Part shown: positions 1-64,000 of the stretch, one piece after another
How the letters are laid out: every line of letters begins with the position of its first letter
How positions within the stretch are numbered: the stretch's first letter is position 1
Origin: a virus
Lineage: Duplodnaviria; Heunggongvirae; Uroviricota; Caudoviricetes
Direction: 5' to 3' (one strand)
Length of the DNA: 64,000 nt
Virus record (IMG/VR): IMGVR_UViG_3300046542_000616
Program-made: the position numbers and the translations under genes
The notes under the pieces: generated by a model
Databases searched by the model: none
What the model was told of the DNA's origin: nothing
What the model saw: the letters and a program-made list of their open reading frames with translations, nothing else

Positions 1-369
1 AAAAAGCTGATCAGAGAAGGGGGCTACACCGTAATCCGGCTTGCTCAGGCAGGATTACTCGACGTCATCGGTGAAATGATGGGGGAGGGATACTGGCCAG
101 AGAAGGTTCAAAAACCATCGTCGCTGGAGGATGCGCTGGATGCTCTCCAGGATCGCACATTACTGCCCTTTTATCGGGTCTATTACACAGCCTTTGTTCG
201 GCATCACCCGATTGAGAGCGTGCTGCCGCTGATGAAATCCCCGAAAATGCAGGCCTTGATGCTTGAGGTCTACCGCGACGACGAACTCATTCCTCATCTT
301 CGTACTGGATTGCTCAAAGGCGCGCCCAGGGTCAGGGGAAAATTACTGGAAAATGGATTGGGGCTCTGA
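1..369 (+). CDS. family-A paralog (DUF4116-like repeat protein with conserved ...LE.xLGL C-terminal module), 5'-truncated by window edge
   Basis: Open frame from nt 1; translation KKLIREGGYTVIRLAQAGLLDVIGEMMGEGYWP... matches the C-terminal module of the downstream paralogs; ends KLLENGLGL*. Confidence 0.7.
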   Translation, partial: KKLIREGGYTVIRLAQAGLLDVIGEMMGEGYWPEKVQKPSSLEDALDALQDRTLLPFYRVYYTAFVRHHPIESVLPLMKSPKMQALMLEVYRDDELIPHLRTGLLKGAPRVRGKLLENGLGL

Positions 370-372
370 TCG

Positions 373-1245
373 ATGACGCGCCTTGAATTGATGACCAATA
401 TCCGGAGAGGGCATGAGTACCGCTTCGAAGATCTTCCTGAAGCCTACGTGGATAAGGAGCTGATCAAGGCATGGCTCAGCAGCGCAGCAGGATTATTGGC
501 GAAGATTCCAAAGCACCTGGTAGATGATGACATACGCAGGCATGCGATCACTGCAAAGCATGAGGATCTGGATATTGACGATTCTCCGATCAAGTACATC
601 GCCATGGCGGATACCCAATGCTATGAGGAGTTGGCGCTGTTGGCGCTTGATCAGACCGAATGGAACATGGAATTCGTTGATCATGCGTTGTATAGCGAGG
701 CCTTTTTCTTGAAGGCCCTGGAAATCAATCCACAAGCGATGATGCATTTTTTCTCGGACTGGACAGAGAACAAAATTGAGATCGAGTGGACTGAAGCGAT
801 GATCGATTCTGCCGTCAGCAAGTCACTGGATTACCTTGAGCACTTAGACAAGAATAAGGTCAAGCAAGAATCCCTTGAGTGCCTGATTCGCGAGGGTCAA
901 TACAGGCCAACCTTGATTGCTGGGGCCGGCCTGCTCGACGTCATGAGCGGCATGATGCGGGACGGGTATTGGCCAGCGATGACTGAAAAGCCATCATCAC
1001 TTGAGGACGGGTTGCGCCTTTTGCTGGAATCTCAAGGTTCGGATGACTTGGTGGTCTATTACAAGGCCTTTGTTCGCCACCATTCGATTAAGAACGTGAT
1101 CCCGTTGATGAAATCACCGAAGCTGCAGGGCTTGATGCTTGAGGTCTACAGCGCTGAAGAGTTGATGCCCCACTTGCGCACAGGTTTGCTTAAAGGCCAC
1201 GCTAAAGTCCGGGGAAAATTACTGGAACATGGATTGGGGCTTTGA
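373..1245 (+). CDS. family-A paralog (290 aa), conserved C-terminal tail ...KLLEHGLGL
   Basis: ORF; N-term FEDLPEAYVDKELIKAWL motif; P..L.DDDIRRHAI repeats; C-term module DGYWP...KPSSLED...LEVYSAEEL...LGL; ATGA overlap with next gene. Confidence 0.8.
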   Translation: MTRLELMTNIRRGHEYRFEDLPEAYVDKELIKAWLSSAAGLLAKIPKHLVDDDIRRHAITAKHEDLDIDDSPIKYIAMADTQCYEELALLALDQTEWNMEFVDHALYSEAFFLKALEINPQAMMHFFSDWTENKIEIEWTEAMIDSAVSKSLDYLEHLDKNKVKQESLECLIREGQYRPTLIAGAGLLDVMSGMMRDGYWPAMTEKPSSLEDGLRLLLESQGSDDLVVYYKAFVRHHSIKNVIPLMKSPKLQGLMLEVYSAEELMPHLRTGLLKGHAKVRGKLLEHGLGL

Positions 1246-2114
1246 ACATGACGCGTGAGGAATTAATCAGGGACGTTCGGGGATGGGAGGTAGAATACAG
1301 CTTCAAAAATCTCCCCAAGGAACACTTGGATAGAGATTTGATCAAGGAGTGGCTCAGTGGCCCTTATGGTGAACTAAGCCAAGTACCAAAGCATCTGCTC
1401 GATGATGACATTCGCCGGCACGCGATAACTTTCGCCCACGAGCAGTGTCACGATATCCCCCTGAAGTCGATCTTGGTTTCGGACACCCCAAATTACGAAG
1501 AGCTGGCGCTACTTTCTCTTAGGGAGAGCAGTACGTTTATGGCGTATGTTGATCCTTCCGTCTACAGCGAGGCGTTTTTCTTGAAGGCGCTGCAAGCCAG
1601 TGGTGCATCGATGATGCACTTTGAGCCAGGTAGGGGTAATGCAAAAATCGAGTGGACTCAGGCGATGATCGATGCAGCGATCAGCCAATCATGTAGCTAC
1701 TTGACGTATTTCCACAAAAGTCAGATCAAAAAAGAGAGCTTCAAACGCATGTTAATCGATGGCGTAGCCAGCGCCATTGATATTGCCGACGCCGGCTTTG
1801 CTGATTTTATTGGTGATGCGATGCGTGATGGTTATTGGCCGAAGGACGAAAAAAAGCCATCATCACTGGACGAGGCGCTCTGTTTCCTGCAAGACGCAAA
1901 GAAATCATCGCGCACGCGGGAGATTTACTACACCGCTTTTGTCCGCCACCATCCGATTGAGGATGTGATCCCCCTGATGAAATCTGCGAAGATGCAGTCA
2001 TTGATGCTGGAAATCTACACCTCGGAAGAGTTGATGCCGCATTTGCGTTCAGGCTTGCTCAGGGGCGCAGGGACGGTCAAAGCCAGACTGGTTGAGGATG
2101 GGCTGGGTTTATGA
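1242..2114 (+). CDS. family-A paralog (290 aa)
   Basis: ORF; ~50% identical to 373..1245; same N motif (FKNLPKEHLDRDLIKEWL) and C tail (RLVEDGLGL); ATGA overlaps both sides. Confidence 0.8.
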   Translation: MNMTREELIRDVRGWEVEYSFKNLPKEHLDRDLIKEWLSGPYGELSQVPKHLLDDDIRRHAITFAHEQCHDIPLKSILVSDTPNYEELALLSLRESSTFMAYVDPSVYSEAFFLKALQASGASMMHFEPGRGNAKIEWTQAMIDAAISQSCSYLTYFHKSQIKKESFKRMLIDGVASAIDIADAGFADFIGDAMRDGYWPKDEKKPSSLDEALCFLQDAKKSSRTREIYYTAFVRHHPIEDVIPLMKSAKMQSLMLEIYTSEELMPHLRSGLLRGAGTVKARLVEDGLGL

Positions 2115-2989
2115 CGCGTGAAGAATTGGAGTCTCTGGTTGTCAACCGTGAAGGCCAGATCGAGCTGTTCCAGGAGCTGCCCAAACAGCACCAGGACAAG
2201 GCCATGGCCCATCTGTGGATCAGTCATGGACGCGGCAGTTTGCGTGATATTCCAGAGGCTCTTATTGATGATGATCTGCGCCTGGCCGCGATGGCGCCCT
2301 GGTCTGGAAGCGAATCCACAAATAGACTAAACATCATTGATTCTTTGGGCCTGATCGAGCCTGGACACACTGAGCGCTATGCGGAAATCGCGCTCCGTGG
2401 CGTGATCAATTGCTCACCAGCCATTTGGTCGGTTGACTTCTCGTTTCTGACCAGCGACTTCCTCAAGAAGACCCTTGCGGGGAACCCGTTGGCCTTGGCC
2501 TCCCTGGTCAGAGACGAAGACAGGTTTACAAGGTCAAAAATTGTCATTGACCAGGACGTGATCGATCTTGCGGTATCTAATAGCACGGGGTATTTCGGGT
2601 ATTTCAAAGCGCATCAATACACTGAGGGCGCCATTCGAAATCTTATCAATAAAATTCTCATTAATTACGAAGAGCTCATTACCATCGGGCGGTTCAATGT
2701 ATTGATCGAGATGATCCGTGAAGGGTTTTGGCCGGGTAATTTTCACAAGCTTCCCACCGATCTTGATGATGGCATTGACCTAATGATGGAAGGGTCTTTT
2801 CTGTATCAGGCCTATGTGATGCAGTACCCAACCAAGGAAGTGATCGAAAAAATGACAACGCCGGAGAGAAAGGCGATGCTGCGCAAAATGTACCCTGCCG
2901 AAGAGCTGCTCAAGCATATGCAAGGCACCCATTTGGGCGGGGATCGAGCCTTCAAAGGCAGTTTGCTGGAAAGCGAGCTCGGCTTGTGA
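2111..2989 (+). CDS. family-A paralog (292 aa)
   Basis: ORF; FQELPKQHQDKAMAHLW motif; C tail SLLESELGL; ATGA overlaps. Confidence 0.8.
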   Translation: MTREELESLVVNREGQIELFQELPKQHQDKAMAHLWISHGRGSLRDIPEALIDDDLRLAAMAPWSGSESTNRLNIIDSLGLIEPGHTERYAEIALRGVINCSPAIWSVDFSFLTSDFLKKTLAGNPLALASLVRDEDRFTRSKIVIDQDVIDLAVSNSTGYFGYFKAHQYTEGAIRNLINKILINYEELITIGRFNVLIEMIREGFWPGNFHKLPTDLDDGIDLMMEGSFLYQAYVMQYPTKEVIEKMTTPERKAMLRKMYPAEELLKHMQGTHLGGDRAFKGSLLESELGL

Positions 2990-3858
2990 CCTATCATGAG
3001 GTGGTCTCCGGCCTGATTTCCGGGAAGGTCAAGAAATTCTCGAACATCCCCGAGGAGCACCTGAACGCCTGGGTCGCCAAGACCTGGGTGCAATATGGCC
3101 GTGGCTCCCTGGTGGACATCCCGGCGCACCTTGTTGATGACGAAGTTCGGATGGCGGCCATGACCGTCGATTCCCCCGTGAATCCGAATTATGAGTTTAT
3201 TGTGCCGTCCTTCAAGACGATTGACCCGTCCCAGACGAGCATTTACGAAGAATTGGCGCTTGAGGGAATTCGGCAAGACCGGTGGGTGCTCGCCTGCGTC
3301 AATCCGGCGCTCATAACCAAGGATTTCGTCCTCAAGGCGCTGGATAAGAATGCTGAGGTGCTGGCCCTGTATTCCCTGTGGTCGCTGAAAAGCCATTTCG
3401 GCCATCTCATTTGCCAGGAGATTGTTGACCACGCATTGTCCAAGTCAGCCATTTACCTGGAGAAGTTCGAGCTGCATTGGTTCACCGAAAAAGCGATCAG
3501 TATTTGTATACAAAACAATGATTTCAACTACCAAACGCTGGTGGATTTGGGTCATTACCATGTCCTGGTGGAGATGATTAGGGAGGGGTTTTGGCCTGCA
3601 TACCACAGACCCGCTCCAAAGAGCCCGGAGGATGCAGTGGAGCGTTGGATGCAGGAGCAAGAGTGCCTGCTGAGTCGAGCCGCTGTTCTCAAATATCCCA
3701 TGGAGGAGATCATTGCTCACATGGCAACGCCGGAAAGAAGGCCCGCGCTTTTGTGCCTCTATACGGTGGACGAGCTGATGCCACACCTCAAGACCAAAGT
3801 CCTGGGACAAGACCAGGTTTTTAAAGGCATTTTGATGGAAAGTGAGATGGGCTTATGA
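2986..3858 (+). CDS. family-A paralog (290 aa)
   Basis: ORF; FSNIPEEHLNAWVAKTW; IPAHLVDDEVRMAAM repeat; C tail ILMESEMGL; ATGA overlaps. Confidence 0.8.
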   Translation: MTYHEVVSGLISGKVKKFSNIPEEHLNAWVAKTWVQYGRGSLVDIPAHLVDDEVRMAAMTVDSPVNPNYEFIVPSFKTIDPSQTSIYEELALEGIRQDRWVLACVNPALITKDFVLKALDKNAEVLALYSLWSLKSHFGHLICQEIVDHALSKSAIYLEKFELHWFTEKAISICIQNNDFNYQTLVDLGHYHVLVEMIREGFWPAYHRPAPKSPEDAVERWMQEQECLLSRAAVLKYPMEEIIAHMATPERRPALLCLYTVDELMPHLKTKVLGQDQVFKGILMESEMGL

Positions 3859-4727
3859 GCCTCACCATCAGCCGTGAAGCATTCGTCATCCGCAAGCATT
3901 TCGATGATGTTCCGGCGCAATACCAGACCTATCAGTTGGCAAGGATATACATCGGGACGGGCAAGTGCAGTTTGAAGGGAATCCCAGAGCGATTTATTGA
4001 TGATGACCTACGCCTGCTCGCTGTCGAAATGGCTCAGAGTGCCGCGTATGCCGGCTTGGCGAAGGAGTCGCTCATGGCCATAAAACCTTCAGATACCGAG
4101 CGCTACGAAGAATTGGCATTGGCCAGCATACGATACGACGACTCCAACGTCAGGTACGTCGACAGTACTGTCATGGGCAATGAATTCATGAAGAAAGCGC
4201 TGGCCGTCAACGGCGATGCCCTGCTTGCATTTCTCAGGGATGCCGCGCATATGGGAAGAATTGACCTCACCCAAGAGCTGATCGACCTGGCAATCTCCAA
4301 CAGCGCCACCTATTTTAAGTTCGATGCGTTCCCCCTTGATCAGTACCGGGTTGAGGCCGTGAGCCAGTGCATCAAAAGCCAGAAATTTAACTTGCGAGAT
4401 TTGCTTAAGGTCGGGCATTTCCAGACATTGGTAGAGGTGATCAAGGAAGGCTGCTGGCCGGATCATTTTCCTGAAAAACCTTCGGGCCTCAAATCTGGAA
4501 TCGACACCATGATGCATCAGCCAGAACATAGCATCCTCGTGTACCGTGCCTATGTGATGAGCCATCCGATATCAGAGGTGGTAGCGCATATGACCAATAC
4601 TCAATACAGCGCCGAGCTGCTCAATATGTATTCCAAGGAAGAACTGGCGCCGTTTCTAAAGAATGGCCCGCTTGCCAAAGACCGTGAATTTAAAGGCCGA
4701 TTACTGGAAAATGAGCTGGGCCTCTGA
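3855..4727 (+). CDS. family-A paralog (290 aa)
   Basis: ORF; FDDVPAQYQTYQLARIY; IPERFIDDDLRLLAV; C tail RLLENELGL. Confidence 0.8.
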   Translation: MSLTISREAFVIRKHFDDVPAQYQTYQLARIYIGTGKCSLKGIPERFIDDDLRLLAVEMAQSAAYAGLAKESLMAIKPSDTERYEELALASIRYDDSNVRYVDSTVMGNEFMKKALAVNGDALLAFLRDAAHMGRIDLTQELIDLAISNSATYFKFDAFPLDQYRVEAVSQCIKSQKFNLRDLLKVGHFQTLVEVIKEGCWPDHFPEKPSGLKSGIDTMMHQPEHSILVYRAYVMSHPISEVVAHMTNTQYSAELLNMYSKEELAPFLKNGPLAKDREFKGRLLENELGL

Positions 4728-4764
4728 TTTAATGAAGTATTGCCAATCGACAGGATGATCGACC

Positions 4765-5655
4765 GTGGAAACACCAGGGCTGAAGGAACTGATTCGCGAC
4801 ATTACCAATGGGAAGATCGACGGTTTCTCAGACCTGGCGCCGCACGATCAAACGACAGAAGGCGCACAAGCTTGGTTTGACGTCAAAATGGCTTTTCTCA
4901 ACGACTCAGATCAAGAGACGATTGAGGCCTACTACGACGAGATTCCCCAGGCGTTGCGTTCCCATGCTGTGCATCTGAGGCTGGTGAAGAACAGCCCGCT
5001 GTCCATTGCCCGGATAACCCCAACGACCGAGCTTGAATATTGCGCCCTGATCAGTGCGGCGGTGACGACAGATCCCGCGTCCATCAATCTTGTCGACCCT
5101 GCCTACCAAACCGAACGCACCCTGCAGCTTGTATTGCCGAAATCCTCTTTCACGCTCAATTATGTCTTTCAAAAGTCCGACTGGGTGCGTCGAGAGCTCA
5201 CACCTGCCCTGGTTGACCTCAGCGCCCAAACTGGCGTGAATGTCCTGCTGGCGGTCGATGAAAGCCTGATCAGCAACAACGCGTTGGATTATTTGCTTTC
5301 AAACCACCTGGATAAGCACGCTCAAGTGCGCCGGGCTGGCAAGCTGCACCTGCTGAGCAAGGGTATCGAGCAAGGCTATTGGCCTCGTGGAAGGCTGAAT
5401 GGAAAGGTGAGTAAGCCAACCTGTTTGCCGGCTGCTGTCCGTATGCTGCTCTGTGCGACCTGCGAGGACACGGAAGCGCTTTACCTGGCCTGTGTGAAGA
5501 CTTACCCGGTTGGCAAGGTTGTAAGGCACCTCAAGGGCCCACTGGGGCGTAAGTTCTTGCTGGAGGCGTACACCACGGACGAACTCAGTCCGCACCTTAA
5601 GCAAATGGATAGCAGTCTCAAGGGGGTGTTGCTGGGCAGTGCGTTGGGATTATGA
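4765..5655 (+). CDS. family-A paralog (296 aa, GTG start, divergent member)
   Basis: ORF after 37-bp gap; C tail GVLLGSALGL; weaker N motif; ATGA overlap with next. Confidence 0.7.
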   Translation: METPGLKELIRDITNGKIDGFSDLAPHDQTTEGAQAWFDVKMAFLNDSDQETIEAYYDEIPQALRSHAVHLRLVKNSPLSIARITPTTELEYCALISAAVTTDPASINLVDPAYQTERTLQLVLPKSSFTLNYVFQKSDWVRRELTPALVDLSAQTGVNVLLAVDESLISNNALDYLLSNHLDKHAQVRRAGKLHLLSKGIEQGYWPRGRLNGKVSKPTCLPAAVRMLLCATCEDTEALYLACVKTYPVGKVVRHLKGPLGRKFLLEAYTTDELSPHLKQMDSSLKGVLLGSALGL

Positions 5656-6551
5656 AGATATTGCGGACGGAGGTTGAGGGATGCGCGCCAGCCGAAGTCA
5701 TCACAGCTATTAATTCTGGCTTGATCCGGCATTTTACTGATGTTCCTGTTCCCTGCAGAACGGAAGAGGTTGCGCTTGCCTGGATCAGAAGGATGAATTT
5801 GACTGGGGAATGCATACAGCGCTCTTATGACGCAGTGCCAGTTGAATCCCGAACCAGTGAGTTCATGATGCTTGCTGCACGGCATGGATGTGCCGTACTC
5901 AAGGATGTAACGCCAGGGCAGTTTCCTGAGTACAGGGAGCTTGCCCGCATGGCAGTTTCCTCGAATATTTTCGCGCTGAAGGATGTTGATCCGCGTTTTT
6001 GCGATGAAGCGATGCTGAAATTTACGCAAGGTGTTTTTCCAGAAGACATTCATAAAATCGCGAGGTCATGCGACTGGATATGGGGTGTAATGCCAGATAA
6101 ATTACTGAATAAAATTGCTCTCCATGACTCGCTCTTTGCGTTTGATATACCCCACGACCGAATGAGCAAGCCACTGCATCGCTACATTGACCTTAGTCAT
6201 CTTTCTTGGCGGCCTGGTAAGACGAATATTATTCGAACCATGGGTAGGCTTGATGTACTCGCGGCGCAGGTGCGTGAGGGGGAATGGTTTGAACACAAGC
6301 TGGAAAAGCCTTCCTCCCTTGAGCAGGCGGTTATCGGGCTGGGCAAAGGCCTAAAGGTAGACTCTGATCATGAAGCGAGCCTTTTGGCCTACGTCATGTC
6401 TCATCCAATTGCAGACGTGGTGCCGGCCATGAAGGGAAATCGCATGAAAAAGCTTCTGTTGGAAATGTATCCCGCCGAGGCCTTGGAGCCTTTTCTGAAA
6501 AATGACGTTGGCTTGCGAGGCGCGATGCTGGAAGGGGAGATGGGCCTGTGA
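5652..6551 (+). CDS. family-A paralog (299 aa; subcluster with CDW..FA.D.P motif)
   Basis: ORF; FTDVPVPCRTEEVALAWI; repeats EFMMLAARHGCAVLKDVTP / EYRELARMAVSSNIFALKDVDP; C tail AMLEGEMGL; overlaps. Confidence 0.8.
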   Translation: MKILRTEVEGCAPAEVITAINSGLIRHFTDVPVPCRTEEVALAWIRRMNLTGECIQRSYDAVPVESRTSEFMMLAARHGCAVLKDVTPGQFPEYRELARMAVSSNIFALKDVDPRFCDEAMLKFTQGVFPEDIHKIARSCDWIWGVMPDKLLNKIALHDSLFAFDIPHDRMSKPLHRYIDLSHLSWRPGKTNIIRTMGRLDVLAAQVREGEWFEHKLEKPSSLEQAVIGLGKGLKVDSDHEASLLAYVMSHPIADVVPAMKGNRMKKLLLEMYPAEALEPFLKNDVGLRGAMLEGEMGL

Positions 6552-7447
6552 GCGATCTCCCTGACATCTGCAGCGTGGATGATGTTTTTCACGACCTCCA
6601 ATACTCCATAATCCATACCTTTCTGGAAATACCGGCGCAGTACCAAACTGTCTCAATGGCAGCTTCCTGGATTGAGAAGACTCGGCTGTCTGGAGTGTGG
6701 CTGCATAGCGCCTTTGAGGAAGTCCCCGCCGAGTTCTGGTCAGGGGATTTCATGCTGGTGGCGGCGCAAAAGGGCTGCCCGGTGCTTAAGGTCGCTGCAC
6801 CTGAGCAGTTTCCAAATTACCGGGAAATTGCCATCGCATCACTGACCGTCAATGGTTGTCACCTCGTTGATGTCGACCCACGATTTCGTGATGATCAGAT
6901 GTTTGTGCACGTTCAGCAGACCTGGCCGGAGCACATGTTTGTCATCGCGAGGACGTGCGATTGGCTTATAGGCGCGGTGTCTGATGAGCTTCTTGATCGG
7001 TCAGCGCGCAGCGATCCGCTGTTTGCCCTGATCGCACCTCACGAACGACTTAGCGAGCCCTTACATCGCTACGTGACTCTGAGTGATCTAACCAATAGGA
7101 TGTGGGCATTCCACATCCTTCGCGAAAACGGTCACCTGCCTATGCTGGCAGCCAAGGTGAGCGAGGGGGAGTGGTTCGAGACTAAATTCACTACAATGAA
7201 AAAACCCGATTCCCTTGAGGATGCCGTTGTTGAGCTGGACAGGCTTAAGTCACTCGATGGCGGACTCGAGGTTATTTTCATGGTTTACATCATGACTTAT
7301 CCTATCGACAAAGTGGTTCCGGCCATGAAGGGCATACGCCTGAAAAAGCTTCTGCTTGAGATGTACTCGGCTGAGGCGCTGGCGCCATTCCTCAAAACTG
7401 ATGTGGAACTGAAGGGGGCGATGCTGGAAAGCGCGATAGGTCTATGA
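6548..7447 (+). CDS. family-A paralog (299 aa)
   Basis: ORF (GTG/ATG start in TGA overlap); FLEIPAQYQTVSMAASWI; C tail AMLESAIGL. Confidence 0.8.
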   Translation: MSDLPDICSVDDVFHDLQYSIIHTFLEIPAQYQTVSMAASWIEKTRLSGVWLHSAFEEVPAEFWSGDFMLVAAQKGCPVLKVAAPEQFPNYREIAIASLTVNGCHLVDVDPRFRDDQMFVHVQQTWPEHMFVIARTCDWLIGAVSDELLDRSARSDPLFALIAPHERLSEPLHRYVTLSDLTNRMWAFHILRENGHLPMLAAKVSEGEWFETKFTTMKKPDSLEDAVVELDRLKSLDGGLEVIFMVYIMTYPIDKVVPAMKGIRLKKLLLEMYSAEALAPFLKTDVELKGAMLESAIGL

Positions 7448-8346
7448 CTCTACTGACAGAATCTTCGAAGCCGTACCAGGTAAATGACGCCATGATTAAC
7501 GGGGCGGTGCGTTGTTTCACAGACCTACCTGAGTGCTTTCAGACACCCGAGAACGCGATCTTTTTTCTACAGCGCGCCCCCAAGGACGCCGACGTTAACA
7601 TCGACTTCCAATACAACACAGTGCCAAAGAATTGCCGGACGGATGCGTTTCTGATGGCCGCTGCGACCTTTGGTTGCAGGGTATTGAAGGATACCTATCC
7701 AGAAGATACGAGGTTTTACCGAGAAATAGCCACTTCGGCCATCAGCGCGAGCAGACTTAGCATAAAAGATGTTTCTCCTGCGTTTCGTGATGAAGAAATG
7801 CTGGAGCGCATAATTAAGCGATATCCAGGTGAAATTCACTCGTTGATGGGACGCATTGATTGGCTGGTAGAGGCCATGTCTGACGATCAGCTCGACAGGT
7901 GCTGTCAGTATGACTTCATGGTCGCTCTGGACGCGCCATCACACAGGATCAAGGGGGATATTGGTCGATACCTGCACCTGGACAAGCTCGATGGCCACGG
8001 GATTGTCTACGTACGGCGCCAGGGTCGTCTAGATCTGATTGCGAGCTGCCTGAAAGACAAGCCTTGGCCCTTTCCGCCATCAGCTGCGCAGATGATGCCT
8101 ACCTTTCCACGGTCAAGGGATCACCTCCTGACTCTGCTTGATAAATCAGACCCGGATACACCATACGAGACGGTGTACATGGCCTGCATGATGAATGAAC
8201 CGATTGAGCAGGTAGTGCCGTTGATGGTCAATAATCGCCTCAAAAAACTGTTGCTGGAAATGCACTCTCAAGAGGCGCTGGCGCCATACCTGAAAGCGGA
8301 CGTTGGGCTTCGCGGCCTGATGCTGGAAGAGGCGATTGGCCTATGA
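7444..8346 (+). CDS. family-A paralog (300 aa)
   Basis: ORF; FTDLPECFQTPENAIFFL; CCQYDFMVALDAPSHRIKGDIGRYL motif; C tail LMLEEAIGL. Confidence 0.8.
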   Translation: MTLLTESSKPYQVNDAMINGAVRCFTDLPECFQTPENAIFFLQRAPKDADVNIDFQYNTVPKNCRTDAFLMAAATFGCRVLKDTYPEDTRFYREIATSAISASRLSIKDVSPAFRDEEMLERIIKRYPGEIHSLMGRIDWLVEAMSDDQLDRCCQYDFMVALDAPSHRIKGDIGRYLHLDKLDGHGIVYVRRQGRLDLIASCLKDKPWPFPPSAAQMMPTFPRSRDHLLTLLDKSDPDTPYETVYMACMMNEPIEQVVPLMVNNRLKKLLLEMHSQEALAPYLKADVGLRGLMLEEAIGL

Positions 8347-9251
8347 TGAGCATTCTCAACGAACACAGCACCAGAGATGATGTGTTGAAGGTAATTCGCA
8401 AAGGTGAAGTCCGTGATTTCGCTGAAATTCCGGAATGCTTTCAAATACCTGAGATGGCGATCCGATATATCCAATATAGCTGCATATACCCCGACGTTAA
8501 TGACGAATTTAAATACAGCACAGTGCCTAAGCATTGTCGGACGGATGCCTTCCTAATGGAGGCTGCATCCATGGGCCTCAGGGTCTTGAAGGATACATTT
8601 CCAGAAGACACAGGGATTTACCGTGATCTTGCCGTTGTCACTATTGGCAGCGGATTTGGCTTTAAAGACGTACTTCCTGAGTTTCGTGATGAAGAGATGG
8701 TCGAGGGCATCATTAAGCGGTACTCAGGTAACATACATTCACTGATTGGGCGCGTTGATTGGCTGATAGAAGCCATGTCTGATGGCCAGCTCGACAGATG
8801 CTGTCATAATGAGTTCATGGTTGCCCTGGACGCGCCAGCACACCGGATCAAAGGGTGCGTGAGCCAATACCTGAAGCTGGATAAGCTGACCGGCCATGAA
8901 ATTGTCTACATTCGCCGCCATGGCCGACTTGATCTGATTGCACGGAAGCTCAAAGAAGAAAAGTGGCCTTTTCCATTATTCGGAGAGGGTGGCGAGAGAA
9001 TGCCGATAGAGCCGGAATCGATTGAAAAGTTGCTGGAAAGACTTGAAAAGTCAGACCCCGATACTCCCTACGAAACCATCTACATGGCTTGCATGATGCG
9101 CGAGCCCATCGCCCAGGTGGTGCCCTTGATGGCCAGCAACCGATTCAAGAAGCTGTTGCTCGAGATGTACTCGAAAGAAGCGCTGGCGCCTTTCTTGAAA
9201 ACGGACGCGGGCCTTCGTGGCGTGCTGCTGGAAGAGGCAATGGGACTGTGA
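8343..9251 (+). CDS. family-A paralog (302 aa)
   Basis: ORF; ~60% identical to 7444..8346; C tail VLLEEAMGL. Confidence 0.8.
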   Translation: MMSILNEHSTRDDVLKVIRKGEVRDFAEIPECFQIPEMAIRYIQYSCIYPDVNDEFKYSTVPKHCRTDAFLMEAASMGLRVLKDTFPEDTGIYRDLAVVTIGSGFGFKDVLPEFRDEEMVEGIIKRYSGNIHSLIGRVDWLIEAMSDGQLDRCCHNEFMVALDAPAHRIKGCVSQYLKLDKLTGHEIVYIRRHGRLDLIARKLKEEKWPFPLFGEGGERMPIEPESIEKLLERLEKSDPDTPYETIYMACMMREPIAQVVPLMASNRFKKLLLEMYSKEALAPFLKTDAGLRGVLLEEAMGL

Positions 9252-9253
9252 GC

Positions 9254-10144
9254 ATGTTTACTGAGAACAGCACGCAAGATGAGGTTATTGAGGCGATCCA
9301 GTCAGGCCGGATCCTTAACTTTCGTGATATCCCTGAGCATCTGTGCAATGAAAGCACAGCCATCGACTGGGTCATCGGCTCACCGTCTCCAGGAATATAT
9401 GATCTTGATCTGAAGTACGAACAAATCCCGTTAAGCTTCCGAACTGATCATTTCATGCGGCTTGCTGCAACAAATGGTTGTAACGTATTGAAGGACACAA
9501 GACCGGATCAGTGTTCGATTTATCGCGAACTGGCGCGCTTGTCTATCGCCAGAACACGTCAGGCCATGATGTATCTCGACCCATCGTTTCGCGATGACGA
9601 GATGATGAGACATATTGTTCGACACTATGGGGATGAGATGCGCTCATGGTCGACGCGCATTGATTGGCTTATCGATGCCTTGTCAGATGACCTCTTCGAC
9701 CAATGCTGCAAGGACGACTTCATGTTTGCTTTGGACGCGCCAGCACACCGCATGAAAGGTGACATTGGGCGATACCTTCACCTGGATGGGATGGATCGCC
9801 ATGAACTGATGTACATCCGAATCCGGGGGCGTCTTGACCTTATTGCGGCCAAGCTCAGGGATGAGGAATGGCCATTCCGATCACCGCTCGCAGATCTAAA
9901 AGCCCCAGAGTCAATGGATGAGTTGCTGGGATTGCTGGAAAATTCGCGTCCCGATTCCTCTGATGAAGGCGTGTACATGGCCTGCATGATGAATGAGCCC
10001 ATTCATGTTGTTGTTCCAGCTATGGCCAGCAATCGTTTTAAAAAGCTGTTGCTCGAGATGTACTCGGCTGAGGCGCTGGAGCCATTTGTGAAGGCAGATA
10101 CGGGCTTGAAGGGGGCCATGCTGGAACAGGCCATCGGCCTATGA
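9254..10144 (+). CDS. family-A paralog (296 aa)
   Basis: ATG 2 nt after upstream TGA; protein MFTENSTQDEVIEAIQSG... (ORF track's 9089 start is an upstream read-through artefact); C tail AMLEQAIGL. Confidence 0.75.
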   Translation: MFTENSTQDEVIEAIQSGRILNFRDIPEHLCNESTAIDWVIGSPSPGIYDLDLKYEQIPLSFRTDHFMRLAATNGCNVLKDTRPDQCSIYRELARLSIARTRQAMMYLDPSFRDDEMMRHIVRHYGDEMRSWSTRIDWLIDALSDDLFDQCCKDDFMFALDAPAHRMKGDIGRYLHLDGMDRHELMYIRIRGRLDLIAAKLRDEEWPFRSPLADLKAPESMDELLGLLENSRPDSSDEGVYMACMMNEPIHVVVPAMASNRFKKLLLEMYSAEALEPFVKADTGLKGAMLEQAIGL

Positions 10145-11055
10145 GTAAGCTGACTGAATTAGGTAGTCGGAAAGAGGTTTTGGCGGCAATTGATTCGGGT
10201 GGAATCAAGTTTTTCCGTGATCTCCCTGGGCAGCACAAAAACGCCGACATTGCGCTGTATTGGATTAAGAAATGCCGCGCCCACAGCTCCGAAGTGGAAA
10301 TGCAGTTGTCAGCCATCTTTTTGTATCGAGACGTGCCATTCAATTGCATGACCGACGACTTTCTAAGAATCGCGGCAGAGTGCGGGTGCCCAGTCATTTG
10401 CAGCATCAAGCCTGACCAAACGACGATATATCGAGACCTGGTTTACCTTTGCATTGAATCCAGTCATTCATGGATAAAATACGTTTATCCTGCCTATGGC
10501 GACGAAGAATTGCTGGAGTACATTTTCAGTAGGTATTCTTCAAATTGCTGGATATGGGCCTACGACAATAACTGGGTCATGGAAGTCATGTCTGACGACC
10601 TTTTCGACAGGTGTTGCCAGGCCCGTTTCCTTTTTGCCTTAGAAGCGCCAGCGCATCGAATCAAAGGCGACATCGGGCGCTTTCTGGATGTGAGCGAATG
10701 TAATCCAGAAGTGATTTATCGCCTGCGCCACAAGCGTAGGCTTGACCTCATTACCGCAAAGATAAGCACAGTAGACGACCTATGGCCCCTTCTGGATGCA
10801 TACCGAGTGATCACTCCCAGATCGGTGTCGGATATGCTTGAGCGTCTGGAGAATGCCGAGCCAGGCTCCATCGACGAAACGATCTATATGTCGATCCTGC
10901 TGCTTGAACGCATTGAGAAAGTGGTTGAGATGATGGCGAGCAGCCGGCTCAAGCGGCTTTTGCTGGAGATGTACCCGTTTGAGGCGCTGGAGCCTTTCGT
11001 CAAATCTGATATAGGCCTTAAAGGCGTCATGCTGGAAGAGGCAATGGGCTTATGA
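10141..11055 (+). CDS. family-A paralog (304 aa)
   Basis: ORF; FRDLPGQHKNADIALYWI; CCQARFLFALEAPAHRIKGDIGRFL; C tail VMLEEAMGL; ATGA overlaps. Confidence 0.8.
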   Translation: MSKLTELGSRKEVLAAIDSGGIKFFRDLPGQHKNADIALYWIKKCRAHSSEVEMQLSAIFLYRDVPFNCMTDDFLRIAAECGCPVICSIKPDQTTIYRDLVYLCIESSHSWIKYVYPAYGDEELLEYIFSRYSSNCWIWAYDNNWVMEVMSDDLFDRCCQARFLFALEAPAHRIKGDIGRFLDVSECNPEVIYRLRHKRRLDLITAKISTVDDLWPLLDAYRVITPRSVSDMLERLENAEPGSIDETIYMSILLLERIEKVVEMMASSRLKRLLLEMYPFEALEPFVKSDIGLKGVMLEEAMGL

Positions 11056-11540
11056 GTCAGCCACTGCCGAAGCCAGAAACCATCGCACAAGTGCTGGAAA
11101 TGCTTGATGAGGGCCAGATTGAGCATTTCTGCGACATTCCGGAAAATTACCGGTTTGGAATGATTGCTCGGGATTGGCTTAGGCAAAAATACCTGGTCAA
11201 CACCGCGAACGGGGAGGTGTACTACGCCCAGGTGCCTGAAAGCAGTCTGGACGACAGATTCATACGGATGGTCTCATGTTATCTCGGCGCGCCCACTGGG
11301 CCATCTACACTTTTTGATGCTGTAGGGCTTATTAAACAAGCCGAAAGTGGCGGTACTGATGAGGCTCTAGGCATGGTCTATGCAATGACCTACCCGCTCG
11401 ACCAGGTGGTTACCGCGATGACAGGAAATCGCCTGAAAAAACTGCTGCTGGAGATGTACACGGCAGGGGAGCTTCGCCCCTACCTGATGCAGGACACTGA
11501 GCTTAAGGGCGTCATCCTTGAAGCTGCTTTAGGAATTTGA
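11052..11540 (+). CDS. family-A minimal member (162 aa: N-terminal motif fused directly to C-terminal module)
   Basis: ORF; FCDIPENYRFGMIARDWL then ...VYAMTYPLDQVVTAMTGNRLKKLLLEMYTAGELRPYL...VILEAALGI*; lacks the central repeat region. Confidence 0.7.
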   Translation: MSQPLPKPETIAQVLEMLDEGQIEHFCDIPENYRFGMIARDWLRQKYLVNTANGEVYYAQVPESSLDDRFIRMVSCYLGAPTGPSTLFDAVGLIKQAESGGTDEALGMVYAMTYPLDQVVTAMTGNRLKKLLLEMYTAGELRPYLMQDTELKGVILEAALGI

Positions 11541-11606
11541 CCTTGATTTTTTTCAATTAAGGCTACTTTGACGACGCCACCAGACCTCTAACTGCGGACG
11601 GACTTC

Positions 11607-12479
11607 ATGCAGGACACCCGGATTTACCTCACTGCCGCTGAAGTCGACGAAGGCATCCTTCTTGGGCATTTCCCAAGATTTTCCGACATTCCCGAGCAGT
11701 TTTTGGATGACAACCTGGCCATCGAATGGCTGAAGTTCGCCGGCAGCCCGATTGAAAGGCATTATGCCCAGGTTCCACAGGCGTTGAGGTCTAGCGCCTT
11801 CCTCAAATTCGCGGCGTTCAACGGCTGCAATGTCCTCAAAGACACCAGTCCGGCGCAGACCGAGTGCTACCGAGAACTGGTGCATCTTTGCTTGATGAAT
11901 GATTGCCAGGCGCTTCGTGACGTTCACCCCAAGTTTCGTACCGTCCAAACTCTGAAAGTGCTTAAAACCAGGTTCAATGCCTTGGATTTCCTCCCGCTGA
12001 TCCAGGACATTGAATGGGTTGGCCCGGCCATGTCCGATGAGCTGGTCAGTGAGCTATGTGATGACGACTTTTCATTTGTCTTGCAAGCGCCTGCTAGCCT
12101 GTTGCGCAAAGATCTTGTCGACTACGTGGATTTGCGTCGACCTAAAGTGATCACGTCGCTGCGCATCAACGGTCGCCTGGATCTGCTGGCTGCCAAACTG
12201 GCCAAAGAGGGATGGCCAAAAAACTACGACCTGACCAGGCCAGCCTCTTTGGAGGACGTTGTGGCCAGGCTTCCAGGATGCACTCCCCGGTACTATCCAG
12301 AAACGCTGTACCTGGCATTTGTCATGACCTATCCCATCGACCAGGTCGTGCCGGCCATGAACACCGTGCACCTCAAAAAGCTCCTGCTGGAAATGTATTC
12401 AATTGATGAGCTTCGCCCGCACATGAAGCAGGACAATGGCCTGAAGGCCGTGCTTCTCGATGACGCCCTGGGCCTGTAG
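11607..12479 (+). CDS. family-A paralog (290 aa)
   Basis: ORF; FSDIPEQFLDDNLAIEWL; C tail AVLLDDALGL. Confidence 0.8.
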   Translation: MQDTRIYLTAAEVDEGILLGHFPRFSDIPEQFLDDNLAIEWLKFAGSPIERHYAQVPQALRSSAFLKFAAFNGCNVLKDTSPAQTECYRELVHLCLMNDCQALRDVHPKFRTVQTLKVLKTRFNALDFLPLIQDIEWVGPAMSDELVSELCDDDFSFVLQAPASLLRKDLVDYVDLRRPKVITSLRINGRLDLLAAKLAKEGWPKNYDLTRPASLEDVVARLPGCTPRYYPETLYLAFVMTYPIDQVVPAMNTVHLKKLLLEMYSIDELRPHMKQDNGLKAVLLDDALGL

Positions 12480-12494
12480 GAAAGGAATCTGCTG

Positions 12495-13403
12495 ATGAAC
12501 ACTAAAGATGACGTGCTGAACGAGCTGCACACTGGCCAGGGCATTCTGCTGAGCTTCGACAGCATTCCAGAACATCTAAGGGACAGCGAAGTCGCGACAG
12601 TCTGGATGAGCATGCGGTATCTCAGGAGGGGCCTTCCTGTACATCTGTCCCTGCCAAAGATCCCACGCCGGCTGATCAATGATGCTTTGCTGCACAAGGC
12701 CATCGAACTGGATCATGACGCTCTCAAAAGCATCAAGCCGCATATGGCTGTCGACTACCCGTCTATGGTTCTGCAGTCAGTCGGATGCTCTGTGTATGCC
12801 TACCGAGACATTGATCCCAGCTACCGCACAGAGGCGATGCTGGACGCCATCATTGTGCATGCGAACCATCACCTTGAAATCCATACCTATGACGAACACA
12901 CACAATGGATCAGGGACTTGATGACCCAGGAGCGGATCGACAAGGTGTTGGCCACCAATTTCATGTTCGCCCTGCGATATGGTCTACATAAAATGGAGTG
13001 GGGCGCGCTCAAGGGCTTGCTGAAAAAGAGTTATCCGTTCTATCAGTTTCTCGACCTGCACACCGCATTGCACTACGTCTCGAGGCTGATAGCCGAAGGG
13101 GAATGGCCTGAGTGTGAAGACGAAGACTCAACGCCTGTAAAACCTAAGACCTTGGATGAGGGTGTCTTCCGGATGATGATCGGCGAGCGGGTTCTCCCTG
13201 CGAGAATAACCCGTCTGGACAGCTTCTACTTGTACAAGGCCTACGTCATGACCTACCCCATCGCGGATGTCGTGGCGACGATGCAGGCACCGGAAAGGCG
13301 CAAGGTACTCTTGGAGATGTACAGCACGGACGAGTTGCGTCCTCATGCGCACCTCAACAGGAACCTGCGTGGCGCGTTGCTGGAAGAAGCGATTGGTTTG
13401 TAG
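12495..13403 (+). CDS. family-A paralog (302 aa), last gene of first sub-array
   Basis: ORF; FDSIPEHLRDSEVATVWM; C tail ALLEEAIGL; followed by an AT-rich palindromic spacer. Confidence 0.8.
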   Translation: MNTKDDVLNELHTGQGILLSFDSIPEHLRDSEVATVWMSMRYLRRGLPVHLSLPKIPRRLINDALLHKAIELDHDALKSIKPHMAVDYPSMVLQSVGCSVYAYRDIDPSYRTEAMLDAIIVHANHHLEIHTYDEHTQWIRDLMTQERIDKVLATNFMFALRYGLHKMEWGALKGLLKKSYPFYQFLDLHTALHYVSRLIAEGEWPECEDEDSTPVKPKTLDEGVFRMMIGERVLPARITRLDSFYLYKAYVMTYPIADVVATMQAPERRKVLLEMYSTDELRPHAHLNRNLRGALLEEAIGL

Positions 13404-13464
13404 GCAAAAGAAAAGGCTTTAAAAGCTTTTTGAGCGGCGGCCATCCTTGGCCCATGCGCAACGG

Positions 13465-14118
13465 TTAAATCATCACAATTTCGCTTTCGTAGTGCACCAG
13501 CTCGTGGAAGCGTTTGGCTTTGGTTGGGCCGATGCCATTGATCTGGGTAATCATTTCCGGTGTGGCGTTAACGACTCTGGCAATCGAGCCAAAGTGCTCA
13601 AACAGTTTTTTGGAGTTTTCCGGGCCGATGCCTGGGAAGCTGCCAATCACGTACTGAGCAGAATCGGCATTGGCCTTGGGTTTTTTCGGGTGCAGGTTAA
13701 TTTCATAACCCAGCCCTTCCTGCAGATGGCGGGCCATGTGCGCCAGCATGAGCAGACTTTCATTCTTGTCGGCCACGAAGATCACTTGCACGTTGGCTAT
13801 GGCCATCAGCCAAGACAAGGCGCCACGGATGGACTCCTTGGTCATTTTGGAGCGAGTTTTGTAGACGTCCCCCTCAATCAAGACCATGGGACGGACGTAG
13901 TCCATCTTCATTTTTGGGACTTGGTTGAAGAGCCTACCGTCCATGATTGAATTGACAAAGTCCTGAGCTTCCTTTCGCTCAACCACAACCTCCTGGCTCA
14001 GGACGTAGTCGCCACAGGGCAGCTCGCCAACGAGGACTTCGACGTTTTCCATGGCCTGGAGCGCTTTAATCATGCCGGATGTAGTTTCGCGACTGTCTGC
14101 AAAGATTTTGACCATCAT
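13465..14118 (-). CDS. ERCC4-domain (XPF/Mus81/Hef-type) nuclease with C-terminal (HhH)2 domain, short archaeal-XPF-like architecture
   Basis: KIFADSRE..., LPCGDYVLS, VVVERKEAQDFVNSIMDGRLFNQ, MVLIEGD match ERCC4 catalytic motifs (GDx..ERK..D); C-term GIGPENSKKLFEHFGSI...INGIGPTKAKRF = two HhH. Confidence 0.75.
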   Translation of the reverse strand: MMVKIFADSRETTSGMIKALQAMENVEVLVGELPCGDYVLSQEVVVERKEAQDFVNSIMDGRLFNQVPKMKMDYVRPMVLIEGDVYKTRSKMTKESIRGALSWLMAIANVQVIFVADKNESLLMLAHMARHLQEGLGYEINLHPKKPKANADSAQYVIGSFPGIGPENSKKLFEHFGSIARVVNATPEMITQINGIGPTKAKRFHELVHYESEIVMI

Positions 14119-14210
14119 GGTCTCCTCGAAGGTTAGTCAGGGTAGTGTGGGAGGGGAATTACCTCTGGTCAATTTGCACTAGCGAGAAAGGCCTTCCTTG
14201 GCTTCATATT

Positions 14211-14591
14211 TCAGATCGCAAGGCCGTCATCAGCCGTATGGCGCGCCGTGGGCTTCAAAGGCATCCCTGTCGCTTTGTGCAGCACTTCCTTGCGCTCGCC
14301 GAAGCGATCATAGGCGGTAATGCTGAACTGGCCTTTAGCAATTGCATCAATGACCTCTGCGTATTGGCTTGGATTGACCTCGGCGATGGTGATGCCTTCA
14401 ACAATGGCCAGGGCCGGTCTGCCATTGCTGTCTTTGCTCCAGGTGTAGCGGTGGCCAGGCCACATCTGACCGATCACGTCGCCGGGACGGGCGTCCTTGT
14501 CCTTGATGTAGTCGTGCCAGGCCGTCAAAACAGCTTCTGGCTCCGAGGCCAGGGTGGGGTTTTTGCTCATTGCGGGCTCCTTAAGGTTCAT
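14211..14591 (-). CDS. hypothetical protein (119-126 aa), co-oriented with the ERCC4 nuclease gene
   Basis: ORF with protein-like composition; start may be the internal Met (14570); no family recognised. Confidence 0.45.
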   Translation of the reverse strand: MNLKEPAMSKNPTLASEPEAVLTAWHDYIKDKDARPGDVIGQMWPGHRYTWSKDSNGRPALAIVEGITIAEVNPSQYAEVIDAIAKGQFSITAYDRFGERKEVLHKATGMPLKPTARHTADDGLAI

Positions 14592-14657
14592 GCCCTCATC
14601 TTAGATTTTGAGCCTGGGGCTCTGCAATCAAGCTGTCTGAGGGGCCTGGCTCTGGGC

Positions 14658-14687
14658 GGTGTACTCGGCGCCAGCGCATCCGTCATA
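14658..14687 (+). promoter_or_regulatory. conserved intergenic motif GGTGTACTCGGCGCCAGCGCATCCGTCATA (copy 1), ~70 nt upstream of gene 14759
   Basis: Near-identical 29-30 bp element repeated at 15651..15680 upstream of the next gene; ends in CATAAT (-10-like). Confidence 0.4.
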
Positions 14688-14758
14688 ATTGAGGTTCAGC
14701 AACGCACTCAATGGCTCACCGCTTTTGAGGCCAGAGGTTAGCCAGAGGGAAGTGGGAG

Positions 14759-15631
14759 ATGAAGAGGAAAGAGTTTTTGATGGCGATGCAGGATGATCCT
14801 GACTCATACGAGGAGTTTTCGAGCATTCCAGAAGCGTTTCGAGATTCCGAAATGGCAGCCAGTTGGATGACGACGCTGAGCAAACAGGATGTCAGCCCCT
14901 CCCCACACACCCTCATGCAAATCCCTGCGGAGCTACAAAATCAGAAGGTATTGCTGACAGCGGTGGGGCTCAACTCAATGGCTCTCAAACTGATAAAGCC
15001 TGAACAGGCTGATGATTATCTGGCCATTGTGCTGGTGGCTGTCCACAAAGCCTCGTACGCATTCAAGTTGATGGACGAGAGCTACAAAACCGAAGCCGTC
15101 CTTGACGCATTCATTGAAGACCAGGTGTTCTTTGACCTAGAAACCGGTCACATGGACTGGGTTCTGCCCATGCTGAATCAAGAGCGCATCGACAAGATAT
15201 CCGCCTACTCATTATGGTTTGCCATGAGTGTCGGCCTCGAGAATGTCTCTTGGGACGTGGTGAAAGAGCAACTCAAGAAAACACCGGATAACTACTCATA
15301 CATGGATAAGCTAGGTCAGCTTGGTTTCTTGTCGAAAATGCTTAAAGAGGATGAGTGGCCAAAAAGTGAAGGGAATCTGGTTTACAAGCCATTCAAGGGC
15401 CTGGCCGATGGGGTCAGCCGCTTCATGCGATCCGATAAAGAATCAGCCCTTCATTACCTGCAAAAAGCTTATGTATTGACCTTCCCGGTGCCGGAGGTGA
15501 TCGCGGCCATGAAAACCCCGGCGCGCCGCGAAGTGCTGCTTGGGCTTTATCCGGTGGATGTGTTGCGTGAGCATGCCCATGGCGACCGGAATCTACGCGG
15601 CAAGATCCTGGAGCAAGACATTGGACTTTGA
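14759..15631 (+). CDS. family-A paralog (290 aa), first gene of second sub-array
   Basis: ORF with GGGAG RBS; FSSIPEAFRDSEMAASWM; C tail KILEQDIGL. Confidence 0.8.
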   Translation: MKRKEFLMAMQDDPDSYEEFSSIPEAFRDSEMAASWMTTLSKQDVSPSPHTLMQIPAELQNQKVLLTAVGLNSMALKLIKPEQADDYLAIVLVAVHKASYAFKLMDESYKTEAVLDAFIEDQVFFDLETGHMDWVLPMLNQERIDKISAYSLWFAMSVGLENVSWDVVKEQLKKTPDNYSYMDKLGQLGFLSKMLKEDEWPKSEGNLVYKPFKGLADGVSRFMRSDKESALHYLQKAYVLTFPVPEVIAAMKTPARREVLLGLYPVDVLREHAHGDRNLRGKILEQDIGL

Positions 15632-15650
15632 CGGCAAAAGGGCTCTTCCC

Positions 15651-15680
15651 CGTGTACTCAGCGCCAGCGCATCCTTCATA
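15651..15680 (+). promoter_or_regulatory. conserved intergenic motif CGTGTACTCAGCGCCAGCGCATCCTTCATA (copy 2), ~65 nt upstream of gene 15748
   Basis: 27/29 identical to 14659..14687; ends CATACT (-10-like). Confidence 0.4.
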
Positions 15681-15747
15681 CTAGGCGAAATGACACGCAG
15701 GTGATGGCGCTTCTGAGCTGACCTTGCAGTGCGACAAGGGGCGGGTG

Positions 15748-16632
15748 ATGACGGCAGTGCAAAAACGGTTCGTTTACGAAGTGCAGACCGAGGCATCTCG
15801 CTTCAAAGACTTCGCGTCGATACCTCAGGAATGCCTGAATACCGCCAATATCATGCTGTGGATGGAGTCGGTCTTTAAAAAAACGGGTACTAATCCCTCC
15901 AAGCTCCTCCCCCAGATTCCGAAGCAGTACATCACCGATGAGCTACTGAAAAGAGCCATCGATTTGAGCTCTTCCTCTCTCGGGGAAATAAAGCCATCGG
16001 ACACCGATGATTATCTCGGGTTGGTGCTGCACGCCCTCAAGTCTTTCAATTACCTAGCATGGTGCTTCGTCGATGAGAGCTATAGGACGCAAGCCACTCT
16101 GGATGTTCTCATTGAAAACGAAGTGAGGATAGGCCTTGAAGACCCGAGCACGGAATGGATCAAGCCGCTGCTCAATCAGCAGCGTATCGACCGGATCTCC
16201 GCGTACAACTACGAGTTTGCCTTGGATGTTGGCTTGGACAAGGTGTCTTGGGAGATTGTGAAGACGCTCCTCGCCAAGCAGCCCGGTGGCTACAAAGACC
16301 TGGACTTGCAAGGAGACCTGCATTACCTGAGCCGAATGCTCGCGGAAAATGTGTGGCCGGAGCCCATAAGGGGTTTCCAGTACCGACCCCTGGAGAATCT
16401 GGCGGATGGCGTATCGCGTTTTATGAAGACAGAGATCAACAAGCCGCCAACCTACTATCTGTTTAAGGCCTACGTCATGTCTTTCCCGGTGGATCAGGTT
16501 ATTGCGGCCATGAAGACGCCAGTCCGGCGCAAGGTGTTGCTAGAGCTGTACCCAACAGAGGTGTTGCGTAAGCACTCTGGCGGCGACCGCGAGCTGCGCG
16601 GCAGACTCCTTGAAGATGAGATAGGCCTCTAA
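15748..16632 (+). CDS. family-A paralog (~294 aa)
   Basis: ATG at 15748 with AAGGGG RBS (ORF track's 15724 is a TTG extension); FASIPQECLNTANIMLWM; ~55% identical to 14759..15631; C tail RLLEDEIGL. Confidence 0.75.
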   Translation: MTAVQKRFVYEVQTEASRFKDFASIPQECLNTANIMLWMESVFKKTGTNPSKLLPQIPKQYITDELLKRAIDLSSSSLGEIKPSDTDDYLGLVLHALKSFNYLAWCFVDESYRTQATLDVLIENEVRIGLEDPSTEWIKPLLNQQRIDRISAYNYEFALDVGLDKVSWEIVKTLLAKQPGGYKDLDLQGDLHYLSRMLAENVWPEPIRGFQYRPLENLADGVSRFMKTEINKPPTYYLFKAYVMSFPVDQVIAAMKTPVRRKVLLELYPTEVLRKHSGGDRELRGRLLEDEIGL

Positions 16633-17504
16633 TGAACCACGAATTCCACGACATCCACGACGTCAACGTCGCCATCAGTAACAACCTGGTTCACAGGTTT
16701 GCTGACATCCCAAAGCACTTGCAAAGCGCTGAGGTGGCCCAGGAGTGGTGCATCTCCATGCACTCGGTGAAAAAGAAGCCGCTAGAAACCTGCATGGCTG
16801 AGGTTCCGGCTGAATTCTGGAGCCCTAAATTTTTACTAACCCTCACTAATTTAGGGTGCAACGTCCTGCAGTATATCGATCCAGAGGATAAATTCTGCCA
16901 GGAACTTGGGTTCACCAGTGTGAGGATCAACTACAAGCACCTTGCCTCTCTCGACGAAAAATACCGGTCTCAGTTTGCTGAGCATCTGGCCTGGAATAAC
17001 CTGCGAGAGATGCACCTGATTGCAAAAGCCTTTCCGTGGATCAGAGATCATCTGACAGATGAAGCGTCCAGACATTGCTGCGCCAATATTGATTTTGCTA
17101 TGGGTTACAAGGTTCTTCCTGATGGCATTGGCAAGCAGATCCTATTAAATGGGGATGGCTTTGAAATAATCCGGGCCGTTGGCCGGCTAGACGTTCTGGT
17201 AGGCCAGATTGGGGTAGGTGAATGGCCAGAGAGGCTATCTGGCTTCGGCTATCCTGGCGGAAGACCTAACACCCTTGAAGACGGTATTTATTGTGTTTCA
17301 GGGACATCGGAAAATAATGCCCGGCAAGCGCTGTACATGGCCTATGTCATGACTTATCGAATGGATGACGTAATCCCTTTGATGTGCGAACGCAAACTGC
17401 ACAAGCTGGTGCTGGAGATGTACTCGGACGAGGCGCTGGCGCCATTTATGAAAAAATACAGGGATCTTCGTGGGGCCGTACTTGAAGATTCGTTGGGCCT
17501 GTGA
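16632..17504 (+). CDS. family-A paralog (290 aa)
   Basis: ORF (TAATG overlap); MNHEFHDIHDVNVAISNNLVHRFADIPKHLQSAEVAQEW; C tail AVLEDSLGL. Confidence 0.8.
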   Translation: MNHEFHDIHDVNVAISNNLVHRFADIPKHLQSAEVAQEWCISMHSVKKKPLETCMAEVPAEFWSPKFLLTLTNLGCNVLQYIDPEDKFCQELGFTSVRINYKHLASLDEKYRSQFAEHLAWNNLREMHLIAKAFPWIRDHLTDEASRHCCANIDFAMGYKVLPDGIGKQILLNGDGFEIIRAVGRLDVLVGQIGVGEWPERLSGFGYPGGRPNTLEDGIYCVSGTSENNARQALYMAYVMTYRMDDVIPLMCERKLHKLVLEMYSDEALAPFMKKYRDLRGAVLEDSLGL

Positions 17505-18379
17505 TGATAGAACAATTCCACGATATCCATGACGTCAACGTTGCCATCAGCAACAACCTGGTTCACAGCTTTGCGGAGATTCCAAAGCACCTGCAGAGCG
17601 GTGAGGTCGCCGAGGAATGGTTCGTCTCCATGATCCAGGTCAAAAAGAAACCGCTTGAGGATTGCCTCAGTGAAGTGCCGCCTAAATTCTGGACGGCACA
17701 ATTCATGACGACTGTCGCCAACTCAGGGTGCAATATTCTTCGTTATATCGATCCAGGCAGGGATCCTATGCACCTCAATATTGGCATGATGTGCGCAAGA
17801 GTTAACTACAAAAATCTTGTCTCCCTCGACCCGAAATATAGGGGTGAATTTGCTGAGCATCTAGGCCAGAACAATGCTCGAGAAATCGATGTGATTGCTA
17901 GAGATTTCCCATGGGTCAGAGATCATATGCCAGCTAGTGTCGTTCACTTTTGCTGCCTTAATATTGATTTTGCCATGGGTTACAAGGTGCTTCCTGATGG
18001 TGTTGGAAAGGAGATCATGACCAATGGCTATGGCTTTAACAAAATCCGGGCCCATGGCCGGCTAGACGTTTTGGCAGAACAGATTGCGGAAGGTGAGTGG
18101 CCGACGATCCTTCCTAAATCCGAACTTCCTGGCCCGAAACCTAGATCCCTGGAAAATGGCATAGGTTTTATTTCCCAGTGCATGTCTGGCAGTGATCGAG
18201 AAAGCCTCCACATGGCCTACCTGATGACCTACCCGATGGATCAGGTAATTCCACTGTTGTGCGAGGATAAGAAGGCCAGGCTGGTTCTGGAGATGTACTC
18301 CAAGGAAGCGCTTGCGCCCTACGTAAAGAAATACAGGGTGCTGCGCGGCGTGGTACTTGAGGAGGCGCTGGGCTTGTGA
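17501..18379 (+). CDS. family-A paralog (292 aa)
   Basis: ORF; ~70% identical N-terminus to 16632..17504 (FHDIHDVNVAISNNLVHSFAEIPKHLQSGEVAEEW); C tail VVLEEALGL. Confidence 0.8.
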   Translation: MMIEQFHDIHDVNVAISNNLVHSFAEIPKHLQSGEVAEEWFVSMIQVKKKPLEDCLSEVPPKFWTAQFMTTVANSGCNILRYIDPGRDPMHLNIGMMCARVNYKNLVSLDPKYRGEFAEHLGQNNAREIDVIARDFPWVRDHMPASVVHFCCLNIDFAMGYKVLPDGVGKEIMTNGYGFNKIRAHGRLDVLAEQIAEGEWPTILPKSELPGPKPRSLENGIGFISQCMSGSDRESLHMAYLMTYPMDQVIPLLCEDKKARLVLEMYSKEALAPYVKKYRVLRGVVLEEALGL

Positions 18380-19260
18380 TGAGAGAACAATTCCGAGATG
18401 CCCAAGACATCGATATTGCGATCAGCAATGGCTTGAGTTTCCATTTCGATGATATTCCAAAGCACCTGCAGAGCGATGAAATGGCCCTGGAGTGGTTCCT
18501 GGCCATGATGGCAGTACCTGGTGAGAGGCCTCTGGATTTGTTCCTCCAAGTACCTTCTGAGCTTTGGTCTCAGGCTTTCCTGGTTGCAGTGTCCGGAAGC
18601 GACTGCAACATGCTGGCCCATAAAGACCTAGACCTCGGAAAGAACAGCCTTTATCAAAGCGTGGGCCTCAACTGCATCAGGAAGAACTACAAACACCTCT
18701 CATCTCTTGATCCGAAATACCGAACGATGGTGGCTGAGCATCTGGCCTGGAATTTCGATTATAAGGTGCATCTGGTCGACAGGGAGTTTCCGTGGTTCAG
18801 GGATCACCTGGATCCAGGTGAGCTTGAAAGGTGCTGCACCAATATTCATTTTGCGCTGGATACTAAAGACTTACCGGAGAGCATGCGCAGGCGCATTCTG
18901 ATCAATGGCGAAAATTTTCACATCATCCGGGCCCGTGGCCGGCTAGGTCTTTTGTCCGAGCAAATTGCCGAGGGTGAGTGGCCAAAAACCCTTACGTCGC
19001 TGGACTTTGCGGGCCCAATGCCAATATCCCTGGAGGATGGCATTCACAAGATTGTGGAGAGCGCGGCACGCGTTGATCAGCAGGCGCTGTACATGGCAGC
19101 GGTCATGACCTACCCGATGGACGAGGCTGTGTCCATGATGTGTGAGCGTAGGCTGCACAAGCTGGTGCTGGAGATGTACTCCCAGGAGGCGCTTGCGCCA
19201 TACTTGAAAAAATACCGGGATTTGCGCGGAGTCGTACTCGAGGATGCGCTGGGGCTTTGA
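18376..19260 (+). CDS. family-A paralog (294 aa)
   Basis: ORF; FDDIPKHLQSDEMALEWF; C tail VVLEDALGL; overlaps. Confidence 0.8.
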   Translation: MMREQFRDAQDIDIAISNGLSFHFDDIPKHLQSDEMALEWFLAMMAVPGERPLDLFLQVPSELWSQAFLVAVSGSDCNMLAHKDLDLGKNSLYQSVGLNCIRKNYKHLSSLDPKYRTMVAEHLAWNFDYKVHLVDREFPWFRDHLDPGELERCCTNIHFALDTKDLPESMRRRILINGENFHIIRARGRLGLLSEQIAEGEWPKTLTSLDFAGPMPISLEDGIHKIVESAARVDQQALYMAAVMTYPMDEAVSMMCERRLHKLVLEMYSQEALAPYLKKYRDLRGVVLEDALGL

Positions 19261-20141
19261 ACATGAAATCAGACACGGGCGCTAGGTTGGATCGGAACAG
19301 CGATTACTCGCTCAAAGCCCATCATTTTGCTGACATTCCAGTTGAGTTTCAGACTCAGGAGATCGCTAACGAGTGGTTCCTGGAAAAGCAGAACAAAAAC
19401 ACGGAGCCTTTGTCTGATTGCTTCCGTCAGATCCCTCTGCATCTGCGCTCCAAAGAGCTTGTCCGATGGGCAGCCGATGATGGCATCAATGCCATTGAGG
19501 GATTGGACGTACAGCACCCGGATTACCTCGATCTCGCCCAGATCTGCGTGCTGAAAAACCACCAGCATATCGATTCAGTACACCCTGATATGCGGCAGGC
19601 ACTGCTGCCGATTTTTTGTGCCATTCACATCACCAAAATTCACGAAGTCGACAAAGAATTTGAGTGGTTCAGATCTGCGCTCTCCCCGGAGTGCCTGAGA
19701 ATATGCAGTCAAAACATCGACTTTTTCCTGAACACGCCAGAAGAGCAAATGACGTCGGACGCTCGCCAGTACACCATGACCCAGAATTTTTGTGCCTGGT
19801 TAACGTGGGGTCTCAGGAAGCGAGGGAAAATGCATCTCTTGGCGGAGCAGATTGCTGCGGGTGATTGGCCAAAAGATAATTACGTCAGAAATATCGAAAA
19901 GCCCATATCCCTGCTGAATGCACGCTATAAGCTGACCGCTTCTGAGCCTGGAAAAGAACATGAGACGCTGTACATGGCTTACCTCATGTCCAAGCCGATG
20001 GATCAGGTCGTGCCCCTGATGAAAGGCCGCAGGCTGCAGAAGCTGCTGTTCGAGATGTACTCGACAGAAGCGCTTGCTCCATACTTGAAAAACAGTAGGG
20101 AACTTCGTGGCATTTTGCTTGAAGACTCCCTAGGCCTCTGA
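19257..20141 (+). CDS. family-A paralog (294 aa)
   Basis: ORF; FADIPVEFQTQEIANEWF; C tail ILLEDSLGL. Confidence 0.8.
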   Translation: MNMKSDTGARLDRNSDYSLKAHHFADIPVEFQTQEIANEWFLEKQNKNTEPLSDCFRQIPLHLRSKELVRWAADDGINAIEGLDVQHPDYLDLAQICVLKNHQHIDSVHPDMRQALLPIFCAIHITKIHEVDKEFEWFRSALSPECLRICSQNIDFFLNTPEEQMTSDARQYTMTQNFCAWLTWGLRKRGKMHLLAEQIAAGDWPKDNYVRNIEKPISLLNARYKLTASEPGKEHETLYMAYLMSKPMDQVVPLMKGRRLQKLLFEMYSTEALAPYLKNSRELRGILLEDSLGL

Positions 20142-20176
20142 CCGTTTTGGCAGGGCAGGCAGACGGGGCAGGGTAG

Positions 20177-21073
20177 ATGAGCTCAACACCGAATGAAATC
20201 ACCGCTCGCATGATGGATGAGGTCGGCTACGGCAACCTCAACATTGGGCGTTTCTGCGAAATCCCAGAGGAACAGCGCACGCCAGAGAATGCCAAGCTTT
20301 GGCTGCTGCACAAGATCTCCAGAGACAGCGAGCCACTGAACGCTTGCTATCAGGAGATCCCTCTGGAGCTGCGCTCCTTTGGGGTGATGATGGCCGCAGC
20401 CAAAAATGGCCTCATTAACATTCTTGATGGGCTGGATGCGAATCAGACCCCTAGCTACGTCATGCTTGCCGAGGCCGTCACTCGCAGGAACTACCGGCAC
20501 ATTACCTTTGTTGATCCGGCTTATCGGTGGCAAGTGCTTCCTGACTACTGCCTGACCCACATCGAGTCGATTGACAAAATTTCCAAGGAAATTGCCTGGT
20601 TTCGCTCAGAGCTGTCGCCAGCCGTTTTTGAAAAATGCTGCATGAATATCGATTTTGCGCTGGACTCTCCCATCGAAATGCTTCCTGAACACCTACTTCA
20701 GGAAATGGTGGTCAAGAACTACAGTGCCTACCCGGCGTTCAGGTCGCGTGGTCTGTTCCATGTCATGGCGGCTCGCATTGCGGCAGGTGATTGGCCTCCT
20801 GAGTCATCCGACTACGCCTTTAGCGCCGAGAAACCGCGTTCGCTCGAGGCTGGCATCCTGCTGCTCGGTGAACAAGAGCCAGGCTCTGATCACGAAACCT
20901 TATACATGGCCTATGCCATGACCTATCCCATTGAGCAGGTGGTGCCCCTGATGCGCGACAGGACGCTTAAGGCGTTGTTGATCGAGATGTACACCAAGGA
21001 GGCACTAAAGCCCTTCATAAGGGCTGACAGAGAGCTTCGAGGTGTAATCCTTGAAGACTCGATGGGGCTCTGA
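20177..21073 (+). CDS. family-A paralog (298 aa)
   Basis: ORF; FCEIPEEQRTPENAKLWL; C tail VILEDSMGL. Confidence 0.8.
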   Translation: MSSTPNEITARMMDEVGYGNLNIGRFCEIPEEQRTPENAKLWLLHKISRDSEPLNACYQEIPLELRSFGVMMAAAKNGLINILDGLDANQTPSYVMLAEAVTRRNYRHITFVDPAYRWQVLPDYCLTHIESIDKISKEIAWFRSELSPAVFEKCCMNIDFALDSPIEMLPEHLLQEMVVKNYSAYPAFRSRGLFHVMAARIAAGDWPPESSDYAFSAEKPRSLEAGILLLGEQEPGSDHETLYMAYAMTYPIEQVVPLMRDRTLKALLIEMYTKEALKPFIRADRELRGVILEDSMGL

Positions 21074-21075
21074 TC

Positions 21076-21981
21076 ATGACGGACATGGACACTGTGCCGG
21101 GTATGAGCACACTCGACCGAGAAACGGACGGATTCACGAGGCAGAAAATTCTTCGCTTTTCGGAGATTTCGGAGGTGAGAAAAAATCCGTTAAACGCCCA
21201 TATGTGGTTCATTCACAAGCTTAAAATTGGTAAGGAGCCCATGGAGGCTTGCTACCAAGAGATTCCTGTGGAATTGCGCTCGTTGCAATTGATGTTCTGC
21301 GCCGCTGACAAGACAGGCATTAACGTCCTTCAGGGGCTCGATTGGCGAACCTCGCCAGATTACATAAGCATCGCTCAGGCAGTTACGGCCAAATACCATA
21401 AGCAGCTAGCCTTCGTGCTTCCCGAGGTCAGAGGTCTAATCCTGCCTGCCTTCTGCATGACTCACATCCATCGTATAAGCATAGTTGCCAAAGACCTTGA
21501 TTGGTTAAGGGCCGAAATGCCCCAGGATGTGTTTGAAAGGTGCTGTGTTGATACAAGCTTCGCCCTGGACTCCCCGATAGAACGGGTTCCGGTGTCAGCC
21601 CTTCAGAAAATGATGACCAGTAATTATTATGATGCTTATTCTCGGCTTCGTAAGAAGGGTTTGCTCAGCGTCATGGCCGATAGAATCGTGGCGGGTGATT
21701 GGCTGGACAAGGGGTTTTCCATTGCGACTACCGCGTTCAAGCCGGCCTCTCTTGAAGATGGCATTCAAAAACTGAAAGAGACCAAGCCTGGAAGCGATCA
21801 CGAGACGCTGTACATGGCCTACGCCATGACGTACCCCATGGATCAAGTGGTGTCTGCAATGCGCGGCAAACGGCTGGTGGCATTGCTGGTAGAGATGTAC
21901 ACCGTTGAGGCGCTAAAACCGTTCATGAAGGTCGACAGGGTGCTTAGTGGATCAATACTTGAGGACGGACTGGGCTTATGA
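21076..21981 (+). CDS. family-A paralog (301 aa)
   Basis: ORF; FSEISEVRKNPLNAHMWF; C tail SILEDGLGL. Confidence 0.8.
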   Translation: MTDMDTVPGMSTLDRETDGFTRQKILRFSEISEVRKNPLNAHMWFIHKLKIGKEPMEACYQEIPVELRSLQLMFCAADKTGINVLQGLDWRTSPDYISIAQAVTAKYHKQLAFVLPEVRGLILPAFCMTHIHRISIVAKDLDWLRAEMPQDVFERCCVDTSFALDSPIERVPVSALQKMMTSNYYDAYSRLRKKGLLSVMADRIVAGDWLDKGFSIATTAFKPASLEDGIQKLKETKPGSDHETLYMAYAMTYPMDQVVSAMRGKRLVALLVEMYTVEALKPFMKVDRVLSGSILEDGLGL

Positions 21982-22859
21982 ACAAAGAAACGCTGCTGAG
22001 ATCCCTCGAATCCAAAGAGAACGTCGCGCTGTTCTCCTCCATCAAGGTCATTCCTGAGAGCCTTCTTGACTCAGAAGTGGCCCTCAAGTGGCTCGAAACG
22101 AGCGTGAGTCTGCGCAGTCAAGGCTCTGATTGGGCCATTCAAGAGATTCCAATGCACTTGGTCAACGACGACATCCGTCGAAGTGCGGTGAAGCTTGGCG
22201 TACGGGCGTTGATGTTCATCAATCCGGACGACACCGACATTTACATGGAGCTGGTGTTGATGGCGACGGCAGCTTCCAATTTTGGCTACATCATGATTGA
22301 TGACCGGCTAAAAACCCGTGAGACCGTCGAAGCCATCATTAATCACGATCCTCAGCACATGTCGCTGGAATGGAATGGGCAGGCGTGGATAAAACCGCTG
22401 CTCACCCAGGCTGACATTGATCGAGTGAGCGCCATCAGCTATCGCTTCATGATGAGTGTGGGCGCCGACAACGTGGCCTGGTCGTCGGTCAAAACGGTGC
22501 TGATCAATAACCCAACCTTCTACCCCGAGCTGGTGAAGAGTGGCGGCGGCGACCTGCTTGTCAGAATGATTCAGGACGGCGGATGGCCGGCCAAGCTTGG
22601 TGGGCAAAATCTTTACAGACCCAAAGGCATTTTTGAGCTGGCCTCACTTATTTCAAAGACCCAAGATCACGAGGTTAAATTTCACCTGTATTGCGCTTGC
22701 CTGAAGACGTTCCCAATCAGCAAGGTGCTCAAGGTGATGTACACAGAGCGGCAGCGAAAAATTCTCTTGAGCCTCTACCCGCAAGACGTCCTGGTCGAGC
22801 ATGCAAAGACCAACCGGCCTCTGCGGGGGCTGCTGCTTGAGGATGCCCTGGGATTATGA
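21978..22859 (+). CDS. family-A paralog (293 aa)
   Basis: ORF; IPESLLDSEVALKWL; IPMHLVNDDIRRSAV repeat; C tail LLLEDALGL. Confidence 0.8.
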   Translation: MNKETLLRSLESKENVALFSSIKVIPESLLDSEVALKWLETSVSLRSQGSDWAIQEIPMHLVNDDIRRSAVKLGVRALMFINPDDTDIYMELVLMATAASNFGYIMIDDRLKTRETVEAIINHDPQHMSLEWNGQAWIKPLLTQADIDRVSAISYRFMMSVGADNVAWSSVKTVLINNPTFYPELVKSGGGDLLVRMIQDGGWPAKLGGQNLYRPKGIFELASLISKTQDHEVKFHLYCACLKTFPISKVLKVMYTERQRKILLSLYPQDVLVEHAKTNRPLRGLLLEDALGL

Positions 22860-23734
22860 GCCTACAAGAACAAGAAGATGCGCTGATTGAAAGCTTCAGC
22901 AATGCGAATAACCCTGATTTTTCGGATATTCCTGAGCACCTGCAGACCGCGAGAGTGGCTGAAGAATGGCTAACCTTCAGGGGTTACCTGGATTTTAAAA
23001 GTGTGCTCCAGTCCTGGGAGCAGATACCGGCACATCTTGTGACGGATGATTTGCGCTTCACTGCTATCGGCATCGATGCTGAAATCATCAAGTGTATTGC
23101 GCCAAGCGACACTGACCGCTACCTGGATCTGTTCATCAAGGCTCATAAGGCCACCGGTAGAACGACCAAATTCTTGCACCCGGACTTCAGAACCACCGAA
23201 ACAGTTCAAGCGATGATGGATTCGCCGGATGAATTCGAGCGAAGCTATCTGATGCACTCATGGATAGCTAAGGTCATGACGGCAGATCAACTGGAATCCG
23301 CCGCCAGGAGTAGTGAAAAAATCATGGTTAAGCTGCCTGTCGAGAAGATCAGCACCGAAGCCATGAGCATTCACTTGGCGGGCAGCTTCTATGGGTTCGG
23401 ATTGTTACGTAAAGAAAGCAAGCTTCGCCTGGCTGCTGATTTTTTGAAAATCTCTGATTGGCCTGAGTCAGCGAATCCCTTTGAGCTGGATAAAAAAGAG
23501 CCAAAGGATGCGCAGGAGGCTTTTGATGTCATCGAGACTGCCCAACCCAACACCCAGGCTATTTACATGGCTTGGCTGATGAATCAACCAATTGAGCAAG
23601 TGATTGCGCTGATGACCACGCGCCCTAAGATGAAGCTGGCCATGGAAATGTATACCGAAGCCGAGCTGAGGCCGCTGATGAAAAACAACAGGCTCTTGAA
23701 GGCCGCGCTGCTTGAGGAGTCCCTCGGCTTATGA
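22856..23734 (+). CDS. family-A paralog (292 aa; subcluster ending ...AALLEESLGL)
   Basis: ORF; FSDIPEHLQTARVAEEWL; IPAHLVTDDLRFTAI; C tail AALLEESLGL. Confidence 0.8.
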   Translation: MSLQEQEDALIESFSNANNPDFSDIPEHLQTARVAEEWLTFRGYLDFKSVLQSWEQIPAHLVTDDLRFTAIGIDAEIIKCIAPSDTDRYLDLFIKAHKATGRTTKFLHPDFRTTETVQAMMDSPDEFERSYLMHSWIAKVMTADQLESAARSSEKIMVKLPVEKISTEAMSIHLAGSFYGFGLLRKESKLRLAADFLKISDWPESANPFELDKKEPKDAQEAFDVIETAQPNTQAIYMAWLMNQPIEQVIALMTTRPKMKLAMEMYTEAELRPLMKNNRLLKAALLEESLGL

Positions 23735-24609
23735 CTTTGCAGGAAGAGGAAGATGCACTGATTTCTCGTTTCAGCAACCTGTACACGCCGGCCTTTGCGG
23801 AGATACCCAGGCACCTGCAGACTGAGCGGCTAGCGAAAGAATGGCTCACCATCCTGTCGAACCTCAATTTTGATGCCGTCATCAGTTATTGGGAGCAGAT
23901 TCCCGCCGAGCTGATTACCGATGAGTTGCGCGAGAAGGCAATCGGCCTGGATGTCCGGATTATCCAGCACATTGACCCAAGCGACACAGAGAGCTACCTG
24001 GATTTGTTCATCAGGGCTTTCAAGACCTCCTGGGTCGTCCTGCCACTGCTGCACCCTGATTTTAAAACATCCAGCACGATAGACTTGATGCTCTCTTCTG
24101 CGCGTCAGTTCGAATACGGTTATCAGAAAAATAGCTGGATCGCCGATGTCATGACCCCTGACCAATGGGAAGCTGCATCCAGAATCAGCGCAAAGATCAT
24201 GGCAGACTTGCCTGTTGAAAAGATCAGCCCCGAGGCCCTGCATACCCACCTGAGTATTGGCTATTCCGGGTACGGTATGTTGCACAAGAAGGGAAAGCTC
24301 AAGCTGGCCGCTGACTATCTGAAACAGGGCCATTGGCCTGTGGTCAGTGAGGCGTTGCGCCGGGACATTGAGAGGCCAGGGGATATTGCTCAGGGGTTGT
24401 CGCTGGCGCTTGAGTATGATTCTGGAGGGGAGGCGTTGTACTTGGCCTATCTGATGACTCATCCTGTTGAGGAGGTGCTGTCGGTGATGAGCACGCGAGA
24501 GCACATCAGCTACCTGCTGGAAATGTACACGCCAGAAGAGCTTCGCCCCTTTATTAGAACTCACCGGCACCTGAAGGCTGCCTTATTAGAGGAGTCGTTA
24601 GGATTATGA
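23731..24609 (+). CDS. family-A paralog (292 aa)
   Basis: ORF; ~50% identical to 22856..23734; C tail AALLEESLGL. Confidence 0.8.
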   Translation: MTLQEEEDALISRFSNLYTPAFAEIPRHLQTERLAKEWLTILSNLNFDAVISYWEQIPAELITDELREKAIGLDVRIIQHIDPSDTESYLDLFIRAFKTSWVVLPLLHPDFKTSSTIDLMLSSARQFEYGYQKNSWIADVMTPDQWEAASRISAKIMADLPVEKISPEALHTHLSIGYSGYGMLHKKGKLKLAADYLKQGHWPVVSEALRRDIERPGDIAQGLSLALEYDSGGEALYLAYLMTHPVEEVLSVMSTREHISYLLEMYTPEELRPFIRTHRHLKAALLEESLGL

Positions 24610-25502
24610 GAGCTAATGAGAATTTAGACCGCTTCAGGGGCTTGGCGAGTCTTCTGTCTGATTATTCTACTTTCGCTATGGTTCCTGATGAATTCAAGAC
24701 GCCAGAAGGCGCTTGCGGTTGGATGCTGGGTCAAATCTACAATGATAATCCACCCCTTCTGGAGTTTTTTTCGCAAATTCCACCCGCCTTGGTGAGCGAT
24801 GATTTGCGAATAATTGCACTGGACAAGAACTCAGGTTTTATCGATCACATTGATCCAAAGGATACTGATCAATACCTTGCTCTATTCCTCTTGGCTTACA
24901 AGCTTTGCTGGAAACGGGGACAAACACTCCAGCCTCACCCGGATTATCAAACGGTTTCAACCGTTGAAGGAATGATCGCCCTGGCCAACATCCCGGCGTT
25001 TGAGCGATGCATTTACCATCAGCCCTGGATCGCCCAGGTGATGACGCCTGCACAGATTGCGACTGTGTCAGAGGCAAGCTTCGAGCTGATGCTCAGATTT
25101 CCAAATGTTATGCCAGGTGATAGGGCGCTTGATAAGCATCTTAAGCACACCAATAATGGCTACATTGCGTTACGAAAGGCGAAGCGGCTTGAGTGGGCAG
25201 CATGTTATGTGAAATCCGGTGGCTGGCCAACCCCAGATGCATTGTTTGAGTCTGAACAACCTCGACCAAAAGACATTCATGAGGCGCTGAAGTTTATAGT
25301 CAGCGATAGCAAGAAGGTTTGCCAGGCTCTGTACATGGCATGGCTAATGACACAACCCATAGAGCACGTCATTCCTCAGATGGACAGCCGTAAACTCATC
25401 AACCTGGCGATGGAGATGTACTCGCCCGAAGCGCTTCGTCCATACTTGAAAGTGAACCGGCACCTGAAGGCTGCCTTGTTAGAGGAGTCCTTAGGATTAT
25501 GA
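24606..25502 (+). CDS. family-A paralog (298 aa)
   Basis: ORF; FAMVPDEFKTPEGACGWM; IPPALVSDDLRIIAL; C tail AALLEESLGL. Confidence 0.8.
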   Translation: MRANENLDRFRGLASLLSDYSTFAMVPDEFKTPEGACGWMLGQIYNDNPPLLEFFSQIPPALVSDDLRIIALDKNSGFIDHIDPKDTDQYLALFLLAYKLCWKRGQTLQPHPDYQTVSTVEGMIALANIPAFERCIYHQPWIAQVMTPAQIATVSEASFELMLRFPNVMPGDRALDKHLKHTNNGYIALRKAKRLEWAACYVKSGGWPTPDALFESEQPRPKDIHEALKFIVSDSKKVCQALYMAWLMTQPIEHVIPQMDSRKLINLAMEMYSPEALRPYLKVNRHLKAALLEESLGL

Positions 25503-26383
25503 TCATTGCAGACGACTTTAAGAGTTTTGAGGAAACTCTCCTGCGTCTATCGAAATACAAATCATTTGCCGAAATTCCCGAGAGGATGAAAACTAAGGAA
25601 GTGGCGGCGGATTGGCTGAAGGTGATGAAAACCGCTGGGACGGCTCGATTTGTCGATTACTTTGGGCAAATCCCCAAGGCGTTTGTTTCACAAGATCTTC
25701 TGAAGTATGTTGTTGATTCGGATGTGCGTCTTTTGGCCAATATTAATCCAGAAGACAGCAGTAATTATGCCGAGCTGTGCGCTGTCGGTTTCCAGAGAAG
25801 TTACCTGGCGGCCAACTATTTTCACGAAAGTTTTCGAACTACACAAACGGTCGCATCATTGGTGGCTTTCACCTTTGAGTTTAACAAGGTTTTTGCCGAG
25901 ATTCCGTGGGTCATGAACGTCATTACGCCGGATCAGATCGAAACGGTTTCGCTAGCCAATATTTCCTGCATGGTGAGCCTGCCGGACGAGAAAATCAGTG
26001 ATGTCGCTTTAAGCAAGCACCTCTCAAGGGGCGAAAACTTCCTGTTTTTGAGAGCAAAAGGAAAATTGCACTTAGGTGCCAAACACTTGAAAACGGGCGC
26101 CTGGCCCGAGCCTCAGCATCAAGACGCAGTTCGGCCCTCGAAGCCAAGAACTCTGAGCAGCGCCTTCAAATATGCGGTGTCCGGTAGCTATCCCAAAGAC
26201 CTCAAGGCGCTGTATATGGCCAACCTCATGACCTACCCCATCGAGGACGTCATGCCCTTGATGCAGACGCGCCAGCATGTCTCTTTGGCCATGGAGATGT
26301 ATTCAGCCAAAGAGCTGAAGCCTTTCATAAAAACCAACCGGCATCTGAAGGTTGCCCTTCTTGAGGACTCGTTAGGTTTATGA
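25499..26383 (+). CDS. family-A paralog (294 aa)
   Basis: ORF; FAEIPERMKTKEVAADWL; C tail VALLEDSLGL. Confidence 0.8.
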   Translation: MIIADDFKSFEETLLRLSKYKSFAEIPERMKTKEVAADWLKVMKTAGTARFVDYFGQIPKAFVSQDLLKYVVDSDVRLLANINPEDSSNYAELCAVGFQRSYLAANYFHESFRTTQTVASLVAFTFEFNKVFAEIPWVMNVITPDQIETVSLANISCMVSLPDEKISDVALSKHLSRGENFLFLRAKGKLHLGAKHLKTGAWPEPQHQDAVRPSKPRTLSSAFKYAVSGSYPKDLKALYMANLMTYPIEDVMPLMQTRQHVSLAMEMYSAKELKPFIKTNRHLKVALLEDSLGL

Positions 26384-27249
26384 TCATGATGAATGGTGAC
26401 AATTTCTATCAGGCGTATGACCGTTTCGAGGCGCTTCCAGAGCATGTCAAAAATGCATTTGGAGCCTCCAAGTGGTATCAGGCATGGGCGACCGAGGGCG
26501 TCGACCCAGCGTTCGCGTGCGATTGTTTTAAGCAAATACCACCGAACCTTGTGAACGACGATCTGCGCAAGTACGCGGTTTTTTATCACGTGCAGGTGAT
26601 CGACTTGATTGATCCCAGTGATACGCCCGCCTACAAGTCGATTTGCCTGAATGCCTACCGCTCCAGCTACAAGGCTGCGCAGTTTTTCAAGGCCGAGGTG
26701 CATACGGCTGAGATGGTCGAGCTGATGATCAGGGATTACACCGGGTCGTTCCTCGACGCTTATCGGTCATGCCCATGGATCGCTGAGTTGATGACGCCCG
26801 CCCTGATCGAAAAGGCGTGTCTTACCAGTGATGTATTCATGCTGTCGCTGCCGGATGCTCTGATGAGTAGAGCTGCGCTGGATAAGCACCTTGGGGAAGG
26901 CACTTCAACGTATTCCTTATTGAAAAAAGTGGGAAGACTGCACATTGGCGTTGATTATTTGAAAGGCGGTAGATGGCCTGAATCCAATGGCCCATTCGAT
27001 GACGATGTACAAAAACCTGAAAGCCTGCTGGAGGCATTCTCCTTGCTTCTCGGTAATGCCGATATTCCTCGTGCTTTGTACATGGCGTATGTCATGACGC
27101 ATGACATAAAAGATGTCCTGGCCCTGGTGGTTACCCCATCGTGCGCAAAACTCGCGGTCGAGATGTACGACGAAAAAGAGCTGCGGCCTCACATCAAAAC
27201 CAACCGGCATTTAAGGGCTGCGATGCTTGAGGAGTCGCTGGGCTTATGA
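26380..27249 (+). CDS. family-A paralog (289 aa)
   Basis: ORF; FEALPEHVKNAFGASKWY; IPPNLVNDDLRKYAV; C tail AAMLEESLGL. Confidence 0.8.
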   Translation: MIMMNGDNFYQAYDRFEALPEHVKNAFGASKWYQAWATEGVDPAFACDCFKQIPPNLVNDDLRKYAVFYHVQVIDLIDPSDTPAYKSICLNAYRSSYKAAQFFKAEVHTAEMVELMIRDYTGSFLDAYRSCPWIAELMTPALIEKACLTSDVFMLSLPDALMSRAALDKHLGEGTSTYSLLKKVGRLHIGVDYLKGGRWPESNGPFDDDVQKPESLLEAFSLLLGNADIPRALYMAYVMTHDIKDVLALVVTPSCAKLAVEMYDEKELRPHIKTNRHLRAAMLEESLGL

Positions 27250-28112
27250 GACCTGACCAGATTGCCGACTACGAGTTCTACAAGGTCTTTCAGCGCTTTG
27301 AGGCGCTTCCCGAGCACGCCATGAACAGCTACGGGGCGTTGAAATGGCTGTCCGCCATGGTAGTGCTGTTTGACATGAAAGCGGCTGACGCGCTTGAACA
27401 GATCCCGCGCTCATTGGTGACTGACGAGATCCGTGAATATGCGTTCAAGAAGGACGTGAGGTCGCTGGCACTGGTTCATCCTGAGGACACCTCTGACTAC
27501 ACCAAGTTTTGCGTGAGTTGCTACCTGGGCGATTACCGGGCGGCGGAGTTTTTTCATGAAAGCATTCGGACATCAAGAACTGTCGGCGAAATGATCTACA
27601 CCCCCGGTGTTTTTGTCGAATCTTACAAGGCTTTTCCCTGGATAGCGGATGTCATAACGCCCGCTCAGATTGAGGAAGCCTCCATTTTAAACATGCGGTT
27701 CATGTTGCTCTTCCCCGATGAAGAGATCAGTGAGCAGGCATTGAAGTCGCACCTAGAAAGGCAATCTGGATACTACAACCTGAAAAAGGCGGGTCGTTTG
27801 CACTTGGCGGCCAGTTACCTCAAGAGCGGTGGATGGCCGGAGACCTACGGCCCCTTTCAAGCCGATCAAGAAAAACCAGGTAGTATTGAGCACGCCTTCG
27901 CGATCATGCTCGACGACAAAGGCGCCGGCTGCCCGCCGTTGTACATGGCCTACGTCATGGGCCATCCCATCGAGGAGGTCATCATGCAGGTCAAGAGCAC
28001 GGCAATCGCCAAAGCTGTCTTGGAAATGTATGGTGAGCGCGAACTTCAACCTTTCATGAAAAGCAATCGTCACCTGAAGGCGAGTCTGCTCGAGGAGTCC
28101 CTGGGATTATGA
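27246..28112 (+). CDS. family-A paralog (288 aa)
   Basis: ORF; FEALPEHAMNSYGALKWL; IPRSLVTDEIREYAF; C tail ASLLEESLGL. Confidence 0.8.
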   Translation: MRPDQIADYEFYKVFQRFEALPEHAMNSYGALKWLSAMVVLFDMKAADALEQIPRSLVTDEIREYAFKKDVRSLALVHPEDTSDYTKFCVSCYLGDYRAAEFFHESIRTSRTVGEMIYTPGVFVESYKAFPWIADVITPAQIEEASILNMRFMLLFPDEEISEQALKSHLERQSGYYNLKKAGRLHLAASYLKSGGWPETYGPFQADQEKPGSIEHAFAIMLDDKGAGCPPLYMAYVMGHPIEEVIMQVKSTAIAKAVLEMYGERELQPFMKSNRHLKASLLEESLGL

Positions 28113-29092
28113 TCAATCTTGAAAAGCTGCCCAGCATGACTTTCGACGAGGCGGTGAAGTCCTGGGTTGAGGAAGATCTCGAGCGTGCTCGAAAGGATCA
28201 GCATATGAACGAAACTCTAGACAAAATTTTTTCCTTCAAGAATTACCATGACTTTTCTGAAGTTCCCGAGGCAAAGAGAAATCAGGACGGTGCTTACAAC
28301 TGGTTGTTCATGAAGGAAACCACTCCTGGTTCTGGCAGGAAGACGATTCGCGAGTGGTTTCGGCAGATTCCCGTAGATCTGTGGCAGAACAAGACGCTGG
28401 AGATCGCGTTCTCGAAAGACATTCAGACTCTCGCCGACATTCAGCCAGGCACCGTGCCCGATTACCTGAAGATCTGCATGACCGCGTACAAGACCAATTC
28501 TTCGGCGGCTTTGTATTTCCATGAGAGTTTCCACACGGCAGACACCGTTGAGGCGATGATTGAGGCGAGCCCAGGCTTCTTCAAAAGCGCCTATGGCGCC
28601 AATCCCTGGATGGCTAGGGTCATCACACCAACGCTGCTTGAGAAGGCGGCGATTGAAAGCCTGATTTTCATGGTCAGCCTGCCCGAGGAGCAGATCACAG
28701 ATGCCGCGTTAGGCGCGCATTTGGAGAGGGGCTACATGGGATATGCCATGCTTAGAGATTCCGGAAAGCTTAAATTGGCAGCGAACTTCCTTAAAACAGT
28801 GCCTTGGCCGGAGGGCAGGAAGGACACAGGTGAGAACTACCTGATTCCTCCCCGTGACATTCGTGATGCACTGGAGCGAGCAGCCGTGTTGTATCGGACA
28901 GAGCCTATATACCAGTCCGTGTACATGGCCTATGTTATAAATCAGCCCATTGAAGATGTCATCGCACAGGTGAATAACAAGGCGTTTACGACGCTGGTGC
29001 TGGAAATGTACAGTGAAAAAGAGCTTCTCCCCCACATCAAGAACAATCGCCGCCTGAAAGCGGGGTTGCTTGAAAATTCGCTGGGCCTCTGA
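28109..29092 (+). CDS. family-A paralog (327 aa, N-terminal extension)
   Basis: ORF; FSEVPEAKRNQDGAYNWL; C tail AGLLENSLGL. Confidence 0.8.
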   Translation: MINLEKLPSMTFDEAVKSWVEEDLERARKDQHMNETLDKIFSFKNYHDFSEVPEAKRNQDGAYNWLFMKETTPGSGRKTIREWFRQIPVDLWQNKTLEIAFSKDIQTLADIQPGTVPDYLKICMTAYKTNSSAALYFHESFHTADTVEAMIEASPGFFKSAYGANPWMARVITPTLLEKAAIESLIFMVSLPEEQITDAALGAHLERGYMGYAMLRDSGKLKLAANFLKTVPWPEGRKDTGENYLIPPRDIRDALERAAVLYRTEPIYQSVYMAYVINQPIEDVIAQVNNKAFTTLVLEMYSEKELLPHIKNNRRLKAGLLENSLGL

Positions 29093-29144
29093 AGCTTCCG
29101 CGACCAAAGAATAGGCTTGGGCGCCAGCACTGGAAAGTTGAAAA

Positions 29145-30059
29145 ATGGCTATCTATATCTACCAATTGCTGAATGGTTACAAGGAAAATGCGGAGCCATT
29201 CTCACGCTATTCCGCGTTTTCGGACGTCCCGGCGCCCACGCCAGAAGATGCCCGTAATTGGCTTATGGCAGTGCATGCCAAACGAGAACATCAGCTCCCG
29301 CAATACCTATCGCAAATACCACGGGCGTTGTGGAGCGATGGGTTACTCGAATTCGCGGTGAAATACGATCCAAAGGCGCTAAACTTGATCAGTCCGGCTG
29401 ATACCGGCATTTATCAGTCGCTGTGCGTCCAGGCTTATGCGGAGGACTTTGAGGCCGCAGGCCAGTTCCATGAGACATTCCGCACTTCAGAAACCGTGTT
29501 GCTCATGCTGGAAGCGAAAGGCGACTTCTATGAGAGCTACAAGCGCTTTCCGTGGATTGAAAGCGTGATGACGCCATCTGTTTTCAAGAAGGCGACCAGG
29601 AATTCCTTTGAGTTTTTACTCTCACGCCCGGTGTCTGAAATATCAGTGCCCACGCTAAACATCTGGTTCGGCGTTGGGACTGGGCATTATCAGCGTGCTC
29701 GAAAGGATGGGCGCCTCGACTTGCCCGCCACACTGCTCAAGTTGGGCTTTTGGCCACGCATTTTTAAGGTACTCGAGACGGACGTGCACGGAGACTTGGT
29801 CAATATTGAGGCCGAGGAAAGGCCTGACACACTCAAGCGTGGACTTGAGCTGGTAGTGGAAACGTCTGATTATTCTTTATGTGGCGTGTACATAGCCTAC
29901 GTCAAAACATTCCCCATTGCCGAGGTCATCCAGCAAGTCGATAACCGCAAGTACGTCCCGTTCATCATCGAGATGTACAAGGATGAGGAGCTTCGTCCCT
30001 ACATCAATACCAACCGGCATTTGAAGGCCGGGTTACTGGAAAGCGCGCTGGGTCTTTGA
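29145..30059 (+). CDS. family-A paralog (304 aa), last gene of the plus array
   Basis: ORF; FSDVPAPTPEDARNWL; C tail AGLLESALGL* without a downstream overlapping start; followed by terminator hairpin. Confidence 0.8.
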   Translation: MAIYIYQLLNGYKENAEPFSRYSAFSDVPAPTPEDARNWLMAVHAKREHQLPQYLSQIPRALWSDGLLEFAVKYDPKALNLISPADTGIYQSLCVQAYAEDFEAAGQFHETFRTSETVLLMLEAKGDFYESYKRFPWIESVMTPSVFKKATRNSFEFLLSRPVSEISVPTLNIWFGVGTGHYQRARKDGRLDLPATLLKLGFWPRIFKVLETDVHGDLVNIEAEERPDTLKRGLELVVETSDYSLCGVYIAYVKTFPIAEVIQQVDNRKYVPFIIEMYKDEELRPYINTNRHLKAGLLESALGL

Positions 30060-30066
30060 TTGACCA

Positions 30067-30100
30067 TTAAAAAAGCCTCCAAAGGAGGCTTCGTTGTGTT
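30067..30100. terminator. bidirectional rho-independent terminator hairpin (AAGCCTCC-AAA-GGAGGCTT) between convergent genes
   Basis: Perfect 8-bp stem flanked by an A-run and a T-rich tract; sits between the array end (30059) and the 3' end of the minus-strand gene (30112). Confidence 0.5.
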
Positions 30101-30111
30101 GTGGCCTGCCG

Positions 30112-31482
30112 TCAATGAGTCAGCTGAGATCCTTCATGTTTCTTGACTGCTGGTTTCTTCGTAATCTTTTCCATCAGGTCTTCATCCATGAAGGTCGACA
30201 ATGAGTCAGAATTCGACAAATCGATCACCGCCCTTAATATCGGGCTTGCAGCGGCCAGCTTGGCCTTCTCGTTGGCAAGCACTTCCTCGTAGGCTTCCTT
30301 AAACGCAATCTGCATTGGGTTGGACTGGAAGTCCTTTTGGTTCAGGTACGTCTGGCCCTCATTGTTGACCCCGGCAGCTTCAAACCCATAGCCTGGCCCA
30401 CTCATGACCATCACGGTTGAATGAAGCGCTTTTGGAGACGCTTGGAAGGCCTTGGCCGCCTCTTGCGCATCGAAGTACTTGGTTGGATCTCCAGTGATTT
30501 CATACCAAGGCCCATTGTGCTTGGCTTCGTGATCAAGAATGTCTTGATAGGCCTTCTGAAAGGACTTGGTCATGACGTGATCTTGGAAGTCCAATTTATT
30601 GAGAAATGCTTCACCACGACCGTTTACGCCAGCCACTTCATGTCCAATGCCCACGGCTTTTATGACAGAGACAGACGTATGTTCAACCTTCGGACTTTTA
30701 TGAAAGGCTGTCGCGGCCTCTTTAGCGTCGTAGTAGTTGGTGCTGTCACCTGGTAGAGAGAAATACGCCTGCTCAGCGGGTTTTTCCGGCTCAGGCGTTG
30801 CGACAATGGGCCCCGGTACATCAGGTGCTTCAGCAGCGGGCGCAATAACTGGTTCTGGTGCTTGTGGTGCAACCAAGATCGGGTCGATAGGCGCGATCAC
30901 TGGAGCTTGTTGTGCAACCACAGGGCGAGGGCCTAACGCCTCAATCAGTTTTTCCCAAGAGCTATGAAAGGCCTTGGTCATTGCATCATTCTGGAAATCA
31001 AGCTTGTTGAGGAAAGCTTGTCCAAGGGTATTGTTGCCAGCTACCTCGTGACCATAACCGACGCCTTTCATGACCAAGACTTGAGTCGATGGAGTGTTCC
31101 CCGCATCATAGAATGCTTGCGCCGCTGACGGTGCGTCATAAAACTTAGTGCTGTTACCAGACACGGAGAAATAAGGTCTCTCAGCAGGTTGTACGGGATC
31201 CGTTACTTTAGGCTCGCAAGGGATCTGGCGGTAGGCGCTCTGGAAGTCTTGCGTCATCTGGCTCGACTGGAAGTCCAGGAGGTTGAGGAAGGCTTCACCA
31301 TTGGCATTAACGCCCGCCACTTGGTAACCCATTCCTGGCGCGGTCATGACCATGACTTGTGTCATATGAGGGCGCTTTTTGGCCCTGGAGAAAGCCTCAG
31401 CTGCTTCCTGGGCATCTCTATAGATGGAGTCATCGTCTGGAGTCACAACGAAATATGGGTAATTGCGATAGTCGTTATTCAT
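30112..31482 (-). CDS. hypothetical protein with four tandem ~95-aa repeats and a Pro/Ala-rich linker
   Basis: 456-aa ORF; repeat unit YFS..G.sTkYYDA.EAA.AF..sPK...t.V.V.k.vGyGhEvAGvN..GEAFLNkLDFQ...MTkaF..aY occurs 4x; linker PVVAQQAPVIAPIDPILVAPQAPEPVIAPAAEAPDVPGP; no signal peptide. Confidence 0.7.
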   Translation of the reverse strand: MNNDYRNYPYFVVTPDDDSIYRDAQEAAEAFSRAKKRPHMTQVMVMTAPGMGYQVAGVNANGEAFLNLLDFQSSQMTQDFQSAYRQIPCEPKVTDPVQPAERPYFSVSGNSTKFYDAPSAAQAFYDAGNTPSTQVLVMKGVGYGHEVAGNNTLGQAFLNKLDFQNDAMTKAFHSSWEKLIEALGPRPVVAQQAPVIAPIDPILVAPQAPEPVIAPAAEAPDVPGPIVATPEPEKPAEQAYFSLPGDSTNYYDAKEAATAFHKSPKVEHTSVSVIKAVGIGHEVAGVNGRGEAFLNKLDFQDHVMTKSFQKAYQDILDHEAKHNGPWYEITGDPTKYFDAQEAAKAFQASPKALHSTVMVMSGPGYGFEAAGVNNEGQTYLNQKDFQSNPMQIAFKEAYEEVLANEKAKLAAASPILRAVIDLSNSDSLSTFMDEDLMEKITKKPAVKKHEGSQLTH

Positions 31483-31673
31483 GTAATTACCATCATTAGC
31501 ACTCTCTTTATCCCATTATTTCATATAAGCAATTGATGATTCAATTTGATGCATATGCCATTGAAATTTCGTTGAGTTAGTTAATGGCTTTCTAGTAATT
31601 AATAGTGAATTGACAATCTGTCAATCAGTGCGTAGGCTGTGTGCCAATCGTGGGGTGCATGAGGCGTCCCTGA

Positions 31674-32330
31674 TTGATCTGGCGAATTTATATGACCTCT
31701 TTACCTAAGAGAAACCCAAGCAGAAAGCAGGCTCGACTCGCTCTGCTGCTTGGCGCAGTTATCGCATCAGGCGCCGCCTTCTACGCGCTCACCCATGTGA
31801 TCGAAACGGCCCCCGGCACAAACACCGTGGTGGTCAATGCACCGCTGGTAGGTGAGTACTCCATCGAAAAAGAAGTCCTGGTGCCTGGCCGCAGCCTGCA
31901 TTGGAAATACACCTTCGGCATCCCGGTCAAGACAGACTTTGTCTCGATGATTTCTGGTGAGCATCTCGAAACCAAGGACGGCAAGTCCGTCACGCTCTTT
32001 GCCACGGTAAAGCTGCGGGTGACCGACCCTTACCTGCTGATCTCATCGTTCGGTGAGAATTGGCTCAGAGACTGGGCTGAGCCGGTCATGGAAGATGCCC
32101 TGGAGTCCTATGCCAGAAAGCATGAGCATGAGTATTTCCAGGCGATGAAGGGCCCACAGACTTCTTCATTTGAATTGCTCGAAAGGATTCAAGACGATTT
32201 CAAAGATCGCAGCATTCCCCTTGAGGTGCAGTACGCGGCGCCGGACTTCACCCCCTCATCGAAAGAGCCACGGTACGTGCAGGACGCTAATGCCAAGAAA
32301 TGGGCATTGAATCCTTCCTACAGCAAATAA
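31674..32330 (+). CDS. membrane-anchored protein, possibly SPFH/band-7-like (paralog 1)
   Basis: N-terminal TM helix (LALLLGAVIASGAAFYAL) then VVNAPLVGEYSIEKEVLVPGRSLHWKYTFGIPVKTDFVSM...VKLRVTDP resembling the SPFH core; true start may be the internal Met. Confidence 0.45.
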   Translation: MIWRIYMTSLPKRNPSRKQARLALLLGAVIASGAAFYALTHVIETAPGTNTVVVNAPLVGEYSIEKEVLVPGRSLHWKYTFGIPVKTDFVSMISGEHLETKDGKSVTLFATVKLRVTDPYLLISSFGENWLRDWAEPVMEDALESYARKHEHEYFQAMKGPQTSSFELLERIQDDFKDRSIPLEVQYAAPDFTPSSKEPRYVQDANAKKWALNPSYSK

Positions 32331-32349
32331 TTCACCTTCAGGACTTGTC

Positions 32350-32979
32350 ATGATGACCTCCGAATCTGAAAACCCTGTTCGCACCTGCAGCATTGTACTT
32401 GGCTTGATTGCGGCGACTGTCGCCTTTGCATTATTCCTTTCAGTGCACATTATCACTACCGGTCTTGGGTACGAGACGGTGCTGGTGAGCCAGCCAATCC
32501 TCGGTGACTACGAGGTGAAACCTCATGCCCTGAAGCCAGGCAGAAGCCTTCAGTTCACCACGGTTCATGGTGTCCCGGTGAAGACGGGGAAAATGCACTT
32601 TAACATTCGATACACAGATTATCCTCGAACCAGAGGCCCTGACTCCATTCAGGTGAAGCTGGTCGTCAGGTCGAATGACCCCGTCGAACTGGTCTCAAGA
32701 TTCGGCGAGTTCTGGTACACCGATCATGTCGAGGATGTCCTTCGGCAAGCTGTGACCAGTGTGGTCAGTGAATATTACAGAGGGGCTCCCATCGATAGCC
32801 CGGTCTTTCAAAATGACTTCAACCGCAGACTCAGAGCCGTAATCCAGCAAAAGTTTAAAGGTGCCGGTATCCCACTCAATGTTTTTACCGCTAGCGGTGA
32901 ATACACCACTTACCACAGCTCCAGTGGTTTCTTTAGGGCTCGAAATCGAGTAGCGGGTCAAGGAATAAGATACGAATAA
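32350..32979 (+). CDS. membrane-anchored protein, possibly SPFH/band-7-like (paralog 2)
   Basis: Same architecture as 31674..32330 (TM, then VLVSQPILGDYEVKPHALKPGRSLQFTTVHGVPVKT...VRSNDP); ~30% identical. Confidence 0.45.
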   Translation: MMTSESENPVRTCSIVLGLIAATVAFALFLSVHIITTGLGYETVLVSQPILGDYEVKPHALKPGRSLQFTTVHGVPVKTGKMHFNIRYTDYPRTRGPDSIQVKLVVRSNDPVELVSRFGEFWYTDHVEDVLRQAVTSVVSEYYRGAPIDSPVFQNDFNRRLRAVIQQKFKGAGIPLNVFTASGEYTTYHSSSGFFRARNRVAGQGIRYE

Positions 32980-33061
32980 TAACGGTAAATACATGATAAT
33001 TGACAATTTGCCAATTATCTGAAATACTTCAATCTCAAACCCATTAATAAGGAACACCCAA

Positions 33062-33985
33062 ATGGCTGGCGGTAGCCTGCTCACACTGTTTGACGACGTT
33101 ACCACTCTTTTGGATGACGTCGCCTTGCTGACCAAAACCACCACGCAAAAGACGGCGGGTGTTTTGGGCGACGATTTGGCCCTGAACGCAGAACAGGTTT
33201 CTGGCGTACGGGCTGAGCGCGAACTCCCAGTAGTGTGGGCCGTAGCGAAGGGATCGCTCAAAAACAAAGCCATTTTGGTTCCAGGCGCGATGCTGATCAG
33301 TGCTATTGCCCCTTGGGCTATCACCCCGATCCTGATGATCGGTGGTGCCTACCTGTGTTTGGAGGGATTCGAAAAGATCGCCCACAAATACCTGGATCAC
33401 TCGGCGGATGAAACTGCTGACGCTGAAGAGGCCAGGGCCGCTGCGGGTAAGTCGCCGGCAGAGCTTGAGCGAATCAAGGTAAAAGGAGCAATACGAACTG
33501 ATCTCATTCTCAGTATGGAGATCATGGCCATCGCCCTGGGCGCGGTAGCCGGTGCTTCTCTGCTGAATCAGTTCCTTGTTCTTACTGCTGTTGCGCTGCT
33601 GGTGACGGTGGGCGTTTATGGCCTCGTTGCCCTGATCGTTCGTATGGACGATGTAGGTTTTTACCTGGAAAAGAAACCGAGCCAGATGGCCAAAGCAGTC
33701 GGTCGAAAGATCATTCAGGCCGCGCCTATCCTCATGAAATTGCTAACAATTATCGGCACGTGTGCTATGTTTTTGGTGGGCGCGGGAATAATTCTTCACG
33801 GAGTTCCTGTCCTGTCCGACCTCAAGCATTCTATTGAGCACGCAGTCGAAGCCATCCCGGTGGTGAAGCTGATTACTCCTGTGATCATTGACGGTGTGGC
33901 GGGTGTCCTGATCGGCGCCCTTGTGATGGCCGGCGTGAGCTTGGTTGAAAAGGTGCGCGGTCTGTTCACGAAGACTGCCCAATAA
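33062..33985 (+). CDS. yedI: DUF808 family inner-membrane protein (YedI-like)
   Basis: MAGGSLLTLFDDVTTLLDDVALLTK...TAGVLGDDLALNAEQVSGVRAERELPVVWAVAKGSL closely matches my memory of the E. coli YedI N-terminus; multiple TM segments. Confidence 0.7.
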   Translation: MAGGSLLTLFDDVTTLLDDVALLTKTTTQKTAGVLGDDLALNAEQVSGVRAERELPVVWAVAKGSLKNKAILVPGAMLISAIAPWAITPILMIGGAYLCLEGFEKIAHKYLDHSADETADAEEARAAAGKSPAELERIKVKGAIRTDLILSMEIMAIALGAVAGASLLNQFLVLTAVALLVTVGVYGLVALIVRMDDVGFYLEKKPSQMAKAVGRKIIQAAPILMKLLTIIGTCAMFLVGAGIILHGVPVLSDLKHSIEHAVEAIPVVKLITPVIIDGVAGVLIGALVMAGVSLVEKVRGLFTKTAQ

Positions 33986-34102
33986 CCGTTGCTCAAAGCA
34001 AGAAACGCAGGATCAAGAGCGCGGGGGGAAAGCTTGTTTGGCTGCAAAAGCAAAGCGCTTTTCTCTTCGCTCTTTAGAATGTAGCTCTGGCCTGGAGGCC
34101 GC

Positions 34103-34339
34103 ATGATCATTGAAAACGTGCTGGAAAAGAGAGTGGCCACTGACCGTTGCCAGTGGATGGAGAACGGTAAGATCTACCAGATTGAAGATCTGTCTCGTGA
34201 AGACCTGATGCAAGTGGCGGCGCAGTCGTTGGCGCTAATCAACCGCGCCGAAAGCCGCGTGCAGAGTCTCTGTGCTGATCTTGAGTCGTGGCATAATGGC
34301 GAACCTATTCCACCAGATCTCGAAAAGGATCAGTGCTGA
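34103..34339 (+). CDS. small hypothetical protein (78 aa)
   Basis: ORF only; acidic, no recognised family. Confidence 0.3.
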   Translation: MIIENVLEKRVATDRCQWMENGKIYQIEDLSREDLMQVAAQSLALINRAESRVQSLCADLESWHNGEPIPPDLEKDQC

Positions 34340-34446
34340 TTGGGATTTACGGCGATATTGCCCATAAAACCGAAGGCTTAAGGCTCTCCATGGAGCGCCT
34401 TAGCCCACTTAAAGCTCACAGTAGCGCGCATTAAACCTCTTGCAGG

Positions 34447-34974
34447 ATGCCCATCATGCTCAAAAATATGACTCATCTCGACGTGCTCAAAACCGTCAAC
34501 GCTGGCATCGCACTGCATAACGTGTCGCAGTCGCTGACCACGGATCTGTATTCGGCTGATGTCTATTTTGCTGCCGGGTTCTGCGAGCAAAAACTGGCCG
34601 AGGGCCAAGCCATCATTGACGCCTTGCCGCAGCGCGATCAAAAACTGATTATGCTGCTGGCCAAGCAAACGCTGGAAGGTGGCAAGAACGGCGCCATCAT
34701 GGCACTGAGCAATGCGGGTGTGCAGATCGTTCTGGAAGAAAACGGTGATTCGCGTCGATTGGTCAGTACCGACTTTCAAGTGATAGCAGAAGTCTCTGGC
34801 ACTGGGTATAATGCGCCCATTGTTGTTCAATTGTCCGATGGCTTCAAAGTCCATGGTGAAACGCTGCTGGCTCATGCTGAAGTCGACGGCGAGAAGCGCT
34901 ATTTGATCAAACAGCGCACACCGGTAGCCCTGATCTGTGCTGCCATCGGCTTGATTAAAGAAAGGCGCTGGTAA
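34447..34974 (+). CDS. hypothetical protein (175 aa)
   Basis: ORF with protein-like composition; the antisense ORF 34378..34875 is judged a shadow. Confidence 0.45.
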   Translation: MPIMLKNMTHLDVLKTVNAGIALHNVSQSLTTDLYSADVYFAAGFCEQKLAEGQAIIDALPQRDQKLIMLLAKQTLEGGKNGAIMALSNAGVQIVLEENGDSRRLVSTDFQVIAEVSGTGYNAPIVVQLSDGFKVHGETLLAHAEVDGEKRYLIKQRTPVALICAAIGLIKERRW

Positions 34975-34996
34975 TCCCAGGCCTTAAGGCCGTGTA

Positions 34997-35479
34997 ATGA
35001 ATCCGCTGTACGAGCTGTTAGGGTTTCCGCAATTACCCGATATTGACACCCAGCTTGGCGCCGCCATCCATGATGAGCCGGCGCCGGAGCTTTTGGCGCT
35101 TTATCTGCAATTGTTGGTTGGGTTTCACCTCATCAGCGAACGTAACACCTACCCAGGTTACGCCATGGTCAGAAACGAGGGCGTGGCAGGGCCTGAGCAC
35201 GAGCTCCTGCAAGCGCACCAGAACGCGGTCATGTCGATAGCCAGGAAATCCCATGGTTATTGGCGTACCGCTGTTCTGGCGGCGAATCAGCGGGCCAGGC
35301 GGCACCATTGCATTGCGGTCACTCATCTTGAGTGGATCGAGCAGGTTGACCCTATCCTGTTCAGCGCCATGAAAAATATTGGCAGGCCATTTTGCAATCG
35401 GGATTGCGGCAGCCTGATGGTACATCTCAATATGGAACTAGAAGCCCGCCGCCCCCTGTTCAACCTTCAGGGGCACTAA
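34997..35479 (+). CDS. hypothetical protein (160 aa), paralog of 35507..36133
   Basis: Shares YWRTAV...WI.Q(V/I)DPILFSAM motif with the next gene. Confidence 0.5.
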   Translation: MNPLYELLGFPQLPDIDTQLGAAIHDEPAPELLALYLQLLVGFHLISERNTYPGYAMVRNEGVAGPEHELLQAHQNAVMSIARKSHGYWRTAVLAANQRARRHHCIAVTHLEWIEQVDPILFSAMKNIGRPFCNRDCGSLMVHLNMELEARRPLFNLQGH

Positions 35480-35506
35480 GGTGGCCGTTTTAGAGGGAGC
35501 AATGCC

Positions 35507-36133
35507 TTGAAAATTCTGCACAGCGATCTGATTTATCAGGCCCTTGAGCAATTAGGCCCGCCGTTGACGGTGGAGCCTGGGATTTTGCAATTCAAAGCCT
35601 ACACGCAGATGATCCGTGGCTTGTCGATGCATGTGTCTGGTGATCCCGAGATGGCCATGATGACGCTATCGCGCTTTATTGACAAAGGCCCGCCGATCAA
35701 TATCAAGGAAGAGCTGGAGGAGGCCGCCACCGCGCACTTTTACTGGCGCACGGCGATTGTCCGAATGTACGTGATTGCCAACCAGGTCAGTACGCTGAGC
35801 CTTCAGGATATCCGTTGGCTGCAGCGCATTGATCCGGTATTGTTCGCGGCGATGAGCGTGTCCCTGGAAAATAAAACGCATATTTCCTGCGTGCGCCTGA
35901 TGCATCACTACGGTCTGGAGGTTGCTCAGGCCAAGCCGCTTCGCTTCGAGGCACTGGAAGATTCGCTTCAACGCACCCCGCATGAGAGACAAATTGCGCA
36001 GTACATGAAACAGAAGGCTGACGAGGAGAGGGCCAAAGCACCACCCGTGCCCAAGCCTACCGAGCTACCGCCAAGCGGTGCCCGTCAGCTAATCAATAAA
36101 ATTGTCGCCGTTGTGCGCCACCGTAAAAAATGA
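35507..36133 (+). CDS. hypothetical protein (208 aa, TTG start), paralog of 34997..35479
   Basis: FYWRTAIVRMYVIANQVSTLSLQDIRWLQRIDPVLFAAM aligns with the previous gene; AGAGGGA RBS; Lys/Arg-rich tail. Confidence 0.5.
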   Translation: MKILHSDLIYQALEQLGPPLTVEPGILQFKAYTQMIRGLSMHVSGDPEMAMMTLSRFIDKGPPINIKEELEEAATAHFYWRTAIVRMYVIANQVSTLSLQDIRWLQRIDPVLFAAMSVSLENKTHISCVRLMHHYGLEVAQAKPLRFEALEDSLQRTPHERQIAQYMKQKADEERAKAPPVPKPTELPPSGARQLINKIVAVVRHRKK

Positions 36134-36145
36134 GATTGAATTTCC

Positions 36146-36619
36146 ATGATGGATACTACAAAACGAAATTGGGTTGATAGCACCTACGAAGCCATTTTTA
36201 CCGTCGAGCGTTATCTCGGTATCAAGGGTGACTGCCAGGGCGTGAAGGATTTTTCGACCCTGGCCAATTGGATCTACACCACTAATGCCTTCCCTTATTC
36301 CTTCATGCCAGAGCGCTGGGAAAAAGCGAAAGAAACCGCCCAGTCATTCGCGTCCTTTTTGCAAACGCTGCACCGGTCGATGCTGGAGGATGGTCACCTG
36401 ATCTTTGTCGAGGCTCAGGGCGGGCAGAGCTTCATGATCCTGAATGCCATGCCAGAAGATACTGACTTCATTCAGGAGGACTTCGAAAGGCGTAATCCGT
36501 TTACCCCGACCAAACGCTACGAAGTGCACACTGACGTGGCCCGGTTTATCGAAAAAGCTGAATGGTACGAAAGCCTGGGTGCCGAGATTCAGGCGCAAAA
36601 CGAAGCCGTAACGGCCTGA
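36146..36619 (+). CDS. hypothetical protein (157 aa)
   Basis: ORF; followed by terminator hairpin at 36678..36713. Confidence 0.5.
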   Translation: MMDTTKRNWVDSTYEAIFTVERYLGIKGDCQGVKDFSTLANWIYTTNAFPYSFMPERWEKAKETAQSFASFLQTLHRSMLEDGHLIFVEAQGGQSFMILNAMPEDTDFIQEDFERRNPFTPTKRYEVHTDVARFIEKAEWYESLGAEIQAQNEAVTA

Positions 36620-36677
36620 GGTTGGGCGGGGGAAGGATTGGGGTTACCTTTGCTGAGCACGCCCCATCCATTGAAGC

Positions 36678-36713
36678 AAAAAAGGCGAAACCATCACTGG
36701 CTTCGCCTTTTTT
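36678..36713 (+). terminator. rho-independent terminator AAAAAAGGCGAAACCATCACTGGCTTCGCCTTTTTT (copy 1 of a ~57-bp repeated element)
   Basis: GC stem flanked by A6 and T6; identical hairpin recurs at 37852..37886. Confidence 0.55.
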
Positions 36714-36756
36714 GCACCTGCTCTCTCCAATCAGTGATTGTTTAGTCTCCCGCTCT

Positions 36757-36792
36757 CTCACTACACTGTTGGGACAACCAGGAGATTTTTGC
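36757..36792 (+). promoter_or_regulatory. conserved promoter/leader of P-family gene 1 (CTCACTACACTG ... CCAGGAGATTTTTGCATG)
   Basis: Same -10-like CTA(T/C)ACTG box plus AGGAGATTTTTGC leader found at identical spacing before the two paralogs at 41003 and 42325. Confidence 0.45.
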
Positions 36793-37833
36793 ATGGCCGA
36801 TCTAAAAAAAGATCATTCCGGCGACTCGCGAAATGAGTTAGACGCTGCCGACAATGACATTCGCCCCCAGCAGAGGCTCGAAGACTTTGAAAGCGGTCGC
36901 ACGGATATCTTCGGCAACCAACATCGCAGCGGTTTCATCAATACCATTATCGATAAATCGAAGCCGTTGATTGAAAAATTATTCCCCAATAAAGATGCTC
37001 AGCCTGCATCGCCGGTGCGTTCTACAGAGCCCGCCACTAACGGCATCTACAAAGGCTTGAATCGAGCGGTCGACCATCCTACTGCGCATGGTGATGCTTT
37101 CTTTGGCGTATACCTCAGAGAAAAACCAGAAGAACGGCACCCGTTCAAAGCTTCAGATGAAAATTTCGAATACACCGCTCCCGATGCAGCGGGCATAAGG
37201 ACACCATTGATCTACCTGCGTCCGGTTGAAAAATCGGATCTGGACGTACTGAGGTCAAGCCTTATGAACCCAGGCTTCTCGATGTTCTCCAGTGAGATTC
37301 TGAGAGCGGTGATGAACTCACTGTCTGAAACCACACCGGTCACACGCCAGGAATTTGCAAAAGCCTTTGTGGACGCTATCCAGACGCCACAGGGTGCAAC
37401 GTTCACGGCAGCGGCTGCTCTGTCGTTGATCGCTACAGAACCAAAAGATCATCACGCTCCTCGTTTTCATGAACCCGTGCGCAGCTTGTACACCGAAGGT
37501 GAATGGCTTTCGCAAATAGGCACCGGGTCAACCAAGGAACACTATGGTGGCAAATTTGCTGTATCGGCTCAGATATTCCGAGTGGACGAGTTCAGCAAGA
37601 GCCCATTGACCGCTGATGAAATCAAAGCCATTCCGGCGCTAGCAGGTTTCTACGCCGATGCGTATCAAGAAGTTGGGCAGGATCACAGTGCTCATGCGCT
37701 CAGCGTCACCAATAAGCTGCGAGATGCCGGCTTCCCGAACGTGGCCGCTAATATCGCCAAGCGTCATGGCATCGAAATCAAAGTAGAGAAGCGCACCAAA
37801 CCGATAAGCTATGACGGAGGCCTGGGGATGTAA
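36793..37833 (+). CDS. P-family paralog 1 (347 aa), hypothetical; C-terminus ...YDGGLGM
   Basis: ATG at 36793 with AGGAG RBS (ORF 36562.. is an upstream extension containing the terminator hairpin); shares LSETTPVTRQEFAKAFVDAIQTP and LTADEIKAIPALAGFYADAYQEVGQDHSAHA blocks with 41003 and 42325. Confidence 0.7.
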   Translation: MADLKKDHSGDSRNELDAADNDIRPQQRLEDFESGRTDIFGNQHRSGFINTIIDKSKPLIEKLFPNKDAQPASPVRSTEPATNGIYKGLNRAVDHPTAHGDAFFGVYLREKPEERHPFKASDENFEYTAPDAAGIRTPLIYLRPVEKSDLDVLRSSLMNPGFSMFSSEILRAVMNSLSETTPVTRQEFAKAFVDAIQTPQGATFTAAAALSLIATEPKDHHAPRFHEPVRSLYTEGEWLSQIGTGSTKEHYGGKFAVSAQIFRVDEFSKSPLTADEIKAIPALAGFYADAYQEVGQDHSAHALSVTNKLRDAGFPNVAANIAKRHGIEIKVEKRTKPISYDGGLGM

Positions 37834-37851
37834 ACCTTCCCAGCTCCAAGC

Positions 37852-37886
37852 AAAAAAGGCGAAACCATCACTGGCTTCGCCTTTTT
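37852..37886 (+). terminator. rho-independent terminator (copy 2 of AAAAAAGGCGAAACCATCACTGGCTTCGCCTTTTT)
   Basis: Identical hairpin to 36678..36713; directly follows the stop of gene 36793..37833. Confidence 0.6.
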
Positions 37887-38081
37887 CGCATCTACTCTCG
37901 CCACCCGCTGCGGCATGAAAGGCGAATCGCTCGCTGTAGCCATAGGCTCTGGAGTTTTCCACCCGGCACGTCCAGTCACAAGCCAGCCTGGTGCCAGTCA
38001 AACTGGTTCAGCAGGCCGGACGGCGTGACGCTGTAGACTTCTTTAAGTTACCACCGGAGCAAGGCGACTTCAATTTCCCGA

Positions 38082-38813
38082 TTACGCGCCGACGTGGCCT
38101 GGCTCCTGGCTCAAGCGAAAAATCACGTCCTTCTTCGAGGTGTCGCGCTTGTCAATGATGCTGTCGATGATTTCCGAAACTGACTGTTTGATGTTCTTGT
38201 AGTCACCGATCTCTGATTCGCTGATCTTGACAACAACATCCAAGGAGAGGTCTTTATCGGCAAAGCCCATCATGCAGTTCCTGGCATCTTGAACGCCATC
38301 GGACAGGTAGCAGTAAATGGCCATGTCCGTGTTGCCCTTCTTATCGGGCTTCAGATAGAAATCGACGCGCTCGTGACTTTCGGTCTGCCGGCCTTTCACG
38401 TAGGTCAGACCATTATCGGCTACCACCTTAGGCAGCGGCGTGCTGTTGGCATCGGCGTAGTTTTTCGGGTTGTAGATGGACTTGAGCGTGGTATTGAAGG
38501 GCAGGCTGAAGCTCCTGGACAAGGGCTTCAGAGTGATCAGGAAGCTGTGCGCCTTTTCAATGACGCCGGGCATCTCATAGGCCTTTTCCACGTAAGGCAT
38601 TGAGGCATGGATCTGCACGGTGTTGGGTTCTTCGCCGCAGGTGATGGCGTTGATGGTGGGATCACCCTCTTCCCGACTAGCTTGATTGGGAAGCTTGATT
38701 TGGTGCTGGCCAACCATGGGGCAGAATCGACCTGCAATTTCAGCAGCCATCAATTTTTCTGAGACGGGGATCGTGAAGAGTAAAAAGGTAGAGAAAATAT
38801 GGGAAATTTTCAT
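38082..38813 (-). CDS. secreted hypothetical protein (243 aa, N-terminal signal peptide)
   Basis: MKISHIFSTFLLFTIPVSEKLMA signal-like N-terminus; no recognised domain. Confidence 0.6.
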   Translation of the reverse strand: MKISHIFSTFLLFTIPVSEKLMAAEIAGRFCPMVGQHQIKLPNQASREEGDPTINAITCGEEPNTVQIHASMPYVEKAYEMPGVIEKAHSFLITLKPLSRSFSLPFNTTLKSIYNPKNYADANSTPLPKVVADNGLTYVKGRQTESHERVDFYLKPDKKGNTDMAIYCYLSDGVQDARNCMMGFADKDLSLDVVVKISESEIGDYKNIKQSVSEIIDSIIDKRDTSKKDVIFRLSQEPGHVGA

Positions 38814-38956
38814 GATCGTGTCGTGAATGGTGACTTAAGAGGGCGCGCATCTTAGCCAGCTGATGATTTTTTTTCAAATTGTTTTGAACTTATTGTCCGA
38901 ATGCGAATCGTCCTCAGGGTTTCCCTGAGCAGCGGGCATACGGGAATCCCTTTAGT

Positions 38957-39637
38957 GTGGCGGGTCTCACCGGCTATACTGCCGGAAATTGGAGGCTTCC
39001 CGTGGATTACGAAGACATTGTCCGGCTCAACGTCCTGAAGACAGCCGGGGTTGAGTGTAAATTTTCTTGGCTTGATACGGCTGAGCAGCGCCAGGTGGAT
39101 GCAGCGATCACTATCGTTCGCAAGGGCTTTGACCCAGATTTCATTAGAGGCCTGGAACGGCGTACGGTACTGGGTTTTTACGTGCTGCATGCCATGCGCA
39201 CTGACCCGAACTGCCCTGATAAACAGATTTACCGTAAATTGGCAGTCACGCACCTTGGTTGCTCTGACTTCATGACCATGCCGGCCTATCAGGCAATGCT
39301 CGCCAAGACCGTGAATGAGCTCATGGAAGTAAAGATGAGCGCGCAAGAGTTTATCACCGAGCTGGTTTCGAAGACCCCTGCGAGCCATGCAAAGGTGACG
39401 GAGTTGCTGGGCGTCGGGTCGAGTTACGCACGCAAAAAGGCAGAAGGCGAAGAGGTTGTTCAGGGACTGGTGATCAAGACGCTGCTCTCTCTGGAGGGCG
39501 GGAAGGATCTTATGGTCAAGCACGTGAGTAAGACTGAACTCGGAAGGCTTGTGCTCAAACACAACCTGAGCGGCTTTGAGCGCCATATCAGCCGTAAAGA
39601 CGCCGGAACTCTACTCTCGGATCAATTAGGCGTTTAG
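38957..39637 (+). CDS. hypothetical protein (226 aa)
   Basis: Plus ORF has more protein-like composition than the overlapping minus ORF 38852..39586 (Arg/His/Cys-rich shadow); co-oriented with downstream genes. Confidence 0.5.
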   Translation: MAGLTGYTAGNWRLPVDYEDIVRLNVLKTAGVECKFSWLDTAEQRQVDAAITIVRKGFDPDFIRGLERRTVLGFYVLHAMRTDPNCPDKQIYRKLAVTHLGCSDFMTMPAYQAMLAKTVNELMEVKMSAQEFITELVSKTPASHAKVTELLGVGSSYARKKAEGEEVVQGLVIKTLLSLEGGKDLMVKHVSKTELGRLVLKHNLSGFERHISRKDAGTLLSDQLGV

Positions 39638-39667
39638 TCGCCCACAGCGCACCACAGGAGCTTTGCC

Positions 39668-40882
39668 ATGCTGGTTGTTTTCGAATTTGAGTCAAAGAAT
39701 TGCTTGGCTGGCTTCCTTGAGGTGGCTGCCCATGGCGATGTAGAGCAAAACGAAGAGTTCGACTACTGTGTGAACCGGGAACACGCCCAGGAAATCCTGG
39801 CCTGTCGTGCGCTCAACATCCCGTATGTGGTGCTTTCCAGACAGTTCTCAGCGGACGTTGAGATCATTGACAGCAATACCGACGTCACCCGTATGGACAA
39901 AAACAGCCAGGTGATCAAGCGCGTGCGGTCGGTCAGCATCAGCCATCCCGACCTTGCAGGCTTTAAGAACTATATCGCCAAGGCTCAGGACGAGGTCGTC
40001 ACCCACTGGCCCGATCAGCTGAAAAACCCGGACTACTTCCTCAAGCGCAGCGTGATCGAGCTGAGCAAGGCAAGGTTCAGCGGGATGATGGCTGCCGGGG
40101 AGATTCGCCCTCCGGTGTTCATCAAGGGGGTGCAAAAGGGCAATGGCTTTAGTCTTCACCATGTCCTGCACACAGATGACGACTTGCACGCGATGATCAA
40201 GCCGGTCGGCGAGTTAAGGGCTTTGTTTGGTCGCAAACTGCATATTGAGCCAGAGCAGAGCGACACGGATTTCCTGGCCTTCATGCAAATGCCGGACTGG
40301 TACTGTCCCTACCGCGACAGCATGGAGGCAGGCCGGCTGTGTGCGTTCGATCCCGTGGAGGGCGTGATGCTCTCCGAAGCGCTGACCTTCGAGCGGGCGC
40401 CGGAGCACAAAGGCGAGTACCGGGCGTTCATCGTGGACGGCAAGGTCACCAGCCTGTCGAGCTACACCGACTACGTCAGCTATCCGGTGCCGGCAGTCAT
40501 CCAAAAGCTGGCCGAGGAGTTTGCTCAACAGAACACTCACCTGGCACCAGCCTTTGTGGCGGACTTTGGCATCACCGAGCGCGGGCCGGTGCTGATTGAA
40601 CTTAACAGCCTGACGCATTCCGGTCGGTACATCGGCAACGACCCTCAGGCGCTGTTACAGGCGATTGAGCAGCACATTGGGGTTGTGGATCGGCGCTTTA
40701 TCTGCGAGCCGCTGGTGGCCGTACCGGAAAGGCTGGCTGAGGATGATCAAGAGTGGATAATTCGGTCTGCCAAGATTGCTGATGTTCGCGAAGGGATGGG
40801 GCTTGTCTCGGTTGACGTCGATGAGTTGCCGAGCTTAAGGGTGAATCCTGGCTTTGACGATGATGAGCCGTACATCGACTAA
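39668..40882 (+). CDS. ATP-grasp fold enzyme (RimK-like ligase family), substrate unknown
   Basis: PPVFIKGVQKGNGFSLHHV (Gly-rich ATP loop), EYRAFIVDGKVTSLSSY, VADFGITERGPVLIELNSL (catalytic E.N) match ATP-grasp hallmarks. Confidence 0.6.
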   Translation: MLVVFEFESKNCLAGFLEVAAHGDVEQNEEFDYCVNREHAQEILACRALNIPYVVLSRQFSADVEIIDSNTDVTRMDKNSQVIKRVRSVSISHPDLAGFKNYIAKAQDEVVTHWPDQLKNPDYFLKRSVIELSKARFSGMMAAGEIRPPVFIKGVQKGNGFSLHHVLHTDDDLHAMIKPVGELRALFGRKLHIEPEQSDTDFLAFMQMPDWYCPYRDSMEAGRLCAFDPVEGVMLSEALTFERAPEHKGEYRAFIVDGKVTSLSSYTDYVSYPVPAVIQKLAEEFAQQNTHLAPAFVADFGITERGPVLIELNSLTHSGRYIGNDPQALLQAIEQHIGVVDRRFICEPLVAVPERLAEDDQEWIIRSAKIADVREGMGLVSVDVDELPSLRVNPGFDDDEPYID

Positions 40883-40912
40883 CGTCTGGGCTATTTTTTG
40901 TGCACGCACTTA

Positions 40913-40935
40913 CCCGCTGTAACAGGCGGGTTTTT
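40913..40935 (+). terminator. rho-independent terminator CCCGCTGTAACAGGCGGGTTTTT
   Basis: 8-bp GC stem + T5 immediately after the ATP-grasp gene. Confidence 0.55.
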
Positions 40936-40965
40936 GTTCTTTTGCGGTTGTTCTGAGCTTGTCGC

Positions 40966-41002
40966 GCTCACTATACTGAATTCAAACCAAGGAGATTTTT
41001 GC
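40966..41002 (+). promoter_or_regulatory. conserved promoter/leader of P-family gene 2 (GCTCACTATACTG ... CCAAGGAGATTTTTGCATG)
   Basis: See 36757..36792; identical spacing (-10-like box 32 nt before ATG). Confidence 0.45.
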
Positions 41003-42142
41003 ATGACCGAGTTCACATCCAAGCACCGAGGCAAGCCGGCTCTCGACTTTCTGCGGGAAGCCAATCTTTACGCTCGCCTTGACGCGGCTACTGAAAGTGG
41101 TGAAATCAACGATATTTTGGAGAGTGCCAAGCACCTCGTTGCGCTTCTCAAGCACGGTGAAAATGAAACCTACTGGAAAAGAGAGCTGAAGGTCGTGCCA
41201 GATGATCTTTCGCTACTTAACACAGTGATGACAGCAATTGATGAAGATCGTCTTGATCAGGCTGGCAAAAAAGCACTGAAGGTGCTGTCTGCGACCATCA
41301 TCAATCTAACGCTTCCGCTGGTGGGCAGACACTTTAACGAGCGTCCAGCACCAAAGATTCCTCTTAACAGTATTTACAGCGGGAAAAACCCTGCTGCAGC
41401 AAACGTTATTGATGGTGAGCCTCCAGAGTTTGGCGTTTACCCCGCTGGTCAGTCATTTGATTCTGTTGTTACCGTGTTTGCAAACACGCATAAAGATTTC
41501 CTGATCAAAAGGCTCAATTACCCAGATGTTTACGCAAAACATCCTGACCCTGTTACGGAAACGCCGATTACGGCTATGGACTTACAGGGGCTTAGTTTTG
41601 ATGCCATCAGTGGCAACTACAAAATTTTCAACAAGTCGCCAGTTCAGCTGATCATGAGGTCGCCGAAAGCGTTCTCAGAGGTGACGAAAAAAGAGTTTGC
41701 CACCGCTTATTTAAAGGCCGCAGAGCAACCAATGGCCCTTGGCATGTTCGCTCTTGTTGCAATAAGCAAGCGACTCTCTGATCTCAGGAAGAAAACACCT
41801 GATGGGGTAGAAGAACTTTACCCGCTTACCGGCAAGTTTTATGGCTTGGAATCAAGTAATCGAGGAAATTTCCTCTTTTCGGCGCAGGAGTTCAGGGAAA
41901 ATGAGTTTGCCACGAATCCGTTCACTGTGGATGAGATCAAGGCCCTCCCATTTCTAATGGGTATGCATGAAGAGGTGTACGCCGAGGTTGAGCACAACCA
42001 TGCTATCCACGCTCCAGCGTGTGCTGCGAAGCTTAAGTCTGCTGGTTTCGAAAAACTGGCTGATTTTATCCAGGAAAACCATGCGGTAAAAACGGCCAAG
42101 CCAGCGCGTAAGTACGACACCGACTTGAGCCCAGGCATGTAA
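41003..42142 (+). CDS. P-family paralog 2 (380 aa), hypothetical; C-terminus ...TDLSPGM
   Basis: ATG at 41003; FSEVTKKEFATAYLKAAEQPMALGMF and FTVDEIKALPFLMGMHEEVYAEVEHNHAIHAPACAAKLKSAGF blocks shared with 42325..43116 (~60% identity) and 36793..37833. Confidence 0.7.
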   Translation: MTEFTSKHRGKPALDFLREANLYARLDAATESGEINDILESAKHLVALLKHGENETYWKRELKVVPDDLSLLNTVMTAIDEDRLDQAGKKALKVLSATIINLTLPLVGRHFNERPAPKIPLNSIYSGKNPAAANVIDGEPPEFGVYPAGQSFDSVVTVFANTHKDFLIKRLNYPDVYAKHPDPVTETPITAMDLQGLSFDAISGNYKIFNKSPVQLIMRSPKAFSEVTKKEFATAYLKAAEQPMALGMFALVAISKRLSDLRKKTPDGVEELYPLTGKFYGLESSNRGNFLFSAQEFRENEFATNPFTVDEIKALPFLMGMHEEVYAEVEHNHAIHAPACAAKLKSAGFEKLADFIQENHAVKTAKPARKYDTDLSPGM

Positions 42143-42157
42143 CTCGGTCACACAAAG

Positions 42158-42182
42158 AAAAACGCGCTTCGGCGCGTTTTTT
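42158..42182 (+). terminator. rho-independent terminator AAAAACGCGCTTCGGCGCGTTTTTT (copy 1)
   Basis: CGCGC-TTCG-GCGCG hairpin + T6 after gene stop; identical hairpin at 43132..43158. Confidence 0.6.
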
Positions 42183-42287
42183 GCTGATGGTGCGTGCGGC
42201 AAGACTCTCAGTGCTTGTGCCATAATCCTAAGATATCGCAGTCCCGTCGAGCGTTGAATGCCTTGTCGATTGCGTGGCCAATAGCTC

Positions 42288-42324
42288 AATCCCTATACTG
42301 GGTAAAGACCAAGGAGATTTTCGC
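42288..42324 (+). promoter_or_regulatory. conserved promoter/leader of P-family gene 3 (CCCTATACTG ... CCAAGGAGATTTTCGCATG)
   Basis: See 36757..36792. Confidence 0.45.
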
Positions 42325-43116
42325 ATGACCGAGTTAAAAAGCAAGCCACTCATCGAACCAGGCGCAATTTACCTGGGCGTTAATGCATCTGGGCAGGCCC
42401 CTCAAAATGGTGAGCCGCCAGAGTTCGGTATTTATCCAATCGGCGAGCGTTTTGTTTCCGTTGTTAGTGAATACATCGCTGATCATCGGAATGGCAAGGG
42501 TCGTACTACTTTGAATGCTGCCCTCATTCAGGATATTGGGCGTCCTATAACGAAAGATGACTTAAATGGATTGTCCCTGGACGCAGTCAGTGGCTCTCAC
42601 GATCTATTCAAGAGCAATTTTATGGCTGCCTTCATGAATTCGAAGTCAGGCTTCTCTGAGGTTTCCAAGCAAGAGTTTGCTACTGCTTACCTCAAGGCTG
42701 CGGAGCAACCAGCAGCGCTCGGCATGTTCTCCTACGTCGCTTTGACTTCAGCTATTGCATTGAGCAAAGACAAAACAAACGACGCTATGACGATTGTCGG
42801 AAAAATGGCAAGCAAGATTTGGAACTCTGATGAGTACCGTGGTGAATTCCAGCTTTCTGCCAAGGAATTCACGGTGAATGAATTCGCGGCGAATCCATTC
42901 ACCGTGGAAGAGATCAGGGCACTGCCATTCGTGCTTGGTCAGTTCAAAGAAATCTACGCAGAGGTCGAGCATAATCACGCGATTCATGCCCAGGCCTGTG
43001 TCGGTAAGCTACGATCTGCCGGCTATGATCTTGCTGCTGATGTCATCCTGGAGAATTTTCCAGAGAAGGCTGCCAAACCGGTGCGTAAGCACGATGAGCC
43101 AGGTTTCGGTATGTAA
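42325..43116 (+). CDS. P-family paralog 3 (264 aa), hypothetical; C-terminus ...EPGFGM
   Basis: ATG at 42325 (ORF 42274.. is an upstream extension); lacks the N-terminal ~110 aa of paralog 2 but is otherwise collinear. Confidence 0.7.
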   Translation: MTELKSKPLIEPGAIYLGVNASGQAPQNGEPPEFGIYPIGERFVSVVSEYIADHRNGKGRTTLNAALIQDIGRPITKDDLNGLSLDAVSGSHDLFKSNFMAAFMNSKSGFSEVSKQEFATAYLKAAEQPAALGMFSYVALTSAIALSKDKTNDAMTIVGKMASKIWNSDEYRGEFQLSAKEFTVNEFAANPFTVEEIRALPFVLGQFKEIYAEVEHNHAIHAQACVGKLRSAGYDLAADVILENFPEKAAKPVRKHDEPGFGM

Positions 43117-43131
43117 TTTTACCTGGCACTG

Positions 43132-43158
43132 AAAAACGCGCTTCGGCGCGTTTTTTTT
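43132..43158. terminator. bidirectional rho-independent terminator (copy 2 of AAAAACGCGCTTCGGCGCGTTTTTTTT) between convergent genes
   Basis: Identical stem to 42158..42182; lies between gene stops at 43116 (+) and 43186 (-). Confidence 0.6.
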
Positions 43159-43185
43159 GTTAAAGCAGGTGGACAGAAAGGAGAA

Positions 43186-43815
43186 TTACTTACCCATTTC
43201 CAGTCGGTTGTGAAAGTCCCGAATGATGATAGCAAAAGCCCCTTCCTCCTCAAGCAGCGTGTACCGAGGAACGCCTTCGTCAGGCATTCCGTAATAGTCC
43301 ATGTGCGTTGCCAGCCAACCGATGAGCATGTTGACCTGAGGAACATCAGCGGTATCAATGCCCAGGGCTCTCACAAGATTGCCGACTCCAGGCTTTACCT
43401 TGTTTTGATGAAATTGAAAGGCAGGGAAGTATTTGCGTCGATCCTTGGTGTACGCCAGCACCTCACCGGATTTGGTCTTTAAGCTTAGCGCTTGCTTGGT
43501 GATGCCGAGGATGGTGCAGACATCGCTGGATTTAATCAGGTCATAAGCTGCTGCAACGGAGACAAAGGCCCTGTCCTTCATCAAGGCGAAGGCCAGTTCA
43601 TTGCGGACTTTGACGCTCAGCGGTTTTGGCGGCTTGTCGCGCTTCTCAACGATCATGGCCAGGGCGGCGTCATCGTCCATTAACATCGCCTCCAGCACCA
43701 TGAAGCGTGGAAGCGAATCGATCTTCTGGATGAACTTGAGCACCAGCGAGGCTTTGGCCTCTTCCAGTGCTTGATTGTGACTGTCGGCGCTTTCGATACT
43801 CATGACGCTCCTCAC
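43186..43815 (-). CDS. hypothetical protein with putative helix-turn-helix segment (209 aa)
   Basis: ORF; SDVCTILGITKQALSLKTKSGEV resembles an HTH; upstream region contains GTCAAGTC repeats. Confidence 0.5.
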   Translation of the reverse strand: MRSVMSIESADSHNQALEEAKASLVLKFIQKIDSLPRFMVLEAMLMDDDAALAMIVEKRDKPPKPLSVKVRNELAFALMKDRAFVSVAAAYDLIKSSDVCTILGITKQALSLKTKSGEVLAYTKDRRKYFPAFQFHQNKVKPGVGNLVRALGIDTADVPQVNMLIGWLATHMDYYGMPDEGVPRYTLLEEEGAFAIIIRDFHNRLEMGK

Positions 43816-43895
43816 TGGCGCAGAAGTGAGCCAGTGAGTTGATCGTATCCGTGCAGATTGGATCGAGTCAAGTAGTCAAGTCGTCAAGTCGTCAA

Positions 43896-44303
43896 TCAGA
43901 CTAAGTAGTCTGTATCACGGATCAGGCGCACGCCACGACCTTGCCCGATATAGGTCTGGTAGGTGGTGGTCACTTCATGCCGTTTATCATTGATCTCGGT
44001 CTTGGCTTCGACGTGAACCGGGTGCTCGAATTCGCAAGGGGATTCGAACTGGACGAACGCAGAGGCCTTGCGTTTAAAGAAAATCCCTTTGGTGCCACTG
44101 AGGGAGATGCGATAGGTCATTCGACCCTTGCCATCAATCTGCTGGATCTCATAAGAAATCGAAAACGCGGCATCAATTACGCGGGCCTTCTTGATCGCTT
44201 CCCGAACGCTATCGTGCAGATCTTCAAACTCGACAACGCCTAGCACCTGCTCATGAAATAGGTTCTGCAGTCGACGATGGCTATAAGTGTCTTTGAGAAA
44301 CAT
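43896..44303 (-). CDS. hypothetical protein (~135 aa)
   Basis: ORF 43896..44351; likely start is the Met at 44303 (MFLKDTYS...) preceded by a GGAG RBS; no family recognised. Confidence 0.45.
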   Translation of the reverse strand: MFLKDTYSHRRLQNLFHEQVLGVVEFEDLHDSVREAIKKARVIDAAFSISYEIQQIDGKGRMTYRISLSGTKGIFFKRKASAFVQFESPCEFEHPVHVEAKTEINDKRHEVTTTYQTYIGQGRGVRLIRDTDYLV

Positions 44304-44357
44304 GAGTTTGCTCCGTGGTTCAGGGGCCTGGCCGGCAGGCCCCATGAGCATAGCGAG

Positions 44358-44753
44358 TTATGCAGGAATCAGTTCTTCGAGCAGCTTGCCATGAAACTGC
44401 GCCGGCTGACGGGTAGGATCAAAGGTTGTGTAGCTGACGTACTGGTTTTTGTAGTGCATCAGCAGGCAGAATTGCTCATCACACGCATCAGGGTACGTGC
44501 GCTTGTCTGGCGCCATTCGGCCAACATCCAGTTCAAGACCACTGATATGGTCAATGACCTTACCCTGGTTGTAGATCACGCGATGGATCTGGCGATCTTT
44601 CAGGTACACGTGGAACGTGTGACGGTCGCAGGTGAAGCCATGTAGCAGTGTGCGATCCTGGTCAGGGTTGTTCAGCTCTTCGACGTGAATGGTGTACATC
44701 TTTTCCGGCTGATTGATCAGCGCGTTGAGCTTGTTGTAGGCGGTGATGTCCAT
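44358..44753 (-). CDS. hypothetical protein (131 aa)
   Basis: ORF; protein-like composition; no family recognised. Confidence 0.45.
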   Translation of the reverse strand: MDITAYNKLNALINQPEKMYTIHVEELNNPDQDRTLLHGFTCDRHTFHVYLKDRQIHRVIYNQGKVIDHISGLELDVGRMAPDKRTYPDACDEQFCLLMHYKNQYVSYTTFDPTRQPAQFHGKLLEELIPA

Positions 44754-44991
44754 TGGGTGATCCTTGTCTTAGATGAACCAAGGCTACCTTTCATAGGGTA
44801 TGCTGTCAAGATACTCAATAGGCTTTCGCGACCTCACTAGGACTAATGTTCAATTCATCAAAAAATATTGCGCAAGGTATTGATTTTAAAAATGTCAATA
44901 TTTTAAAATTAATTTGTCACGGCCCATCGGCGTGATACGCAGGCCTTCGGGGTGCGTTTACCACCAAGTCGCTCTATGAGGACGAAAAATC

Positions 44992-45420
44992 ATGAGACAC
45001 TCGCAACTTGCTTATCTGATCAATAACAACCTGGCTTTTGGCACCGACTATATGGCCCGGCAGATCGCCAGTGCTCGCGCTGACCTGAAAGCCATTCCGT
45101 ACCCGCCCACAGACATCCTGATGCACGGCGAGAACGACTTCGAGATCCAGATGGCCCTGGCCGGCTACGATGAAAACAACATCGATGTGTCGGTCACCGG
45201 CAAGGAAATGACCATCTCTGGCAAGCCGACCAGCCAGCCGGAAGGGACGCGGTACTACGCCAGGGGCATCTCGCGCAAAGAATTCAGGCAAACGCTTCAA
45301 TTTGCCCACCCGGTTGAAGTGGTCGAGGCCACCTTCAAGCAGGGCATGCTGATCGTGCGCGCCCAGTCCATCATCCCTGAAGCTGAAAAGCCGCGCACCA
45401 TCAAGGTCACTGCGGCTTAA
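44992..45420 (+). CDS. ibpA: small heat-shock protein, Hsp20/alpha-crystallin family (IbpA-like)
   Basis: YPPTDILMHGENDFEIQMALAGYDENNIDVSVTGKEMTISGK matches the alpha-crystallin domain of IbpA/IbpB (YPPYNI...ALAGF...). Confidence 0.75.
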   Translation: MRHSQLAYLINNNLAFGTDYMARQIASARADLKAIPYPPTDILMHGENDFEIQMALAGYDENNIDVSVTGKEMTISGKPTSQPEGTRYYARGISRKEFRQTLQFAHPVEVVEATFKQGMLIVRAQSIIPEAEKPRTIKVTAA

Positions 45421-45435
45421 TCGAGTCATGGCAAG

Positions 45436-45460
45436 AGGCCCTGTCTTGCAGGGCCTTTTC
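45436..45460 (+). terminator. rho-independent terminator AGGCCCTG-TCTTG-CAGGGCCT-TTTT
   Basis: Perfect 8-bp stem + T4 15 nt after the hsp20 stop. Confidence 0.55.
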
Positions 45461-45734
45461 GCAACCCAGGCTCATCGTGTTATCATCAACCTGCAGCCCT
45501 AGGAACCTCCACTCCCGTGCGCACGAAACGGTGAAGAGACTAGGTATCTGGAAGACTCCGCTTTGCGGGGTTTTCTTTTGCCAGCAAAAAGGCAAAGCGC
45601 AAATCAGGTTGGACAGGAAGGAAAATGAGGGGGTAGGGCAGAGCTTGGTCGGATCCTTCCTTCAGGGCTGGCCGATGGCTGAAGCCTGGCTGAGTCCCTG
45701 GACATCCTCCCTGCCGACATCAGCGGTCACGTCA

Positions 45735-45926
45735 TCACTCCTGCAGGCCAAGCCTTCTCAGGCATTCCTGTTTAACCTCGATCTTCTGTTCACTCGAATA
45801 CAGATTCCAGTCACGAACCTCTTCCACCGTGCGCCCACAGCCCGTGCAAACGTCTCCGCCCACGTTGTGTGAGCAGATCCCTCGGCAAGGGCTTGAGTCT
45901 GGCTTGTTGGGGCGTAGAACACTCAT
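45735..45926 (-). CDS. DUF1289 family Cys-rich small protein (YdhL-like, putative Fe-S/redox)
   Basis: 63 aa; SPCRGICSHNVGGDVCTGCGRTVEEVRDW fits the SPC.G.C......C.GC.RT.EE...W signature of DUF1289. Confidence 0.6.
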   Translation of the reverse strand: MSVLRPNKPDSSPCRGICSHNVGGDVCTGCGRTVEEVRDWNLYSSEQKIEVKQECLRRLGLQE

Positions 45927-46056
45927 TGCGGCCTCGTTGAAACATCAAACATATCAGGAAAATTGCCAGTGTTTGCCTGCAAAAGCACAAGCCAAAGCAA
46001 CGGCGGGAGGTTGATCAGGTGAAGGAATGGTTGGGGCAGGGCAAGGGCAGACGGCC

Positions 46057-46413
46057 CTAGTTGTTGTCCTTGAAATCATGCTGCCAGCGTTTCTGCAGGA
46101 TGCCCTTTGAGTCGAAGTCAAAAACCGTGGACTGCGATCTCGTGTCATCAATGGCCAGCGGGTTGGAGCTGTAGCGTTTGAAGTTATAGACCCAGAGCTC
46201 ATGGCCGGCTTTCTTCGTCTTACGGGAAGGCTCACCAAGAGCTGCCCGGATGACTGATGATGGAGTGCGGCCCAACTCGAAGCTGTTGTATTTCGCCCTG
46301 GAAACCTCGACCCCTTCCTGCTGGATGAACATCTCAGCCATGTCCGTGGAGCATCCGGCCATGAACAACGGGCAAGCAGCGAACACGAGCGCCAAACCAA
46401 TCCGATTATCCAT
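46057..46413 (-). CDS. lipoprotein, possibly SmpA/OmlA (BamE-like) fold
   Basis: Lipobox LFMAGC after a hydrophobic leader; ~100-aa mature domain with BamE-like spacing of hydrophobic/aromatic residues; overlapping ORF 45954..46439 judged a shadow. Confidence 0.5.
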   Translation of the reverse strand: MDNRIGLALVFAACPLFMAGCSTDMAEMFIQQEGVEVSRAKYNSFELGRTPSSVIRAALGEPSRKTKKAGHELWVYNFKRYSSNPLAIDDTRSQSTVFDFDSKGILQKRWQHDFKDNN

Positions 46414-46613
46414 GCCTTTTCTCCCGGCTTTTTGATCATATTGATACTAAAAGCTGGCTCAAAGTCAATATCCTCAAAAATTGCACGACGAAGGGCTGGA
46501 AGGGCAAAAACAAAACCCGTGGATTATGAGGAAAAAATGGTTGTAGCTATTTTTGCTGCCAACTTTCCTCCACATTTTTCTGAGAAATGCGGTGATAAAA
46601 GACAAAATAAAAA

Positions 46614-46649
46614 ACCAGATCAAGAACCAGATCAAGAACCAGATCAAGA
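46614..46649. repeat. 3 x 12-bp perfect tandem repeat ACCAGATCAAGA
   Basis: Read directly; followed by a 17-bp direct repeat GAAAGGCATGGTAGAGA at 46652 and 46682; intergenic. Confidence 0.8.
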
Positions 46650-46898
46650 ACGAAAGGCATGGTAGAGATTTTAAGGCTGTAGAAAGGCATGGTAGAGAAG
46701 CGAAAAGCGAGGTTGTACAGGATGAAAGAATTGTAGGGTTTTCTTCGAAAACCCAAAATGAGGACGTCGCTGCGCGCCGGAAGGCATTGGAGATCTTAAA
46801 AGGCCTGGCTCGCTGCACTGCGTTTTGCTCGGGGCCTTTGAGGCGATCTTACATGCCGACAGCGCGATGCTTTGAGGCCAAAGGCATTGTGGGAAGCG

Positions 46899-47294
46899 TT
46901 ATAGGCCCAGTTCACCCTCAAGCAGCCGGCCTTTGACCTGATTGGCGATGTCCTTGGGAAGGTACTGGTGGGCACCGAATCCAAAGATCTCGATCACGAT
47001 CACCCCCTTTTCATTCGTATTGGCGGCTTGCGCCACTTGAATGACGCCGCGAAATTTAAGGATTTCGCTGATCATGAGCATCTGATCCGTGTTGCCAACG
47101 GGTTTGTTCATTTGGTATGCCTCGAGCCACAAATCATCGCTCAAATACTCCCTGGAGTTATAGGCTCCCCATCTCCTGACAAGGATATTCGCCGTATGAC
47201 CTGACGTTGCGTGCTCAACGTCTTTGGCAAGGTTGTTTCCCCAAGTTCTACAGAGATATTTCTTAGACCTGGCTCTTGGCATGTTTTTTGGCAC
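46899..47294 (-). CDS. family-B short paralog (131 aa) with shared C-terminal tail ...RLLEGELGL
   Basis: ORF; C-term VIVIEIFGFGAHQYLPKDIANQVKGRLLEGELGL matches the minus-array family. Confidence 0.65.
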   Translation of the reverse strand: MPKNMPRARSKKYLCRTWGNNLAKDVEHATSGHTANILVRRWGAYNSREYLSDDLWLEAYQMNKPVGNTDQMLMISEILKFRGVIQVAQAANTNEKGVIVIEIFGFGAHQYLPKDIANQVKGRLLEGELGL

Positions 47295-47351
47295 TATGTG
47301 ACTGTCCTATCGAGAATGGTAGCTCTTGCTGGCGCAAGAAATCGAAGGCGA

Positions 47352-47930
47352 TTATAGGCCAAGCGCCTCTTCCAGATATCCGCCCTGGAACTGCTTGGCG
47401 ATGTCCCTGCTGAGGAGCCTGGTGGCTTTGATCCCAAAGATATCCACAAATCCTCTGTAGTCCTTCTCAGTTGTCACCTCGGCGGCAATGGCCTCTGCAC
47501 CATGGCTCTCCAGTAGCAGTCGAAGCTGTTCCTTGCAGCGTCCCTTGTAGTCATTGTAGACGCCTACCCAGGCATACAGGCTTAACCACGGGAGTGGCAC
47601 CTCGTGCTGATTCGCCACTTCATGACCAAATACCTCGATGAAGATCATGTGGTCAGTGTCATTGTTCAGCTCTCGGGCTACTTCCGCTGGATCCTTTAAG
47701 GCCAGAAAAATGCGGTACAGGAAGTACTCTGGCGAGCCGTTCTGCAACTCAGTTCCGAAGTAGAGGAGGCTCTTTGTCGACATAACTTCCACCGCTGGGT
47801 GGTTTCCCTTCAGGATGTCACTCAGAACAAACGCACGGCGTTCCTCGTCGCTCCATTGAGCGTAGCCTTCGGGCTGGTCGATTCGCTTTCGCTCAAATTT
47901 GTTGAGCTCGCGCACGGTCATCTCATTCAT
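47352..47930 (-). CDS. family-B paralog (192 aa) with shared C-terminal tail
   Basis: ORF; ...FVDIFGIKATRLLSRDIAKQFQGGYLEEALGL*; ATGA overlap with upstream gene. Confidence 0.8.
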   Translation of the reverse strand: MNEMTVRELNKFERKRIDQPEGYAQWSDEERRAFVLSDILKGNHPAVEVMSTKSLLYFGTELQNGSPEYFLYRIFLALKDPAEVARELNNDTDHMIFIEVFGHEVANQHEVPLPWLSLYAWVGVYNDYKGRCKEQLRLLLESHGAEAIAAEVTTEKDYRGFVDIFGIKATRLLSRDIAKQFQGGYLEEALGL

Positions 47931-48496
47931 AGTCCTAGCTGATCCTCTAGATGAGTGCCCTTGTATTTGTTGGCGATGGCCTTATCCAAACGCACTATGG
48001 CTTTCGTGCCGAAAATCTCGACGAAGCTCCCGAACGACTTGGCATCATTGATCAGGCCCGCCACGGATTCTGACCCATGGCTTTCAAGCAGGCGACCGAT
48101 CTCTTTTTTGCAGGTGCCTTTGAAATCTGCGTACATCTCAACCTTGTTGTAGAGCGAAAACCAGAAGTCGACGGTCTTGAATTCTCTGACTCGCTCGAAG
48201 CCAAATGACTCGATAAACATCATGTAGTCCACGTCATCGCCAAGGTAGTGAACCACCGCCGCAGGATCATGGCGCTCCAGCAGTATTCGAACGAGGTAGT
48301 AGTCTGGCTCTCCGTTGTCCAGGATGATGGACATCGCCAGCAGGTCTTTTGCCTTGATGGCTTCCAGCTCCGGGCCGATGTGACTGGAAGCCACAAACGC
48401 ACGGCGTTCAGCCACCGAGAGTTTGTAATATGTGTCAGTCGGTCGAATGCGGATTTCCTCGAGTGCCGCCAGCTGAGTTTCGGTCAAATACTTCAT
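47927..48496 (-). CDS. family-B paralog (189 aa)
   Basis: ORF; FVEIFGTKAIVRLDKAIANKYKGTHLEDQLGL*; overlaps both neighbours by 4 bp. Confidence 0.8.
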   Translation of the reverse strand: MKYLTETQLAALEEIRIRPTDTYYKLSVAERRAFVASSHIGPELEAIKAKDLLAMSIILDNGEPDYYLVRILLERHDPAAVVHYLGDDVDYMMFIESFGFERVREFKTVDFWFSLYNKVEMYADFKGTCKKEIGRLLESHGSESVAGLINDAKSFGSFVEIFGTKAIVRLDKAIANKYKGTHLEDQLGL

Positions 48497-49071
48497 AGTC
48501 CGAGCCCATCCTCAAGGTGCTTCCCTTTAAATTTTCGGGCTATGTCTTTGGGCACGTACTGGATGGCCTTAAGCCCGAACACTTCGACGAATATCTTGCT
48601 CTGTTGCTCGTTTGTTACCTCGGCACCAACGGATTCGGCGCCTCGTTCTTCGAGCATGGCCTTGACGCGTGTCTGGTTAATCGCCATGTCATCGCGGTAA
48701 TACTGGATGATTTCATGCAGATCCAGCAATTTGGCGTTACTCATGTGCGCCTTACCCACATCAAGGCCAAAGACGTCAAAAAACAACTCGAAGTCCATAT
48801 CATCTTCGAGATGAGGCACCACCTTGGCTGGCTCATGGCGACCAACAAGCTGTCTGAAGATGAAAAACTCAGGGCTTTCGCCCCCGGTTTGTCCCGCAAA
48901 GAAAATCAGGTCTTCGATGGCCATGGATTCTTCGGTGGCGTACCTGCCTGTCGCAAGCTCCTGGGCGATGAAGGCACGGCATTCTTCGGTGCTCATGTCC
49001 TGGTAGTTTTCAGGGGTGATGACGATGGGGAATTCGTAGTCTTCGCGCTGGCGCCGGCTCATCTTTTTCAT
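48493..49071 (-). CDS. family-B paralog (192 aa)
   Basis: ORF; FVEVFGLKAIQYVPKDIARKFKGKHLEDGLGL*. Confidence 0.8.
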   Translation of the reverse strand: MKKMSRRQREDYEFPIVITPENYQDMSTEECRAFIAQELATGRYATEESMAIEDLIFFAGQTGGESPEFFIFRQLVGRHEPAKVVPHLEDDMDFELFFDVFGLDVGKAHMSNAKLLDLHEIIQYYRDDMAINQTRVKAMLEERGAESVGAEVTNEQQSKIFVEVFGLKAIQYVPKDIARKFKGKHLEDGLGL

Positions 49072-49649
49072 AGACCCATTAACTCCTCAAGGTGATTGCC
49101 TTTAAATTGGGTTGCCAGGTCTTTGCTCACAAACTGGACGGACTTCAGGCCAAAGAGTTTGACGAAACTCTGGCATGTGTCTTTTGTTTTGACCTGGGCG
49201 GCGACGTCTTCTATCCCTCGCCCAATGAGCGTGTGGCCGATCTTGGTCAAGCTGATGTGTTCGCTCTCGCCCTGGCCTTCGAGGTAGGTGAAAACTTGAA
49301 GCAATTGCACAGTACTCAATAGCGTGTTGGCCCGATCATTCCCATACAGCTCAAAAAAAATAACCGTGTCGAGTTCGCTCTCTACGTGCCGCGCCACTTC
49401 GACCGGGTCTTTACGAACCATGATCAATCGGTAGAGGAAGTGTTCCGGTGACTCCTGCCAGGCCGAGTAGAAACAGCAGTGCAGCAGATCGTGAATGGCA
49501 AGCGATTCCTCGAAGGCGTGGTTGCCTGTCTGAAGCTGTTGATCGACAAAAGCGCGGCGTTCGGCTGTGCTCATGACCTCGTAGCCGACAGGAGCGGTGA
49601 TCCGGATTTTATTCAAGACCGAAAAGTTGATTGGCGGCAAGTCAGTCAT
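49068..49649 (-). CDS. family-B paralog (193 aa)
   Basis: ORF; FVKLFGLKSVQFVSKDLATQFKGNHLEELMGL*. Confidence 0.8.
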   Translation of the reverse strand: MTDLPPINFSVLNKIRITAPVGYEVMSTAERRAFVDQQLQTGNHAFEESLAIHDLLHCCFYSAWQESPEHFLYRLIMVRKDPVEVARHVESELDTVIFFELYGNDRANTLLSTVQLLQVFTYLEGQGESEHISLTKIGHTLIGRGIEDVAAQVKTKDTCQSFVKLFGLKSVQFVSKDLATQFKGNHLEELMGL

Positions 49650-50245
49650 AAGCCGATGGCCTCCTCAAGCTGTCTTCCCTTGGCGTGGTTGGCGATGTGC
49701 TTGGGGAGGTGAATGTTTGACTCGACTCCGAAGATATCGAGGAATAGGGCGCCCCCTGCCTTGCACCATATAGACTCAGCAACACGCTCTGCGCCCCTGT
49801 TCTGGAGCAGTAACTTCACCTGCTGCGTGGTTGTGGCTTCTTCGCGGTGAAAGGTTACTAGAGAAAACGCCTTCAGCCAGATTTCGTCACTGATGTAGGG
49901 CAGGGATGTCTCAAGTCCATACGACTCCAGAAAGAACCTGGCGTCGTGCTCATCTCTGATCTTATCAGCAGCGAGTGACGGCTCAACGTCAGCCAGTAGC
50001 ATCCGGTACATGAAATAGTTCGGATGCCATGGCAGAACCCTCAGGCCCATTTGGAAGATGGAAGCAATCGAGACTTCATCTGCCTTTCGATACTTGCCTG
50101 AATCCAGCTCTTTACGCACCCAGGTACGACGATCTTCAAAGCTGAAGCTTGGAAAGTCCTTCGGGTAATTCGTGATCTCCCGGAGTGGGAAACGCTCTGG
50201 TTCGTGGCTGGTCATTGGCATCTCGATCTGCCGTGTGGTCGACAT
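49646..50245 (-). CDS. family-B paralog (199 aa)
   Basis: ORF; FLDIFGVESNIHLPKHIANHAKGRQLEEAIGL*. Confidence 0.8.
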   Translation of the reverse strand: MSTTRQIEMPMTSHEPERFPLREITNYPKDFPSFSFEDRRTWVRKELDSGKYRKADEVSIASIFQMGLRVLPWHPNYFMYRMLLADVEPSLAADKIRDEHDARFFLESYGLETSLPYISDEIWLKAFSLVTFHREEATTTQQVKLLLQNRGAERVAESIWCKAGGALFLDIFGVESNIHLPKHIANHAKGRQLEEAIGL

Positions 50246-50314
50246 GTCTTCATGGTATGCGAGGAGCGCAGCATGGCGCAGGTTTTTAAGCCTGGTTCAC
50301 CTACGCTTTTAGCT

Positions 50315-50719
50315 TCAAAGTCCCAGTGCATCCTCAAGCATCATGCCTTTGACCTTGCGAAGAAGCACCGGCCCGACAAGATTGGCTCGATCCATGCCGA
50401 CCATTACCAGGAAATGCTTGGCCTGGATGGTGACGTCTTCTTTAGCTTGCGCCAGCTCTCTGCCGGCCTTCTCAAAACCGTATGTCTCCAGTAGCCGAGC
50501 GACCAGCATCCACATGTAGGAGCCGGGTTTCGATCTGCAGACTTTCAGCCACCTGAGCTTTTCGATGGTGTTCCTTTTTTCGACGCCGAGCTCCTCGTGG
50601 TTTTGAATGACGCGCTCGATCAAGCCGGATTTTGCTGCATGACAGAGTTCGTGCCAGATGATGCGTCCTTCGAGAATGTCATCGGCCACAGTAGGTTGGT
50701 TTTTCTTCACAGTGTTCAT
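50315..50719 (-). CDS. family-B short paralog (134 aa)
   Basis: ORF; FLVMVGMDRANLVGPVLLRKVKGMMLEDALGL*; ~133-aa short architecture. Confidence 0.7.
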   Translation of the reverse strand: MNTVKKNQPTVADDILEGRIIWHELCHAAKSGLIERVIQNHEELGVEKRNTIEKLRWLKVCRSKPGSYMWMLVARLLETYGFEKAGRELAQAKEDVTIQAKHFLVMVGMDRANLVGPVLLRKVKGMMLEDALGL

Positions 50720-51114
50720 AGTCCCAGGGCATCTTCCAGAAATTTTCCTTTGACCTTTTTTGCCAAGTCAGGGGAAAGCAGAGAAAGCGCCCTGAATCCA
50801 AAAGCCTCGATGAAGCTTCTAGCGTGCCAATCCATTGTCAAATGCTTGGCGGCCTCTTCAGGATCAAATCTTTGCAGCAAGGATATGAACATGAAGTGCA
50901 GGGGGGAAGTAGCAGAACTGTAGACGCAGCAAAAGAAAATAACATCTTTCGCGCCAAGACTTTTTTCTCGCTCAAAATCCCCAAGCGCCATTTCATTCAA
51001 AACCCATTCCTTGCGCGCTGTGTAGCTGCGCTGGTGGAAGTCTGCAGGCTTGTTCGGAAACGAATTACCGACGTAAACCCTGCCTTCAATGCTCTCAGTA
51101 TGGTCTAGGTGCAT
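50716..51114 (-). CDS. family-B short paralog (~133 aa; ORF extends to 51231 but the upstream part overlaps the previous gene)
   Basis: Likely start at the Met of MHLDHTESIEG...; FIEAFGFRALSLLSPDLAKKVKGKFLEDALGL*; N-terminus collinear with the N-terminus of 51146..51727. Confidence 0.6.
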   Translation of the reverse strand: MHLDHTESIEGRVYVGNSFPNKPADFHQRSYTARKEWVLNEMALGDFEREKSLGAKDVIFFCCVYSSATSPLHFMFISLLQRFDPEEAAKHLTMDWHARSFIEAFGFRALSLLSPDLAKKVKGKFLEDALGL

Positions 51115-51145
51115 TTTCTGTTTTTCCAGTGTCTGTTCACGGCGA

Positions 51146-51727
51146 TCACAGGCCAAGCTCCCCTTCCAAAAGGTGTCCTTTGACCTGTTTTGCCAGGTCG
51201 GGTTGCAGTAAAGAAAGCGCTTTGATCCCAAAAATCTCGGCGAATAGGACGCCTGCTTCCTTGTTGTGGATCAAAAGAGAGATGTGTTCCGCACCTCTGC
51301 TTTCAATAATCAATTTGAGTCCCTCTCTGATGCCCTGGTCAGGATCAGACAGTCCAGCTAGGTATAAGGCCTGCAGCCAAAGCTGGCTGGTGAAGAATGG
51401 TTTTGATCGCTCAAGGCCAAAGGCTTCAAAAAACAGCCTGGCCTGAAAGTCGTACTCAACATACTTGGCTGCATCTTCTGGCTCAAATCCCTGAAGCAAG
51501 AAGCGAAACATGAAGTAGTGAGGTGTGTATGTGCTATGGAAGCCACCAACGGACAGAATCTCTTCCAGGCCCATTTTCTTCTCAACACTGAAGTCGCCAT
51601 GGGCGATTTCGCACATAACCCAGTCCATACGATCTGCGTAGCTTCGTTCCGCGAAGTCTTCGGGCCGGTTTGGAAACGGATTGCGCGTGTAGAGAAAGTT
51701 GCTCTCAGTGAGGTCTGAATGGGCCAT
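51146..51727 (-). CDS. family-B paralog (193 aa)
   Basis: ORF; FAEIFGIKALSLLQPDLAKQVKGHLLEGELGL*. Confidence 0.8.
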   Translation of the reverse strand: MAHSDLTESNFLYTRNPFPNRPEDFAERSYADRMDWVMCEIAHGDFSVEKKMGLEEILSVGGFHSTYTPHYFMFRFLLQGFEPEDAAKYVEYDFQARLFFEAFGLERSKPFFTSQLWLQALYLAGLSDPDQGIREGLKLIIESRGAEHISLLIHNKEAGVLFAEIFGIKALSLLQPDLAKQVKGHLLEGELGL

Positions 51728-51860
51728 TTGGGTCGTCTATTCCGTGGCGTGGGGAATCTGGCTCGTAGACAGGCTCAGTGCCTTTCCTGACAAGGTCATT
51801 GGACAAGCGCCTTTTCCTGTACCTACAATGGGTGCATTAATACCACCTTTCGAGCGATAT

Positions 51861-52169
51861 ATGAAGAATGCCATGAGTTATCCAAAAGGTGATTTGCGCC
51901 GAATGCTGGCAGTGATCGCCGCTGTCGAAGCTATTCCTCAGGCCACTCTGGTGAAAATCGCGGCCCTGACTGGTCTTGATAAAAAGTCGGTAACCCACCA
52001 GATCGCCGAGGCTGGCAAGCAGGCGGAAGTGACCATTATCAAGGAAGGCCCGGTTTACACATTGAAGGATTGGGGGCCCTACATAAACCCTGTAGGAGCG
52101 CGAGATACATTGACAGGTGGAATAAATGCACCTACCATTAGCATACAAATTGACAGGGAAGGTGCCTGA
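51861..52169 (+). CDS. hypothetical protein, possibly HTH-containing (start uncertain within ORF 51699..52169)
   Basis: ORF on the opposite strand interrupting the minus array; LVKIAALTGLDKKSVTHQIAEAGK is HTH-like. Confidence 0.35.
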   Translation: MKNAMSYPKGDLRRMLAVIAAVEAIPQATLVKIAALTGLDKKSVTHQIAEAGKQAEVTIIKEGPVYTLKDWGPYINPVGARDTLTGGINAPTISIQIDREGA

Positions 52170-52194
52170 ACTGCGCCTTCTATCAGGAGTAGTG

Positions 52195-52437
52195 ATGACC
52201 GCTCAATTGAACCGCATGACGGCTAAGGCCTTTGCTGAAGCGAACCTTTGCGCGCTGGCTGCCGATGTCCTGGCCTGGCACAAAAACGGTGTCTTACCTG
52301 CTGAAAGCAAAATGAAAGAGCTGGCGACCCTGTGCGTACCTTTTGCCATCGAAGGTGATGAGTATCAGGAAGCAGAAAGGATTATCGTCTCTTTCGCACT
52401 GCAAAGTGCGGCTGGCTGTTTAACCGCCAACGGATGA
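52195..52437 (+). CDS. small hypothetical protein (~80 aa)
   Basis: ATG preceded by an AGGAG RBS within ORF 52126..52437. Confidence 0.4.
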   Translation: MTAQLNRMTAKAFAEANLCALAADVLAWHKNGVLPAESKMKELATLCVPFAIEGDEYQEAERIIVSFALQSAAGCLTANG

Positions 52438-52567
52438 TACCCCGGCACTCGACGCCTTTGGCTCGCTGTCAAAGGCTCATTGCATGGCTAGTGGTGTAGG
52501 CTTTGTACGGCAGCAGTAATTTATCAAATATTGACACTCCAGACCCATTTGCCACGAGGCACGACGC

Positions 52568-52834
52568 ATGCACTTCCCAGGATCACGTCTGTTCGAATTG
52601 AAAGACACTCATGGCCTTTCGCTGGAAAACGCTCTGGATCAGCTTCAGGCACGCGGCGTTGAGGTCGAATGGCCGAGCTTTGTCGAAGCCGCTCGCAAGG
52701 CCGGCTGGTACGACTTCAAGACCATTGATGCCATCGAGTTCGCCATGGCCGATGCCGGCGCCCCACGCAGCTATCAGGACGGCGTGAAGATTCGCCTGCG
52801 CCAGTACGTGCTTGAGCATCCGTTGCCCCTCTGA
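52568..52834 (+). CDS. small hypothetical protein (88 aa)
   Basis: ORF; acidic protein, no family recognised; antisense ORF 52583..52870 judged a shadow. Confidence 0.4.
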   Translation: MHFPGSRLFELKDTHGLSLENALDQLQARGVEVEWPSFVEAARKAGWYDFKTIDAIEFAMADAGAPRSYQDGVKIRLRQYVLEHPLPL

Positions 52835-52874
52835 TCTGTTTCTGCGGATCAGCAAGAGGCCAAAATGCATTAAG

Positions 52875-53516
52875 TCAAAGGCCCAGTGCGTTCTCCAGGT
52901 GGCGCGACTTGAACCGTCGTGCCATTTCCTGAGGTAGACCTTCTACTGCCTTCAGTCCAAAAATCTCGATAAAGCTTTGCCCCCAAAGAACGGACAAATT
53001 CATGCGCCGTATTTGTGAGGGCGTTCGGTTATGGATTTCTTCGCAGAGCTGTTCAGCGCCACGCTCGAGTAGGATGGTCTTGATCTGGTCATTGGTCTTA
53101 CCGCTTACGGATGACCTGAAACGAGAGTCTCGATAAGCGCACATCCAGCTATAGCTGGAGAGGAACGGCTTGGCACGCTCCAGTCCGTAGGATTCGAGAA
53201 AGAATCTGGCCTGGTTGGTTTTGATCTCCGGGGCCGCTACGGCGGGATCAATGTTTTCCATCTGTATTCGGTATTGATAGTACTCCCTCTCGGTGTCTTT
53301 GCGGTACGAGCCTCTATCAAGGATCTGACGAACCGAGATGTAATTCTCGTCAGGGTGCTTGCCCGCCAGCATTAGCTCGCGAATGTGCTGACGACGCTCG
53401 GCCATGCTCATCTCAAGAAAGAGCTTCGTGTCTTCTGGGCTATAGTCGATAATGGTCATGAAGTTTACCTGATCGCGAGTGTTGTTGGTTTGCAGTGAAT
53501 CTTGGTCAGATTTCAT
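52875..53516 (-). CDS. family-B paralog (213 aa, N-terminal extension)
   Basis: ORF; FIEIFGLKAVEGLPQEMARRFKSRHLENALGL*. Confidence 0.75.
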   Translation of the reverse strand: MKSDQDSLQTNNTRDQVNFMTIIDYSPEDTKLFLEMSMAERRQHIRELMLAGKHPDENYISVRQILDRGSYRKDTEREYYQYRIQMENIDPAVAAPEIKTNQARFFLESYGLERAKPFLSSYSWMCAYRDSRFRSSVSGKTNDQIKTILLERGAEQLCEEIHNRTPSQIRRMNLSVLWGQSFIEIFGLKAVEGLPQEMARRFKSRHLENALGL

Positions 53517-53917
53517 TACAGGCCAATTTGTTCTTCGAGGAGCCTTCCTTTGACCTGGTTGGCGAGATCCCTGCCCAACAAGGCGGCTTTCTCAATGCCA
53601 AAGGCCTCAATGAAGCATCGGGCCAGGCGCAAGTTACCCTCGGCCTCAGCAATCTCCCGACCCACCTGCTCAAGTCCTCGTAGCTCCACGGAGCGTACCG
53701 CGAACATGTAGAGGTAGGTGCCAGGCTGCCGGTCAGAGTCGATGATCGACCAGAGCATGTGCACTGAGCTCATGGCGTCGATGCCGGTATGCTCGCGATT
53801 GAGGATAGCTCGGTCAACCAAAGCTGATTTTTCTGCATGGCTCAGCGAATTCCAGACGATGCGCTTGGATTTGATGCTCCCAAGGACGGTGCCTTGGTAG
53901 GGGGCGGTTGAGTTCAT
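53516..53917 (-). CDS. family-B short paralog (133 aa)
   Basis: ORF; FIEAFGIEKAALLGRDLANQVKGRLLEEQIGL*. Confidence 0.7.
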   Translation of the reverse strand: MNSTAPYQGTVLGSIKSKRIVWNSLSHAEKSALVDRAILNREHTGIDAMSSVHMLWSIIDSDRQPGTYLYMFAVRSVELRGLEQVGREIAEAEGNLRLARCFIEAFGIEKAALLGRDLANQVKGRLLEEQIGL

Positions 53918-54489
53918 AGGCCTAGCTCATCCGAAAGATGCTTCCCCTTGACCTGATTGGCTAGATCAGCGGGCAGCAAAGTAAGCGATTTTACCCCAAA
54001 AATCTCGACAAAGTGTGCGCCATTTTCTCCGTCCTTTACAAATGGGAGCACCGCTTCTGCGCCACGACTTTTCAGTAGAAGCTTGATCATGTCCCTCGCT
54101 TTCATCTCTTCCGGTGTGAATGGGCACTCAGACATTGCCTTAAGCCAGAGGTCGGTCGATACATGGGGTGTTGCCCGCTCGAGTTCGTAGGCCAGGATAA
54201 AAAAGACCGCTCTGACTGCGCCTCTGATATGGGGCGCGGTCTGTTCTGGGTCAATCGCTGACAACAAAATGAGATACATGTAGTACTCTGGGCGCCATTC
54301 GTGAGAGGTGGCCCCGAAAGACAACACAAGCTGAAAGGGCAGGCTTTTGGCGACAGCATAATCCCCGGTAGCGAGCTCTTGCTCGACCCATGCGCGTCGT
54401 TCGTCACTGCTGAGGTCTGCGAAGTCCTTTGGTGGATTTTGAAAGTAATTCCGGTCGTACTTTTCGACGTCGTCCAGTGTAACGGCCAT
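53914..54489 (-). CDS. family-B paralog (191 aa)
   Basis: ORF; FVEIFGVKSLTLLPADLANQVKGKHLSDELGL*. Confidence 0.8.
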   Translation of the reverse strand: MAVTLDDVEKYDRNYFQNPPKDFADLSSDERRAWVEQELATGDYAVAKSLPFQLVLSFGATSHEWRPEYYMYLILLSAIDPEQTAPHIRGAVRAVFFILAYELERATPHVSTDLWLKAMSECPFTPEEMKARDMIKLLLKSRGAEAVLPFVKDGENGAHFVEIFGVKSLTLLPADLANQVKGKHLSDELGL

Positions 54490-55082
54490 TACAGCCCCAG
54501 CTCATCTTCAAGCTGCCGGCCTTTGAGCTTTGAGGCCAGGCCACTTTCGAGGTGACAAGCCGCACGAATACCAAAGATCTTGATGAAATGTCGCGCCATA
54601 GTGAGCCTCCCAGGTTCGCTGGAAGATCCAGTTTCTGGTGTTTTCCGGACTTCTTCGGCGATTTTTTCCGCCCCACGGCTTTTGAGTATCTCGACAATAC
54701 CTGGAGTATTATTGTGGTGATGATATGTTTGAAGCCAAAGACGGCTCGATAGGTAGGGCTTTGAGCGTTCCAAACCGTAGGCTTGCAGGAAGGTTCGGGC
54801 ATCGTCGGTGTATTTCATTTCCGCTGCCACGATGACGGGATCCAACCCCTCAATGGCCATACGGTAGCGGTAGTACGGCTGCTCCCAGTCCCCGTAGATA
54901 CTGCACAATGTCATCAGTTCGCGGACATCTTTCAGCTGGTCTTCTTTGAATCGCCCGTTGGCAATCTGGTCGCGAACATGGGCTATGCGCTGCTCCAAAG
55001 ACATCGCCACAAATGCTTCGGCTGCGAGCCGTTCATTGACGATTTCAGTATGTGCCTGGACGACTTCCTCGAATGTACTCAT
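54489..55082 (-). CDS. family-B paralog (197 aa)
   Basis: ORF; FIKIFGIRAACHLESGLASKLKGRQLEDELGL*. Confidence 0.8.
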   Translation of the reverse strand: MSTFEEVVQAHTEIVNERLAAEAFVAMSLEQRIAHVRDQIANGRFKEDQLKDVRELMTLCSIYGDWEQPYYRYRMAIEGLDPVIVAAEMKYTDDARTFLQAYGLERSKPYLSSRLWLQTYHHHNNTPGIVEILKSRGAEKIAEEVRKTPETGSSSEPGRLTMARHFIKIFGIRAACHLESGLASKLKGRQLEDELGL

Positions 55083-55098
55083 TGCTCACCTGTTTTGT

Positions 55099-55704
55099 TC
55101 ATAAGCCCAAGGCGTCTTCAAGATGCCGGGATTTTATCTTTTTGGCGAGTTCAGGGGGTAGGCCAGCAACGGCTTTTAGCCCAAAAAGCTCAATGAAGCT
55201 GTCAGCCCAGTCTTTCAAAATCAACATTCGCTCAATCTGCTCAGGGGATCTGCCTCTGATTTCTTCACAGACTTTTTCGACGCCCCTATCCTGAATCAAA
55301 AGGCCGATATCCCGTTTGGTCAGTGCGTTGTTTTCGAAACTACCGTTGGATTTTCGGTAGGCGGCGATCCACAGGTAGCTAGACAAATATGGCTTTGCGC
55401 GCTCCAGCCCATAGGAATCCATGAAAAATCGGGCATCGTTGACTGTGTCGATATATTTTACAGCTATCGCCGGGTCGGAGTTTTCCAGCTGGATGCGGTG
55501 CCCATAATATTCCCATTCGGCGTTAACAAACTTCTGGCCCTCGTGAAAAAGCTCATCGATAGGAAGGTTCTGATCGTATTTGTAGGTGCCGTCCGTAATG
55601 AGACCACGAACCCACTCTCGGCGCTCTGCGACAGTCATGTGCCAAAAAAGCTTCTGAGGTTCTGTTTGAAGGCAAAGGCCTTTGGGAGGAGTGGTTTCGG
55701 TCAT
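55099..55704 (-). CDS. family-B paralog (201 aa)
   Basis: ORF; FIELFGLKAVAGLPPELAKKIKSRHLEDALGL*. Confidence 0.8.
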   Translation of the reverse strand: MTETTPPKGLCLQTEPQKLFWHMTVAERREWVRGLITDGTYKYDQNLPIDELFHEGQKFVNAEWEYYGHRIQLENSDPAIAVKYIDTVNDARFFMDSYGLERAKPYLSSYLWIAAYRKSNGSFENNALTKRDIGLLIQDRGVEKVCEEIRGRSPEQIERMLILKDWADSFIELFGLKAVAGLPPELAKKIKSRHLEDALGL

Positions 55705-55758
55705 AAGGTCTACCTGGCTGCCGGTAAGATGATTGGGCGCGGTTCGGGTGCCTGTGTG

Positions 55759-56130
55759 TCACATGCCCAGGGCGTCTTCCAGAAGCATCCCTTTGGCCTG
55801 CCAGAAGAGGTCGGAGGGCAGAAGGGATTCGGCAGCCTTGATTCCGAATATATCGGTGAACATCCGTGCGCCATGTTTATTGGTCACTTTAAGCGCGACA
55901 TCGTCGGCGGTATGCCAGCGCTGCAGTATTCCGGATGCCTGCCGGTATTGCGCACTTCCTGGCTTGAAAAAACCACTGAGCAGAAGACCTAAGATGTGGT
56001 CTTGTTCGATACCTGGCTGAGGCTTCAATTGCCCGGTGGCCAGGGAGTGGAGAACGCTCGTTCGCTCAGCCGGACTCAGATCGCCGAACGGGATTTCGCC
56101 GTTCAATATGCCTTTTTCTACCAGGTTCAT
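55759..56130 (-). CDS. family-B short paralog (123 aa), first gene of the minus array; ends ...LLEDALGM
   Basis: ORF; FTDIFGIKAAESLLPSDLFWQAKGMLLEDALGM*. Confidence 0.7.
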   Translation of the reverse strand: MNLVEKGILNGEIPFGDLSPAERTSVLHSLATGQLKPQPGIEQDHILGLLLSGFFKPGSAQYRQASGILQRWHTADDVALKVTNKHGARMFTDIFGIKAAESLLPSDLFWQAKGMLLEDALGM

Positions 56131-56270
56131 GTGCCGCCCTCATCGTTCAGAACAGTATGGCAGTGCCGAATGGGCGCCACCAAGCACCAGGCTAACCAAG
56201 ATGAAAGCCGCTTGATAGGTGATGACTAATATTGTTAGGCTTCACGCCTTATCTATGAGGGATCGACACC
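56131..56270. promoter_or_regulatory. divergent promoter region between the minus array and the HTH regulator gene
   Basis: 140-bp intergenic region between divergent starts (56130 minus, 56271 plus); contains TTGATA and AT-rich -10-like hexamers; no confident promoter call. Confidence 0.3.
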
Positions 56271-56663
56271 ATGCTAGCAGGCAAGCAGCTGGGCGAGGCT
56301 ATCGAGAAGGCACGGATTTCCAAAGGCATCAGCAAGAAGCAACTGGCTGACGAATTTGGTGTTAAGCCGCCCTCGGTTAAGGGATTGGTTCGTGATGGTC
56401 GCATCGACAAAAAAAGACTTGTGATGATGCACTATTTCGGTGATGTCGTCGGGCCTGAGCATTGGGTATTTGGCGACATCATGGATGCCGAAATGCGGGC
56501 CCACCCCCTGATCCTTCAGATTGCGAAAGGAATCGAAGATGGTCGACTGACCGATTCGGATAATGAACTACCCGCACCTGAATCGAAGATTGCAGATGGG
56601 GTATCCTCTACGCTTCGATGGGGGTTGTTCGCCAACGGCGACAACTCCCTCCACGTAGCCTAA
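56271..56663 (+). CDS. XRE/Cro-like HTH transcriptional regulator, 3' end replaced by IS sequence
   Basis: QLGEAIEKARISKGISKKQLADEFGVKPPSVKGLVRDGRIDKKRL = HTH_XRE-like; paralog of 58623..59072; the last ~30 codons run through the IS RE hairpin (56571..56601). Confidence 0.6.
   Translation: MLAGKQLGEAIEKARISKGISKKQLADEFGVKPPSVKGLVRDGRIDKKRLVMMHYFGDVVGPEHWVFGDIMDAEMRAHPLILQIAKGIEDGRLTDSDNELPAPESKIADGVSSTLRWGLFANGDNSLHVA
56571..56601. repeat. IS subterminal hairpin (tnpB-proximal end; RE-like) CCCGCACCTGAATCGAAGATTGCAGATGGGG
   Basis: 29/31 identical in direct orientation to 58437..58467; imperfect palindrome CACCTG...CAGATG. Confidence 0.6.
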
Positions 56664-56675
56664 CGGGCGCGTTCC

Positions 56676-57962
56676 CTACCCGTGTTTCTTTCGGAATGCG
56701 ACTTTTTTTGGCGCCTTTTTGGCCTTCCAGTCCTGAGCGAGAACGTAGTTCACGCCGCGACTCTGAAGCACCAAACTCGCATTAAAGTCCGCATCGCATG
56801 CAAACCCACAACCGGTACACAAAAACCGCTTTCCAGCACGGTTTTCGGATGACGTGTGTCCGCATTGGGAGCACGTCTGCGAGCTGAAATGGGCCGGCAC
56901 CTTGATGCACACCTTGTTCATTCTCGCGGCTTTGTAGTGGGTGAAAAGCGTAATATTGCCCCAGCAACTCTGCAAAATACTGCGGTTCAGGCCAGATTTT
57001 GCGGCTGCTCCGTTAGGCAGGTATTGACCCGTTTCGTCCTGTTTTGGCTTGGCGCGCCGAGTCATGTTGGCTATTTTCAGATCTTCGAAGGTGAAGACCT
57101 GGATAGCCGGGTTATTCACCAGTTGTCTCGACACCTGGTGCGCAAAATTCTTGCGGACTTCGGCCTGTTGGTTCGAGATCACACTGATGGATAATTTGGT
57201 TTTACTTCGGCGCTGAGATCCGATTTTCTGCCTGGCCAACTTGCGCTGTAGGTGTTTTTTCCGCTGTTCGCGGCGCTTGTTTTTGATGATTGCTGGAGTG
57301 GCCATGTGGTACACCTGGCCGTCACTGCCGTGCAGCATTTCTCGCACGCCACGGTCGCCAGCCCAGGTCTTGGCCATCAGCTGTTCGGCGCTGAGGTGGC
57401 TCAGATCGCTCAGGAGGTCTTCTTGTGAGCGCGGCTCGACCAGTTTAGGGTCTTCGAAGCTAAAGCTCACGTACCAGCGATTAGCCTTGCGGCTAATCAC
57501 CAGTGTTTTCGGGGTTTTGAACTCGCGATGGGCGCCGAACTTGAGGTCACCGACCTTGTGCCGGAACGTGCCGATGTTCAGCACGCCTTGCTCATCAAAA
57601 CGGAACAGTTCTGAGGTCAGCAACACGCTGTCACGACGACCTTTTTTCTTGTGCGCGGGCTTGAAGGCAAGGCCTTTGCGGTAGCGCTGCCAGGCAGTCA
57701 TGAACTGAAAGGATGAATTTCGCAATAATTGCGAGGGAACATCCGACAAATACGGTGTCAGTTCATCGTCCTTGAACTGAGAATAGGCCTGATCAATCTC
57801 GGGCATTGGGTCTGCGCCCAATGCCTTGCGCCGAAAGGTCTGAAAGTACTCCATTTCAGCGACTTTGGCGTTGTAGATCACTCGTGCGCAGCCAATCCAC
57901 TGCGCCAGCGTTTTCTGCTGGTCGGGTGTGGGGTAGGCGCGGCAACGAATTCCGTTTATCAT
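56676..57962 (-). CDS. tnpB: TnpB (IS605 OrfB family RNA-guided nuclease-like transposase accessory protein)
   Basis: MINGIRCRAYPTPDQQKTL N-terminus; AGDRGV, TFEDLKI (RuvC-II), zinc finger CSQCGH...CTGCG, DADFNASLVL (RuvC-III); ORF 56676..57980 with likely start at 57962. Confidence 0.85.
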   Translation of the reverse strand: MINGIRCRAYPTPDQQKTLAQWIGCARVIYNAKVAEMEYFQTFRRKALGADPMPEIDQAYSQFKDDELTPYLSDVPSQLLRNSSFQFMTAWQRYRKGLAFKPAHKKKGRRDSVLLTSELFRFDEQGVLNIGTFRHKVGDLKFGAHREFKTPKTLVISRKANRWYVSFSFEDPKLVEPRSQEDLLSDLSHLSAEQLMAKTWAGDRGVREMLHGSDGQVYHMATPAIIKNKRREQRKKHLQRKLARQKIGSQRRSKTKLSISVISNQQAEVRKNFAHQVSRQLVNNPAIQVFTFEDLKIANMTRRAKPKQDETGQYLPNGAAAKSGLNRSILQSCWGNITLFTHYKAARMNKVCIKVPAHFSSQTCSQCGHTSSENRAGKRFLCTGCGFACDADFNASLVLQSRGVNYVLAQDWKAKKAPKKVAFRKKHG

Positions 57963-58010
57963 GGTCGATAACGTACACACCTACAGATTAATTGTCAACT
58001 GGAAGGTCAT

Positions 58011-58436
58011 ATGAAATCAGCGTCGAATGCCGTATATGAAATACAGCTGCATATTGTTTTTGTGGTGAAGTACCGGCGCAAGGTACTGACCGAAGCGATG
58101 CTATCTTCGGTAGCTCAGGTGCTGAAAAACACCTTGGAATCGTGGCGTTGCGAACTGATTGAGGTGGGCGGCGAAGCCGACCACCTGCACCTGCTGATTG
58201 GTATCCACCCAGCGCTGAACATCGCTGACTTGATCGGTAATCTGAAGTCGATCAGTTCGCGTCATTTGCGCAAAGACTATGAAATCGAGATAAAAAAATA
58301 CTTGTGGAAAGATGCCTTCTGGCACAGAGCCTACTACGTCGGTAGCGTTGGAAAAACCACCCTCGAAACGATCAAAAACTACGTGCAAAATCAGGGTGAA
58401 ACCGACAAGCCTGGGCGCCCGCGCCGACAACCGTGA
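58011..58436 (+). CDS. tnpA: IS200-type Y1 HUH transposase TnpA
   Basis: 141 aa; HLHLLI (HUH motif) and catalytic Tyr in RAYYVGSVG...NYVQNQ, typical of IS200/IS608 TnpA. Confidence 0.85.
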   Translation: MKSASNAVYEIQLHIVFVVKYRRKVLTEAMLSSVAQVLKNTLESWRCELIEVGGEADHLHLLIGIHPALNIADLIGNLKSISSRHLRKDYEIEIKKYLWKDAFWHRAYYVGSVGKTTLETIKNYVQNQGETDKPGRPRRQP

Positions 58437-58467
58437 CCCGCACCTGAATCAAAGATTGCAGGTGGGG
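58437..58467. repeat. IS subterminal hairpin (tnpA-proximal end; LE-like) CCCGCACCTGAATCAAAGATTGCAGGTGGGG
   Basis: Perfect CACCTG / CAGGTG stem (9 bp with one bulge) with a 12-nt loop; direct copy of 56571..56601. Confidence 0.6.
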
Positions 58468-58622
58468 AATGTGGTTGTCATTTGTTCAAACGCTCAGCGC
58501 GCTGGCTAAGCACATGGAGTCTAAGACCACGGTATCAGTCGAACACAAAGCAGTGGTGTCATGAGTTTTATTTTGGATGCAGCACGTTCTTGATTTTTGA
58601 ACAAATTCATTGAGGAAATTGT

Positions 58623-59072
58623 ATGTTGAGTGGGCGAGCACTAGGGGATGCATTGAGAGCAGCTATGAGAGCCAAGAATGTCACGTGGAGTGACATGGCC
58701 AGGCATCTCAAAGTGAGCGATCAAACCCTGTTGAATTGGATTGATACGGGTAAAATCAGGAGTACTGCGATCTTCCAGCTGAGAAGCTTTTTTGATGGGT
58801 ATGTGCCAGATGATCATTGGGAAACCAGTCCTCAAGACAGAGCGGGGGCTGTGTCCTCCGAGACTATAGCCGTAGCAGAAATCAATTCTTCACTGACTGG
58901 ACTCATCAGCCAACTGAGCGACGACTTCAAATCAGGCCTGATCGATGAAGCGGACATCAGTGCCTTGGCAGCGATGGCCAGACACCTGACTACGCGAAGA
59001 AATGTTACCGACATCGGCGCCCTGGCGGCGGTGGCCAATCACCTGATCACGCGCAGTAATGTTAATGCCTAG
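58623..59072 (+). CDS. XRE/Cro-like HTH regulator (paralog of 56271..56663)
   Basis: LSGRALGDALRAAMRAKNVTWSDMARHLKVSDQTLLNWIDTGKIRSTAIFQLRSFFDGYVPDDHWE aligns with the N-terminus of the 56271 gene. Confidence 0.55.
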   Translation: MLSGRALGDALRAAMRAKNVTWSDMARHLKVSDQTLLNWIDTGKIRSTAIFQLRSFFDGYVPDDHWETSPQDRAGAVSSETIAVAEINSSLTGLISQLSDDFKSGLIDEADISALAAMARHLTTRRNVTDIGALAAVANHLITRSNVNA

Positions 59073-59212
59073 GGCGTCTGGCGTACCTTTTCGACAATGA
59101 CCAATGCCTGTGCTCGAACTGAGATGTAGTCGAGCACAATGGCATGGGCAAATTCCTGCTTCCAGGAACGCAGTGCGCCGGCTGCATGCCTGAAGGTTGC
59201 ACAGGAAACGAA

Positions 59213-59971
59213 TCAGCTCTTGATGGTGAGCATCTCAATGACCTTGAGGGCCTGCAGGCGCACTTGGCCGTAGTCCATGTTGACGTCCGGATGGAAACCT
59301 ACGCGAAACGCGAGCCCCAGCTTTTCATCCTTGAAGATGTATTCGCAGGCCTCTGGGGCGGTGTCCTCTTGATGGTAGGTCTTGCATACCTTGTAGGGCG
59401 CCATCTTGCCAGTATCCGGGTCGAGGCCGTAGGTGTACTCATGGCCGTAGTAATAGCCGTCGTTGACCTTGCCGAGTGTCCGGCTTACCAGCGACACGGA
59501 CACTTCCTGATTCGTCTGCCTGGACAGTTCTCGCTGAATGATGTCGCCGTCGATGGCCTTGCGGGCGCCCACTTCATACGGACGCTTGATGGCGCCTATC
59601 GTCAAATAGGTGGACTGCATGCCGGAGAGGGCCATGGTCTTGGCGGGCGACAGGTTCTGAATGTTCAGGTAGAGCCCGGCAATAATTAGAGGATGATCGC
59701 ATCCTTCCCCGGCTACGTCGGCGTCAAACACGGCGCCAGCGGAGGTGTATTCGATGGGGATGCGCAAGTGGTGCCCGGCCAGCACGCCGCAAATCGGCTG
59801 GGGCTCAGCGGGTTTGACTTCAGCGGGTTTGATTTCAACGGGCTTGACCGGCTGCTGCGCCACGGCGACAGGTTTTTTCACGGGGGCAGTGGGTTTCTTC
59901 GGTTCTGCGATGGCGACAGGTACTGCGAATAGCGAAAACATGATCGCGTAGGCGAGCGGAATCAATTTCAC
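59213..59971 (-). CDS. secreted hypothetical protein (252 aa) with signal peptide and Pro/Lys-rich low-complexity linker
   Basis: MKLIPLAYAIMFSLFAVPVAIA signal; PKKPTAPVKKPVAVAQQPVKPVEIKPAEVKPAEPQP linker; overlapping plus ORF 59144..59689 judged a shadow. Confidence 0.6.
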   Translation of the reverse strand: MKLIPLAYAIMFSLFAVPVAIAEPKKPTAPVKKPVAVAQQPVKPVEIKPAEVKPAEPQPICGVLAGHHLRIPIEYTSAGAVFDADVAGEGCDHPLIIAGLYLNIQNLSPAKTMALSGMQSTYLTIGAIKRPYEVGARKAIDGDIIQRELSRQTNQEVSVSLVSRTLGKVNDGYYYGHEYTYGLDPDTGKMAPYKVCKTYHQEDTAPEACEYIFKDEKLGLAFRVGFHPDVNMDYGQVRLQALKVIEMLTIKS

Positions 59972-60273
59972 GGAGTCACCGGGCAGAAATCAGAGGAGAA
60001 AGGCAAGATTTCGTCAATATACATGTAAATAATTGACTCGTGAATGCCAAATCCCTGTTTTTACGGGGCTTTTTGTCGCCTCGGATGAAAACGAGGTCTG
60101 TGTTCGAATATCGGACGATTAGGTGTAGCGGTGATTAATCTCTTTGACGCCCGGAGAGGCTCGCTCCAGCCCTGAAGGCCACGTGCCTGGGCTGGAGACG
60201 CCCGGTGGCAGGTTCAATTGACCACTAAAAAATTGATGATATATTGCCGATAACCAATTTTTAAGATGCGACC

Positions 60274-62241
60274 ATGACCAGTCCAGTGAATGACAAAACC
60301 AAGCCTGTAGATCATTCAGATGTCGAGGTTATTTTCCTGGATCTGGAAGAAAACACCGCTGAGGCGGATCGTGCCTCACCGGAATCGCTTGAAGTCGTGG
60401 TGATCTCTTCTTTCGAAGAGTATGAGGCCATTTTCCGCGCTGGTGAGGCATTAGAAGGTCGCCAGTATGTTTTCAGGGCCAAAGACACATGGCCCGACCT
60501 TTCCCTGGACGCGAGGTCGCCGCGTTTGCTGCTCGATTATCTTCCGGTTTATGTAGGGACTTCGGACGTTGAGGCCAAGCTGTCGTCCGATAGTATCAAG
60601 GCGTTTAAATACGCAGGAACTCTTATCAAGTTCGATAAGGGTGAAGTTGACACTGCAATTAAGTGCTTCAGCGAAATTGACTTGCTTAACTCTGGTGCTT
60701 TAATTGACGTATCGGGCGAAAAGCTTCGGCTTCCTTATGGTCAATTTACTTTTGACAATGATATTCTGGATAGGTTTAACCCACTTGTTCTCGAAAGAAT
60801 TGTGGATATTTATTGCGATAAAACTGTTTATTCAAAACAGGAGCTAGTTGATATAATTGAAGCTAATCTAATTGGGGAAATATTCAATGATAAATACGAG
60901 TCTGATAACAAGCTAACTCCATTGAATCCAGGTATTGATTATTACGACCTCCTGGCTGGGATATACTTCCCTTCGCCTAATTCTCTAGAATATTCGGCCA
61001 TAGACAATAATGTCTGCAGCTCCTGGCAAATTATCAAAGACTTTTTCTTTAGAACAGTGCTTCCGTTGGCATTCATGAATAGTGGCTTTAAAAGCTTTGT
61101 TGGTTGCTCTTTGCTTAATCACGATGATTTAACTGAAACAAACTACGCTCGAATATCGATGGCGTTTTTTTATTATATTTGCGGTATTCGTGATGTGGCT
61201 AGAGTGCTCAACACGAAGTTCAAGGAAGTTGCCAGTTGTGATGCCAGTGATATCTTCTCTGGAAAATATTCGAAGTCAACACTGAGACGGGCTGAGTGGC
61301 TGGACAAAGAAGTCAAGTCTGTTAAAGCTGATGCAGTAAAGTCGGTTTTTGCCGTTGATGGAGAAAAGCGCCAAACCATCGAGCTGACAGGCTTGTCGGT
61401 ATCCTCGGAGGCGATGAATGCCTTCACTGCCCTAGGCAAAAAACACCCGCATTTCTCTAAGGTTTTCGACTACCTGCTGCCATTTGTTGAATCGTCGTTT
61501 TTCAACGGGAGCCCTCTGGTCATTCCGCCGATGTTGATCGCAGGCCCGCCCGGTATTGGCAAGACCAAATTTATCTCGGAGCTGTTTGGTGTGTTTGGCT
61601 ATCCGATCAGCCATTGCCATTCATCTCAGTTCACCTGCGGCTCTGGCTTGGTCGGCCTGCAGTCGACCTGGTCGAACACTCAGCCTGGCTATGTCGCAGA
61701 AGCACAGCGCCGTTCAAAGCTCTACAACCCGCTGATTGCCTTTGATGAGCTTGAGCGGGTCAGAATGGCACACCATGGCGGTAATGGCATTTCGGTTGAA
61801 GCGGCCTTCATGCGCTTGCTGGAGCCGCTTGAGGCCACCCGTTTCGTTGATGCTTGCGGGCAATTGCCACACGACGTCTCGAAAGTGAACTGGATCTTCA
61901 CCTGCAACGAGCCTGGCCTCATACCGCCTGCGCTTCTGAGTCGGTTAAACAAGGTATGCGTGTACCCGCCGACAGAAGAGACTGTCATCGACAACATCCA
62001 TCGCGACATCTGGCTGGATCTGGTCAATCAGTACGCGTCAGGCGGTCGGATCAAGCCTTGGATCTCGGCAGACGCACTGGAGAATCTTCGTGAGGTGTAT
62101 TACGGGGATTTGAATTTCCGCTCGGGGATCAAGATCATGAAAAATTGCCTGAACAAGCTTATGAGCGGCGTGCAGGACTCCAACTACCTGACGCTGGACG
62201 TGATCGCGAGCAAGTCACTGAAGCGCGCCGCTCTCAACTGA
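60274..62241 (+). CDS. AAA+ ATPase domain protein (Lon/Clp-like P-loop) with ~400-aa N-terminal region of unknown function
   Basis: Walker A LIAGPPGIGKTKF, Walker B PLIAFDELER, sensor region NWIFTCNEPGLIPPALLSRLNKV; no protease domain evident. Confidence 0.6.
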   Translation: MTSPVNDKTKPVDHSDVEVIFLDLEENTAEADRASPESLEVVVISSFEEYEAIFRAGEALEGRQYVFRAKDTWPDLSLDARSPRLLLDYLPVYVGTSDVEAKLSSDSIKAFKYAGTLIKFDKGEVDTAIKCFSEIDLLNSGALIDVSGEKLRLPYGQFTFDNDILDRFNPLVLERIVDIYCDKTVYSKQELVDIIEANLIGEIFNDKYESDNKLTPLNPGIDYYDLLAGIYFPSPNSLEYSAIDNNVCSSWQIIKDFFFRTVLPLAFMNSGFKSFVGCSLLNHDDLTETNYARISMAFFYYICGIRDVARVLNTKFKEVASCDASDIFSGKYSKSTLRRAEWLDKEVKSVKADAVKSVFAVDGEKRQTIELTGLSVSSEAMNAFTALGKKHPHFSKVFDYLLPFVESSFFNGSPLVIPPMLIAGPPGIGKTKFISELFGVFGYPISHCHSSQFTCGSGLVGLQSTWSNTQPGYVAEAQRRSKLYNPLIAFDELERVRMAHHGGNGISVEAAFMRLLEPLEATRFVDACGQLPHDVSKVNWIFTCNEPGLIPPALLSRLNKVCVYPPTEETVIDNIHRDIWLDLVNQYASGGRIKPWISADALENLREVYYGDLNFRSGIKIMKNCLNKLMSGVQDSNYLTLDVIASKSLKRAALN

Positions 62242-62284
62242 GGGCATCGCCAGCTGGATTCTGAAGCTAACAGGGGTGGGCGAT

Positions 62285-62455
62285 CTACCCCCAGCAGAGC
62301 GCGATCACGAGCAAAAGGCTGGCGTAGCTGACAATGCCCAGAATCTTGAATTTCAAGTTCCACTTTGCGAAAAAGTAGATGTACGCCGGCACAATTAAAA
62401 ACGCCACCTGCGACAGAAAGTGATGCTGGACGACAAACTCATTAACGTCATTCAT
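62285..62455 (-). CDS. small membrane protein (56 aa, not in ORF track)
   Basis: Hand translation: MNDVNEFVVQHHFLSQVAFLIVPAYIYFFAKWNLKFKILGIVSYASLLLVIALCWG*; start overlaps the stop of the upstream small gene. Confidence 0.35.
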   Translation of the reverse strand: MNDVNEFVVQHHFLSQVAFLIVPAYIYFFAKWNLKFKILGIVSYASLLLVIALCWG

Positions 62456-62648
62456 GTGGGGTGGCCTTGATTTCTGCCATGTTAATCTCGGGCGTGCTGT
62501 TTTTCTGTTGCTGCTCAGTGACCGCCGCCTTTGACAAATCTTGTTCCTTGGCCTCCTGGATTGAGTAATTAAGCCACTTCAATCCGAGCAGGATTACTAT
62601 TAAGGCAATACATATGCCCATCAGAATTTCTATACGATTATCAAACAT
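62448..62648 (-). CDS. small membrane protein (66 aa)
   Basis: ORF; single TM helix ILMGICIALIVILLGL. Confidence 0.4.
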   Translation of the reverse strand: MFDNRIEILMGICIALIVILLGLKWLNYSIQEAKEQDLSKAAVTEQQQKNSTPEINMAEIKATPHE

Positions 62649-62800
62649 GCCTTATCCATGATTTGTAGGCGTGGCCGCAGACTGACTGCTACGTGCGACC
62701 GTTTGGGGTTCTTCTTTTTTATAATTGAATGACCAATCGCATAGATTCGCGATGATGACCATCCATATGAAAAAACTGGCAAATGCGAGAAGTCTGCACA

Positions 62801-63154
62801 TTATTCAGTCTTCCCTGATTGTCCTGCCTGGGCCGATTCATCACCCACCGGTTCGACGGCTTCCGCCACCTTATCAGCGGTGCGGGTTATGACGGCAAAT
62901 GGCTCTTTCTTTTCAGGGTAGTTAAGGCGGTGGTTGGCCACACCCCCAACCAGGATCGTTATCGCCAACGCTGTTCCCAGTGCGCGATGCTTGCCCCCAG
63001 AGCTTAGGTAGCTGAACACCGCCAATAACAATGAACTTACAACCAAAAGCTCAATCATGAGCACGCTCCTGAGGGTTTCTGGAAATATACGCCAAGTGCT
63101 GTCGGTGGTCGTTGTTGGTGCGTCTGCCTTGTGGCTGGACGACCAATTAGCCAT
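62801..63154 (-). CDS. membrane protein (117 aa)
   Basis: ORF; 2-3 predicted TM helices. Confidence 0.45.
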   Translation of the reverse strand: MANWSSSHKADAPTTTTDSTWRIFPETLRSVLMIELLVVSSLLLAVFSYLSSGGKHRALGTALAITILVGGVANHRLNYPEKKEPFAVITRTADKVAEAVEPVGDESAQAGQSGKTE

Positions 63155-63207
63155 ATTGGTGCAAATGGCTCGCCATAAAGAAGCTTAGTAATGACAGCTG
63201 ACAAACA

Positions 63208-63483
63208 TTATTCCGGCTGGACTTTTGCAGTTGGTTTGGCAGGTAACGTTGCGTCAATCACTGGGCAGTCAGATACAGCTGACTTCTCAGATGAATTCTC
63301 TCCATAATAAGTCTGATACGCAGACCCGACCAATAGAATTGAAGTCACCAGCAATGCTGCACAGCCATGGAATTTATTCTTCCATGTGCAGTACGCAAAA
63401 ATACATACGATTGGCGCGAACACCAAAAAATTAGCGAGCATGAATAAAAACTCCTTGCTGGTTTTGTGCCAAATATACGCCAT
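63208..63483 (-). CDS. small membrane protein (91 aa)
   Basis: ORF; two hydrophobic helices. Confidence 0.4.
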   Translation of the reverse strand: MAYIWHKTSKEFLFMLANFLVFAPIVCIFAYCTWKNKFHGCAALLVTSILLVGSAYQTYYGENSSEKSAVSDCPVIDATLPAKPTAKVQPE

Positions 63484-63593
63484 AAAAAATGTAAATCAAT
63501 ACATAAAAAATCACTTCCCAACCATGGAAAATATGTCATTGTGTAGATACGTGCCGTTATATGGCTGACGGCATCGAATAAGAGGTCGTTTTC

Positions 63594-64000
63594 ATGAAAC
63601 ATGACACTTATGCAGCAAATGTGGTGAAGTACGATTTTCACAACCATGTCGCCATTGAGTCGATGGCCACAGTACTGAGGGAATTCGAGCAAGAACACAT
63701 CAACTCACTCACTCGCCAATATTCAGCCATTCATCATGATCAGAACGACCTGATCCGATGGGGCCTTTCACTCGAAGCTGAGCACCAGCGGCTTTTCTTC
63801 GACGCAGATGAACTCACCCTCCTGAATAACCTTCGCCGTAGTTCCATGACCTCCGCCCAAGTGCGCCAGGCCCTGGGATGCACCTTCCATGAACTCAACC
63901 TGTGGGACACGGACGGATCGTTGCCCCATGCGTTTACCGAGACGATCCCAACGCCGCGCAAGGACGATCAGATGCGTCTGTGGATGCGCCAGGATGTCAT
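63594..64000 (+). CDS. hypothetical protein, 3'-truncated by window edge
   Basis: ATG with AAGAGG RBS; open frame to window end (MKHDTYAANVVKYDFHNHVAIESM...); not in ORF track because no stop is reached. Confidence 0.5.
   Translation, partial: MKHDTYAANVVKYDFHNHVAIESMATVLREFEQEHINSLTRQYSAIHHDQNDLIRWGLSLEAEHQRLFFDADELTLLNNLRRSSMTSAQVRQALGCTFHELNLWDTDGSLPHAFTETIPTPRKDDQMRLWMRQDV

What the first reader, a model, noticed from the sequence alone, without database searches (positions are those of the whole stretch)
1..30059. Thirty-three tandem, translationally coupled paralogs fill 30 kb of one strand
Thirty-three same-strand genes of ~290-330 aa belong to one family. All have an N-terminal F-x-[DE]-[IL]-P-E-x(3-4)-[TD]-x-E-x-A-x-x-W motif and then degenerate helical repeats of the form [IV]P..L[VI].D[DE][IL]R..A[IV]. 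All have a ~100-aa C-terminal module with [DE]G.WP...KP.SLE[DE]A ... Y[ML]AYVMT[YH]P[IM][DE].V[IV]P[LA]M ... LLLEMYS.EAL.P[FY]LK ... LGL. Twenty-one of 31 junctions are 4-bp ATGA/GTGA overlaps, which implies two very long polycistronic units (1-13403 and 14759-30059). Nearest neighbours are the most similar, for example 16632/17501 are ~70% identical at the N-terminus. Sub-clusters share private motifs (DIHDVNVAISN; CC..F.FALDAPAHRIKGDIGR; WIA.VMTP). This is the signature of repeated local tandem duplication. I know of no characterised operon of this form.
Basis: seen in the sequence. Interest (0 to 1): 0.9.

Follow-up and report, generated by a model that had tools for sequence, protein, structure and literature searches.

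The report
Giant arrays of C-terminally tagged proteins
An uncultured, megaplasmid-like bacterial replicon carries at least 54 neighbouring genes in three protein architectures that all end in the same short tail (…LE-x-x-LGL), which looks like a shared address tag on a library of diversified binding proteins whose function is unknown.

Summary
The window holds 33 same-strand paralogs (32 complete and one cut by the window edge). 22 of 32 junctions are 4-bp NTGA overlaps. Identical DNA from another assembly shows the locus begins 7.3 kb upstream, with two 527/540-aa head genes and four more members, giving 39 genes.

Paralogs are old (18–64% identical) and under purifying selection (dN/dS 0.13–0.32). 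They are colinear with arrays in related elements, which show lineage-specific gains and losses.

The proteins are soluble, acidic alpha-solenoids, remotely related to DUF4116 repeats. They have a variable body and a conserved C-terminal module.

A second array of 15 genes on the minus strand (46.9–56.1 kb) is homologous to that module alone. The head genes and at least three further families at other loci share only the last 12–22 residues, [KR]G..LE..LG[LM]-COOH.

Named relatives occur only on ~1 Mb Pseudomonas megaplasmids, in one to four copies. Two conserved neighbours resemble the DotM cytoplasmic domain.

No curated family, solved structure or paper describes this. My best guess (0.33) is that the tail is a recognition signal for a Dot/Icm-like type IV secretion system. 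Polyimmunity, an adaptor or degron role, and cargo loading remain open.

The parts
1..369 (+). Array 1 member m05, C-terminal part only (cut by the window edge)
   Evidence: Ends ...LLENGLGL*. The full 291-aa gene is seen in the identical locus L012:9122-9997.
373..4727 (+). Array 1 members m06-m10. Five genes: 373-1245, 1242-2114, 2111-2989, 2986-3858, 3855-4727
   Evidence: 290-292 aa each, joined by 4-bp overlaps, tail LE..LGL. Subfamilies {m06, m07} and {m08-m10}.
4765..11540 (+). Array 1 members m11-m18. Eight genes: 4765-5655, 5652-6551, 6548-7447, 7444-8346, 8343-9251, 9248-10144, 10141-11055, 11052-11540. The last is the 162-aa minimal form.
   Evidence: The AF2 model of 5652-6551 has pLDDT 93.3 and is an all-alpha solenoid.
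11607..13403 (+). Array 1 members m19 (11607-12479) and m20 (12495-13403)
   Evidence: m20 keeps the tail although no gene overlaps its stop.
13465..14118 (-). ERCC4 + helix-hairpin-helix nuclease gene that interrupts array 1. It is not a family member.
   Evidence: Pfam ERCC4 E=6e-28 and HHH_5 E=1.1e-8. It is absent from the same junction in the related arrays L005 and L010. No family remnants lie in 13380-14780.
14759..20141 (+). Array 1 members m21-m26. Six genes: 14759-15631, 15724-16632, 16632-17504, 17501-18379, 18376-19260, 19257-20141
   Evidence: The m26 ortholog in L019 is 87% identical, with dN/dS 0.13.
20177..30059 (+). Array 1 members m27-m37. Eleven genes: 20177-21073, 21076-21981, 21978-22859, 22856-23734, 23731-24609, 24606-25502, 25499-26383, 26380-27249, 27246-28112, 28109-29092, 29145-30059
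   Evidence: Orthologs in L016 are 38-65% identical.
30073..30091 (+). Hairpin AAGCCTCC-AAA-GGAGGCTT just after the last member, between convergent genes. Possible terminator.
   Evidence: This is a consensus scan only; function is not shown.
33062..33985 (+). DUF808 gene, a conserved downstream neighbour of the array slot
   Evidence: Pfam E=6.5e-107. 76% identical in L016 directly after the last array member. 57% identical in P. silesiensis pPL1, downstream of the H-type genes.
34997..36133 (+). Two DotM_C-like soluble proteins (34997-35479 and 35507-36133), conserved neighbours. Any link to the arrays is inferred.
   Evidence: Pfam DotM_C E=5.9e-7 (30.3 bits, cut-off 27) and E=1.3e-4 (22.6 bits, below the cut-off). 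71-75% identical in L016 and 33% in pPL1. The six best PDB profile hits are all Legionella DotM, E about 0.007.
46899..51727 (-). Array 2, first block. Nine genes: 46899-47294, 47352-47930, 47927-48496, 48493-49071, 49068-49649, 49646-50245, 50315-50719, 50716-51231, 51146-51727
   Evidence: 125-215 aa, 23-49% identical to one another. All end ...KG..LE[DE].LGL*. Homologous to the C-terminal ~115-residue module of array 1 (hhalign probability 93.7%, E=1.9e-7). The AF2 model of 47352-47927 has pLDDT 87.3 and is all-alpha.
52875..56130 (-). Array 2, second block. Six genes: 52875-53516, 53516-53917, 53914-54489, 54489-55082, 55099-55704, 55759-56130

Best explanation
SHOWN. The locus is a lineage-specific expansion, on a replicon of at least 1.28 Mb that resembles the ~1 Mb Pseudomonas megaplasmids, of soluble acidic alpha-helical proteins. 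They combine a fast-diversifying body with a conserved, strictly C-terminal ending, [KR]G-x-h-LE-x-x-[LM]G[LM]-COOH.

Three architectures lie side by side:
- 37 solenoids of about 295 aa, remotely DUF4116-like;
- 2 head proteins of about 530 aa;
- 15 proteins of about 190 aa that correspond to the C-terminal module alone.

At other loci, some from the same samples, at least three more protein families carry only the last 12-22 residues of this ending. The paralogs are ancient, individually maintained by purifying selection, and gained and lost between related elements.

INFERRED, general model (I put this at about 0.6). This is a library of diversified binding proteins. The variable solenoid surfaces recognise many different targets. 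The invariant C-terminal tail is a common handle read by one shared partner.

INFERRED, specific mechanism I commit to (about 0.33). The tail is a translocation signal recognised by the coupling complex of the Dot/Icm-like type IVB secretion/conjugation system that this megaplasmid group is reported to carry. The adjacent soluble DotM-domain-like proteins may take part in that recognition. The proteins would be delivered into recipient or target cells, for example to neutralise varied host factors or defences when the element enters a new host.

The tight 4-bp overlaps, with tail codons that also form the next gene's ribosome-binding site, would give co-expression of the whole library from a few long transcripts.
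For: Family and array.

Upstream extension and head genes ending LENSMGL*/LENAMGL*.

Second array with the same ending, homologous to the C-terminal module.

Tail on other protein bodies. In L021, 14 of 28 ORFs of 100 aa or more carry it, and in L020, 9 of 34. For H1/H2 and the ~281-aa, ~225-aa and 366-aa families, profile alignments cover only the last 12-22 residues. In the window, 46 of 404 ORFs of 60 aa or more carry the tail, and all 46 lie in the two arrays.

Conservation is highest at the C-terminus. Column entropy is 1.6-2.0 bits over the last 60 residues against 2.5-3.1 bits in the body.

The constraint is on the protein. Synonymous codons vary at every tail position, and genes with no overlapping downstream gene keep the tail. 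Distant solitary homologs keep it too.

The genes are functional: dN/dS 0.13-0.32. Arrays are colinear in related elements, with gains and losses.

The proteins are soluble and acidic with no signal peptide or transmembrane segment, so any export would have to bypass the Sec pathway.

Megaplasmid context. The only named relatives are ~0.9-1.2 Mb Pseudomonas plasmids. The synteny H-type genes, then DUF808, then a DotM_C-like gene is conserved with P. silesiensis pPL1.

DotM_C-like neighbours.

Literature. pMPPla107 has a complete Dot/Icm-like T4SS, and whether it secretes effectors is unknown (PMC3136466). T4SS substrates carry C-terminal signals; XVIPCD is a conserved C-terminal domain shared by many effectors (PMC8740702). 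DotM recruits effectors through their C-terminal tails and may have co-evolved with different tails in other species (PMC5802825).
Against: - No T4BSS structural gene lies in the 64-kb window, and I could not inspect the rest of the 1.28-Mb contig.
- The DotM_C similarity is weak (30 bits; PDB profile E about 0.007). The Arg pair that appears to correspond to the Glu-rich-peptide-binding R314/R315 is not conserved.
- In pPL1 the solenoid members lie about 460 kb from the DotM_C-like block. The adjacency may therefore reflect conserved backbone synteny and not function.
- Known Dot/Icm signals are not conserved in sequence and are usually disordered. Here the tail ends a confidently predicted helix.
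- The tail has only one or two acidic residues, and the last 30 residues carry a median net charge of -1. It is not an E-block.
- The module is all-alpha, unlike the alpha-alpha-beta-beta-beta XVIPCD, and has no Gln-rich tail.
- No experiment or transcript data exist.
Confidence: 0.33

Rival explanations
1. Adaptor or substrate-receptor library that acts inside the host cell. The variable solenoids bind diverse targets, which could be host, phage or rival-element proteins. The common tail docks them onto one cytoplasmic machine such as an AAA+ unfoldase or protease, or serves as a C-terminal degron that sets their turnover. This would be analogous to poxvirus and giant-virus ankyrin proteins that carry a C-terminal F-box-like domain.
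For: - Variable body with a conserved C-terminal handle.
- The same tail on unrelated bodies.
- Cytoplasmic character.
- A conserved megaplasmid AAA+ gene with a Lon-like ATPase module at 60274-62241.
- The weak Foldseek list contains giant-virus DUF4116, F-box and ankyrin paralog families.
Against: No partner has been identified. The AAA+ gene lies 4 kb beyond array 2 and shows no demonstrated link. It has no protease domain by Pfam. No known bacterial degron or docking motif has this sequence, as far as I recall.
Confidence: 0.2
2. Homogeneous polyimmunity locus. Each paralog would be an immunity protein that neutralises a different polymorphic toxin delivered by competitors, and the plasmid carries a pre-emptive collection.
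For: The organisation matches the published definition (PMC3482391, section 39):
- tandem, distantly related paralogs on one strand with very small spacing;
- copy number varies between related elements;
- transposases or recombinases lie nearby;
- the family has relatives in giant viruses;
- all-alpha repeat proteins (HEAT, ankyrin) are listed there as immunity families.
Against: - No toxin or toxin-cassette domain lies next to any member in about ten contexts examined.
- No PADLOC or Pfam immunity family matches.
- Immunity function does not explain why a short C-terminal motif is conserved across unrelated protein bodies, or why the C-terminus is the most constrained part.
- Members are larger than typical immunity proteins.
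- There are at least two arrays here and more elsewhere, whereas usually there is a single locus per organism (PMC3482391).
Confidence: 0.15
3. Cargo-loading or assembly tag. The tail would work like an encapsulin cargo-loading peptide or a scaffold-docking peptide, sending many different proteins into one proteinaceous compartment or onto one polymeric structure made by the element.
For: A short, strictly C-terminal hydrophobic-Gly-hydrophobic motif sits on unrelated proteins. Equal-stoichiometry co-expression is implied by the overlapping genes. From my own knowledge, encapsulin cargo peptides are short C-terminal motifs with a G-S-L core.
Against: No shell, capsid-like or microcompartment gene was found in the window. 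Dozens of cargo types would be unprecedented. The tail is part of a predicted helix, not a flexible extension.
Confidence: 0.07
4. The tail has no function as a protein feature. It would be carried along because the duplication unit spans the stop/start junction, and because the tail codons supply the Shine-Dalgarno sequence and the overlapping start for the next gene. The arrays would be neutral or selfish expansions.
For: The tail-coding region pairs with the anti-SD at -6.2 kcal/mol against -2.6 for background. 22 of 32 junctions are NTGA overlaps.
Against: - Synonymous codons vary freely at every tail position.
- Terminal members, solitary genes and opposite-strand genes keep the tail.
- Distant one- or two-copy homologs keep it.
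- dN/dS of 0.13-0.32 shows selection on the proteins.
Confidence: 0.04

Closest known systems
Homogeneous polyimmunity loci (Zhang, Aravind et al. 2012, PMC3482391)
   Same: Long same-strand arrays of distantly related paralogs of one superfamily. Minimal intergenic spacing suggests one polycistronic message. Content varies between strains. Mobile-element genes lie nearby. Families are shared with giant viruses.
   Different: No link to any toxin was found. Members are about 300-aa solenoids with a conserved C-terminal tag that is also present on unrelated proteins. The scale is larger, at 37 + 15 + 2 genes here and further arrays elsewhere.
XVIPCD-bearing effectors of the Xanthomonadales antibacterial type IV secretion system (PMC8740702)
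   Same: Many different proteins in one genome share a conserved C-terminal region of about 100-120 residues. The extreme C-terminus is essential and is read by the secretion system's coupling protein.
   Different: XVIPCD has an alpha-alpha-beta-beta-beta fold with a Gln-rich tail, sits on enzymatic toxins and is paired with immunity genes. Here the module is all-alpha, ends in LE..LGL, sits on non-enzymatic solenoids and has no interleaved immunity genes. There is no sequence similarity.
Dot/Icm (type IVB) effectors with C-terminal Glu-rich/E-block signals recruited by DotM (PMC5802825)
   Same: C-terminal signal containing acidic residues followed by a hydrophobic extreme C-terminus. Large effector repertoires. 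Proteins with a DotM-like domain are encoded next to the arrays. The related megaplasmid pMPPla107 carries a Dot/Icm-like system (PMC3136466).
   Different: E-blocks are strongly acidic, not conserved in sequence, and disordered. Here there are only one or two Glu residues in a fixed motif that ends a helix. The DotM-like proteins are short and soluble, and apparently lack the Arg pair used for binding.
Pfam DUF4116 (PF13475) repeat proteins of giant viruses and protists
   Same: Alpha-solenoid repeats. The family profile matches genuine DUF4116 proteins over profile positions of about 20-140. Both occur as large paralog families.
   Different: Members do not reach the Pfam threshold. DUF4116 proteins are long multi-repeat proteins without this C-terminal module or tail. 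DUF4116 itself has no known function.
Poxvirus and giant-virus ankyrin-repeat proteins with a C-terminal F-box-like (PRANC) domain (from my own knowledge; not tested here)
   Same: Tandemly expanded paralogs that pair a variable helical-repeat binding domain with a small conserved C-terminal helical module, which plugs them into one common machine.
   Different: Those are eukaryotic-virus proteins that dock on the host SCF ubiquitin ligase. There is no sequence or specific fold similarity, and no ubiquitin system is implied here.

Membership tests
Pfam DUF4116 (PF13475) | Score at or above the Pfam gathering threshold (24.9 bits) for the DUF4116 repeat model | tested here: not met
   Only 3 of 32 members hit, with best E=0.019. 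Member 5652-6551 scores 12 bits.
Pfam DUF4116 (PF13475) | Remote homology: the family profile recognises genuine DUF4116 proteins | tested here: met
   The profile of 32 members hits long multi-repeat proteins (P0076, P0109, P0120, P0133, P0140) at E=1e-23 to 1e-37 over profile positions of about 20-140. These are strong Pfam DUF4116 proteins, E=1e-38 to 1e-97. Giant-virus DUF4116 proteins top the Foldseek list, though only weakly, at E of 0.019 or more.
Homogeneous polyimmunity locus (PMC3482391) | Four or more tandem, same-orientation, closely spaced, distantly related paralogs of a single superfamily, not interrupted by toxin genes | tested here: met
   37 paralogs at 18-64% identity, and 22 of 32 junctions overlap by 4 bp. 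The only interruption is an ERCC4 nuclease gene on the opposite strand, absent from related arrays.
Homogeneous polyimmunity locus (PMC3482391) | The superfamily is an immunity family, meaning that members elsewhere sit directly next to polymorphic toxin genes or match a known Imm family | tested here: not met
   No toxin domains were recorded next to members in L005-L010, L016-L026, or the FeN3W, pPL1 and P. serbica loci. There is no Pfam or PADLOC immunity match. Only a limited number of contexts was sampled.
Homogeneous polyimmunity locus (PMC3482391) | Content varies between related strains or elements | tested here: met
   m21 is doubled in L005 and L010, m29 is tripled in L019, there are extra m19-like copies, and L005, L006 and L007 differ in gene number.
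XVIPCD type IV effectors (PMC8740702) | C-terminal domain of about 120 residues with an alpha-alpha-beta-beta-beta fold, conserved motifs and a Gln-rich tail | tested here: not met
   The AF2 models are entirely helical. The tail is LE..LGL with no Gln enrichment.
XVIPCD type IV effectors (PMC8740702) | Binding to the VirD4 coupling protein and T4SS-dependent translocation | not testable with these tools
   This needs binding and translocation assays.
Dot/Icm E-block effectors (PMC5802825) | Strongly acidic, Glu-rich stretch within the last ~30 residues | tested here: not met
   The last 30 residues have a median net charge of -1, with one or two Glu/Asp in the fixed motif.
Dot/Icm E-block effectors (PMC5802825) | Encoded by a replicon that carries a Dot/Icm-type system | tested here: inconclusive
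   The window contains only two DotM_C-like soluble genes. The related pMPPla107 has a complete Dot/Icm-like system (PMC3136466).
~1 Mb Pseudomonas megaplasmid group (pMPPla107 / pBASL58-like) | Shared genes and conserved gene order with known members; very large size; mostly hypothetical genes | tested here: inconclusive
   The window protein lies on a contig of 1,282,131 bp. The best or only named matches for five window genes are plasmids of 0.9-1.2 Mb from Pseudomonas sp. Leaf58 (pBASL58), P. silesiensis, P. serbica and FeN3W, at 24-57% identity. The order H-type genes, DUF808, DotM_C-like is shared with pPL1. Replication and partition genes, circularity and the host organism were not examined.

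The most novel reading that the evidence does not exclude
The [KR]G..LE..LG[LM]-COOH ending defines a previously unrecognised protein-targeting system of giant Pseudomonas-type megaplasmids. One short C-terminal address tag would mark dozens, perhaps more than a hundred per replicon, of otherwise unrelated and rapidly diversifying proteins for a single dedicated machine. If that machine is the Dot/Icm-like apparatus, these would be the long-sought effectors of that megaplasmid group, and the first large conjugative-plasmid effector repertoire with a conserved, readable signal. If it is something else, it is a new kind of cargo system.
Probability: 0.3. Interest if true: 0.9.

Novelty: new variant of a known kind. 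Interest (0 to 1): 0.78.

Why it matters
- About 70% of the genes on the ~1 Mb Pseudomonas megaplasmids are hypothetical (776 of 1080 on pMPPla107). It has been an open question since 2011 whether their Dot/Icm-like system secretes anything besides DNA (PMC3136466). A short, invariant C-terminal motif shared by many diversified proteins gives a concrete, testable candidate for a substrate signal, or for another targeting system.
- The motif makes the whole repertoire easy to list by sequence alone.
- One to four copies exist on plasmids of cultured strains (P. silesiensis G3, P. serbica IT-P366, Pseudomonas sp. FeN3W), so experiments are feasible.
- It is an extreme case of birth-and-death evolution of a bacterial gene family: at least 54 copies in 66 kb, ancient yet individually conserved.
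- It links a large uncharacterised family (about 2,000 cluster representatives) to the DUF4116 repeats expanded in giant viruses.

Tried and rejected
Searches that found nothing specific for the family:
- Pfam, NCBIfam, PHROGs and PADLOC scans of members.
- PDB sequence-profile searches with both family alignments. A1 found nothing at E up to 1; A4 found only weak, unrelated hits with a best E of 0.005.
- Foldseek against viral structures had no hit at E of 0.001 or better.
- The AFDB library was unavailable.

Collection searches:
- Phage records gave no match, so I dropped the jumbo-phage idea. A 1.28-Mb contig and the absence of PHROG structural hits also argue against it.
- The first genome-collection scan found no close relative among 185,579 species genomes. 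Three alignments were too divergent to scan. The final scan gave one P. serbica megaplasmid locus.
- The word-indexed protein search returned only unnamed metagenome proteins.

Other checks:
- No tRNA and no Rfam family in the window.
- Promoter and terminator scans were uninformative.
- No degenerate family remnants in the gaps of either array.
- The pMPPla107 family paper does not mention such arrays.

Ideas considered and set aside:
- Pseudogene decay, rejected by intact frames and dN/dS.
- Recent duplication, rejected by saturated dS and orthologous colinearity.
- The tail as a purely nucleotide-level coupling element, rejected by synonymous variation.
- The 549-aa gene heading the array in L005 as a functional head gene. 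It sits next to a MerR/Resolvase-domain gene and does not end in LGL, so it looks like an IS insertion. I ran no family search on it.

Full report
1. THE OBSERVATION

The + strand of window 1-30059 carries one partial and 32 complete ORFs of a single family. Thirty-one of the complete members are 288-327 aa. One (11052-11540) is a 162-aa form that keeps the N-terminal motif and the C-terminal module but lacks the middle. The ORF listed from TTG 9089 almost certainly starts at GTG 9248, which overlaps the previous stop.

The two + strand ORFs in the 13.4-14.8 kb gap are not members. The real gene there is a minus-strand ERCC4/helix-hairpin-helix nuclease at 13465-14118.

Of 32 junctions, 22 are 4-bp NTGA overlaps. 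One is a 1-bp overlap and two are gaps of 2-3 nt.

Pairwise identity is 18-64%. Adjacent genes average 39% against 25% for non-adjacent genes, and 30 of 32 members find their best match within two positions.

2. THE LOCUS IS LARGER THAN REPORTED

A contig from another assembly (L012) is identical to the window over 11,245 of 11,245 overlapping bases and extends upstream. It shows four more complete members, plus the full length of the member that the window edge cuts. Before them lie two paralogous genes of 527 and 540 aa (H1 and H2, 41% identical). Their bodies are unrelated to the solenoids, but they end ...RGQMLENSMGL* and ...RGELLENAMGL*. Array 1 is therefore 2 + 37 genes spanning about 36 kb.

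On the minus strand at 46899-56130, a second array of 15 genes (125-215 aa, 23-49% identical) ends ...KG..LE[DE].LGL*. A profile-profile comparison shows that this family is homologous to the C-terminal ~115 residues of array 1 (hhalign probability 93.7%, E=1.9e-7).

In the whole window, 46 of 404 stop-to-stop ORFs of 60 aa or more end in the tail motif. All 46 lie in the two arrays.

3. WHAT THE PROTEINS ARE

They are soluble and mildly acidic (median pI 5.4, net charge -9), with no signal peptide or transmembrane segment.

No curated family matches. DUF4116 is touched by only 3 of 32 members, all below threshold.

An exhaustive profile search finds 1,964 cluster representatives at E of 1e-3 or better, and 90 at 1e-30 or better. 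Among them are long proteins that match profile positions ~20-140 many times, and these are strong Pfam DUF4116 proteins. The N-terminal half is therefore a remote relative of the DUF4116 repeat. The weak Foldseek list, dominated by giant-virus DUF4116 proteins, is consistent with that.

Conservation rises toward the C-terminus. Column entropy is 1.6-2.0 bits over the last 60 residues and 2.5-3.1 bits in the body.

4. EVOLUTION

Arrays on contigs from other samples (L005-L008, L010, L016-L019) are colinear with this one. Orthologs are 38-87% identical, usually closer than any within-array paralog. There are lineage-specific duplications (m21 twice, m29 three times), losses and insertion-sequence insertions.

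Flanking orthologs are mostly 66-78% identical, whereas array orthologs in the same comparison are 38-65%. The array therefore evolves faster than its neighbours.

Nei-Gojobori dN/dS is 0.13-0.32 for orthologous and paralogous pairs, against 0.13-0.24 for flanking genes. Most paralogs predate the split of these elements and are individually kept by selection. This is birth-and-death evolution of functional genes, not recent amplification or decay.

5. THE TAIL IS THE UNIFYING FEATURE

Distant homologs of 280-325 aa (22-30% identical) keep F..IP, G.WP and a strictly terminal LE..LG[LM].

Loci holding such distant members contain further arrays. Two of them (L021-L023 and L024-L026) come from the same samples as the window, and one protein also lies on a contig longer than 1 Mb. 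These loci also carry several different protein bodies with the same ending. In L021, 14 of 28 ORFs of 100 aa or more have it, and in L020, 9 of 34.

For H1/H2 and for the ~281-aa, ~225-aa and 366-aa families, profile alignments cover only the last 12-22 residues. A short linear C-terminal motif is therefore shared by at least four further families that are otherwise not detectably related to arrays 1 and 2.

The tail codons pair with the anti-SD (-6.2 against -2.6 kcal/mol) and so double as the next gene's ribosome-binding site. However, synonymous codons vary at every position, and genes without an overlapping downstream gene keep the tail. The constraint is therefore on the protein.

6. CONTEXT

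The window protein lies on a contig of 1,282,131 bp. Most neighbouring ORFs have no family match. There is no tRNA, no Rfam hit and no phage match.

The only named relatives of window genes are plasmids of 0.9-1.2 Mb from Pseudomonas sp. Leaf58 (pBASL58), P. silesiensis pPL1, P. serbica IT-P366 and Pseudomonas sp. FeN3W. No close relative exists among 185,579 species-representative genomes.

The cultured plasmids carry only one to four tail-bearing genes at the loci examined.

In pPL1, four tandem full-length homologs of H1/H2 end ...FSKDLGL* or ...FGQDLGL*. They lie just upstream of DUF808 (57% identical) and a DotM_C-like gene (33%), as in the window. The 37-gene array therefore expanded within a conserved backbone slot.

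Two soluble proteins at 34997-36133 match Pfam DotM_C (30.3 bits against a cut-off of 27, and 22.6 bits). They are conserved next to the array in L016. As a profile, they find Legionella DotM as their six best PDB hits, at E of about 0.007.

pMPPla107, the founding member of the ~1 Mb Pseudomonas megaplasmid family, has a complete Dot/Icm-like system, and whether it secretes effectors is unknown (PMC3136466). pBASL58 belongs to that family, and its members share gene order at 38-49% identity (PMC6482414).

7. MECHANISM

Shown: a library of diversified helical proteins with an invariant C-terminal ending, spread over several architectures, co-oriented and tightly overlapped.

Inferred, at about 0.6: the variable bodies bind different targets, and the tail is a common handle for one partner.

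My specific commitment, at about 0.33, is that the tail is a substrate signal for the element's Dot/Icm-like type IV system. The reasons are these:
- Type IV substrates carry C-terminal signals.
- A conserved C-terminal domain shared by many effectors has a precedent in XVIPCD (PMC8740702).
- DotM recruits effectors through their C-terminal tails and may have co-evolved with other tails in other species (PMC5802825).
- The proteins lack Sec signals.
- DotM-domain-like genes are conserved neighbours.

Against this:
- No T4BSS structural gene is in the window.
- The DotM similarity is weak, and the Arg pair that appears to correspond to R314/R315 is not conserved.
- The tail is not Glu-rich.
- The tail ends a predicted helix instead of being disordered.
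- The adjacency may simply reflect conserved backbone synteny.

Rival explanations are an intracellular adaptor or degron library (0.2), a polyimmunity locus (0.15), a cargo-loading or assembly tag (0.07) and a pure coupling artefact (0.04).

Polyimmunity loci (PMC3482391) are the closest published organisation. But no toxin association was found in about ten contexts, and immunity does not explain a C-terminal motif shared by unrelated bodies.

8. NOVELTY AND VERDICT

No database family, solved structure or paper that I could find describes these arrays or the tail. The organisation resembles known kinds, namely polyimmunity loci, effector repertoires with a conserved C-terminal signal, and viral repeat-protein expansions with a C-terminal docking module. 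It fails the defining test for each kind that could be tested.

I rate it a new variant of a known kind. There is about a 0.3 chance that it is a new targeting system. Interest is 0.78.

Noticed in passing
window 13465-14118 (-): An ERCC4 + helix-hairpin-helix nuclease gene sits inside array 1 on the opposite strand. The related arrays L005 and L010 have only about 290 nt at the same junction, so it is a lineage-specific insertion. About 640 bp of apparently non-coding DNA (14119-14758) separates it from the next array member and may hold divergent promoters.
   Followed up: partly
window 30112-31482 (-): A 456-aa protein made of four internal repeats of about 80 aa (YF..GD.T.YYDA.EAA.AF ... 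G.G.EVAG.N..G.AFLNKLDFQ...MT..F) with a Pro/Ala-rich linker. It has no significant family match. It and the two SPFH-like genes at 31674-32979 are absent from the syntenic position in L016, where DUF808 directly follows the array.
   Followed up: partly
window 56676-58436; L005:177-2444; L019:908-2422: Insertion sequences cluster at the arrays. An IS200/IS605 pair (TnpB 56676-57980 on the minus strand, Y1 transposase 58011-58436) lies next to array 2. In L005, a MerR/Resolvase-domain gene and an adjacent unannotated 549-aa gene lie inside a related array. In L019, a gene with a weak OrfB_IS605 hit splits an m22 ortholog.
   Followed up: partly
window 36562-37833, 40898-42142, 42274-43116: Another small paralog family (25-44% identical, 280-423 aa) with no Pfam match, conserved in L016. 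The 423-aa member has a weak match on P. silesiensis pPL1.
   Followed up: no
window 39668-40882 (+): A 404-aa protein whose C-terminal part matches R2K-clade ATP-grasp domains (Pfam R2K_2/R2K_3, E about 1e-10). Its ortholog in L016 is only 202 aa (78% identical), so the window copy carries an extra N-terminal half.
   Followed up: no
window 60274-62241 (+): A 655-aa AAA+ protein with a Lon-like ATPase module but no protease domain. Its best named matches are AAA family ATPases on the Leaf58 (pBASL58) and P. silesiensis megaplasmids (33-36% identical), so it is probably a backbone gene of this plasmid group.
   Followed up: partly
L021 (Logan SRR26076635 contig, 61.8 kb) and L020, L024: Loci from the same or similar samples hold further arrays. 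One is a run of nine or more ~300-aa solenoid members. Another is a separate run of five or more ~281-aa proteins with a different body and the same tail. There are also ~225-aa tail-bearing genes on the opposite strand. Neighbours include GmrSD_N, HD_4, pentapeptide-repeat and RNA polymerase alpha-CTD-like proteins.
   Followed up: partly
window, last 8 codons of each array 1 member: The codons for the conserved LE[DE] in the tail form a Shine-Dalgarno-like sequence for the overlapping downstream gene (mean -6.2 kcal/mol against -2.6 for background), so one stretch has two coding roles.
   Followed up: yes
window 51728-52874: A 1.1-kb interruption in array 2 with no detectable family remnant. 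It holds only short + strand ORFs (51699-52169 and 52126-52437) of unknown nature.
   Followed up: partly

Follow-up and report, generated by a model that had tools for sequence, protein, structure and literature searches.

The 64-kb window analyzed here, by which we mean the whole stretch of DNA, raises the question of why dozens of genes, encoding proteins of different families and lying on both strands, should end in nearly the same residues. An earlier note had proposed that 48 genes share a C-terminal tail, and this is what we find: there are 48 stop-adjacent tagged tails, 33 on the plus strand (among them a 5′-cut gene that ends at 369 and, at 11052-11540, a copy shortened to 162 aa) and 15 on the minus strand. 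They belong to two families, A (288 to 327 aa) and B (15 copies), whose arrays were delineated from translations, alignment, and tails:

1..13403, plus strand: A array block 1, 16 tandem tagged genes (1-369, 5′-incomplete at the window edge, 373-1245, 1248-2114, 2111-2989, 2986-3858, 3855-4727, 4765-5655, 5652-6551, 6548-7447, 7444-8346, 8343-9251, 9248-10144, 10141-11055, 11052-11540, truncated, 11607-12479, 12495-13403)
14759..30059, plus strand: A array block 2, 17 tandem tagged genes (14759-15631, 15745-16632, 16632-17504, 17504-18379, 18379-19260, 19263-20141, 20177-21073, 21076-21981, 21978-22859, 22856-23734, 23731-24609, 24606-25502, 25499-26383, 26380-27249, 27246-28112, 28109-29092, 29145-30059)
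46899..51727, minus strand: B array block 1, nine tagged genes (46899-47294, 131 aa and of the C-terminal-half type, 47352-47930, 47927-48496, 48493-49071, 49068-49649, 49646-50245, 50315-50719, 134 aa, 50716-51114, 132 aa, 51146-51727)
52875..56130, minus strand: B array block 2, six tagged genes (52875-53516, 53516-53917, 133 aa, 53914-54489, 54489-55082, 55099-55704, 55759-56130, 123 aa and ending LGM)

The consensus of all 48 tails is a basic residue at -11 followed by G-x-x-L(-7)-E-[ED]-x-[LIM](-3)-G(-2)-L(-1). The pattern put forward in the earlier note is real, but its literal form, [KR]G..LE[DE].[LIM]G[LM], matches only 20 of the 48 tails, the other 28 being near variants (for example KA..LEE.LGL, KS..LE, LEN, LEG, and LES). 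A looser 7-mer, L[EDGS][EDNGSQH].[LIM]G[LMIF], occurs 47 times in the six frames of the window, and 45 of these occurrences lie directly 5′ of a stop codon. All 48 tails have Gly at -2, 46 have Leu at -1, 46 have Leu at -7, and 45 have Glu at -6. In both families the final 12 columns are the best-conserved 12-column run of the alignment, with an information content of 3.19 versus a mean of 1.83 for A, and 3.24 versus 2.23 for B. The codon for Gly(-2) nonetheless varies (GGC 25, GGA 12, GGT 6, GGG 5), as does that for Leu(-1), for which six different codons are used, and this synonymous variation indicates selection at the protein level. The earlier view that the tail does not arise from ATGA overlaps is also sound, as it is present without such an overlap in the genes at 12479 and 13403 (TAG stops), at 30059, and at 46899 and 47352 (TAA stops). 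We found no published description of this tag.

AlphaFold2 models of an A protein (7444-8346, block 1; pLDDT 94.9, 20 helices, tail within helix 287-297, tag pLDDT about 92) and a B protein (51146-51727; pLDDT 91.8, all alpha, tail within helix 176-190) predict with confidence that the tag is a terminal helix rather than a flexible peptide. The helix is amphipathic, with hydrophobic residues at -12, -8, -7, -3, and -1, and its net charge is neutral to acidic, with one or two acidic residues per tag at -4 to -6. An L-P turn often precedes it, some 15 to 20 residues before the C-terminus.

The window is part of an uncultured relative of the ∼1-Mb Pseudomonas megaplasmids pMPPla107 and pBASL58. 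A sister contig encodes a Rep3 initiator that shares 48-56% identity with its counterparts on pMPPla107, pPL1, and the FeN3W plasmid; the contigs counted toward replicon identity are 0.95-1.28 Mb; and the GC content is 52%, compared with 52.8% in pMPPla107 (PMC6482414). Upstream of the window, the same contig carries five further A genes and two tagged C genes (∼530-540 aa), and the A copy number is about 38 on this replicon versus two or three in relatives; families A and B are both amplified into tandem arrays here. The earlier note had proposed a scan for further carriers, and the tag is indeed found across the megaplasmid family, far beyond the window: it ends 54 ORFs in 290 kb sampled from pMPPla107 (tandem paralog arrays among them), 14 ORFs in 41 kb from pBASL58, six in pPL1 of P. 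silesiensis, and two to four in contigs L010 and L011, or about one-fifth of the sampled proteins from this giant plasmid family. Family-wide, the tag has a basic residue at -11, a hydrophobic one at -7, one or two acidic residues at -4 to -6, and [LIM]-G-[LM] up to the free carboxyl end. Positions -11, -7, -3, -2, and -1 keep the same register in the window and in pMPPla107, and G stands at -2 in 48/48 and 26/26 tails. No tagged ORF was detected in a 49-kb stretch of pMPPla107 that holds the DotA/TraY gene, type IV pilus, and radical-SAM genes, nor in a Vibrio megaplasmid sample; in FeN3W, variants end DDDFSL or EGFDL, and the DUF4116 proteins lack the tag. The tag is a hallmark of the whole megaplasmid family, and the 48 tails in the window are its local form.

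Is the tail a portable element or what remains of one domain in truncated relatives? When the last 20 residues were removed from 141 tagged proteins (from the window and four related megaplasmids; lengths 123 to 668 aa), the bodies fell into 33 clusters after iterative HMM search, and none of 91 body-body profile-profile comparisons, which rest on shallow alignments, reached 50% probability. The tail is therefore not just the leftover of a single domain, and the variable body with a fixed, portable tail envisaged earlier is upheld: one tail appears to be carried on variable, otherwise detectably unrelated bodies. Pfam scans of the A and B families and of 20 tagged pMPPla107 proteins found no domain, and the tagged proteins are domain-less and probably all-helical. 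By hhalign, the C proteins at the array head have the tail alone in common with A. For A and B, the earlier note had superimposed about 11 terminal residues and had set global homology against portability; the tail is common to both, but they align over a longer module, some 34 aa in length, to which hhalign assigns a probability of 93% (E 2e-7). Significant alignment is confined to the last ∼34-55 residues, although there is weak residual similarity between the bodies (P 2.5e-4 to 5e-4), and A and B may therefore be distant relatives. In B-long proteins (189-213 aa) the first half of the module recurs internally, and the B-short proteins (123-134 aa) are a heterogeneous set of truncation variants of B-long. 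The N-terminal half of A is remotely similar to a PGAP-annotated DUF4116 protein of the FeN3W megaplasmid (hhalign probability 93.8, E 1.8e-7), a protein that adjoins SPFH and R2K genes; the Pfam DUF4116 model itself gives no match to A at E ≤ 1.

The all-helical models, the shared module with its internal half copy, the faint A/B body similarity, and the DUF4116-like A body are all consistent with a structural origin by descent, in which a single fast-evolving helical-repeat superfamily retains its last repeat and capping helix as the tail, with no targeting role. The bunching of many tagged pMPPla107 and pBASL58 proteins at 500-560 aa fits as well. However, the number of body clusters, the lack of profile matches, and the span of carrier sizes argue against this, conservation peaks at the extreme C-terminus up to and including the last residue while the remainder has diverged beyond recognition, and an invariant Gly-Leu at the free end would be superfluous for an ordinary cap. 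We consider a purely structural tail unlikely, and that the tag is a recognition signal of some kind, common to all carriers, is probable.

Candidates for a reader lie between the arrays, where the following features were examined, together with the AAA+ gene named in the earlier note:

31674..40882, plus strand: conserved core (two SPFH genes, DUF808, p175, two DotM_C genes, p157, P1, a lipoprotein-like 243-aa gene on the minus strand, a tagged 226-aa gene, and an R2K ATP-grasp gene), from Pfam matches and gene order kept in relatives
34997..35479, plus strand: soluble DotM_C-like protein 1, 160 aa (Pfam DotM_C, E 5.9e-7, 30.3 bits versus a cut-off of 27)
35507..36133, plus strand: soluble DotM_C-like protein 2, 208 aa (Pfam DotM_C, E 1.3e-4, 22.6 bits, under the cut-off)
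36562..37833, plus strand: P1, 423 aa, ending ...KPISYDGGLGM
38957..39637, plus strand: additional tagged gene from a different family, 226 aa, with the C-terminal end ...RKDAGTLLSDQLGV
40898..42142, plus strand: P2, 414 aa, ending ...YDTDLSPGM
42274..43116, plus strand: P3, 280 aa, ending ...HDEPGFGM
60274-62241: AAA+ protein, 655 aa, with a Lon-type ATPase module (TIGR00763, E 8e-12; Pfam AAA)

The order of the core genes is the same in L010 and L011 and is partly kept in pPL1. DotM_C-like protein 1 also matches the NCBIfam DotM/IcmP model (E 2e-4), is syntenic in L010, L011, and L014, and is a candidate tag receptor or adaptor; protein 2 is its paralog, with orthologs 56-65% identical in L010 and L011. 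The 226-aa tagged gene is masked in the window by a longer antisense ORF (38852-39586); a Pfam scan of its product found no domain, and its 219-aa ortholog in the 'P. putida' contig L010 ends ...RKDRVTLLSDQLGV. P1, P2, and P3 are paralogs with the GLGM, SPGM, and GFGM ends previously read for them. The P1 end, with K, Y, and D at -11, -7, and -6 and a final L-G-M, fits the register of the tag and is possibly a degenerate form of it. P2 departs from the tag at -3, where it has Pro.

The likeliest explanation is that the tag marks proteins as cargo for one plasmid-encoded machine. Of the possible readers, the likeliest would be the coupling complex of a Dot/Icm-like transfer apparatus (MPF_I, type IVB) on the plasmid, with the pair of soluble DotM_C-like proteins as candidate adaptors, and the tagged proteins would be passed into recipient or target cells. 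Type IVB secretion is the leading candidate for the specific machine, at somewhat below an even chance. In PLSDB, both pMPPla107 and pBASL58 are typed MPF_I and carry annotations for DotA/TraY and a PilV shufflon, and this typing, like the DotM_C-like genes in the conserved locus, speaks for type IVB. Against it stands that, to our knowledge, conjugation is the sole known role of the transfer system of pMPPla107-type plasmids. The confident tag helix also counts against type IVB, classical Dot/Icm signals being degenerate and, it is believed, flexible, as do the one or two acidic residues per tag, with no EExxE block. A further point against it is that pMPPla107 is tag-rich, yet tblastn detects no soluble DotM_C-like protein there. 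Legionella DotM binds acidic C-terminal signals (PMC5802825), and the C-terminal motif bound by the adaptor LvgA is helical (PMC7251119), so that a helical tag is compatible with a type IVB route. The hydrophobic -3 residue of the tag is reminiscent of the RalF-type signal cited in PMC7251119, and Pseudomonas putida has a type IVB system through which a protein toxin is delivered to other bacteria (PMC9519443).

Conservation to the last residue would fit equally well some other domain that reads the terminal carboxylate, be it PDZ-like, part of an AAA+ unfoldase, or part of an ABC transporter for type I secretion. Hydrophobic C-terminal tags such as that of ssrA (...LAA) are classic AAA+ degrons, and a free ...LGL could be read by an unfoldase or protease (the Lon-like protein at 60274-62241, or host ClpXP/Lon), giving the carriers a common regulated lifetime. 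The Lon-type ATPase module fits such a role, but no protease domain was detected in this protein, its gene is located past an IS605 element, in another segment that looks mobile, and no homologue was detected in the sampled stretches of pMPPla107, pBASL58, and pPL1. Nothing beyond the earlier proposal ties this gene to the tag, and a helical element of 12-20 residues is longer than typical degrons; we regard degradation as quite improbable. A terminal helix could instead let the proteins dock onto a shared intracellular scaffold or onto one another, as in a plasmid-specific complex or compartment, perhaps with the SPFH and DUF808 membrane proteins. The amphipathic character of the helix and the conserved SPFH and DUF808 genes adjoining tagged genes are consistent with docking, but adjacency is the sole basis of the proposal, the neutral-to-acidic charge is unlike that of membrane-targeting helices, and among ∼50 window proteins scanned there was no encapsulin or microcompartment Pfam match and no shell or scaffold gene was recognized; the probability of this is low.

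Could the tail, as a mimic of a sliding-clamp motif or an SSB-type tip, direct its carriers to the giant plasmid's replisome? Pol IV ends QLVLGL (clamp-binding consensus QL[SD]LF/QLxLxL), and the acidic-hydrophobic SSB tip is DDDIPF. In its last three or four residues, [DS]-L-G-L, the tag looks like the final part of the clamp-binding consensus, the FeN3W endings recall the SSB tip, and genes for replication and repair are numerous on these plasmids (PMC6482414), all of which would fit. However, the defining Gln and Leu at clamp-motif positions 1 and 2 are absent, an estimated 150-200 clamp ligands per plasmid (extrapolated from sampled density) is implausible, and none of the annotated replication or repair enzymes checked on pMPPla107 and pBASL58 is tagged, making this a very remote prospect. 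Finally, a nucleotide-level artefact, in which ATGA overlaps (found at many array genes), the next gene's Shine-Dalgarno sequence (GAGG-like strings occur within Glu codons), or recent gene conversion preserves the tail, is refuted by synonymous codons varying freely at each tail position, and the tail also occurs on isolated genes, on both strands, in five plasmids.

The recognition-tag reading can be set beside known systems. The body of A resembles DUF4116 helical repeats in its N-terminal half, but the DUF4116 proteins of FeN3W are untagged and the Pfam model misses A; we know of no function for DUF4116. Type I secretion signals of proteases and lipases have acidic and then hydrophobic residues at the extreme C-terminus, and the tag is similarly extreme, uncleaved, and acidic-then-hydrophobic (D-L-G-L), with an amphipathic helix upstream. 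However, the tagged proteins lack RTX/GG repeats (no Pfam match), the window lacks an ABC/MFP pair, and the carriers far outnumber those of any known type I system. The XVIPCD is a folded domain of about 120 aa that serves a type IVA system. In the Xanthomonas antibacterial effectors whose conserved C-terminal domain it is (PMC8740702), variable N-terminal bodies also precede one conserved C-terminal element read by a coupling protein, whereas the element shared by the tagged proteins spans 12-34 aa and has no match to any known domain model.

Dot/Icm signals of Legionella and Coxiella comprise an E-block, a hydrophobic -3 residue, and an LvgA-bound FxxxLxxxK helix. The tag differs in being strict to the last residue, in lacking the EExxE block and a Lys after FxxxL-like spacing, and in its carrier, a conjugative megaplasmid of free-living or plant-associated Pseudomonas, rather than an intracellular pathogen. 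The two are alike in position, the signal or putative signal occupying the final ∼20-35 residues of proteins that are numerous and unrelated, for the most part orphans, and frequently paralogous; in combining acidic residues with a hydrophobic -3; and in a helical motif, with hydrophobics at i and i+4, that a coupling-complex adaptor could read (PMC7251119). DotM reads acidic tails (PMC5802825), and DotM_C-like proteins are encoded in the window locus of a plasmid family with MPF_I.

The tagged genes of the window, together with the three P genes, are as follows.

1-13403 and 14759-30059, plus strand: family A, 33 genes in two blocks
36562-37833, plus strand: P1
38957-39637, plus strand: an additional tagged gene of yet another family, with a GTG start and an ortholog in the 'P. 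putida' contig
40898-42142, plus strand: P2
42274-43116, plus strand: P3
46899-56130, minus strand: family B, 15 genes

Most A proteins have 288-304 aa; the exceptions are one of 327 aa, a truncated copy of 162 aa, and one whose gene the window start cuts. The short forms of B are truncation variants of the long ones. The earlier note had proposed that 48 genes share one C-terminal tail, and all 33 A and 15 B tails indeed fit a single consensus, basic(−11)-G/A(−10)-x-x-L(−7)-E(−6)-[ED…](−5)-x-[LIM](−3)-G(−2)-L(−1), with Gly(−2) invariant; the pattern in which the note expressed it, [KR]G-x-x-LE[DE]-x-[LIM]G[LM]-COOH, is too narrow, covering just 20 of the 48. A loose seven-residue version occurs 47 times in all six frames of the window, and 45 of these occurrences lie directly before a stop codon. 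The last 12 columns are the most conserved 12-column stretch in both the A and the B alignments. The element that A and B share is longer than the note's ~11 superimposable residues, being a module of ~34 aa and three helices ([LF]-h-E-h-[YF]-[SG]…L-P…[KR]-G-x-x-L-E-x-x-h-G-L). Inside the long B forms, the first half of this module recurs in degenerate form (two matched stretches), and the ends of the P proteins look like a degenerate form of the tag. At 38852-39637, the longest open reading frame (38852-39586, minus strand, 244 aa) overlaps the tagged frame on the plus strand; it is probably spurious, the conserved gene being 38957-39637.

A scan for further carriers, which the earlier note had recommended, found the tag well beyond the arrays, on ORFs of the megaplasmids pMPPla107, pBASL58, and pPL1, as well as on 38957-39637. 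Upstream of the window, at the array head, two ~530-aa proteins (family C) end …RGEILEGAMGL and otherwise have nothing in common with A (hhalign). In six stretches of pMPPla107 totaling 290 kb, 54 ORFs of 162-668 aa, or ~19% of the annotated genes, end R-[DE]-x-x-[FLI]-[GAS]-x-[DN]-L-G-[LMI], with the same spacing as in the window (basic −11, hydrophobic −7 and −3, G −2, L −1). Some form tandem paralog arrays (seven of ~440-480 aa, three of ~420 aa, and six of ~190-220 aa, in stretches L023, at 250-300 kb, L022, and L016), and two ~200-aa neighbors end …FSIDLGL; all of these are annotated as hypothetical proteins. Six pPL1 proteins of 397-582 aa end …FS[KQ]DLGL, 14 of 37 genes in 41 kb of pBASL58 end L-x-x-[DE]-[LM]-G-[LM], and the FeN3W plasmid has one clear tag and a few acidic-hydrophobic variants. 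No tags were found in a 49-kb pMPPla107 stretch with DotA/TraY, type IV pilus, and radical-SAM genes, nor in the one 41-kb region sampled of a Vibrio megaplasmid with an R2K gene, and the annotated housekeeping-type enzymes checked on the family plasmids lack the tag. A Sir2 enzyme of pMPPla107 that ends ...AEFGL was rejected as a carrier, the resemblance being taken as coincidental, as its pBASL58 ortholog lacks this ending. In the samples read, the tag is confined to this plasmid family.

The bodies that precede the tag show no detectable mutual relationship. Without their last 20 residues, 141 tagged proteins fall into 33 clusters by BLAST and iterative HMM search, and none of the 91 profile-profile comparisons among the 14 multi-member clusters reaches 50% probability, although the alignments behind these comparisons are shallow and deep homology could escape them; the portable tag on variable bodies that the note had envisaged is thereby borne out. 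Scans of A, B, C, P, and the tagged pMPPla107 proteins against Pfam, NCBIfam, and PADLOC gave no domain (for Pfam, 0 of the 20 pMPPla107 proteins scanned), and sequence searches of solved structures with the A profile and DotM_C-like protein 1 gave no match. Remote similarity links the N-terminal half of A to a DUF4116 protein annotated by PGAP (hhalign probability 93.8, E 1.8e-7); the Pfam DUF4116 repeat model does not match A at E <= 1. Full-length alignment of A with B, named in the note as a check for global homology, does give a significant signal (profile-profile probability 92-93%, E 2-5e-7), but one confined to the last ~34-55 residues. Removal of the last 12 residues leaves a P value of 5e-4 (small window-only alignments) to 4e-3 (enlarged alignments) and a probability of 8-31%, and with removal of the last 34 residues no signal is left.

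In the main rival to a portable tag, the tail would be only a conserved cap, common to a single and very divergent superfamily of helical-repeat proteins whose bodies would have drifted past the reach of the comparisons; such a cap leaves unexplained why Gly-Leu is invariant at the free end of proteins ranging from 123 to 668 residues. That the tag is a degron is possible but less supported, and the same holds for a docking motif, for which a Pfam scan of window proteins gave no encapsulin (HK97-fold) or BMC shell gene. A clamp-binding motif is likewise possible but less supported: the tag has the hydrophobic ending, but QL[SD]LF / QLxLxL calls for Gln and Leu one after the other before x-L-x-[LF], where the window tails have E at −6 and E or D at −5, and those of pMPPla107 have G, A, or S at −6 and a variable −5. 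A nucleotide artefact is refuted, since synonymous codons interchange freely in the tails and, as the note had argued against an effect of the ATGA overlap, window genes without that overlap have the tail too, so selection acts on the protein rather than on a DNA repeat, a ribosome-binding site, or the overlap. We conclude that strong selection at the level of the protein maintains the tag, a short C-terminal helical element, right up to the free end, and that, as far as sequence comparison reaches, it is attached to many apparently unrelated bodies.

The window's replicon belongs to the pMPPla107/pBASL58 family of Pseudomonas megaplasmids, for which we required a related Rep3/RepB initiator, a size of ~0.9-1.2 Mb, ~53-55% GC, and shared gene blocks. 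Sister contigs of the window are 0.95-1.28 Mb long, and the initiator is seen on one of them (L005) rather than in the window; this Rep3 gene lies near the array head, and its product is 56% identical to that of the FeN3W plasmid (910 kb), 51% to that of P. silesiensis pPL1 (1.17 Mb), and 48% to that of pMPPla107 (972 kb). The window's GC content of 0.47-0.54 fits the family range; the published values are 52.8% for pMPPla107 and 52.8-55.4% for pMPPla107 and pBASL58 together (PMC6482414). R2K ATP-grasp orthologs occur on all megaplasmids of the comparison, and it is through Rep3 and R2K, not A or B, that the window is linked to known plasmids. The center of the window has a conserved gene order: SPFH, DUF808, p175 (34447-34974; 175 aa), the pair of soluble DotM_C-like proteins, p157 (36146-36619; 157 aa), a lipoprotein-like gene, the P family, and R2K ATP-grasp. 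An NCBI assembly labeled Pseudomonas putida and a metagenome scaffold of 952 kb repeat this order, and pPL1 repeats part of it. Judging from its 52% GC and the synteny block, the contig of the NCBI assembly (L010; 437 kb, GCA_016337225.1) probably belongs to a pMPPla107-family megaplasmid and not to the chromosome. Both pMPPla107 and pBASL58 are typed MPF_I, a Dot/Icm-like conjugation system, and their annotations include genes for DotA/TraY and a PilV shufflon. Megaplasmids of Vibrio vulnificus and V. parahaemolyticus, of 0.88-0.94 Mb (matches H22-H25), encode R2K ATP-grasp homologs 32% identical to the locus enzyme, which hints at a possible wider clade of ~1-Mb plasmids; they also carry type I-F CRISPR genes.

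About 38 A copies (33 inside the window, five upstream of it) and 15 B copies lie on the replicon, whereas the syntenic loci of two relatives (L010 and the metagenome scaffold L011) have one C gene, two or three A genes, and zero B; the long arrays are therefore a lineage-specific amplification, and on this comparison a recent one. At the DNA level, in contrast, it is not recent, as array neighbors mostly overlap by ATGA and the paralogs share only 20-50% identity; a search of the array gaps for pseudogene fragments of A or B found none. A and B were seen only in a handful of metagenome assemblies. Because tblastn of the window's A and B proteins against PLSDB gave no match, we regard both as specific to the window's lineage, and as A is absent from the viral contigs searched, it is not a phage feature. 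Searches of GTDB genomes with the A profile, and with RNase R, returned no relatives. An exhaustive search of 1.84 billion representative proteins with a 36-aa module gave 95 proteins at E ≤ 0.001, all A-like or B-like except two, which are false positives driven by LRR/ankyrin and mucin repeats; the longer module is thus particular to the lineage, and what the whole family has in common is only the last ~12 residues.

The window has several other features.

13465-14118, minus strand: ERCC4/XPF-type nuclease with helix-hairpin-helix motifs (Pfam E 6e-28)
30112-31482, minus strand: 456-aa protein of four ~110-aa internal repeats (…YF.V.GD.T.YYDA.EAA.AF…V.VM.G.GYG.EVAGVN..GEAFLNKLDFQ…)
34997-35479, plus strand: DotM_C-like protein 1, 160 aa
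35507-36133, plus strand: DotM_C-like protein 2, 208 aa
44358-44753, minus strand: the one window copy of a small (~130-aa) family
56676-57980, minus strand: TnpB of a complete IS200/IS605 element (56676-58436)
58011-58436, plus strand: TnpA-like Y1 transposase of the same element, assigned from sequence and position only

The nuclease gene stands alone on the opposite strand, in the exact gap that divides the A array into its two blocks. The four-repeat protein has no convincing Pfam match. The ~130-aa family has three or four copies in relatives (L010, 16383-19232; L011, 13927-15355), and its members end near …F[HY]GKL[IL]E[ED]L plus two to six residues, loosely like the KG..LEE core of the tag and not at the extreme end. 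The IS200/IS605 element stands between the B array and a segment that encodes HTH proteins and, at 60274-62241, a Lon-like AAA+ ATPase; still farther downstream (stretches L006 and L007) come an ART-PolyVal-like gene and toxin-antitoxin genes of the CcdA and Phd/PIN types. Scans of the window for tRNAs and Rfam families gave no matches.

pMPPla107 is a transferable, experimentally tractable plasmid of ~1 Mb, and close to 90% of its genes lack an assigned function (PMC6482414); the passages of that paper searched do not mention the tag, and a literature search for the motif found nothing relevant and no description of it. A tag on about a fifth of the sampled pMPPla107 proteins would sort this gene content into a defined class, and such a striking, easily tested regularity in a manipulable plasmid provides a direct experimental handle on its reader. 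If the reader is the transfer apparatus, then conjugative megaplasmids would inject large effector sets, with consequences for views of plasmid establishment, cost, and inter-bacterial conflict, and the tag would offer an unusually simple secretion signal for engineering; if it is another, a degron or docking code that spans the plasmid would still amount to a new organizing principle for a mobile element.

The tag is probably read by one machine, and the leading candidate is the plasmid's type IVB coupling complex, because the plasmid family encodes such a system and DotM_C-like proteins lie in the conserved locus. Other points lead the same way: in Legionella, acidic C-terminal signals are bound by DotM (PMC5802825), and the adaptor LvgA recognizes a C-terminal helix whose hydrophobic residues are spaced i, i+4 (PMC7251119); the hydrophobic residue always present at −3 resembles the RalF-type signal; and a Pseudomonas type IVB system injects a protein into other bacteria (PMC9519443). 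In the stretch read of the window's own replicon, the two soluble DotM_C-like proteins are the only type IVB components seen, and a search of pMPPla107 did not detect them, which speaks against this reader. Only tentatively, as a doubtful but specific possibility, do we advance that the tag is a simple, nearly deterministic address label of giant conjugative Pseudomonas plasmids: about one-sixth of their proteins would end in a ~12-residue helix, D/x-L-G-L-COOH, that routes orphan proteins, a repertoire of Legionella size, through the plasmid's own Dot/Icm-like apparatus into recipient or competitor cells, with cargo families amplified to 15-40 copies in some lineages.

Compared with known signals, the tag shares two properties with those of Dot/Icm substrates. 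First, its place is in the last ~20-35 residues of proteins that are otherwise unrelated. Second, where Dot/Icm signals have a hydrophobic residue at −3 or −4, position −3 is L, I, or M in 48 of 48 window tails and L or M in 26 of 26 pMPPla107 tails, an invariant hydrophobic residue at −3 as in RalF-type signals. The tag differs in lacking a Glu-rich E-block (EExxE, ~10-17 residues from the end, low pI), its acidic residues being E(−6) and [ED](−5) in the window and D(−4) and D/E(−10) in pMPPla107, with a conserved basic residue at −11. Its motif is also stricter than known Dot/Icm signals, and its predicted structured state speaks against a type IVB reading. XVIPCD domains are reportedly far longer than the tag. 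Of the LvgA-type motif (F-x3-L-x3-K on a C-terminal helix), the tag has only hydrophobic residues, at −7 and −3; the protein ends two residues later, with no Lys at +4. Although it fails the defining E-block and FxxxLxxxK features, the tag would, in its working, be most like the type IV secretion signal of an effector repertoire.

What the first reader, a model, noticed from the sequence alone, without database searches (positions are those of the whole stretch)
13404..14758. An archaeal/eukaryotic-type ERCC4 (XPF/Mus81) + HhH2 nuclease sits on the opposite strand between the two halves of the array
The 217-aa protein at 13465..14118 has the ERCC4 catalytic signature (GDY...VVERKEAQDF...DGRLFNQ) and two C-terminal helix-hairpin-helix motifs. 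This is the compact architecture of short archaeal XPF, and such structure-specific endonucleases are uncommon in bacteria. Its position is exactly at the break in a 33-gene tandem-repeat array, next to a small unknown gene (14211..14591). This raises the possibility that it processes recombination intermediates (flaps or forks) arising among the near-identical array repeats, or drives cassette shuffling. It could equally be an unrelated insertion.
Basis: partly seen in the sequence, partly recalled or inferred. Interest (0 to 1): 0.7.

Follow-up and report, generated by a model that had tools for sequence, protein, structure and literature searches.

The report
Megaplasmid XPF-type nuclease lodged in gene array
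The gene is a real, apparently active XPF/Hef-type DNA-structure nuclease, but it belongs to a family carried by many giant proteobacterial plasmids that have no such array, so its place inside this array looks like an old insertion and not a working partnership.

Summary
ORF 13465..14118(-) encodes a 217-aa ERCC4 + (HhH)2 protein with every catalytic residue intact. It sits antisense in the only break of a 33-gene tandem paralog array, next to a small unknown gene.

The functional link to the array is not supported:
- The array paralogs are not near-identical. They average 28% aa identity, reach at most 71% nt identity, and the longest shared exact run is 29 bp.
- The nuclease belongs to a bacterial clade found on 157 PLSDB plasmids. 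Every one listed is at least 138 kb, and they include pMPPla107, pQBR103 and IncP-2-like megaplasmids. None of 85 homolog loci has an array gene or the small neighbour within 10 kb.
- In a diverged relative (a 304-kb contig) the nuclease lies at the same a15|a16 junction and is 98% identical. The array around it has gained and lost genes elsewhere, and the small neighbour is absent.
- Paralog a15, left of the break, clusters with a16, a17 and a24 on the right. This suggests insertion into an existing array.

Best reading: a conserved, uncharacterised megaplasmid backbone nuclease that cuts flaps and forks. It is a new member of a known kind, of moderate to low interest.

The parts
13465..14118 (-). 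ERCC4-(HhH)2 nuclease gene (217 aa; likelier start is the ATG at 14115, giving 216 aa)
   Evidence: ORF. Pfam ERCC4 6e-28 plus HHH_5/HHH_2. Full-length match to Aeropyrum pernix XPF 2bgw/2bhn at 1e-28. AF2 pLDDT 91. dN/dS 0.05 against the 304-kb-contig ortholog.
13735..14097 (-). ERCC4 nuclease domain (aa 8-128) with D8/E11, G36-D37-Y38, E47-R48-K49 and D53
   Evidence: Pfam envelope. Invariant columns. Superposes on the Pyrococcus Hef nuclease domain 1j22 at rmsd 1.4 A over 132 columns, TM 0.93.
13483..13641 (-). Tandem helix-hairpin-helix (HhH)2 domain (aa 160-212; hairpins PGIGP 162-166 and GIGP 195-198)
   Evidence: Pfam HHH_5 1e-8, HHH_2 6e-8, HHH 7e-5. Aligned to the HhH2 of Ape XPF.
14144..14172 (-). 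Promoter-like TTGACC-N17-CACACT just upstream of the nuclease gene, retained in the relative L101 (inferred, weak -10)
   Evidence: Read. The consensus scan did not call it, so this is inference only.
14211..14591 (-). Small unknown gene (126-aa ORF; probable real start 14570, 119 aa), a lineage-specific neighbour
   Evidence: No Pfam, NCBIfam or PADLOC hit. Six homologs, on ~1-Mb Pseudomonas plasmids, none next to an ERCC4 gene. Absent from the relative L101.
14165..14650 (.). Approximate ~490-bp indel carrying the small gene; present here, absent in the 304-kb-contig relative
   Evidence: Pairwise alignment of window against L101 and intergenic sequences.
13404..13464 (.). 61-bp convergent spacer between the stop codons of the nuclease gene and array gene a15, with palindrome 13416-13435
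   Evidence: Only 65% identical to L101, unlike the adjacent CDS.
12495..13403 (+). Array paralog a15, left flank of the break
   Evidence: Its ortholog flanks the nuclease gene in L101 (65% aa). Clusters with a16/a17/a24 (bootstrap 99%).
14759..15631 (+). Array paralog a16, right flank of the break
   Evidence: Its ortholog flanks the nuclease gene in L101 (62% aa).

Best explanation
The gene encodes a functional XPF/Hef-type structure-specific endonuclease. By analogy with archaeal short XPF and the Hef nuclease domain it should work as a homodimer, with each subunit holding a duplex arm through its (HhH)2 domain. The GDY...ERK...D metal site would then cut the strand at a 3' flap, a fork or a nicked junction. 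It is one member of a bacterial clade that is a recurrent, solitary, strongly conserved gene of very large proteobacterial plasmids (the pMPPla107, pQBR103 and IncP-2-like families). The window comes from such a ~1-Mb replicon. Its most likely job is general upkeep of the giant replicon's own DNA: stalled or collapsed forks, and flap or recombination intermediates. It is not dedicated to the array. Its place inside the array reflects an old insertion between sister paralogs a15 and a16, made before this lineage split from the 304-kb-contig lineage. The small neighbouring gene is a later, unrelated indel. What is shown: family, fold, catalytic residues, purifying selection, distribution, lack of array linkage, and the fixed position. 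What is inferred: dimer formation, substrates, and the cellular role.
For: Family and fold:
- Pfam ERCC4 6e-28 plus HhH.
- PDB sequence match to Ape XPF 1e-28 and Pfu Hef nuclease 1e-21.
- AF2 pLDDT 91, with Foldseek best hits 2bgw (2.5e-18) and 1j22 (rmsd 1.4 A).
- Catalytic D37, E47, R48, K49 and D53 are invariant.
- dN/dS is 0.05.

Distribution:
- 157 PLSDB plasmids match, 137 of them Pseudomonas. Every listed record is 138-972 kb.
- The closest named relatives are pMPPla107 (60%), pMPCFBP13716 and pPLMAXa.
- Bacterial proteins form their own cluster apart from archaeal Hef/XPF in an NJ tree.
- GC and GC3 are native to the replicon.

No link to the array:
- 85 homolog loci (1.06 Mb) contain no array-family gene and no small-neighbour homolog.
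- Neighbourhoods share nothing but the nuclease gene itself.
- Array paralogs are at most 71% nt identical.

Old, fixed insertion:
- The junction and strand are the same in L101/L104.
- a15 groups with a16/a17/a24 at 99% bootstrap.
- Gene gains and losses between the two arrays lie away from the junction.
Against: - No biochemical or genetic data exist for any member of the bacterial clade. I found none in the paper searches.
- The cellular role is inferred from archaeal and eukaryotic relatives.
- The gene has stayed inside the array in two diverged lineages, which is also what a functional link would predict.
- The CDS is a sharply bounded island of 92-100% nt identity (dS 0.16). Its flanks show dS 0.4-2.1. 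I could not decide whether that reflects a recent allelic exchange of the nuclease gene or unusually fast array evolution.
- The location of the nuclease gene in a third array-bearing lineage (the 1.13-Mb contig) could not be determined.
Confidence: 0.7

Rival explanations
1. Array-linked nuclease. The enzyme acts on branched DNA formed during unequal exchange among array paralogs. It thereby promotes or resolves array expansion, contraction or shuffling, and is kept inside the array for that reason.
For: The gene is kept at the same intra-array junction in two lineages whose array proteins are only 45-91% identical. The arrays differ by several gene gains and losses. Array genes are far more diverged than the nuclease gene.
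Against: - The paralogs share at most 71% nt identity and a single 29-bp exact run, so homologous exchange has almost no substrate.
- Contigs from three samples are identical to the window across the break (11.3-14.4 kb at 100%, 4.8 kb with one mismatch), with no structural variation.
- Gains and losses are not concentrated at the junction.
- The family is present on 157 plasmids and in 85 loci without any array.
- The other arrays or array segments seen have no nuclease gene: the first ~19 genes of the 1.13-Mb-contig array, and the second array in this window.
Confidence: 0.07
2. Selfish or recently exchanged gene. The nuclease CDS moves or is replaced between related megaplasmids as a discrete cassette. 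This would explain why it is much more similar between lineages than anything around it, and why its neighbours differ in every plasmid family.
For: The CDS is 96% nt identical (dS 0.16) with sharp drops to 45-65% at both ends. None of 8 downstream window proteins has a cluster mate of at least 90% identity on the 304-kb contig. The gene is solitary in unrelated neighbourhoods.
Against: - The junction is identical in both lineages, so there is no sign of independent insertion.
- No flanking repeats, integrase or transposase were found.
- The 24 nt differences are spread evenly along the CDS.
- dN/dS of 0.05 fits ordinary strong purifying selection.
- XPF-family enzymes recognise DNA structure and not sequence (established knowledge).
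Confidence: 0.1
3. Defence or anti-defence effector. The nuclease attacks incoming phage or plasmid DNA structures, or protects the plasmid during conjugative entry.
For: It is plasmid-borne and sits among many small unknown genes in IncP-2-like plasmids. Sir2 genes lie next to the lone array-family gene on the FeN3W plasmid, ~15 kb from the ERCC4 remnant.
Against: There is no PADLOC hit for the nuclease, its neighbour or the array protein. No conserved partner gene was seen. The gene is solitary, unlike typical multi-gene defence systems.
Confidence: 0.08

Closest known systems
Crenarchaeal short XPF (Aeropyrum pernix XPF, PDB 2bgw/2bhn)
   Same: Same two-domain architecture and length (ERCC4 nuclease + (HhH)2, ~215 aa). 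Full-length alignment at E=1e-28, and best Foldseek hit. Same catalytic motif.
   Different: Only 27-28% identical. It scores 129 bits against the NCBIfam archaeal Xpf equivalog, whose cutoff is 300. There is no PIP-like C-terminal tail. The host is a bacterial plasmid, where no PCNA exists.
Euryarchaeal Hef, nuclease + HhH2 C-terminal part (Pyrococcus furiosus, PDB 1j22/1x2i)
   Same: Best profile match: NCBIfam Hef positions 571-777 of 781, E=1e-54. The nuclease domain superposes at 1.4 A with 37% identity.
   Different: It lacks the whole N-terminal helicase, and its 186 bits fall below the cutoff of 610. In the pMPPla107 subclade a different, unrelated P-loop ATPase domain is fused N-terminally. 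The window protein has no such fusion.
'ERCC4 domain-containing protein' of Pseudomonas megaplasmids (pMPPla107, pQBR103, IncP-2/pBT2436-like, pTTS12)
   Same: Same clade: 36-60% identity over at least 95% of the length, on 157 plasmids. A solitary gene on replicons of 138-972 kb.
   Different: None of those sits in a paralog array. Some carry an N-terminal ATPase fusion or a C-terminal xSLF[SA]D tail, both absent here. I found no experimental work on any of them.
Eukaryotic XPF-ERCC1 / Mus81-Eme1 / FANCM-FAAP24
   Same: Same nuclease + HhH2 module.
   Different: Those are obligate heterodimers, often with one inactive subunit, and carry large extra domains. Sequence identity is only 17-25%.

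Membership tests
XPF/Mus81/Hef (ERCC4) nuclease superfamily | ERCC4 domain recognised by a curated profile above threshold | tested here: met
   Pfam PF02732, 98 bits against a cutoff of 24, E=6e-28, covering profile positions 2-140 of 140.
XPF/Mus81/Hef (ERCC4) nuclease superfamily | Catalytic signature GDX(n)ERKX3D plus the N-terminal acidic residue | tested here: met
   G36-D37-Y38, E47-R48-K49 and D53 are present. D37, E47, R48, K49 and D53 are invariant in 26 homologs. D8, R10 and E11 are invariant in the 12 closest.
XPF/Mus81/Hef (ERCC4) nuclease superfamily | C-terminal tandem helix-hairpin-helix (HhH)2 domain | tested here: met
   HHH_5 1e-8 and HHH_2 6e-8. Hairpins at 162-166 and 195-198 align to Ape XPF.
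XPF/Mus81/Hef (ERCC4) nuclease superfamily | Restriction-endonuclease-like alpha/beta fold of the nuclease domain | tested here: met
   AF2 pLDDT 91. Foldseek gives 1j22 at rmsd 1.4 A and TM 0.93, and 2bgw at E=2.5e-18.
XPF/Mus81/Hef (ERCC4) nuclease superfamily | Dimerisation and Mg2+-dependent cleavage of 3' flaps, forks or nicked junctions | not testable with these tools
   Needs biochemistry. Only a monomer model could be made.
Crenarchaeal short XPF (NCBIfam NF040956 equivalog) | Score above the equivalog cutoff, and a C-terminal PCNA-interacting motif | tested here: not met
   129 bits against a cutoff of 300. The C-terminus ...HELVHYESEIVMI has no PIP-like motif.
Euryarchaeal Hef (NCBIfam NF010337 equivalog) | N-terminal SF2 helicase fused to the nuclease, with a score above cutoff | tested here: not met
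   Only profile positions 571-777 of 781 are matched, at 186 bits against a cutoff of 610. The protein is 217 aa and has no helicase.
Proteobacterial megaplasmid ERCC4-HhH2 clade | Full-length similarity to the plasmid proteins, and clustering with them and not with archaeal sequences | tested here: met
   60% identity to pMPPla107 and 36-44% to the others over at least 95% of the length. The NJ tree places it with P0002, pMPPla107 and pMPCFBP13716 (no bootstrap was run on that tree).
Known anti-phage defence systems (PADLOC-DB) | Match to any defence-system protein model | tested here: not met
   No hit at E<=0.1 for the nuclease, the small neighbour or the array proteins.

The most novel reading that the evidence does not exclude
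In this megaplasmid lineage the XPF-type nuclease has been kept inside the array because it acts on array DNA. It would cut branched intermediates of illegitimate or short-homology exchange among diverged paralogs, and so drive the rapid birth-and-death turnover seen between related arrays. That would make it a dedicated 'array-remodelling' nuclease.
Probability: 0.07. Interest if true: 0.65.

Novelty: new member of a known kind. Interest (0 to 1): 0.3.

Why it matters
XPF/Hef-type nucleases are textbook archaeal and eukaryotic enzymes. Here they turn out to be a recurrent, strongly conserved and experimentally untouched gene of very large proteobacterial plasmids, including the clinically important IncP-2-like resistance megaplasmids. 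If the enzyme helps giant plasmids cope with fork stalling or recombination intermediates, it would be a maintenance factor worth testing and possibly a marker for such replicons. For this window specifically, the result removes an attractive but unsupported link between the nuclease and the paralog array. The array's fast divergence and its unknown all-alpha repeat protein are the more unusual features.

Tried and rejected
- Phage origin. There is no DNA match in the phage collection, and only archaeal-virus ERCC4 hits at 22-36% identity. Rejected.
- Conserved operon partner. The small neighbour has six homologs, none next to an ERCC4 gene. No ERCC4 locus holds it. Rejected.
- Shared synteny between ERCC4 neighbourhoods of pMPPla107, the 876-kb contig and the P. 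silesiensis plasmid. Nothing is shared but the gene itself.
- Mobile-element signatures around 13250-14900. Only weak chance-level repeats were found, with no RNA family and no tRNA.
- Recent foreign acquisition. GC and GC3 lie within the replicon's range.
- Defence system. No PADLOC hit.
- Literature on ERCC4 or XPF in megaplasmids. Nothing was found.
- Metagenome scan for closer contexts. That collection does not hold the source samples, and the best hit was 61%.
- Locating the nuclease gene on the 1.13-Mb array-bearing contig. It was not found among cluster members.
- Backbone divergence between the window and the 304-kb contig. No shared non-array gene could be fetched. Indirectly, 8 downstream proteins have no mate of at least 90% identity there.
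- What the array protein is. The model is confident but there is no PDB fold match and no Pfam family.

Full report

Yes. The ORF 13465..14118 on the minus strand encodes 217 aa. GAGGAG lies 3 nt before the first ATG and 6 nt before the second, so the second ATG at 14115 is the likelier start.

Profile and structure evidence:
- Pfam scores ERCC4 at 98 bits (cutoff 24, E=6e-28) over aa 8-128. It also finds HHH_5, HHH_2 and HHH over aa 160-212.
- The protein aligns end to end with Aeropyrum pernix XPF (2bgw/2bhn, E=1e-28) and with the Pyrococcus Hef nuclease domain (1j22, E=1e-21).
- In 26 homologs D37 (of GDY), E47, R48, K49, D53 and Q66 are invariant. D8, R10 and E11 are invariant in the 12 closest.
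- An AlphaFold2 model has mean pLDDT 91. Foldseek returns Ape XPF first (E=2.5e-18). The nuclease domain superposes on 1j22 at 1.4 A with TM 0.93.

The array is also real. There are 32 complete ORFs plus one cut by the window start, all on the plus strand from 1 to 30059. Every member hits every other by BLASTP. The only antisense interruption is 13404..14758.

One descriptive point fails: the repeats are not near-identical. Protein identity is 19-63% (mean 28%). The best DNA pair is 71% identical, and the longest exact run shared by two copies is 29 bp.

**2. Where does the window come from?**

- The identical protein occurs on JGI metagenome contigs of up to 1.28 Mb.
- The closest named relatives are on Pseudomonas megaplasmids: pMPCFBP13716 (971 kb), pPLMAXa (949 kb) and pMPPla107 (972 kb, 60% identity).
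- The small neighbour's homologs are on the 1.17-Mb P. silesiensis plasmid and on a 1.06-Mb P. serbica contig.
- The window holds bacterial genes (DUF808, TnpB, an R2K ATP-grasp protein, an AAA ATPase) among many ORFans, and no tRNA.

This profile matches the pMPPla107-like family, whose gene content is described as largely hypothetical with some housekeeping-like DNA-maintenance genes (PMC6482414). There is no phage match.

**3. What is the nuclease family?**

A tblastn search against PLSDB finds 157 plasmids, 137 of them Pseudomonas. Every record listed is 138-972 kb. They include:
- pQBR103;
- the IncP-2/pBT2436-like resistance megaplasmids;
- pTTS12 of P. putida S12;
- Methylibium PM1, Polaromonas JS666 and Variovorax plasmids.

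RefSeq already labels these proteins 'ERCC4 domain-containing protein'.

A rough NJ tree, without bootstrap, places the bacterial plasmid proteins in one cluster. That cluster is separate from the Hef-like archaeal group and from the crenarchaeal XPF group. The window protein sits with P0002, pMPPla107 and pMPCFBP13716. Its GC (0.517) and GC3 (0.674) lie within the range of the surrounding genes. So this is an established bacterial plasmid lineage of an archaeal-type enzyme, and not a recent import.

By curated equivalogs it is neither Hef (186 bits, cutoff 610, no helicase) nor archaeal Xpf (129 bits, cutoff 300). PADLOC gives nothing. I found no paper that mentions this gene on megaplasmids.

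**4. Is it linked to the array?**

Four tests say no.

(a) Substrate. With at most 71% nt identity and a single 29-bp exact run, the paralogs offer almost nothing for homologous recombination.

(b) Co-occurrence. I fetched 85 loci with ERCC4 homologs, 1.06 Mb in total, with up to 10 kb of flank each. None contains an array-family gene or a homolog of the small neighbour. The neighbourhoods in pMPPla107, a P. aeruginosa plasmid, pQBR103 and an IncP-2-like plasmid are unrelated to each other. The 876-kb contig (68% homolog) and pMPPla107 share nothing but the nuclease gene itself within 8-10 kb.

(c) Comparative position. A relative on a 304-kb contig (L101, and the Logan copy L104) carries the nuclease antisense between the orthologs of a16 and a15. 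This is the same junction as in the window. The two arrays are broadly collinear but differ by several gains and losses:
- a11-a13 and extra a09/a10 and a18/a19 copies are present here;
- extra a14-, a24- and a25-like copies are present there;
- that array also holds an IS200-type transposase plus a DAHP-synthase insertion elsewhere.

None of these events is at the nuclease junction. Contigs from three samples are also identical to the window across the break (100% over 11.3-14.4 kb, and one mismatch in 4.8 kb).

(d) Paralog phylogeny. a15, left of the break, clusters with a16, a17 and a24, which lie to the right. Bootstrap support is 99%. The other blocks (a01-05, a07-12+14, a18-23, a25-32) are each positional clades. 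So the break lies inside a subfamily block. That is expected if the nuclease gene was inserted into an existing array.

Other array stretches have no nuclease. These are the first ~19 genes of the orthologous array on a 1.13-Mb contig and a second, unrelated array in this window.

**5. The small neighbour**

The 126-aa ORF probably starts at M8, giving 119 aa. It has no family assignment. Its six homologs lie in a different neighbourhood with no ERCC4 gene nearby. In L101 it is simply absent.

The alignment shows a ~490-bp indel at about 14165..14650. The 50 nt just upstream of the nuclease start are retained in both lineages, including a TTGACC-N17-CACACT element. I infer that the nuclease has its own weak promoter and that the small gene is a later, unrelated indel. 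The consensus promoter scan did not call this element.

**6. An unexplained feature**

Between the window and L101 the nuclease CDS is 96% nt and 98% aa identical (dS 0.16, dN/dS 0.05). Identity drops to 45-65% immediately outside both ends. The positional array orthologs have dS 0.37-2.1 and 59-91% aa identity.

None of eight proteins encoded downstream in the window has a cluster mate of at least 90% identity on the 304-kb contig. Non-array genes next to the array start, in another pair of relatives, show dS 0.6-1.1.

Two explanations remain. Either the nuclease gene is exceptionally constrained or was recently exchanged between plasmids, or the array region evolves unusually fast. I could not obtain backbone genes for this exact pair, so I cannot decide between them.

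**7. Mechanism, stated with its basis**

Shown:
- an intact ERCC4 active site and (HhH)2 domain;
- strong purifying selection;
- solitary occurrence on giant plasmids.

Inferred from established knowledge of archaeal XPF and Hef:
- a homodimer that binds two duplex arms through its HhH2 domains;
- cleavage of the strand at 3' flaps, forks or nicked junctions.

Inferred role: upkeep of the megaplasmid's own replication and recombination intermediates. This fits the observation that these plasmids carry their own Mfd, Rep, DnaB and RecA (PMC6482414).

Two variations in relatives point to replisome- or ATPase-coupled action, though neither is present in the window protein. One is an in-frame N-terminal P-loop ATPase in the pMPPla107 subclade. 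The other is a conserved C-terminal xSLF[SA]D tail in IncP-2/pQBR103-type proteins.

**8. Verdict**

The identity of the enzyme is right, and 'unrelated insertion' is the best reading. The array-processing hypothesis is not supported. This is a new member of a known kind, with interest about 0.3. The residual novel reading, an array-remodelling nuclease, gets about 7%.

Noticed in passing
window 1..30059 (+), e.g. 373..1245: The array protein gives a very confident all-alpha helical-repeat model (pLDDT 93). It has no PDB fold match better than E=0.18 and no Pfam family. Homologs occur only on a few ~0.3-1.3-Mb metagenome contigs, plus one single-copy gene on the Pseudomonas sp. FeN3W plasmid. 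The array extends beyond the window start.
   Followed up: partly
window 12495..15631 vs L101 8956..11625: The nuclease CDS is a sharply bounded island of 92-100% nt identity (dS 0.16). It is flanked by array genes with dS 0.4-2.1 and intergenic identity of 45-65%. The cause is unresolved: a recent exchange of the nuclease gene, or hyper-divergent array genes.
   Followed up: partly
window 46899..56130 (-): A second, unrelated tandem array of about 15 paralogs (130-213 aa, 30-49% identical) lies on the minus strand. A TnpB/Cas12f-like ORF at 56676..57980(-) follows it.
   Followed up: partly
L036 6819..8660 (pMPPla107); also L059, L053, L006: In the pMPPla107 subclade the ERCC4-HhH2 module is fused in frame to a ~395-aa N-terminal P-loop ATPase (weak PF01637). 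The layout resembles Hef but uses an unrelated ATPase.
   Followed up: partly
C-termini of P0026, P0033, P0035, P0037, P0039, P0042, P0043, P0045, P0058, P0060; L037, L039: IncP-2/PA83-type homologs end in a conserved tail motif xSLF[SA]D (for example GQSLFSDG, PSLFADPP). It loosely resembles a beta-clamp-binding motif and is absent from the window protein.
   Followed up: no
L105 (CP136011.1 765000..805000): On the 910-kb FeN3W plasmid a lone array-family gene (record 791332..792210) sits beside two Sir2-family genes. An unannotated ERCC4 remnant (aa 2-68) lies ~15 kb away at 775983..776182.
   Followed up: partly
L046 10950..12248: In the 304-kb-contig relative the orthologous array is interrupted at a different place, by an IS200-type Y1 transposase and a DAHP-synthase gene. 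Arrays therefore accumulate unrelated insertions.
   Followed up: no
window 33062..33985 (+): A DUF808 protein (Pfam E=6.5e-107), which JGI names 'predicted DNA repair protein MutK', lies 3 kb downstream of the array.
   Followed up: no
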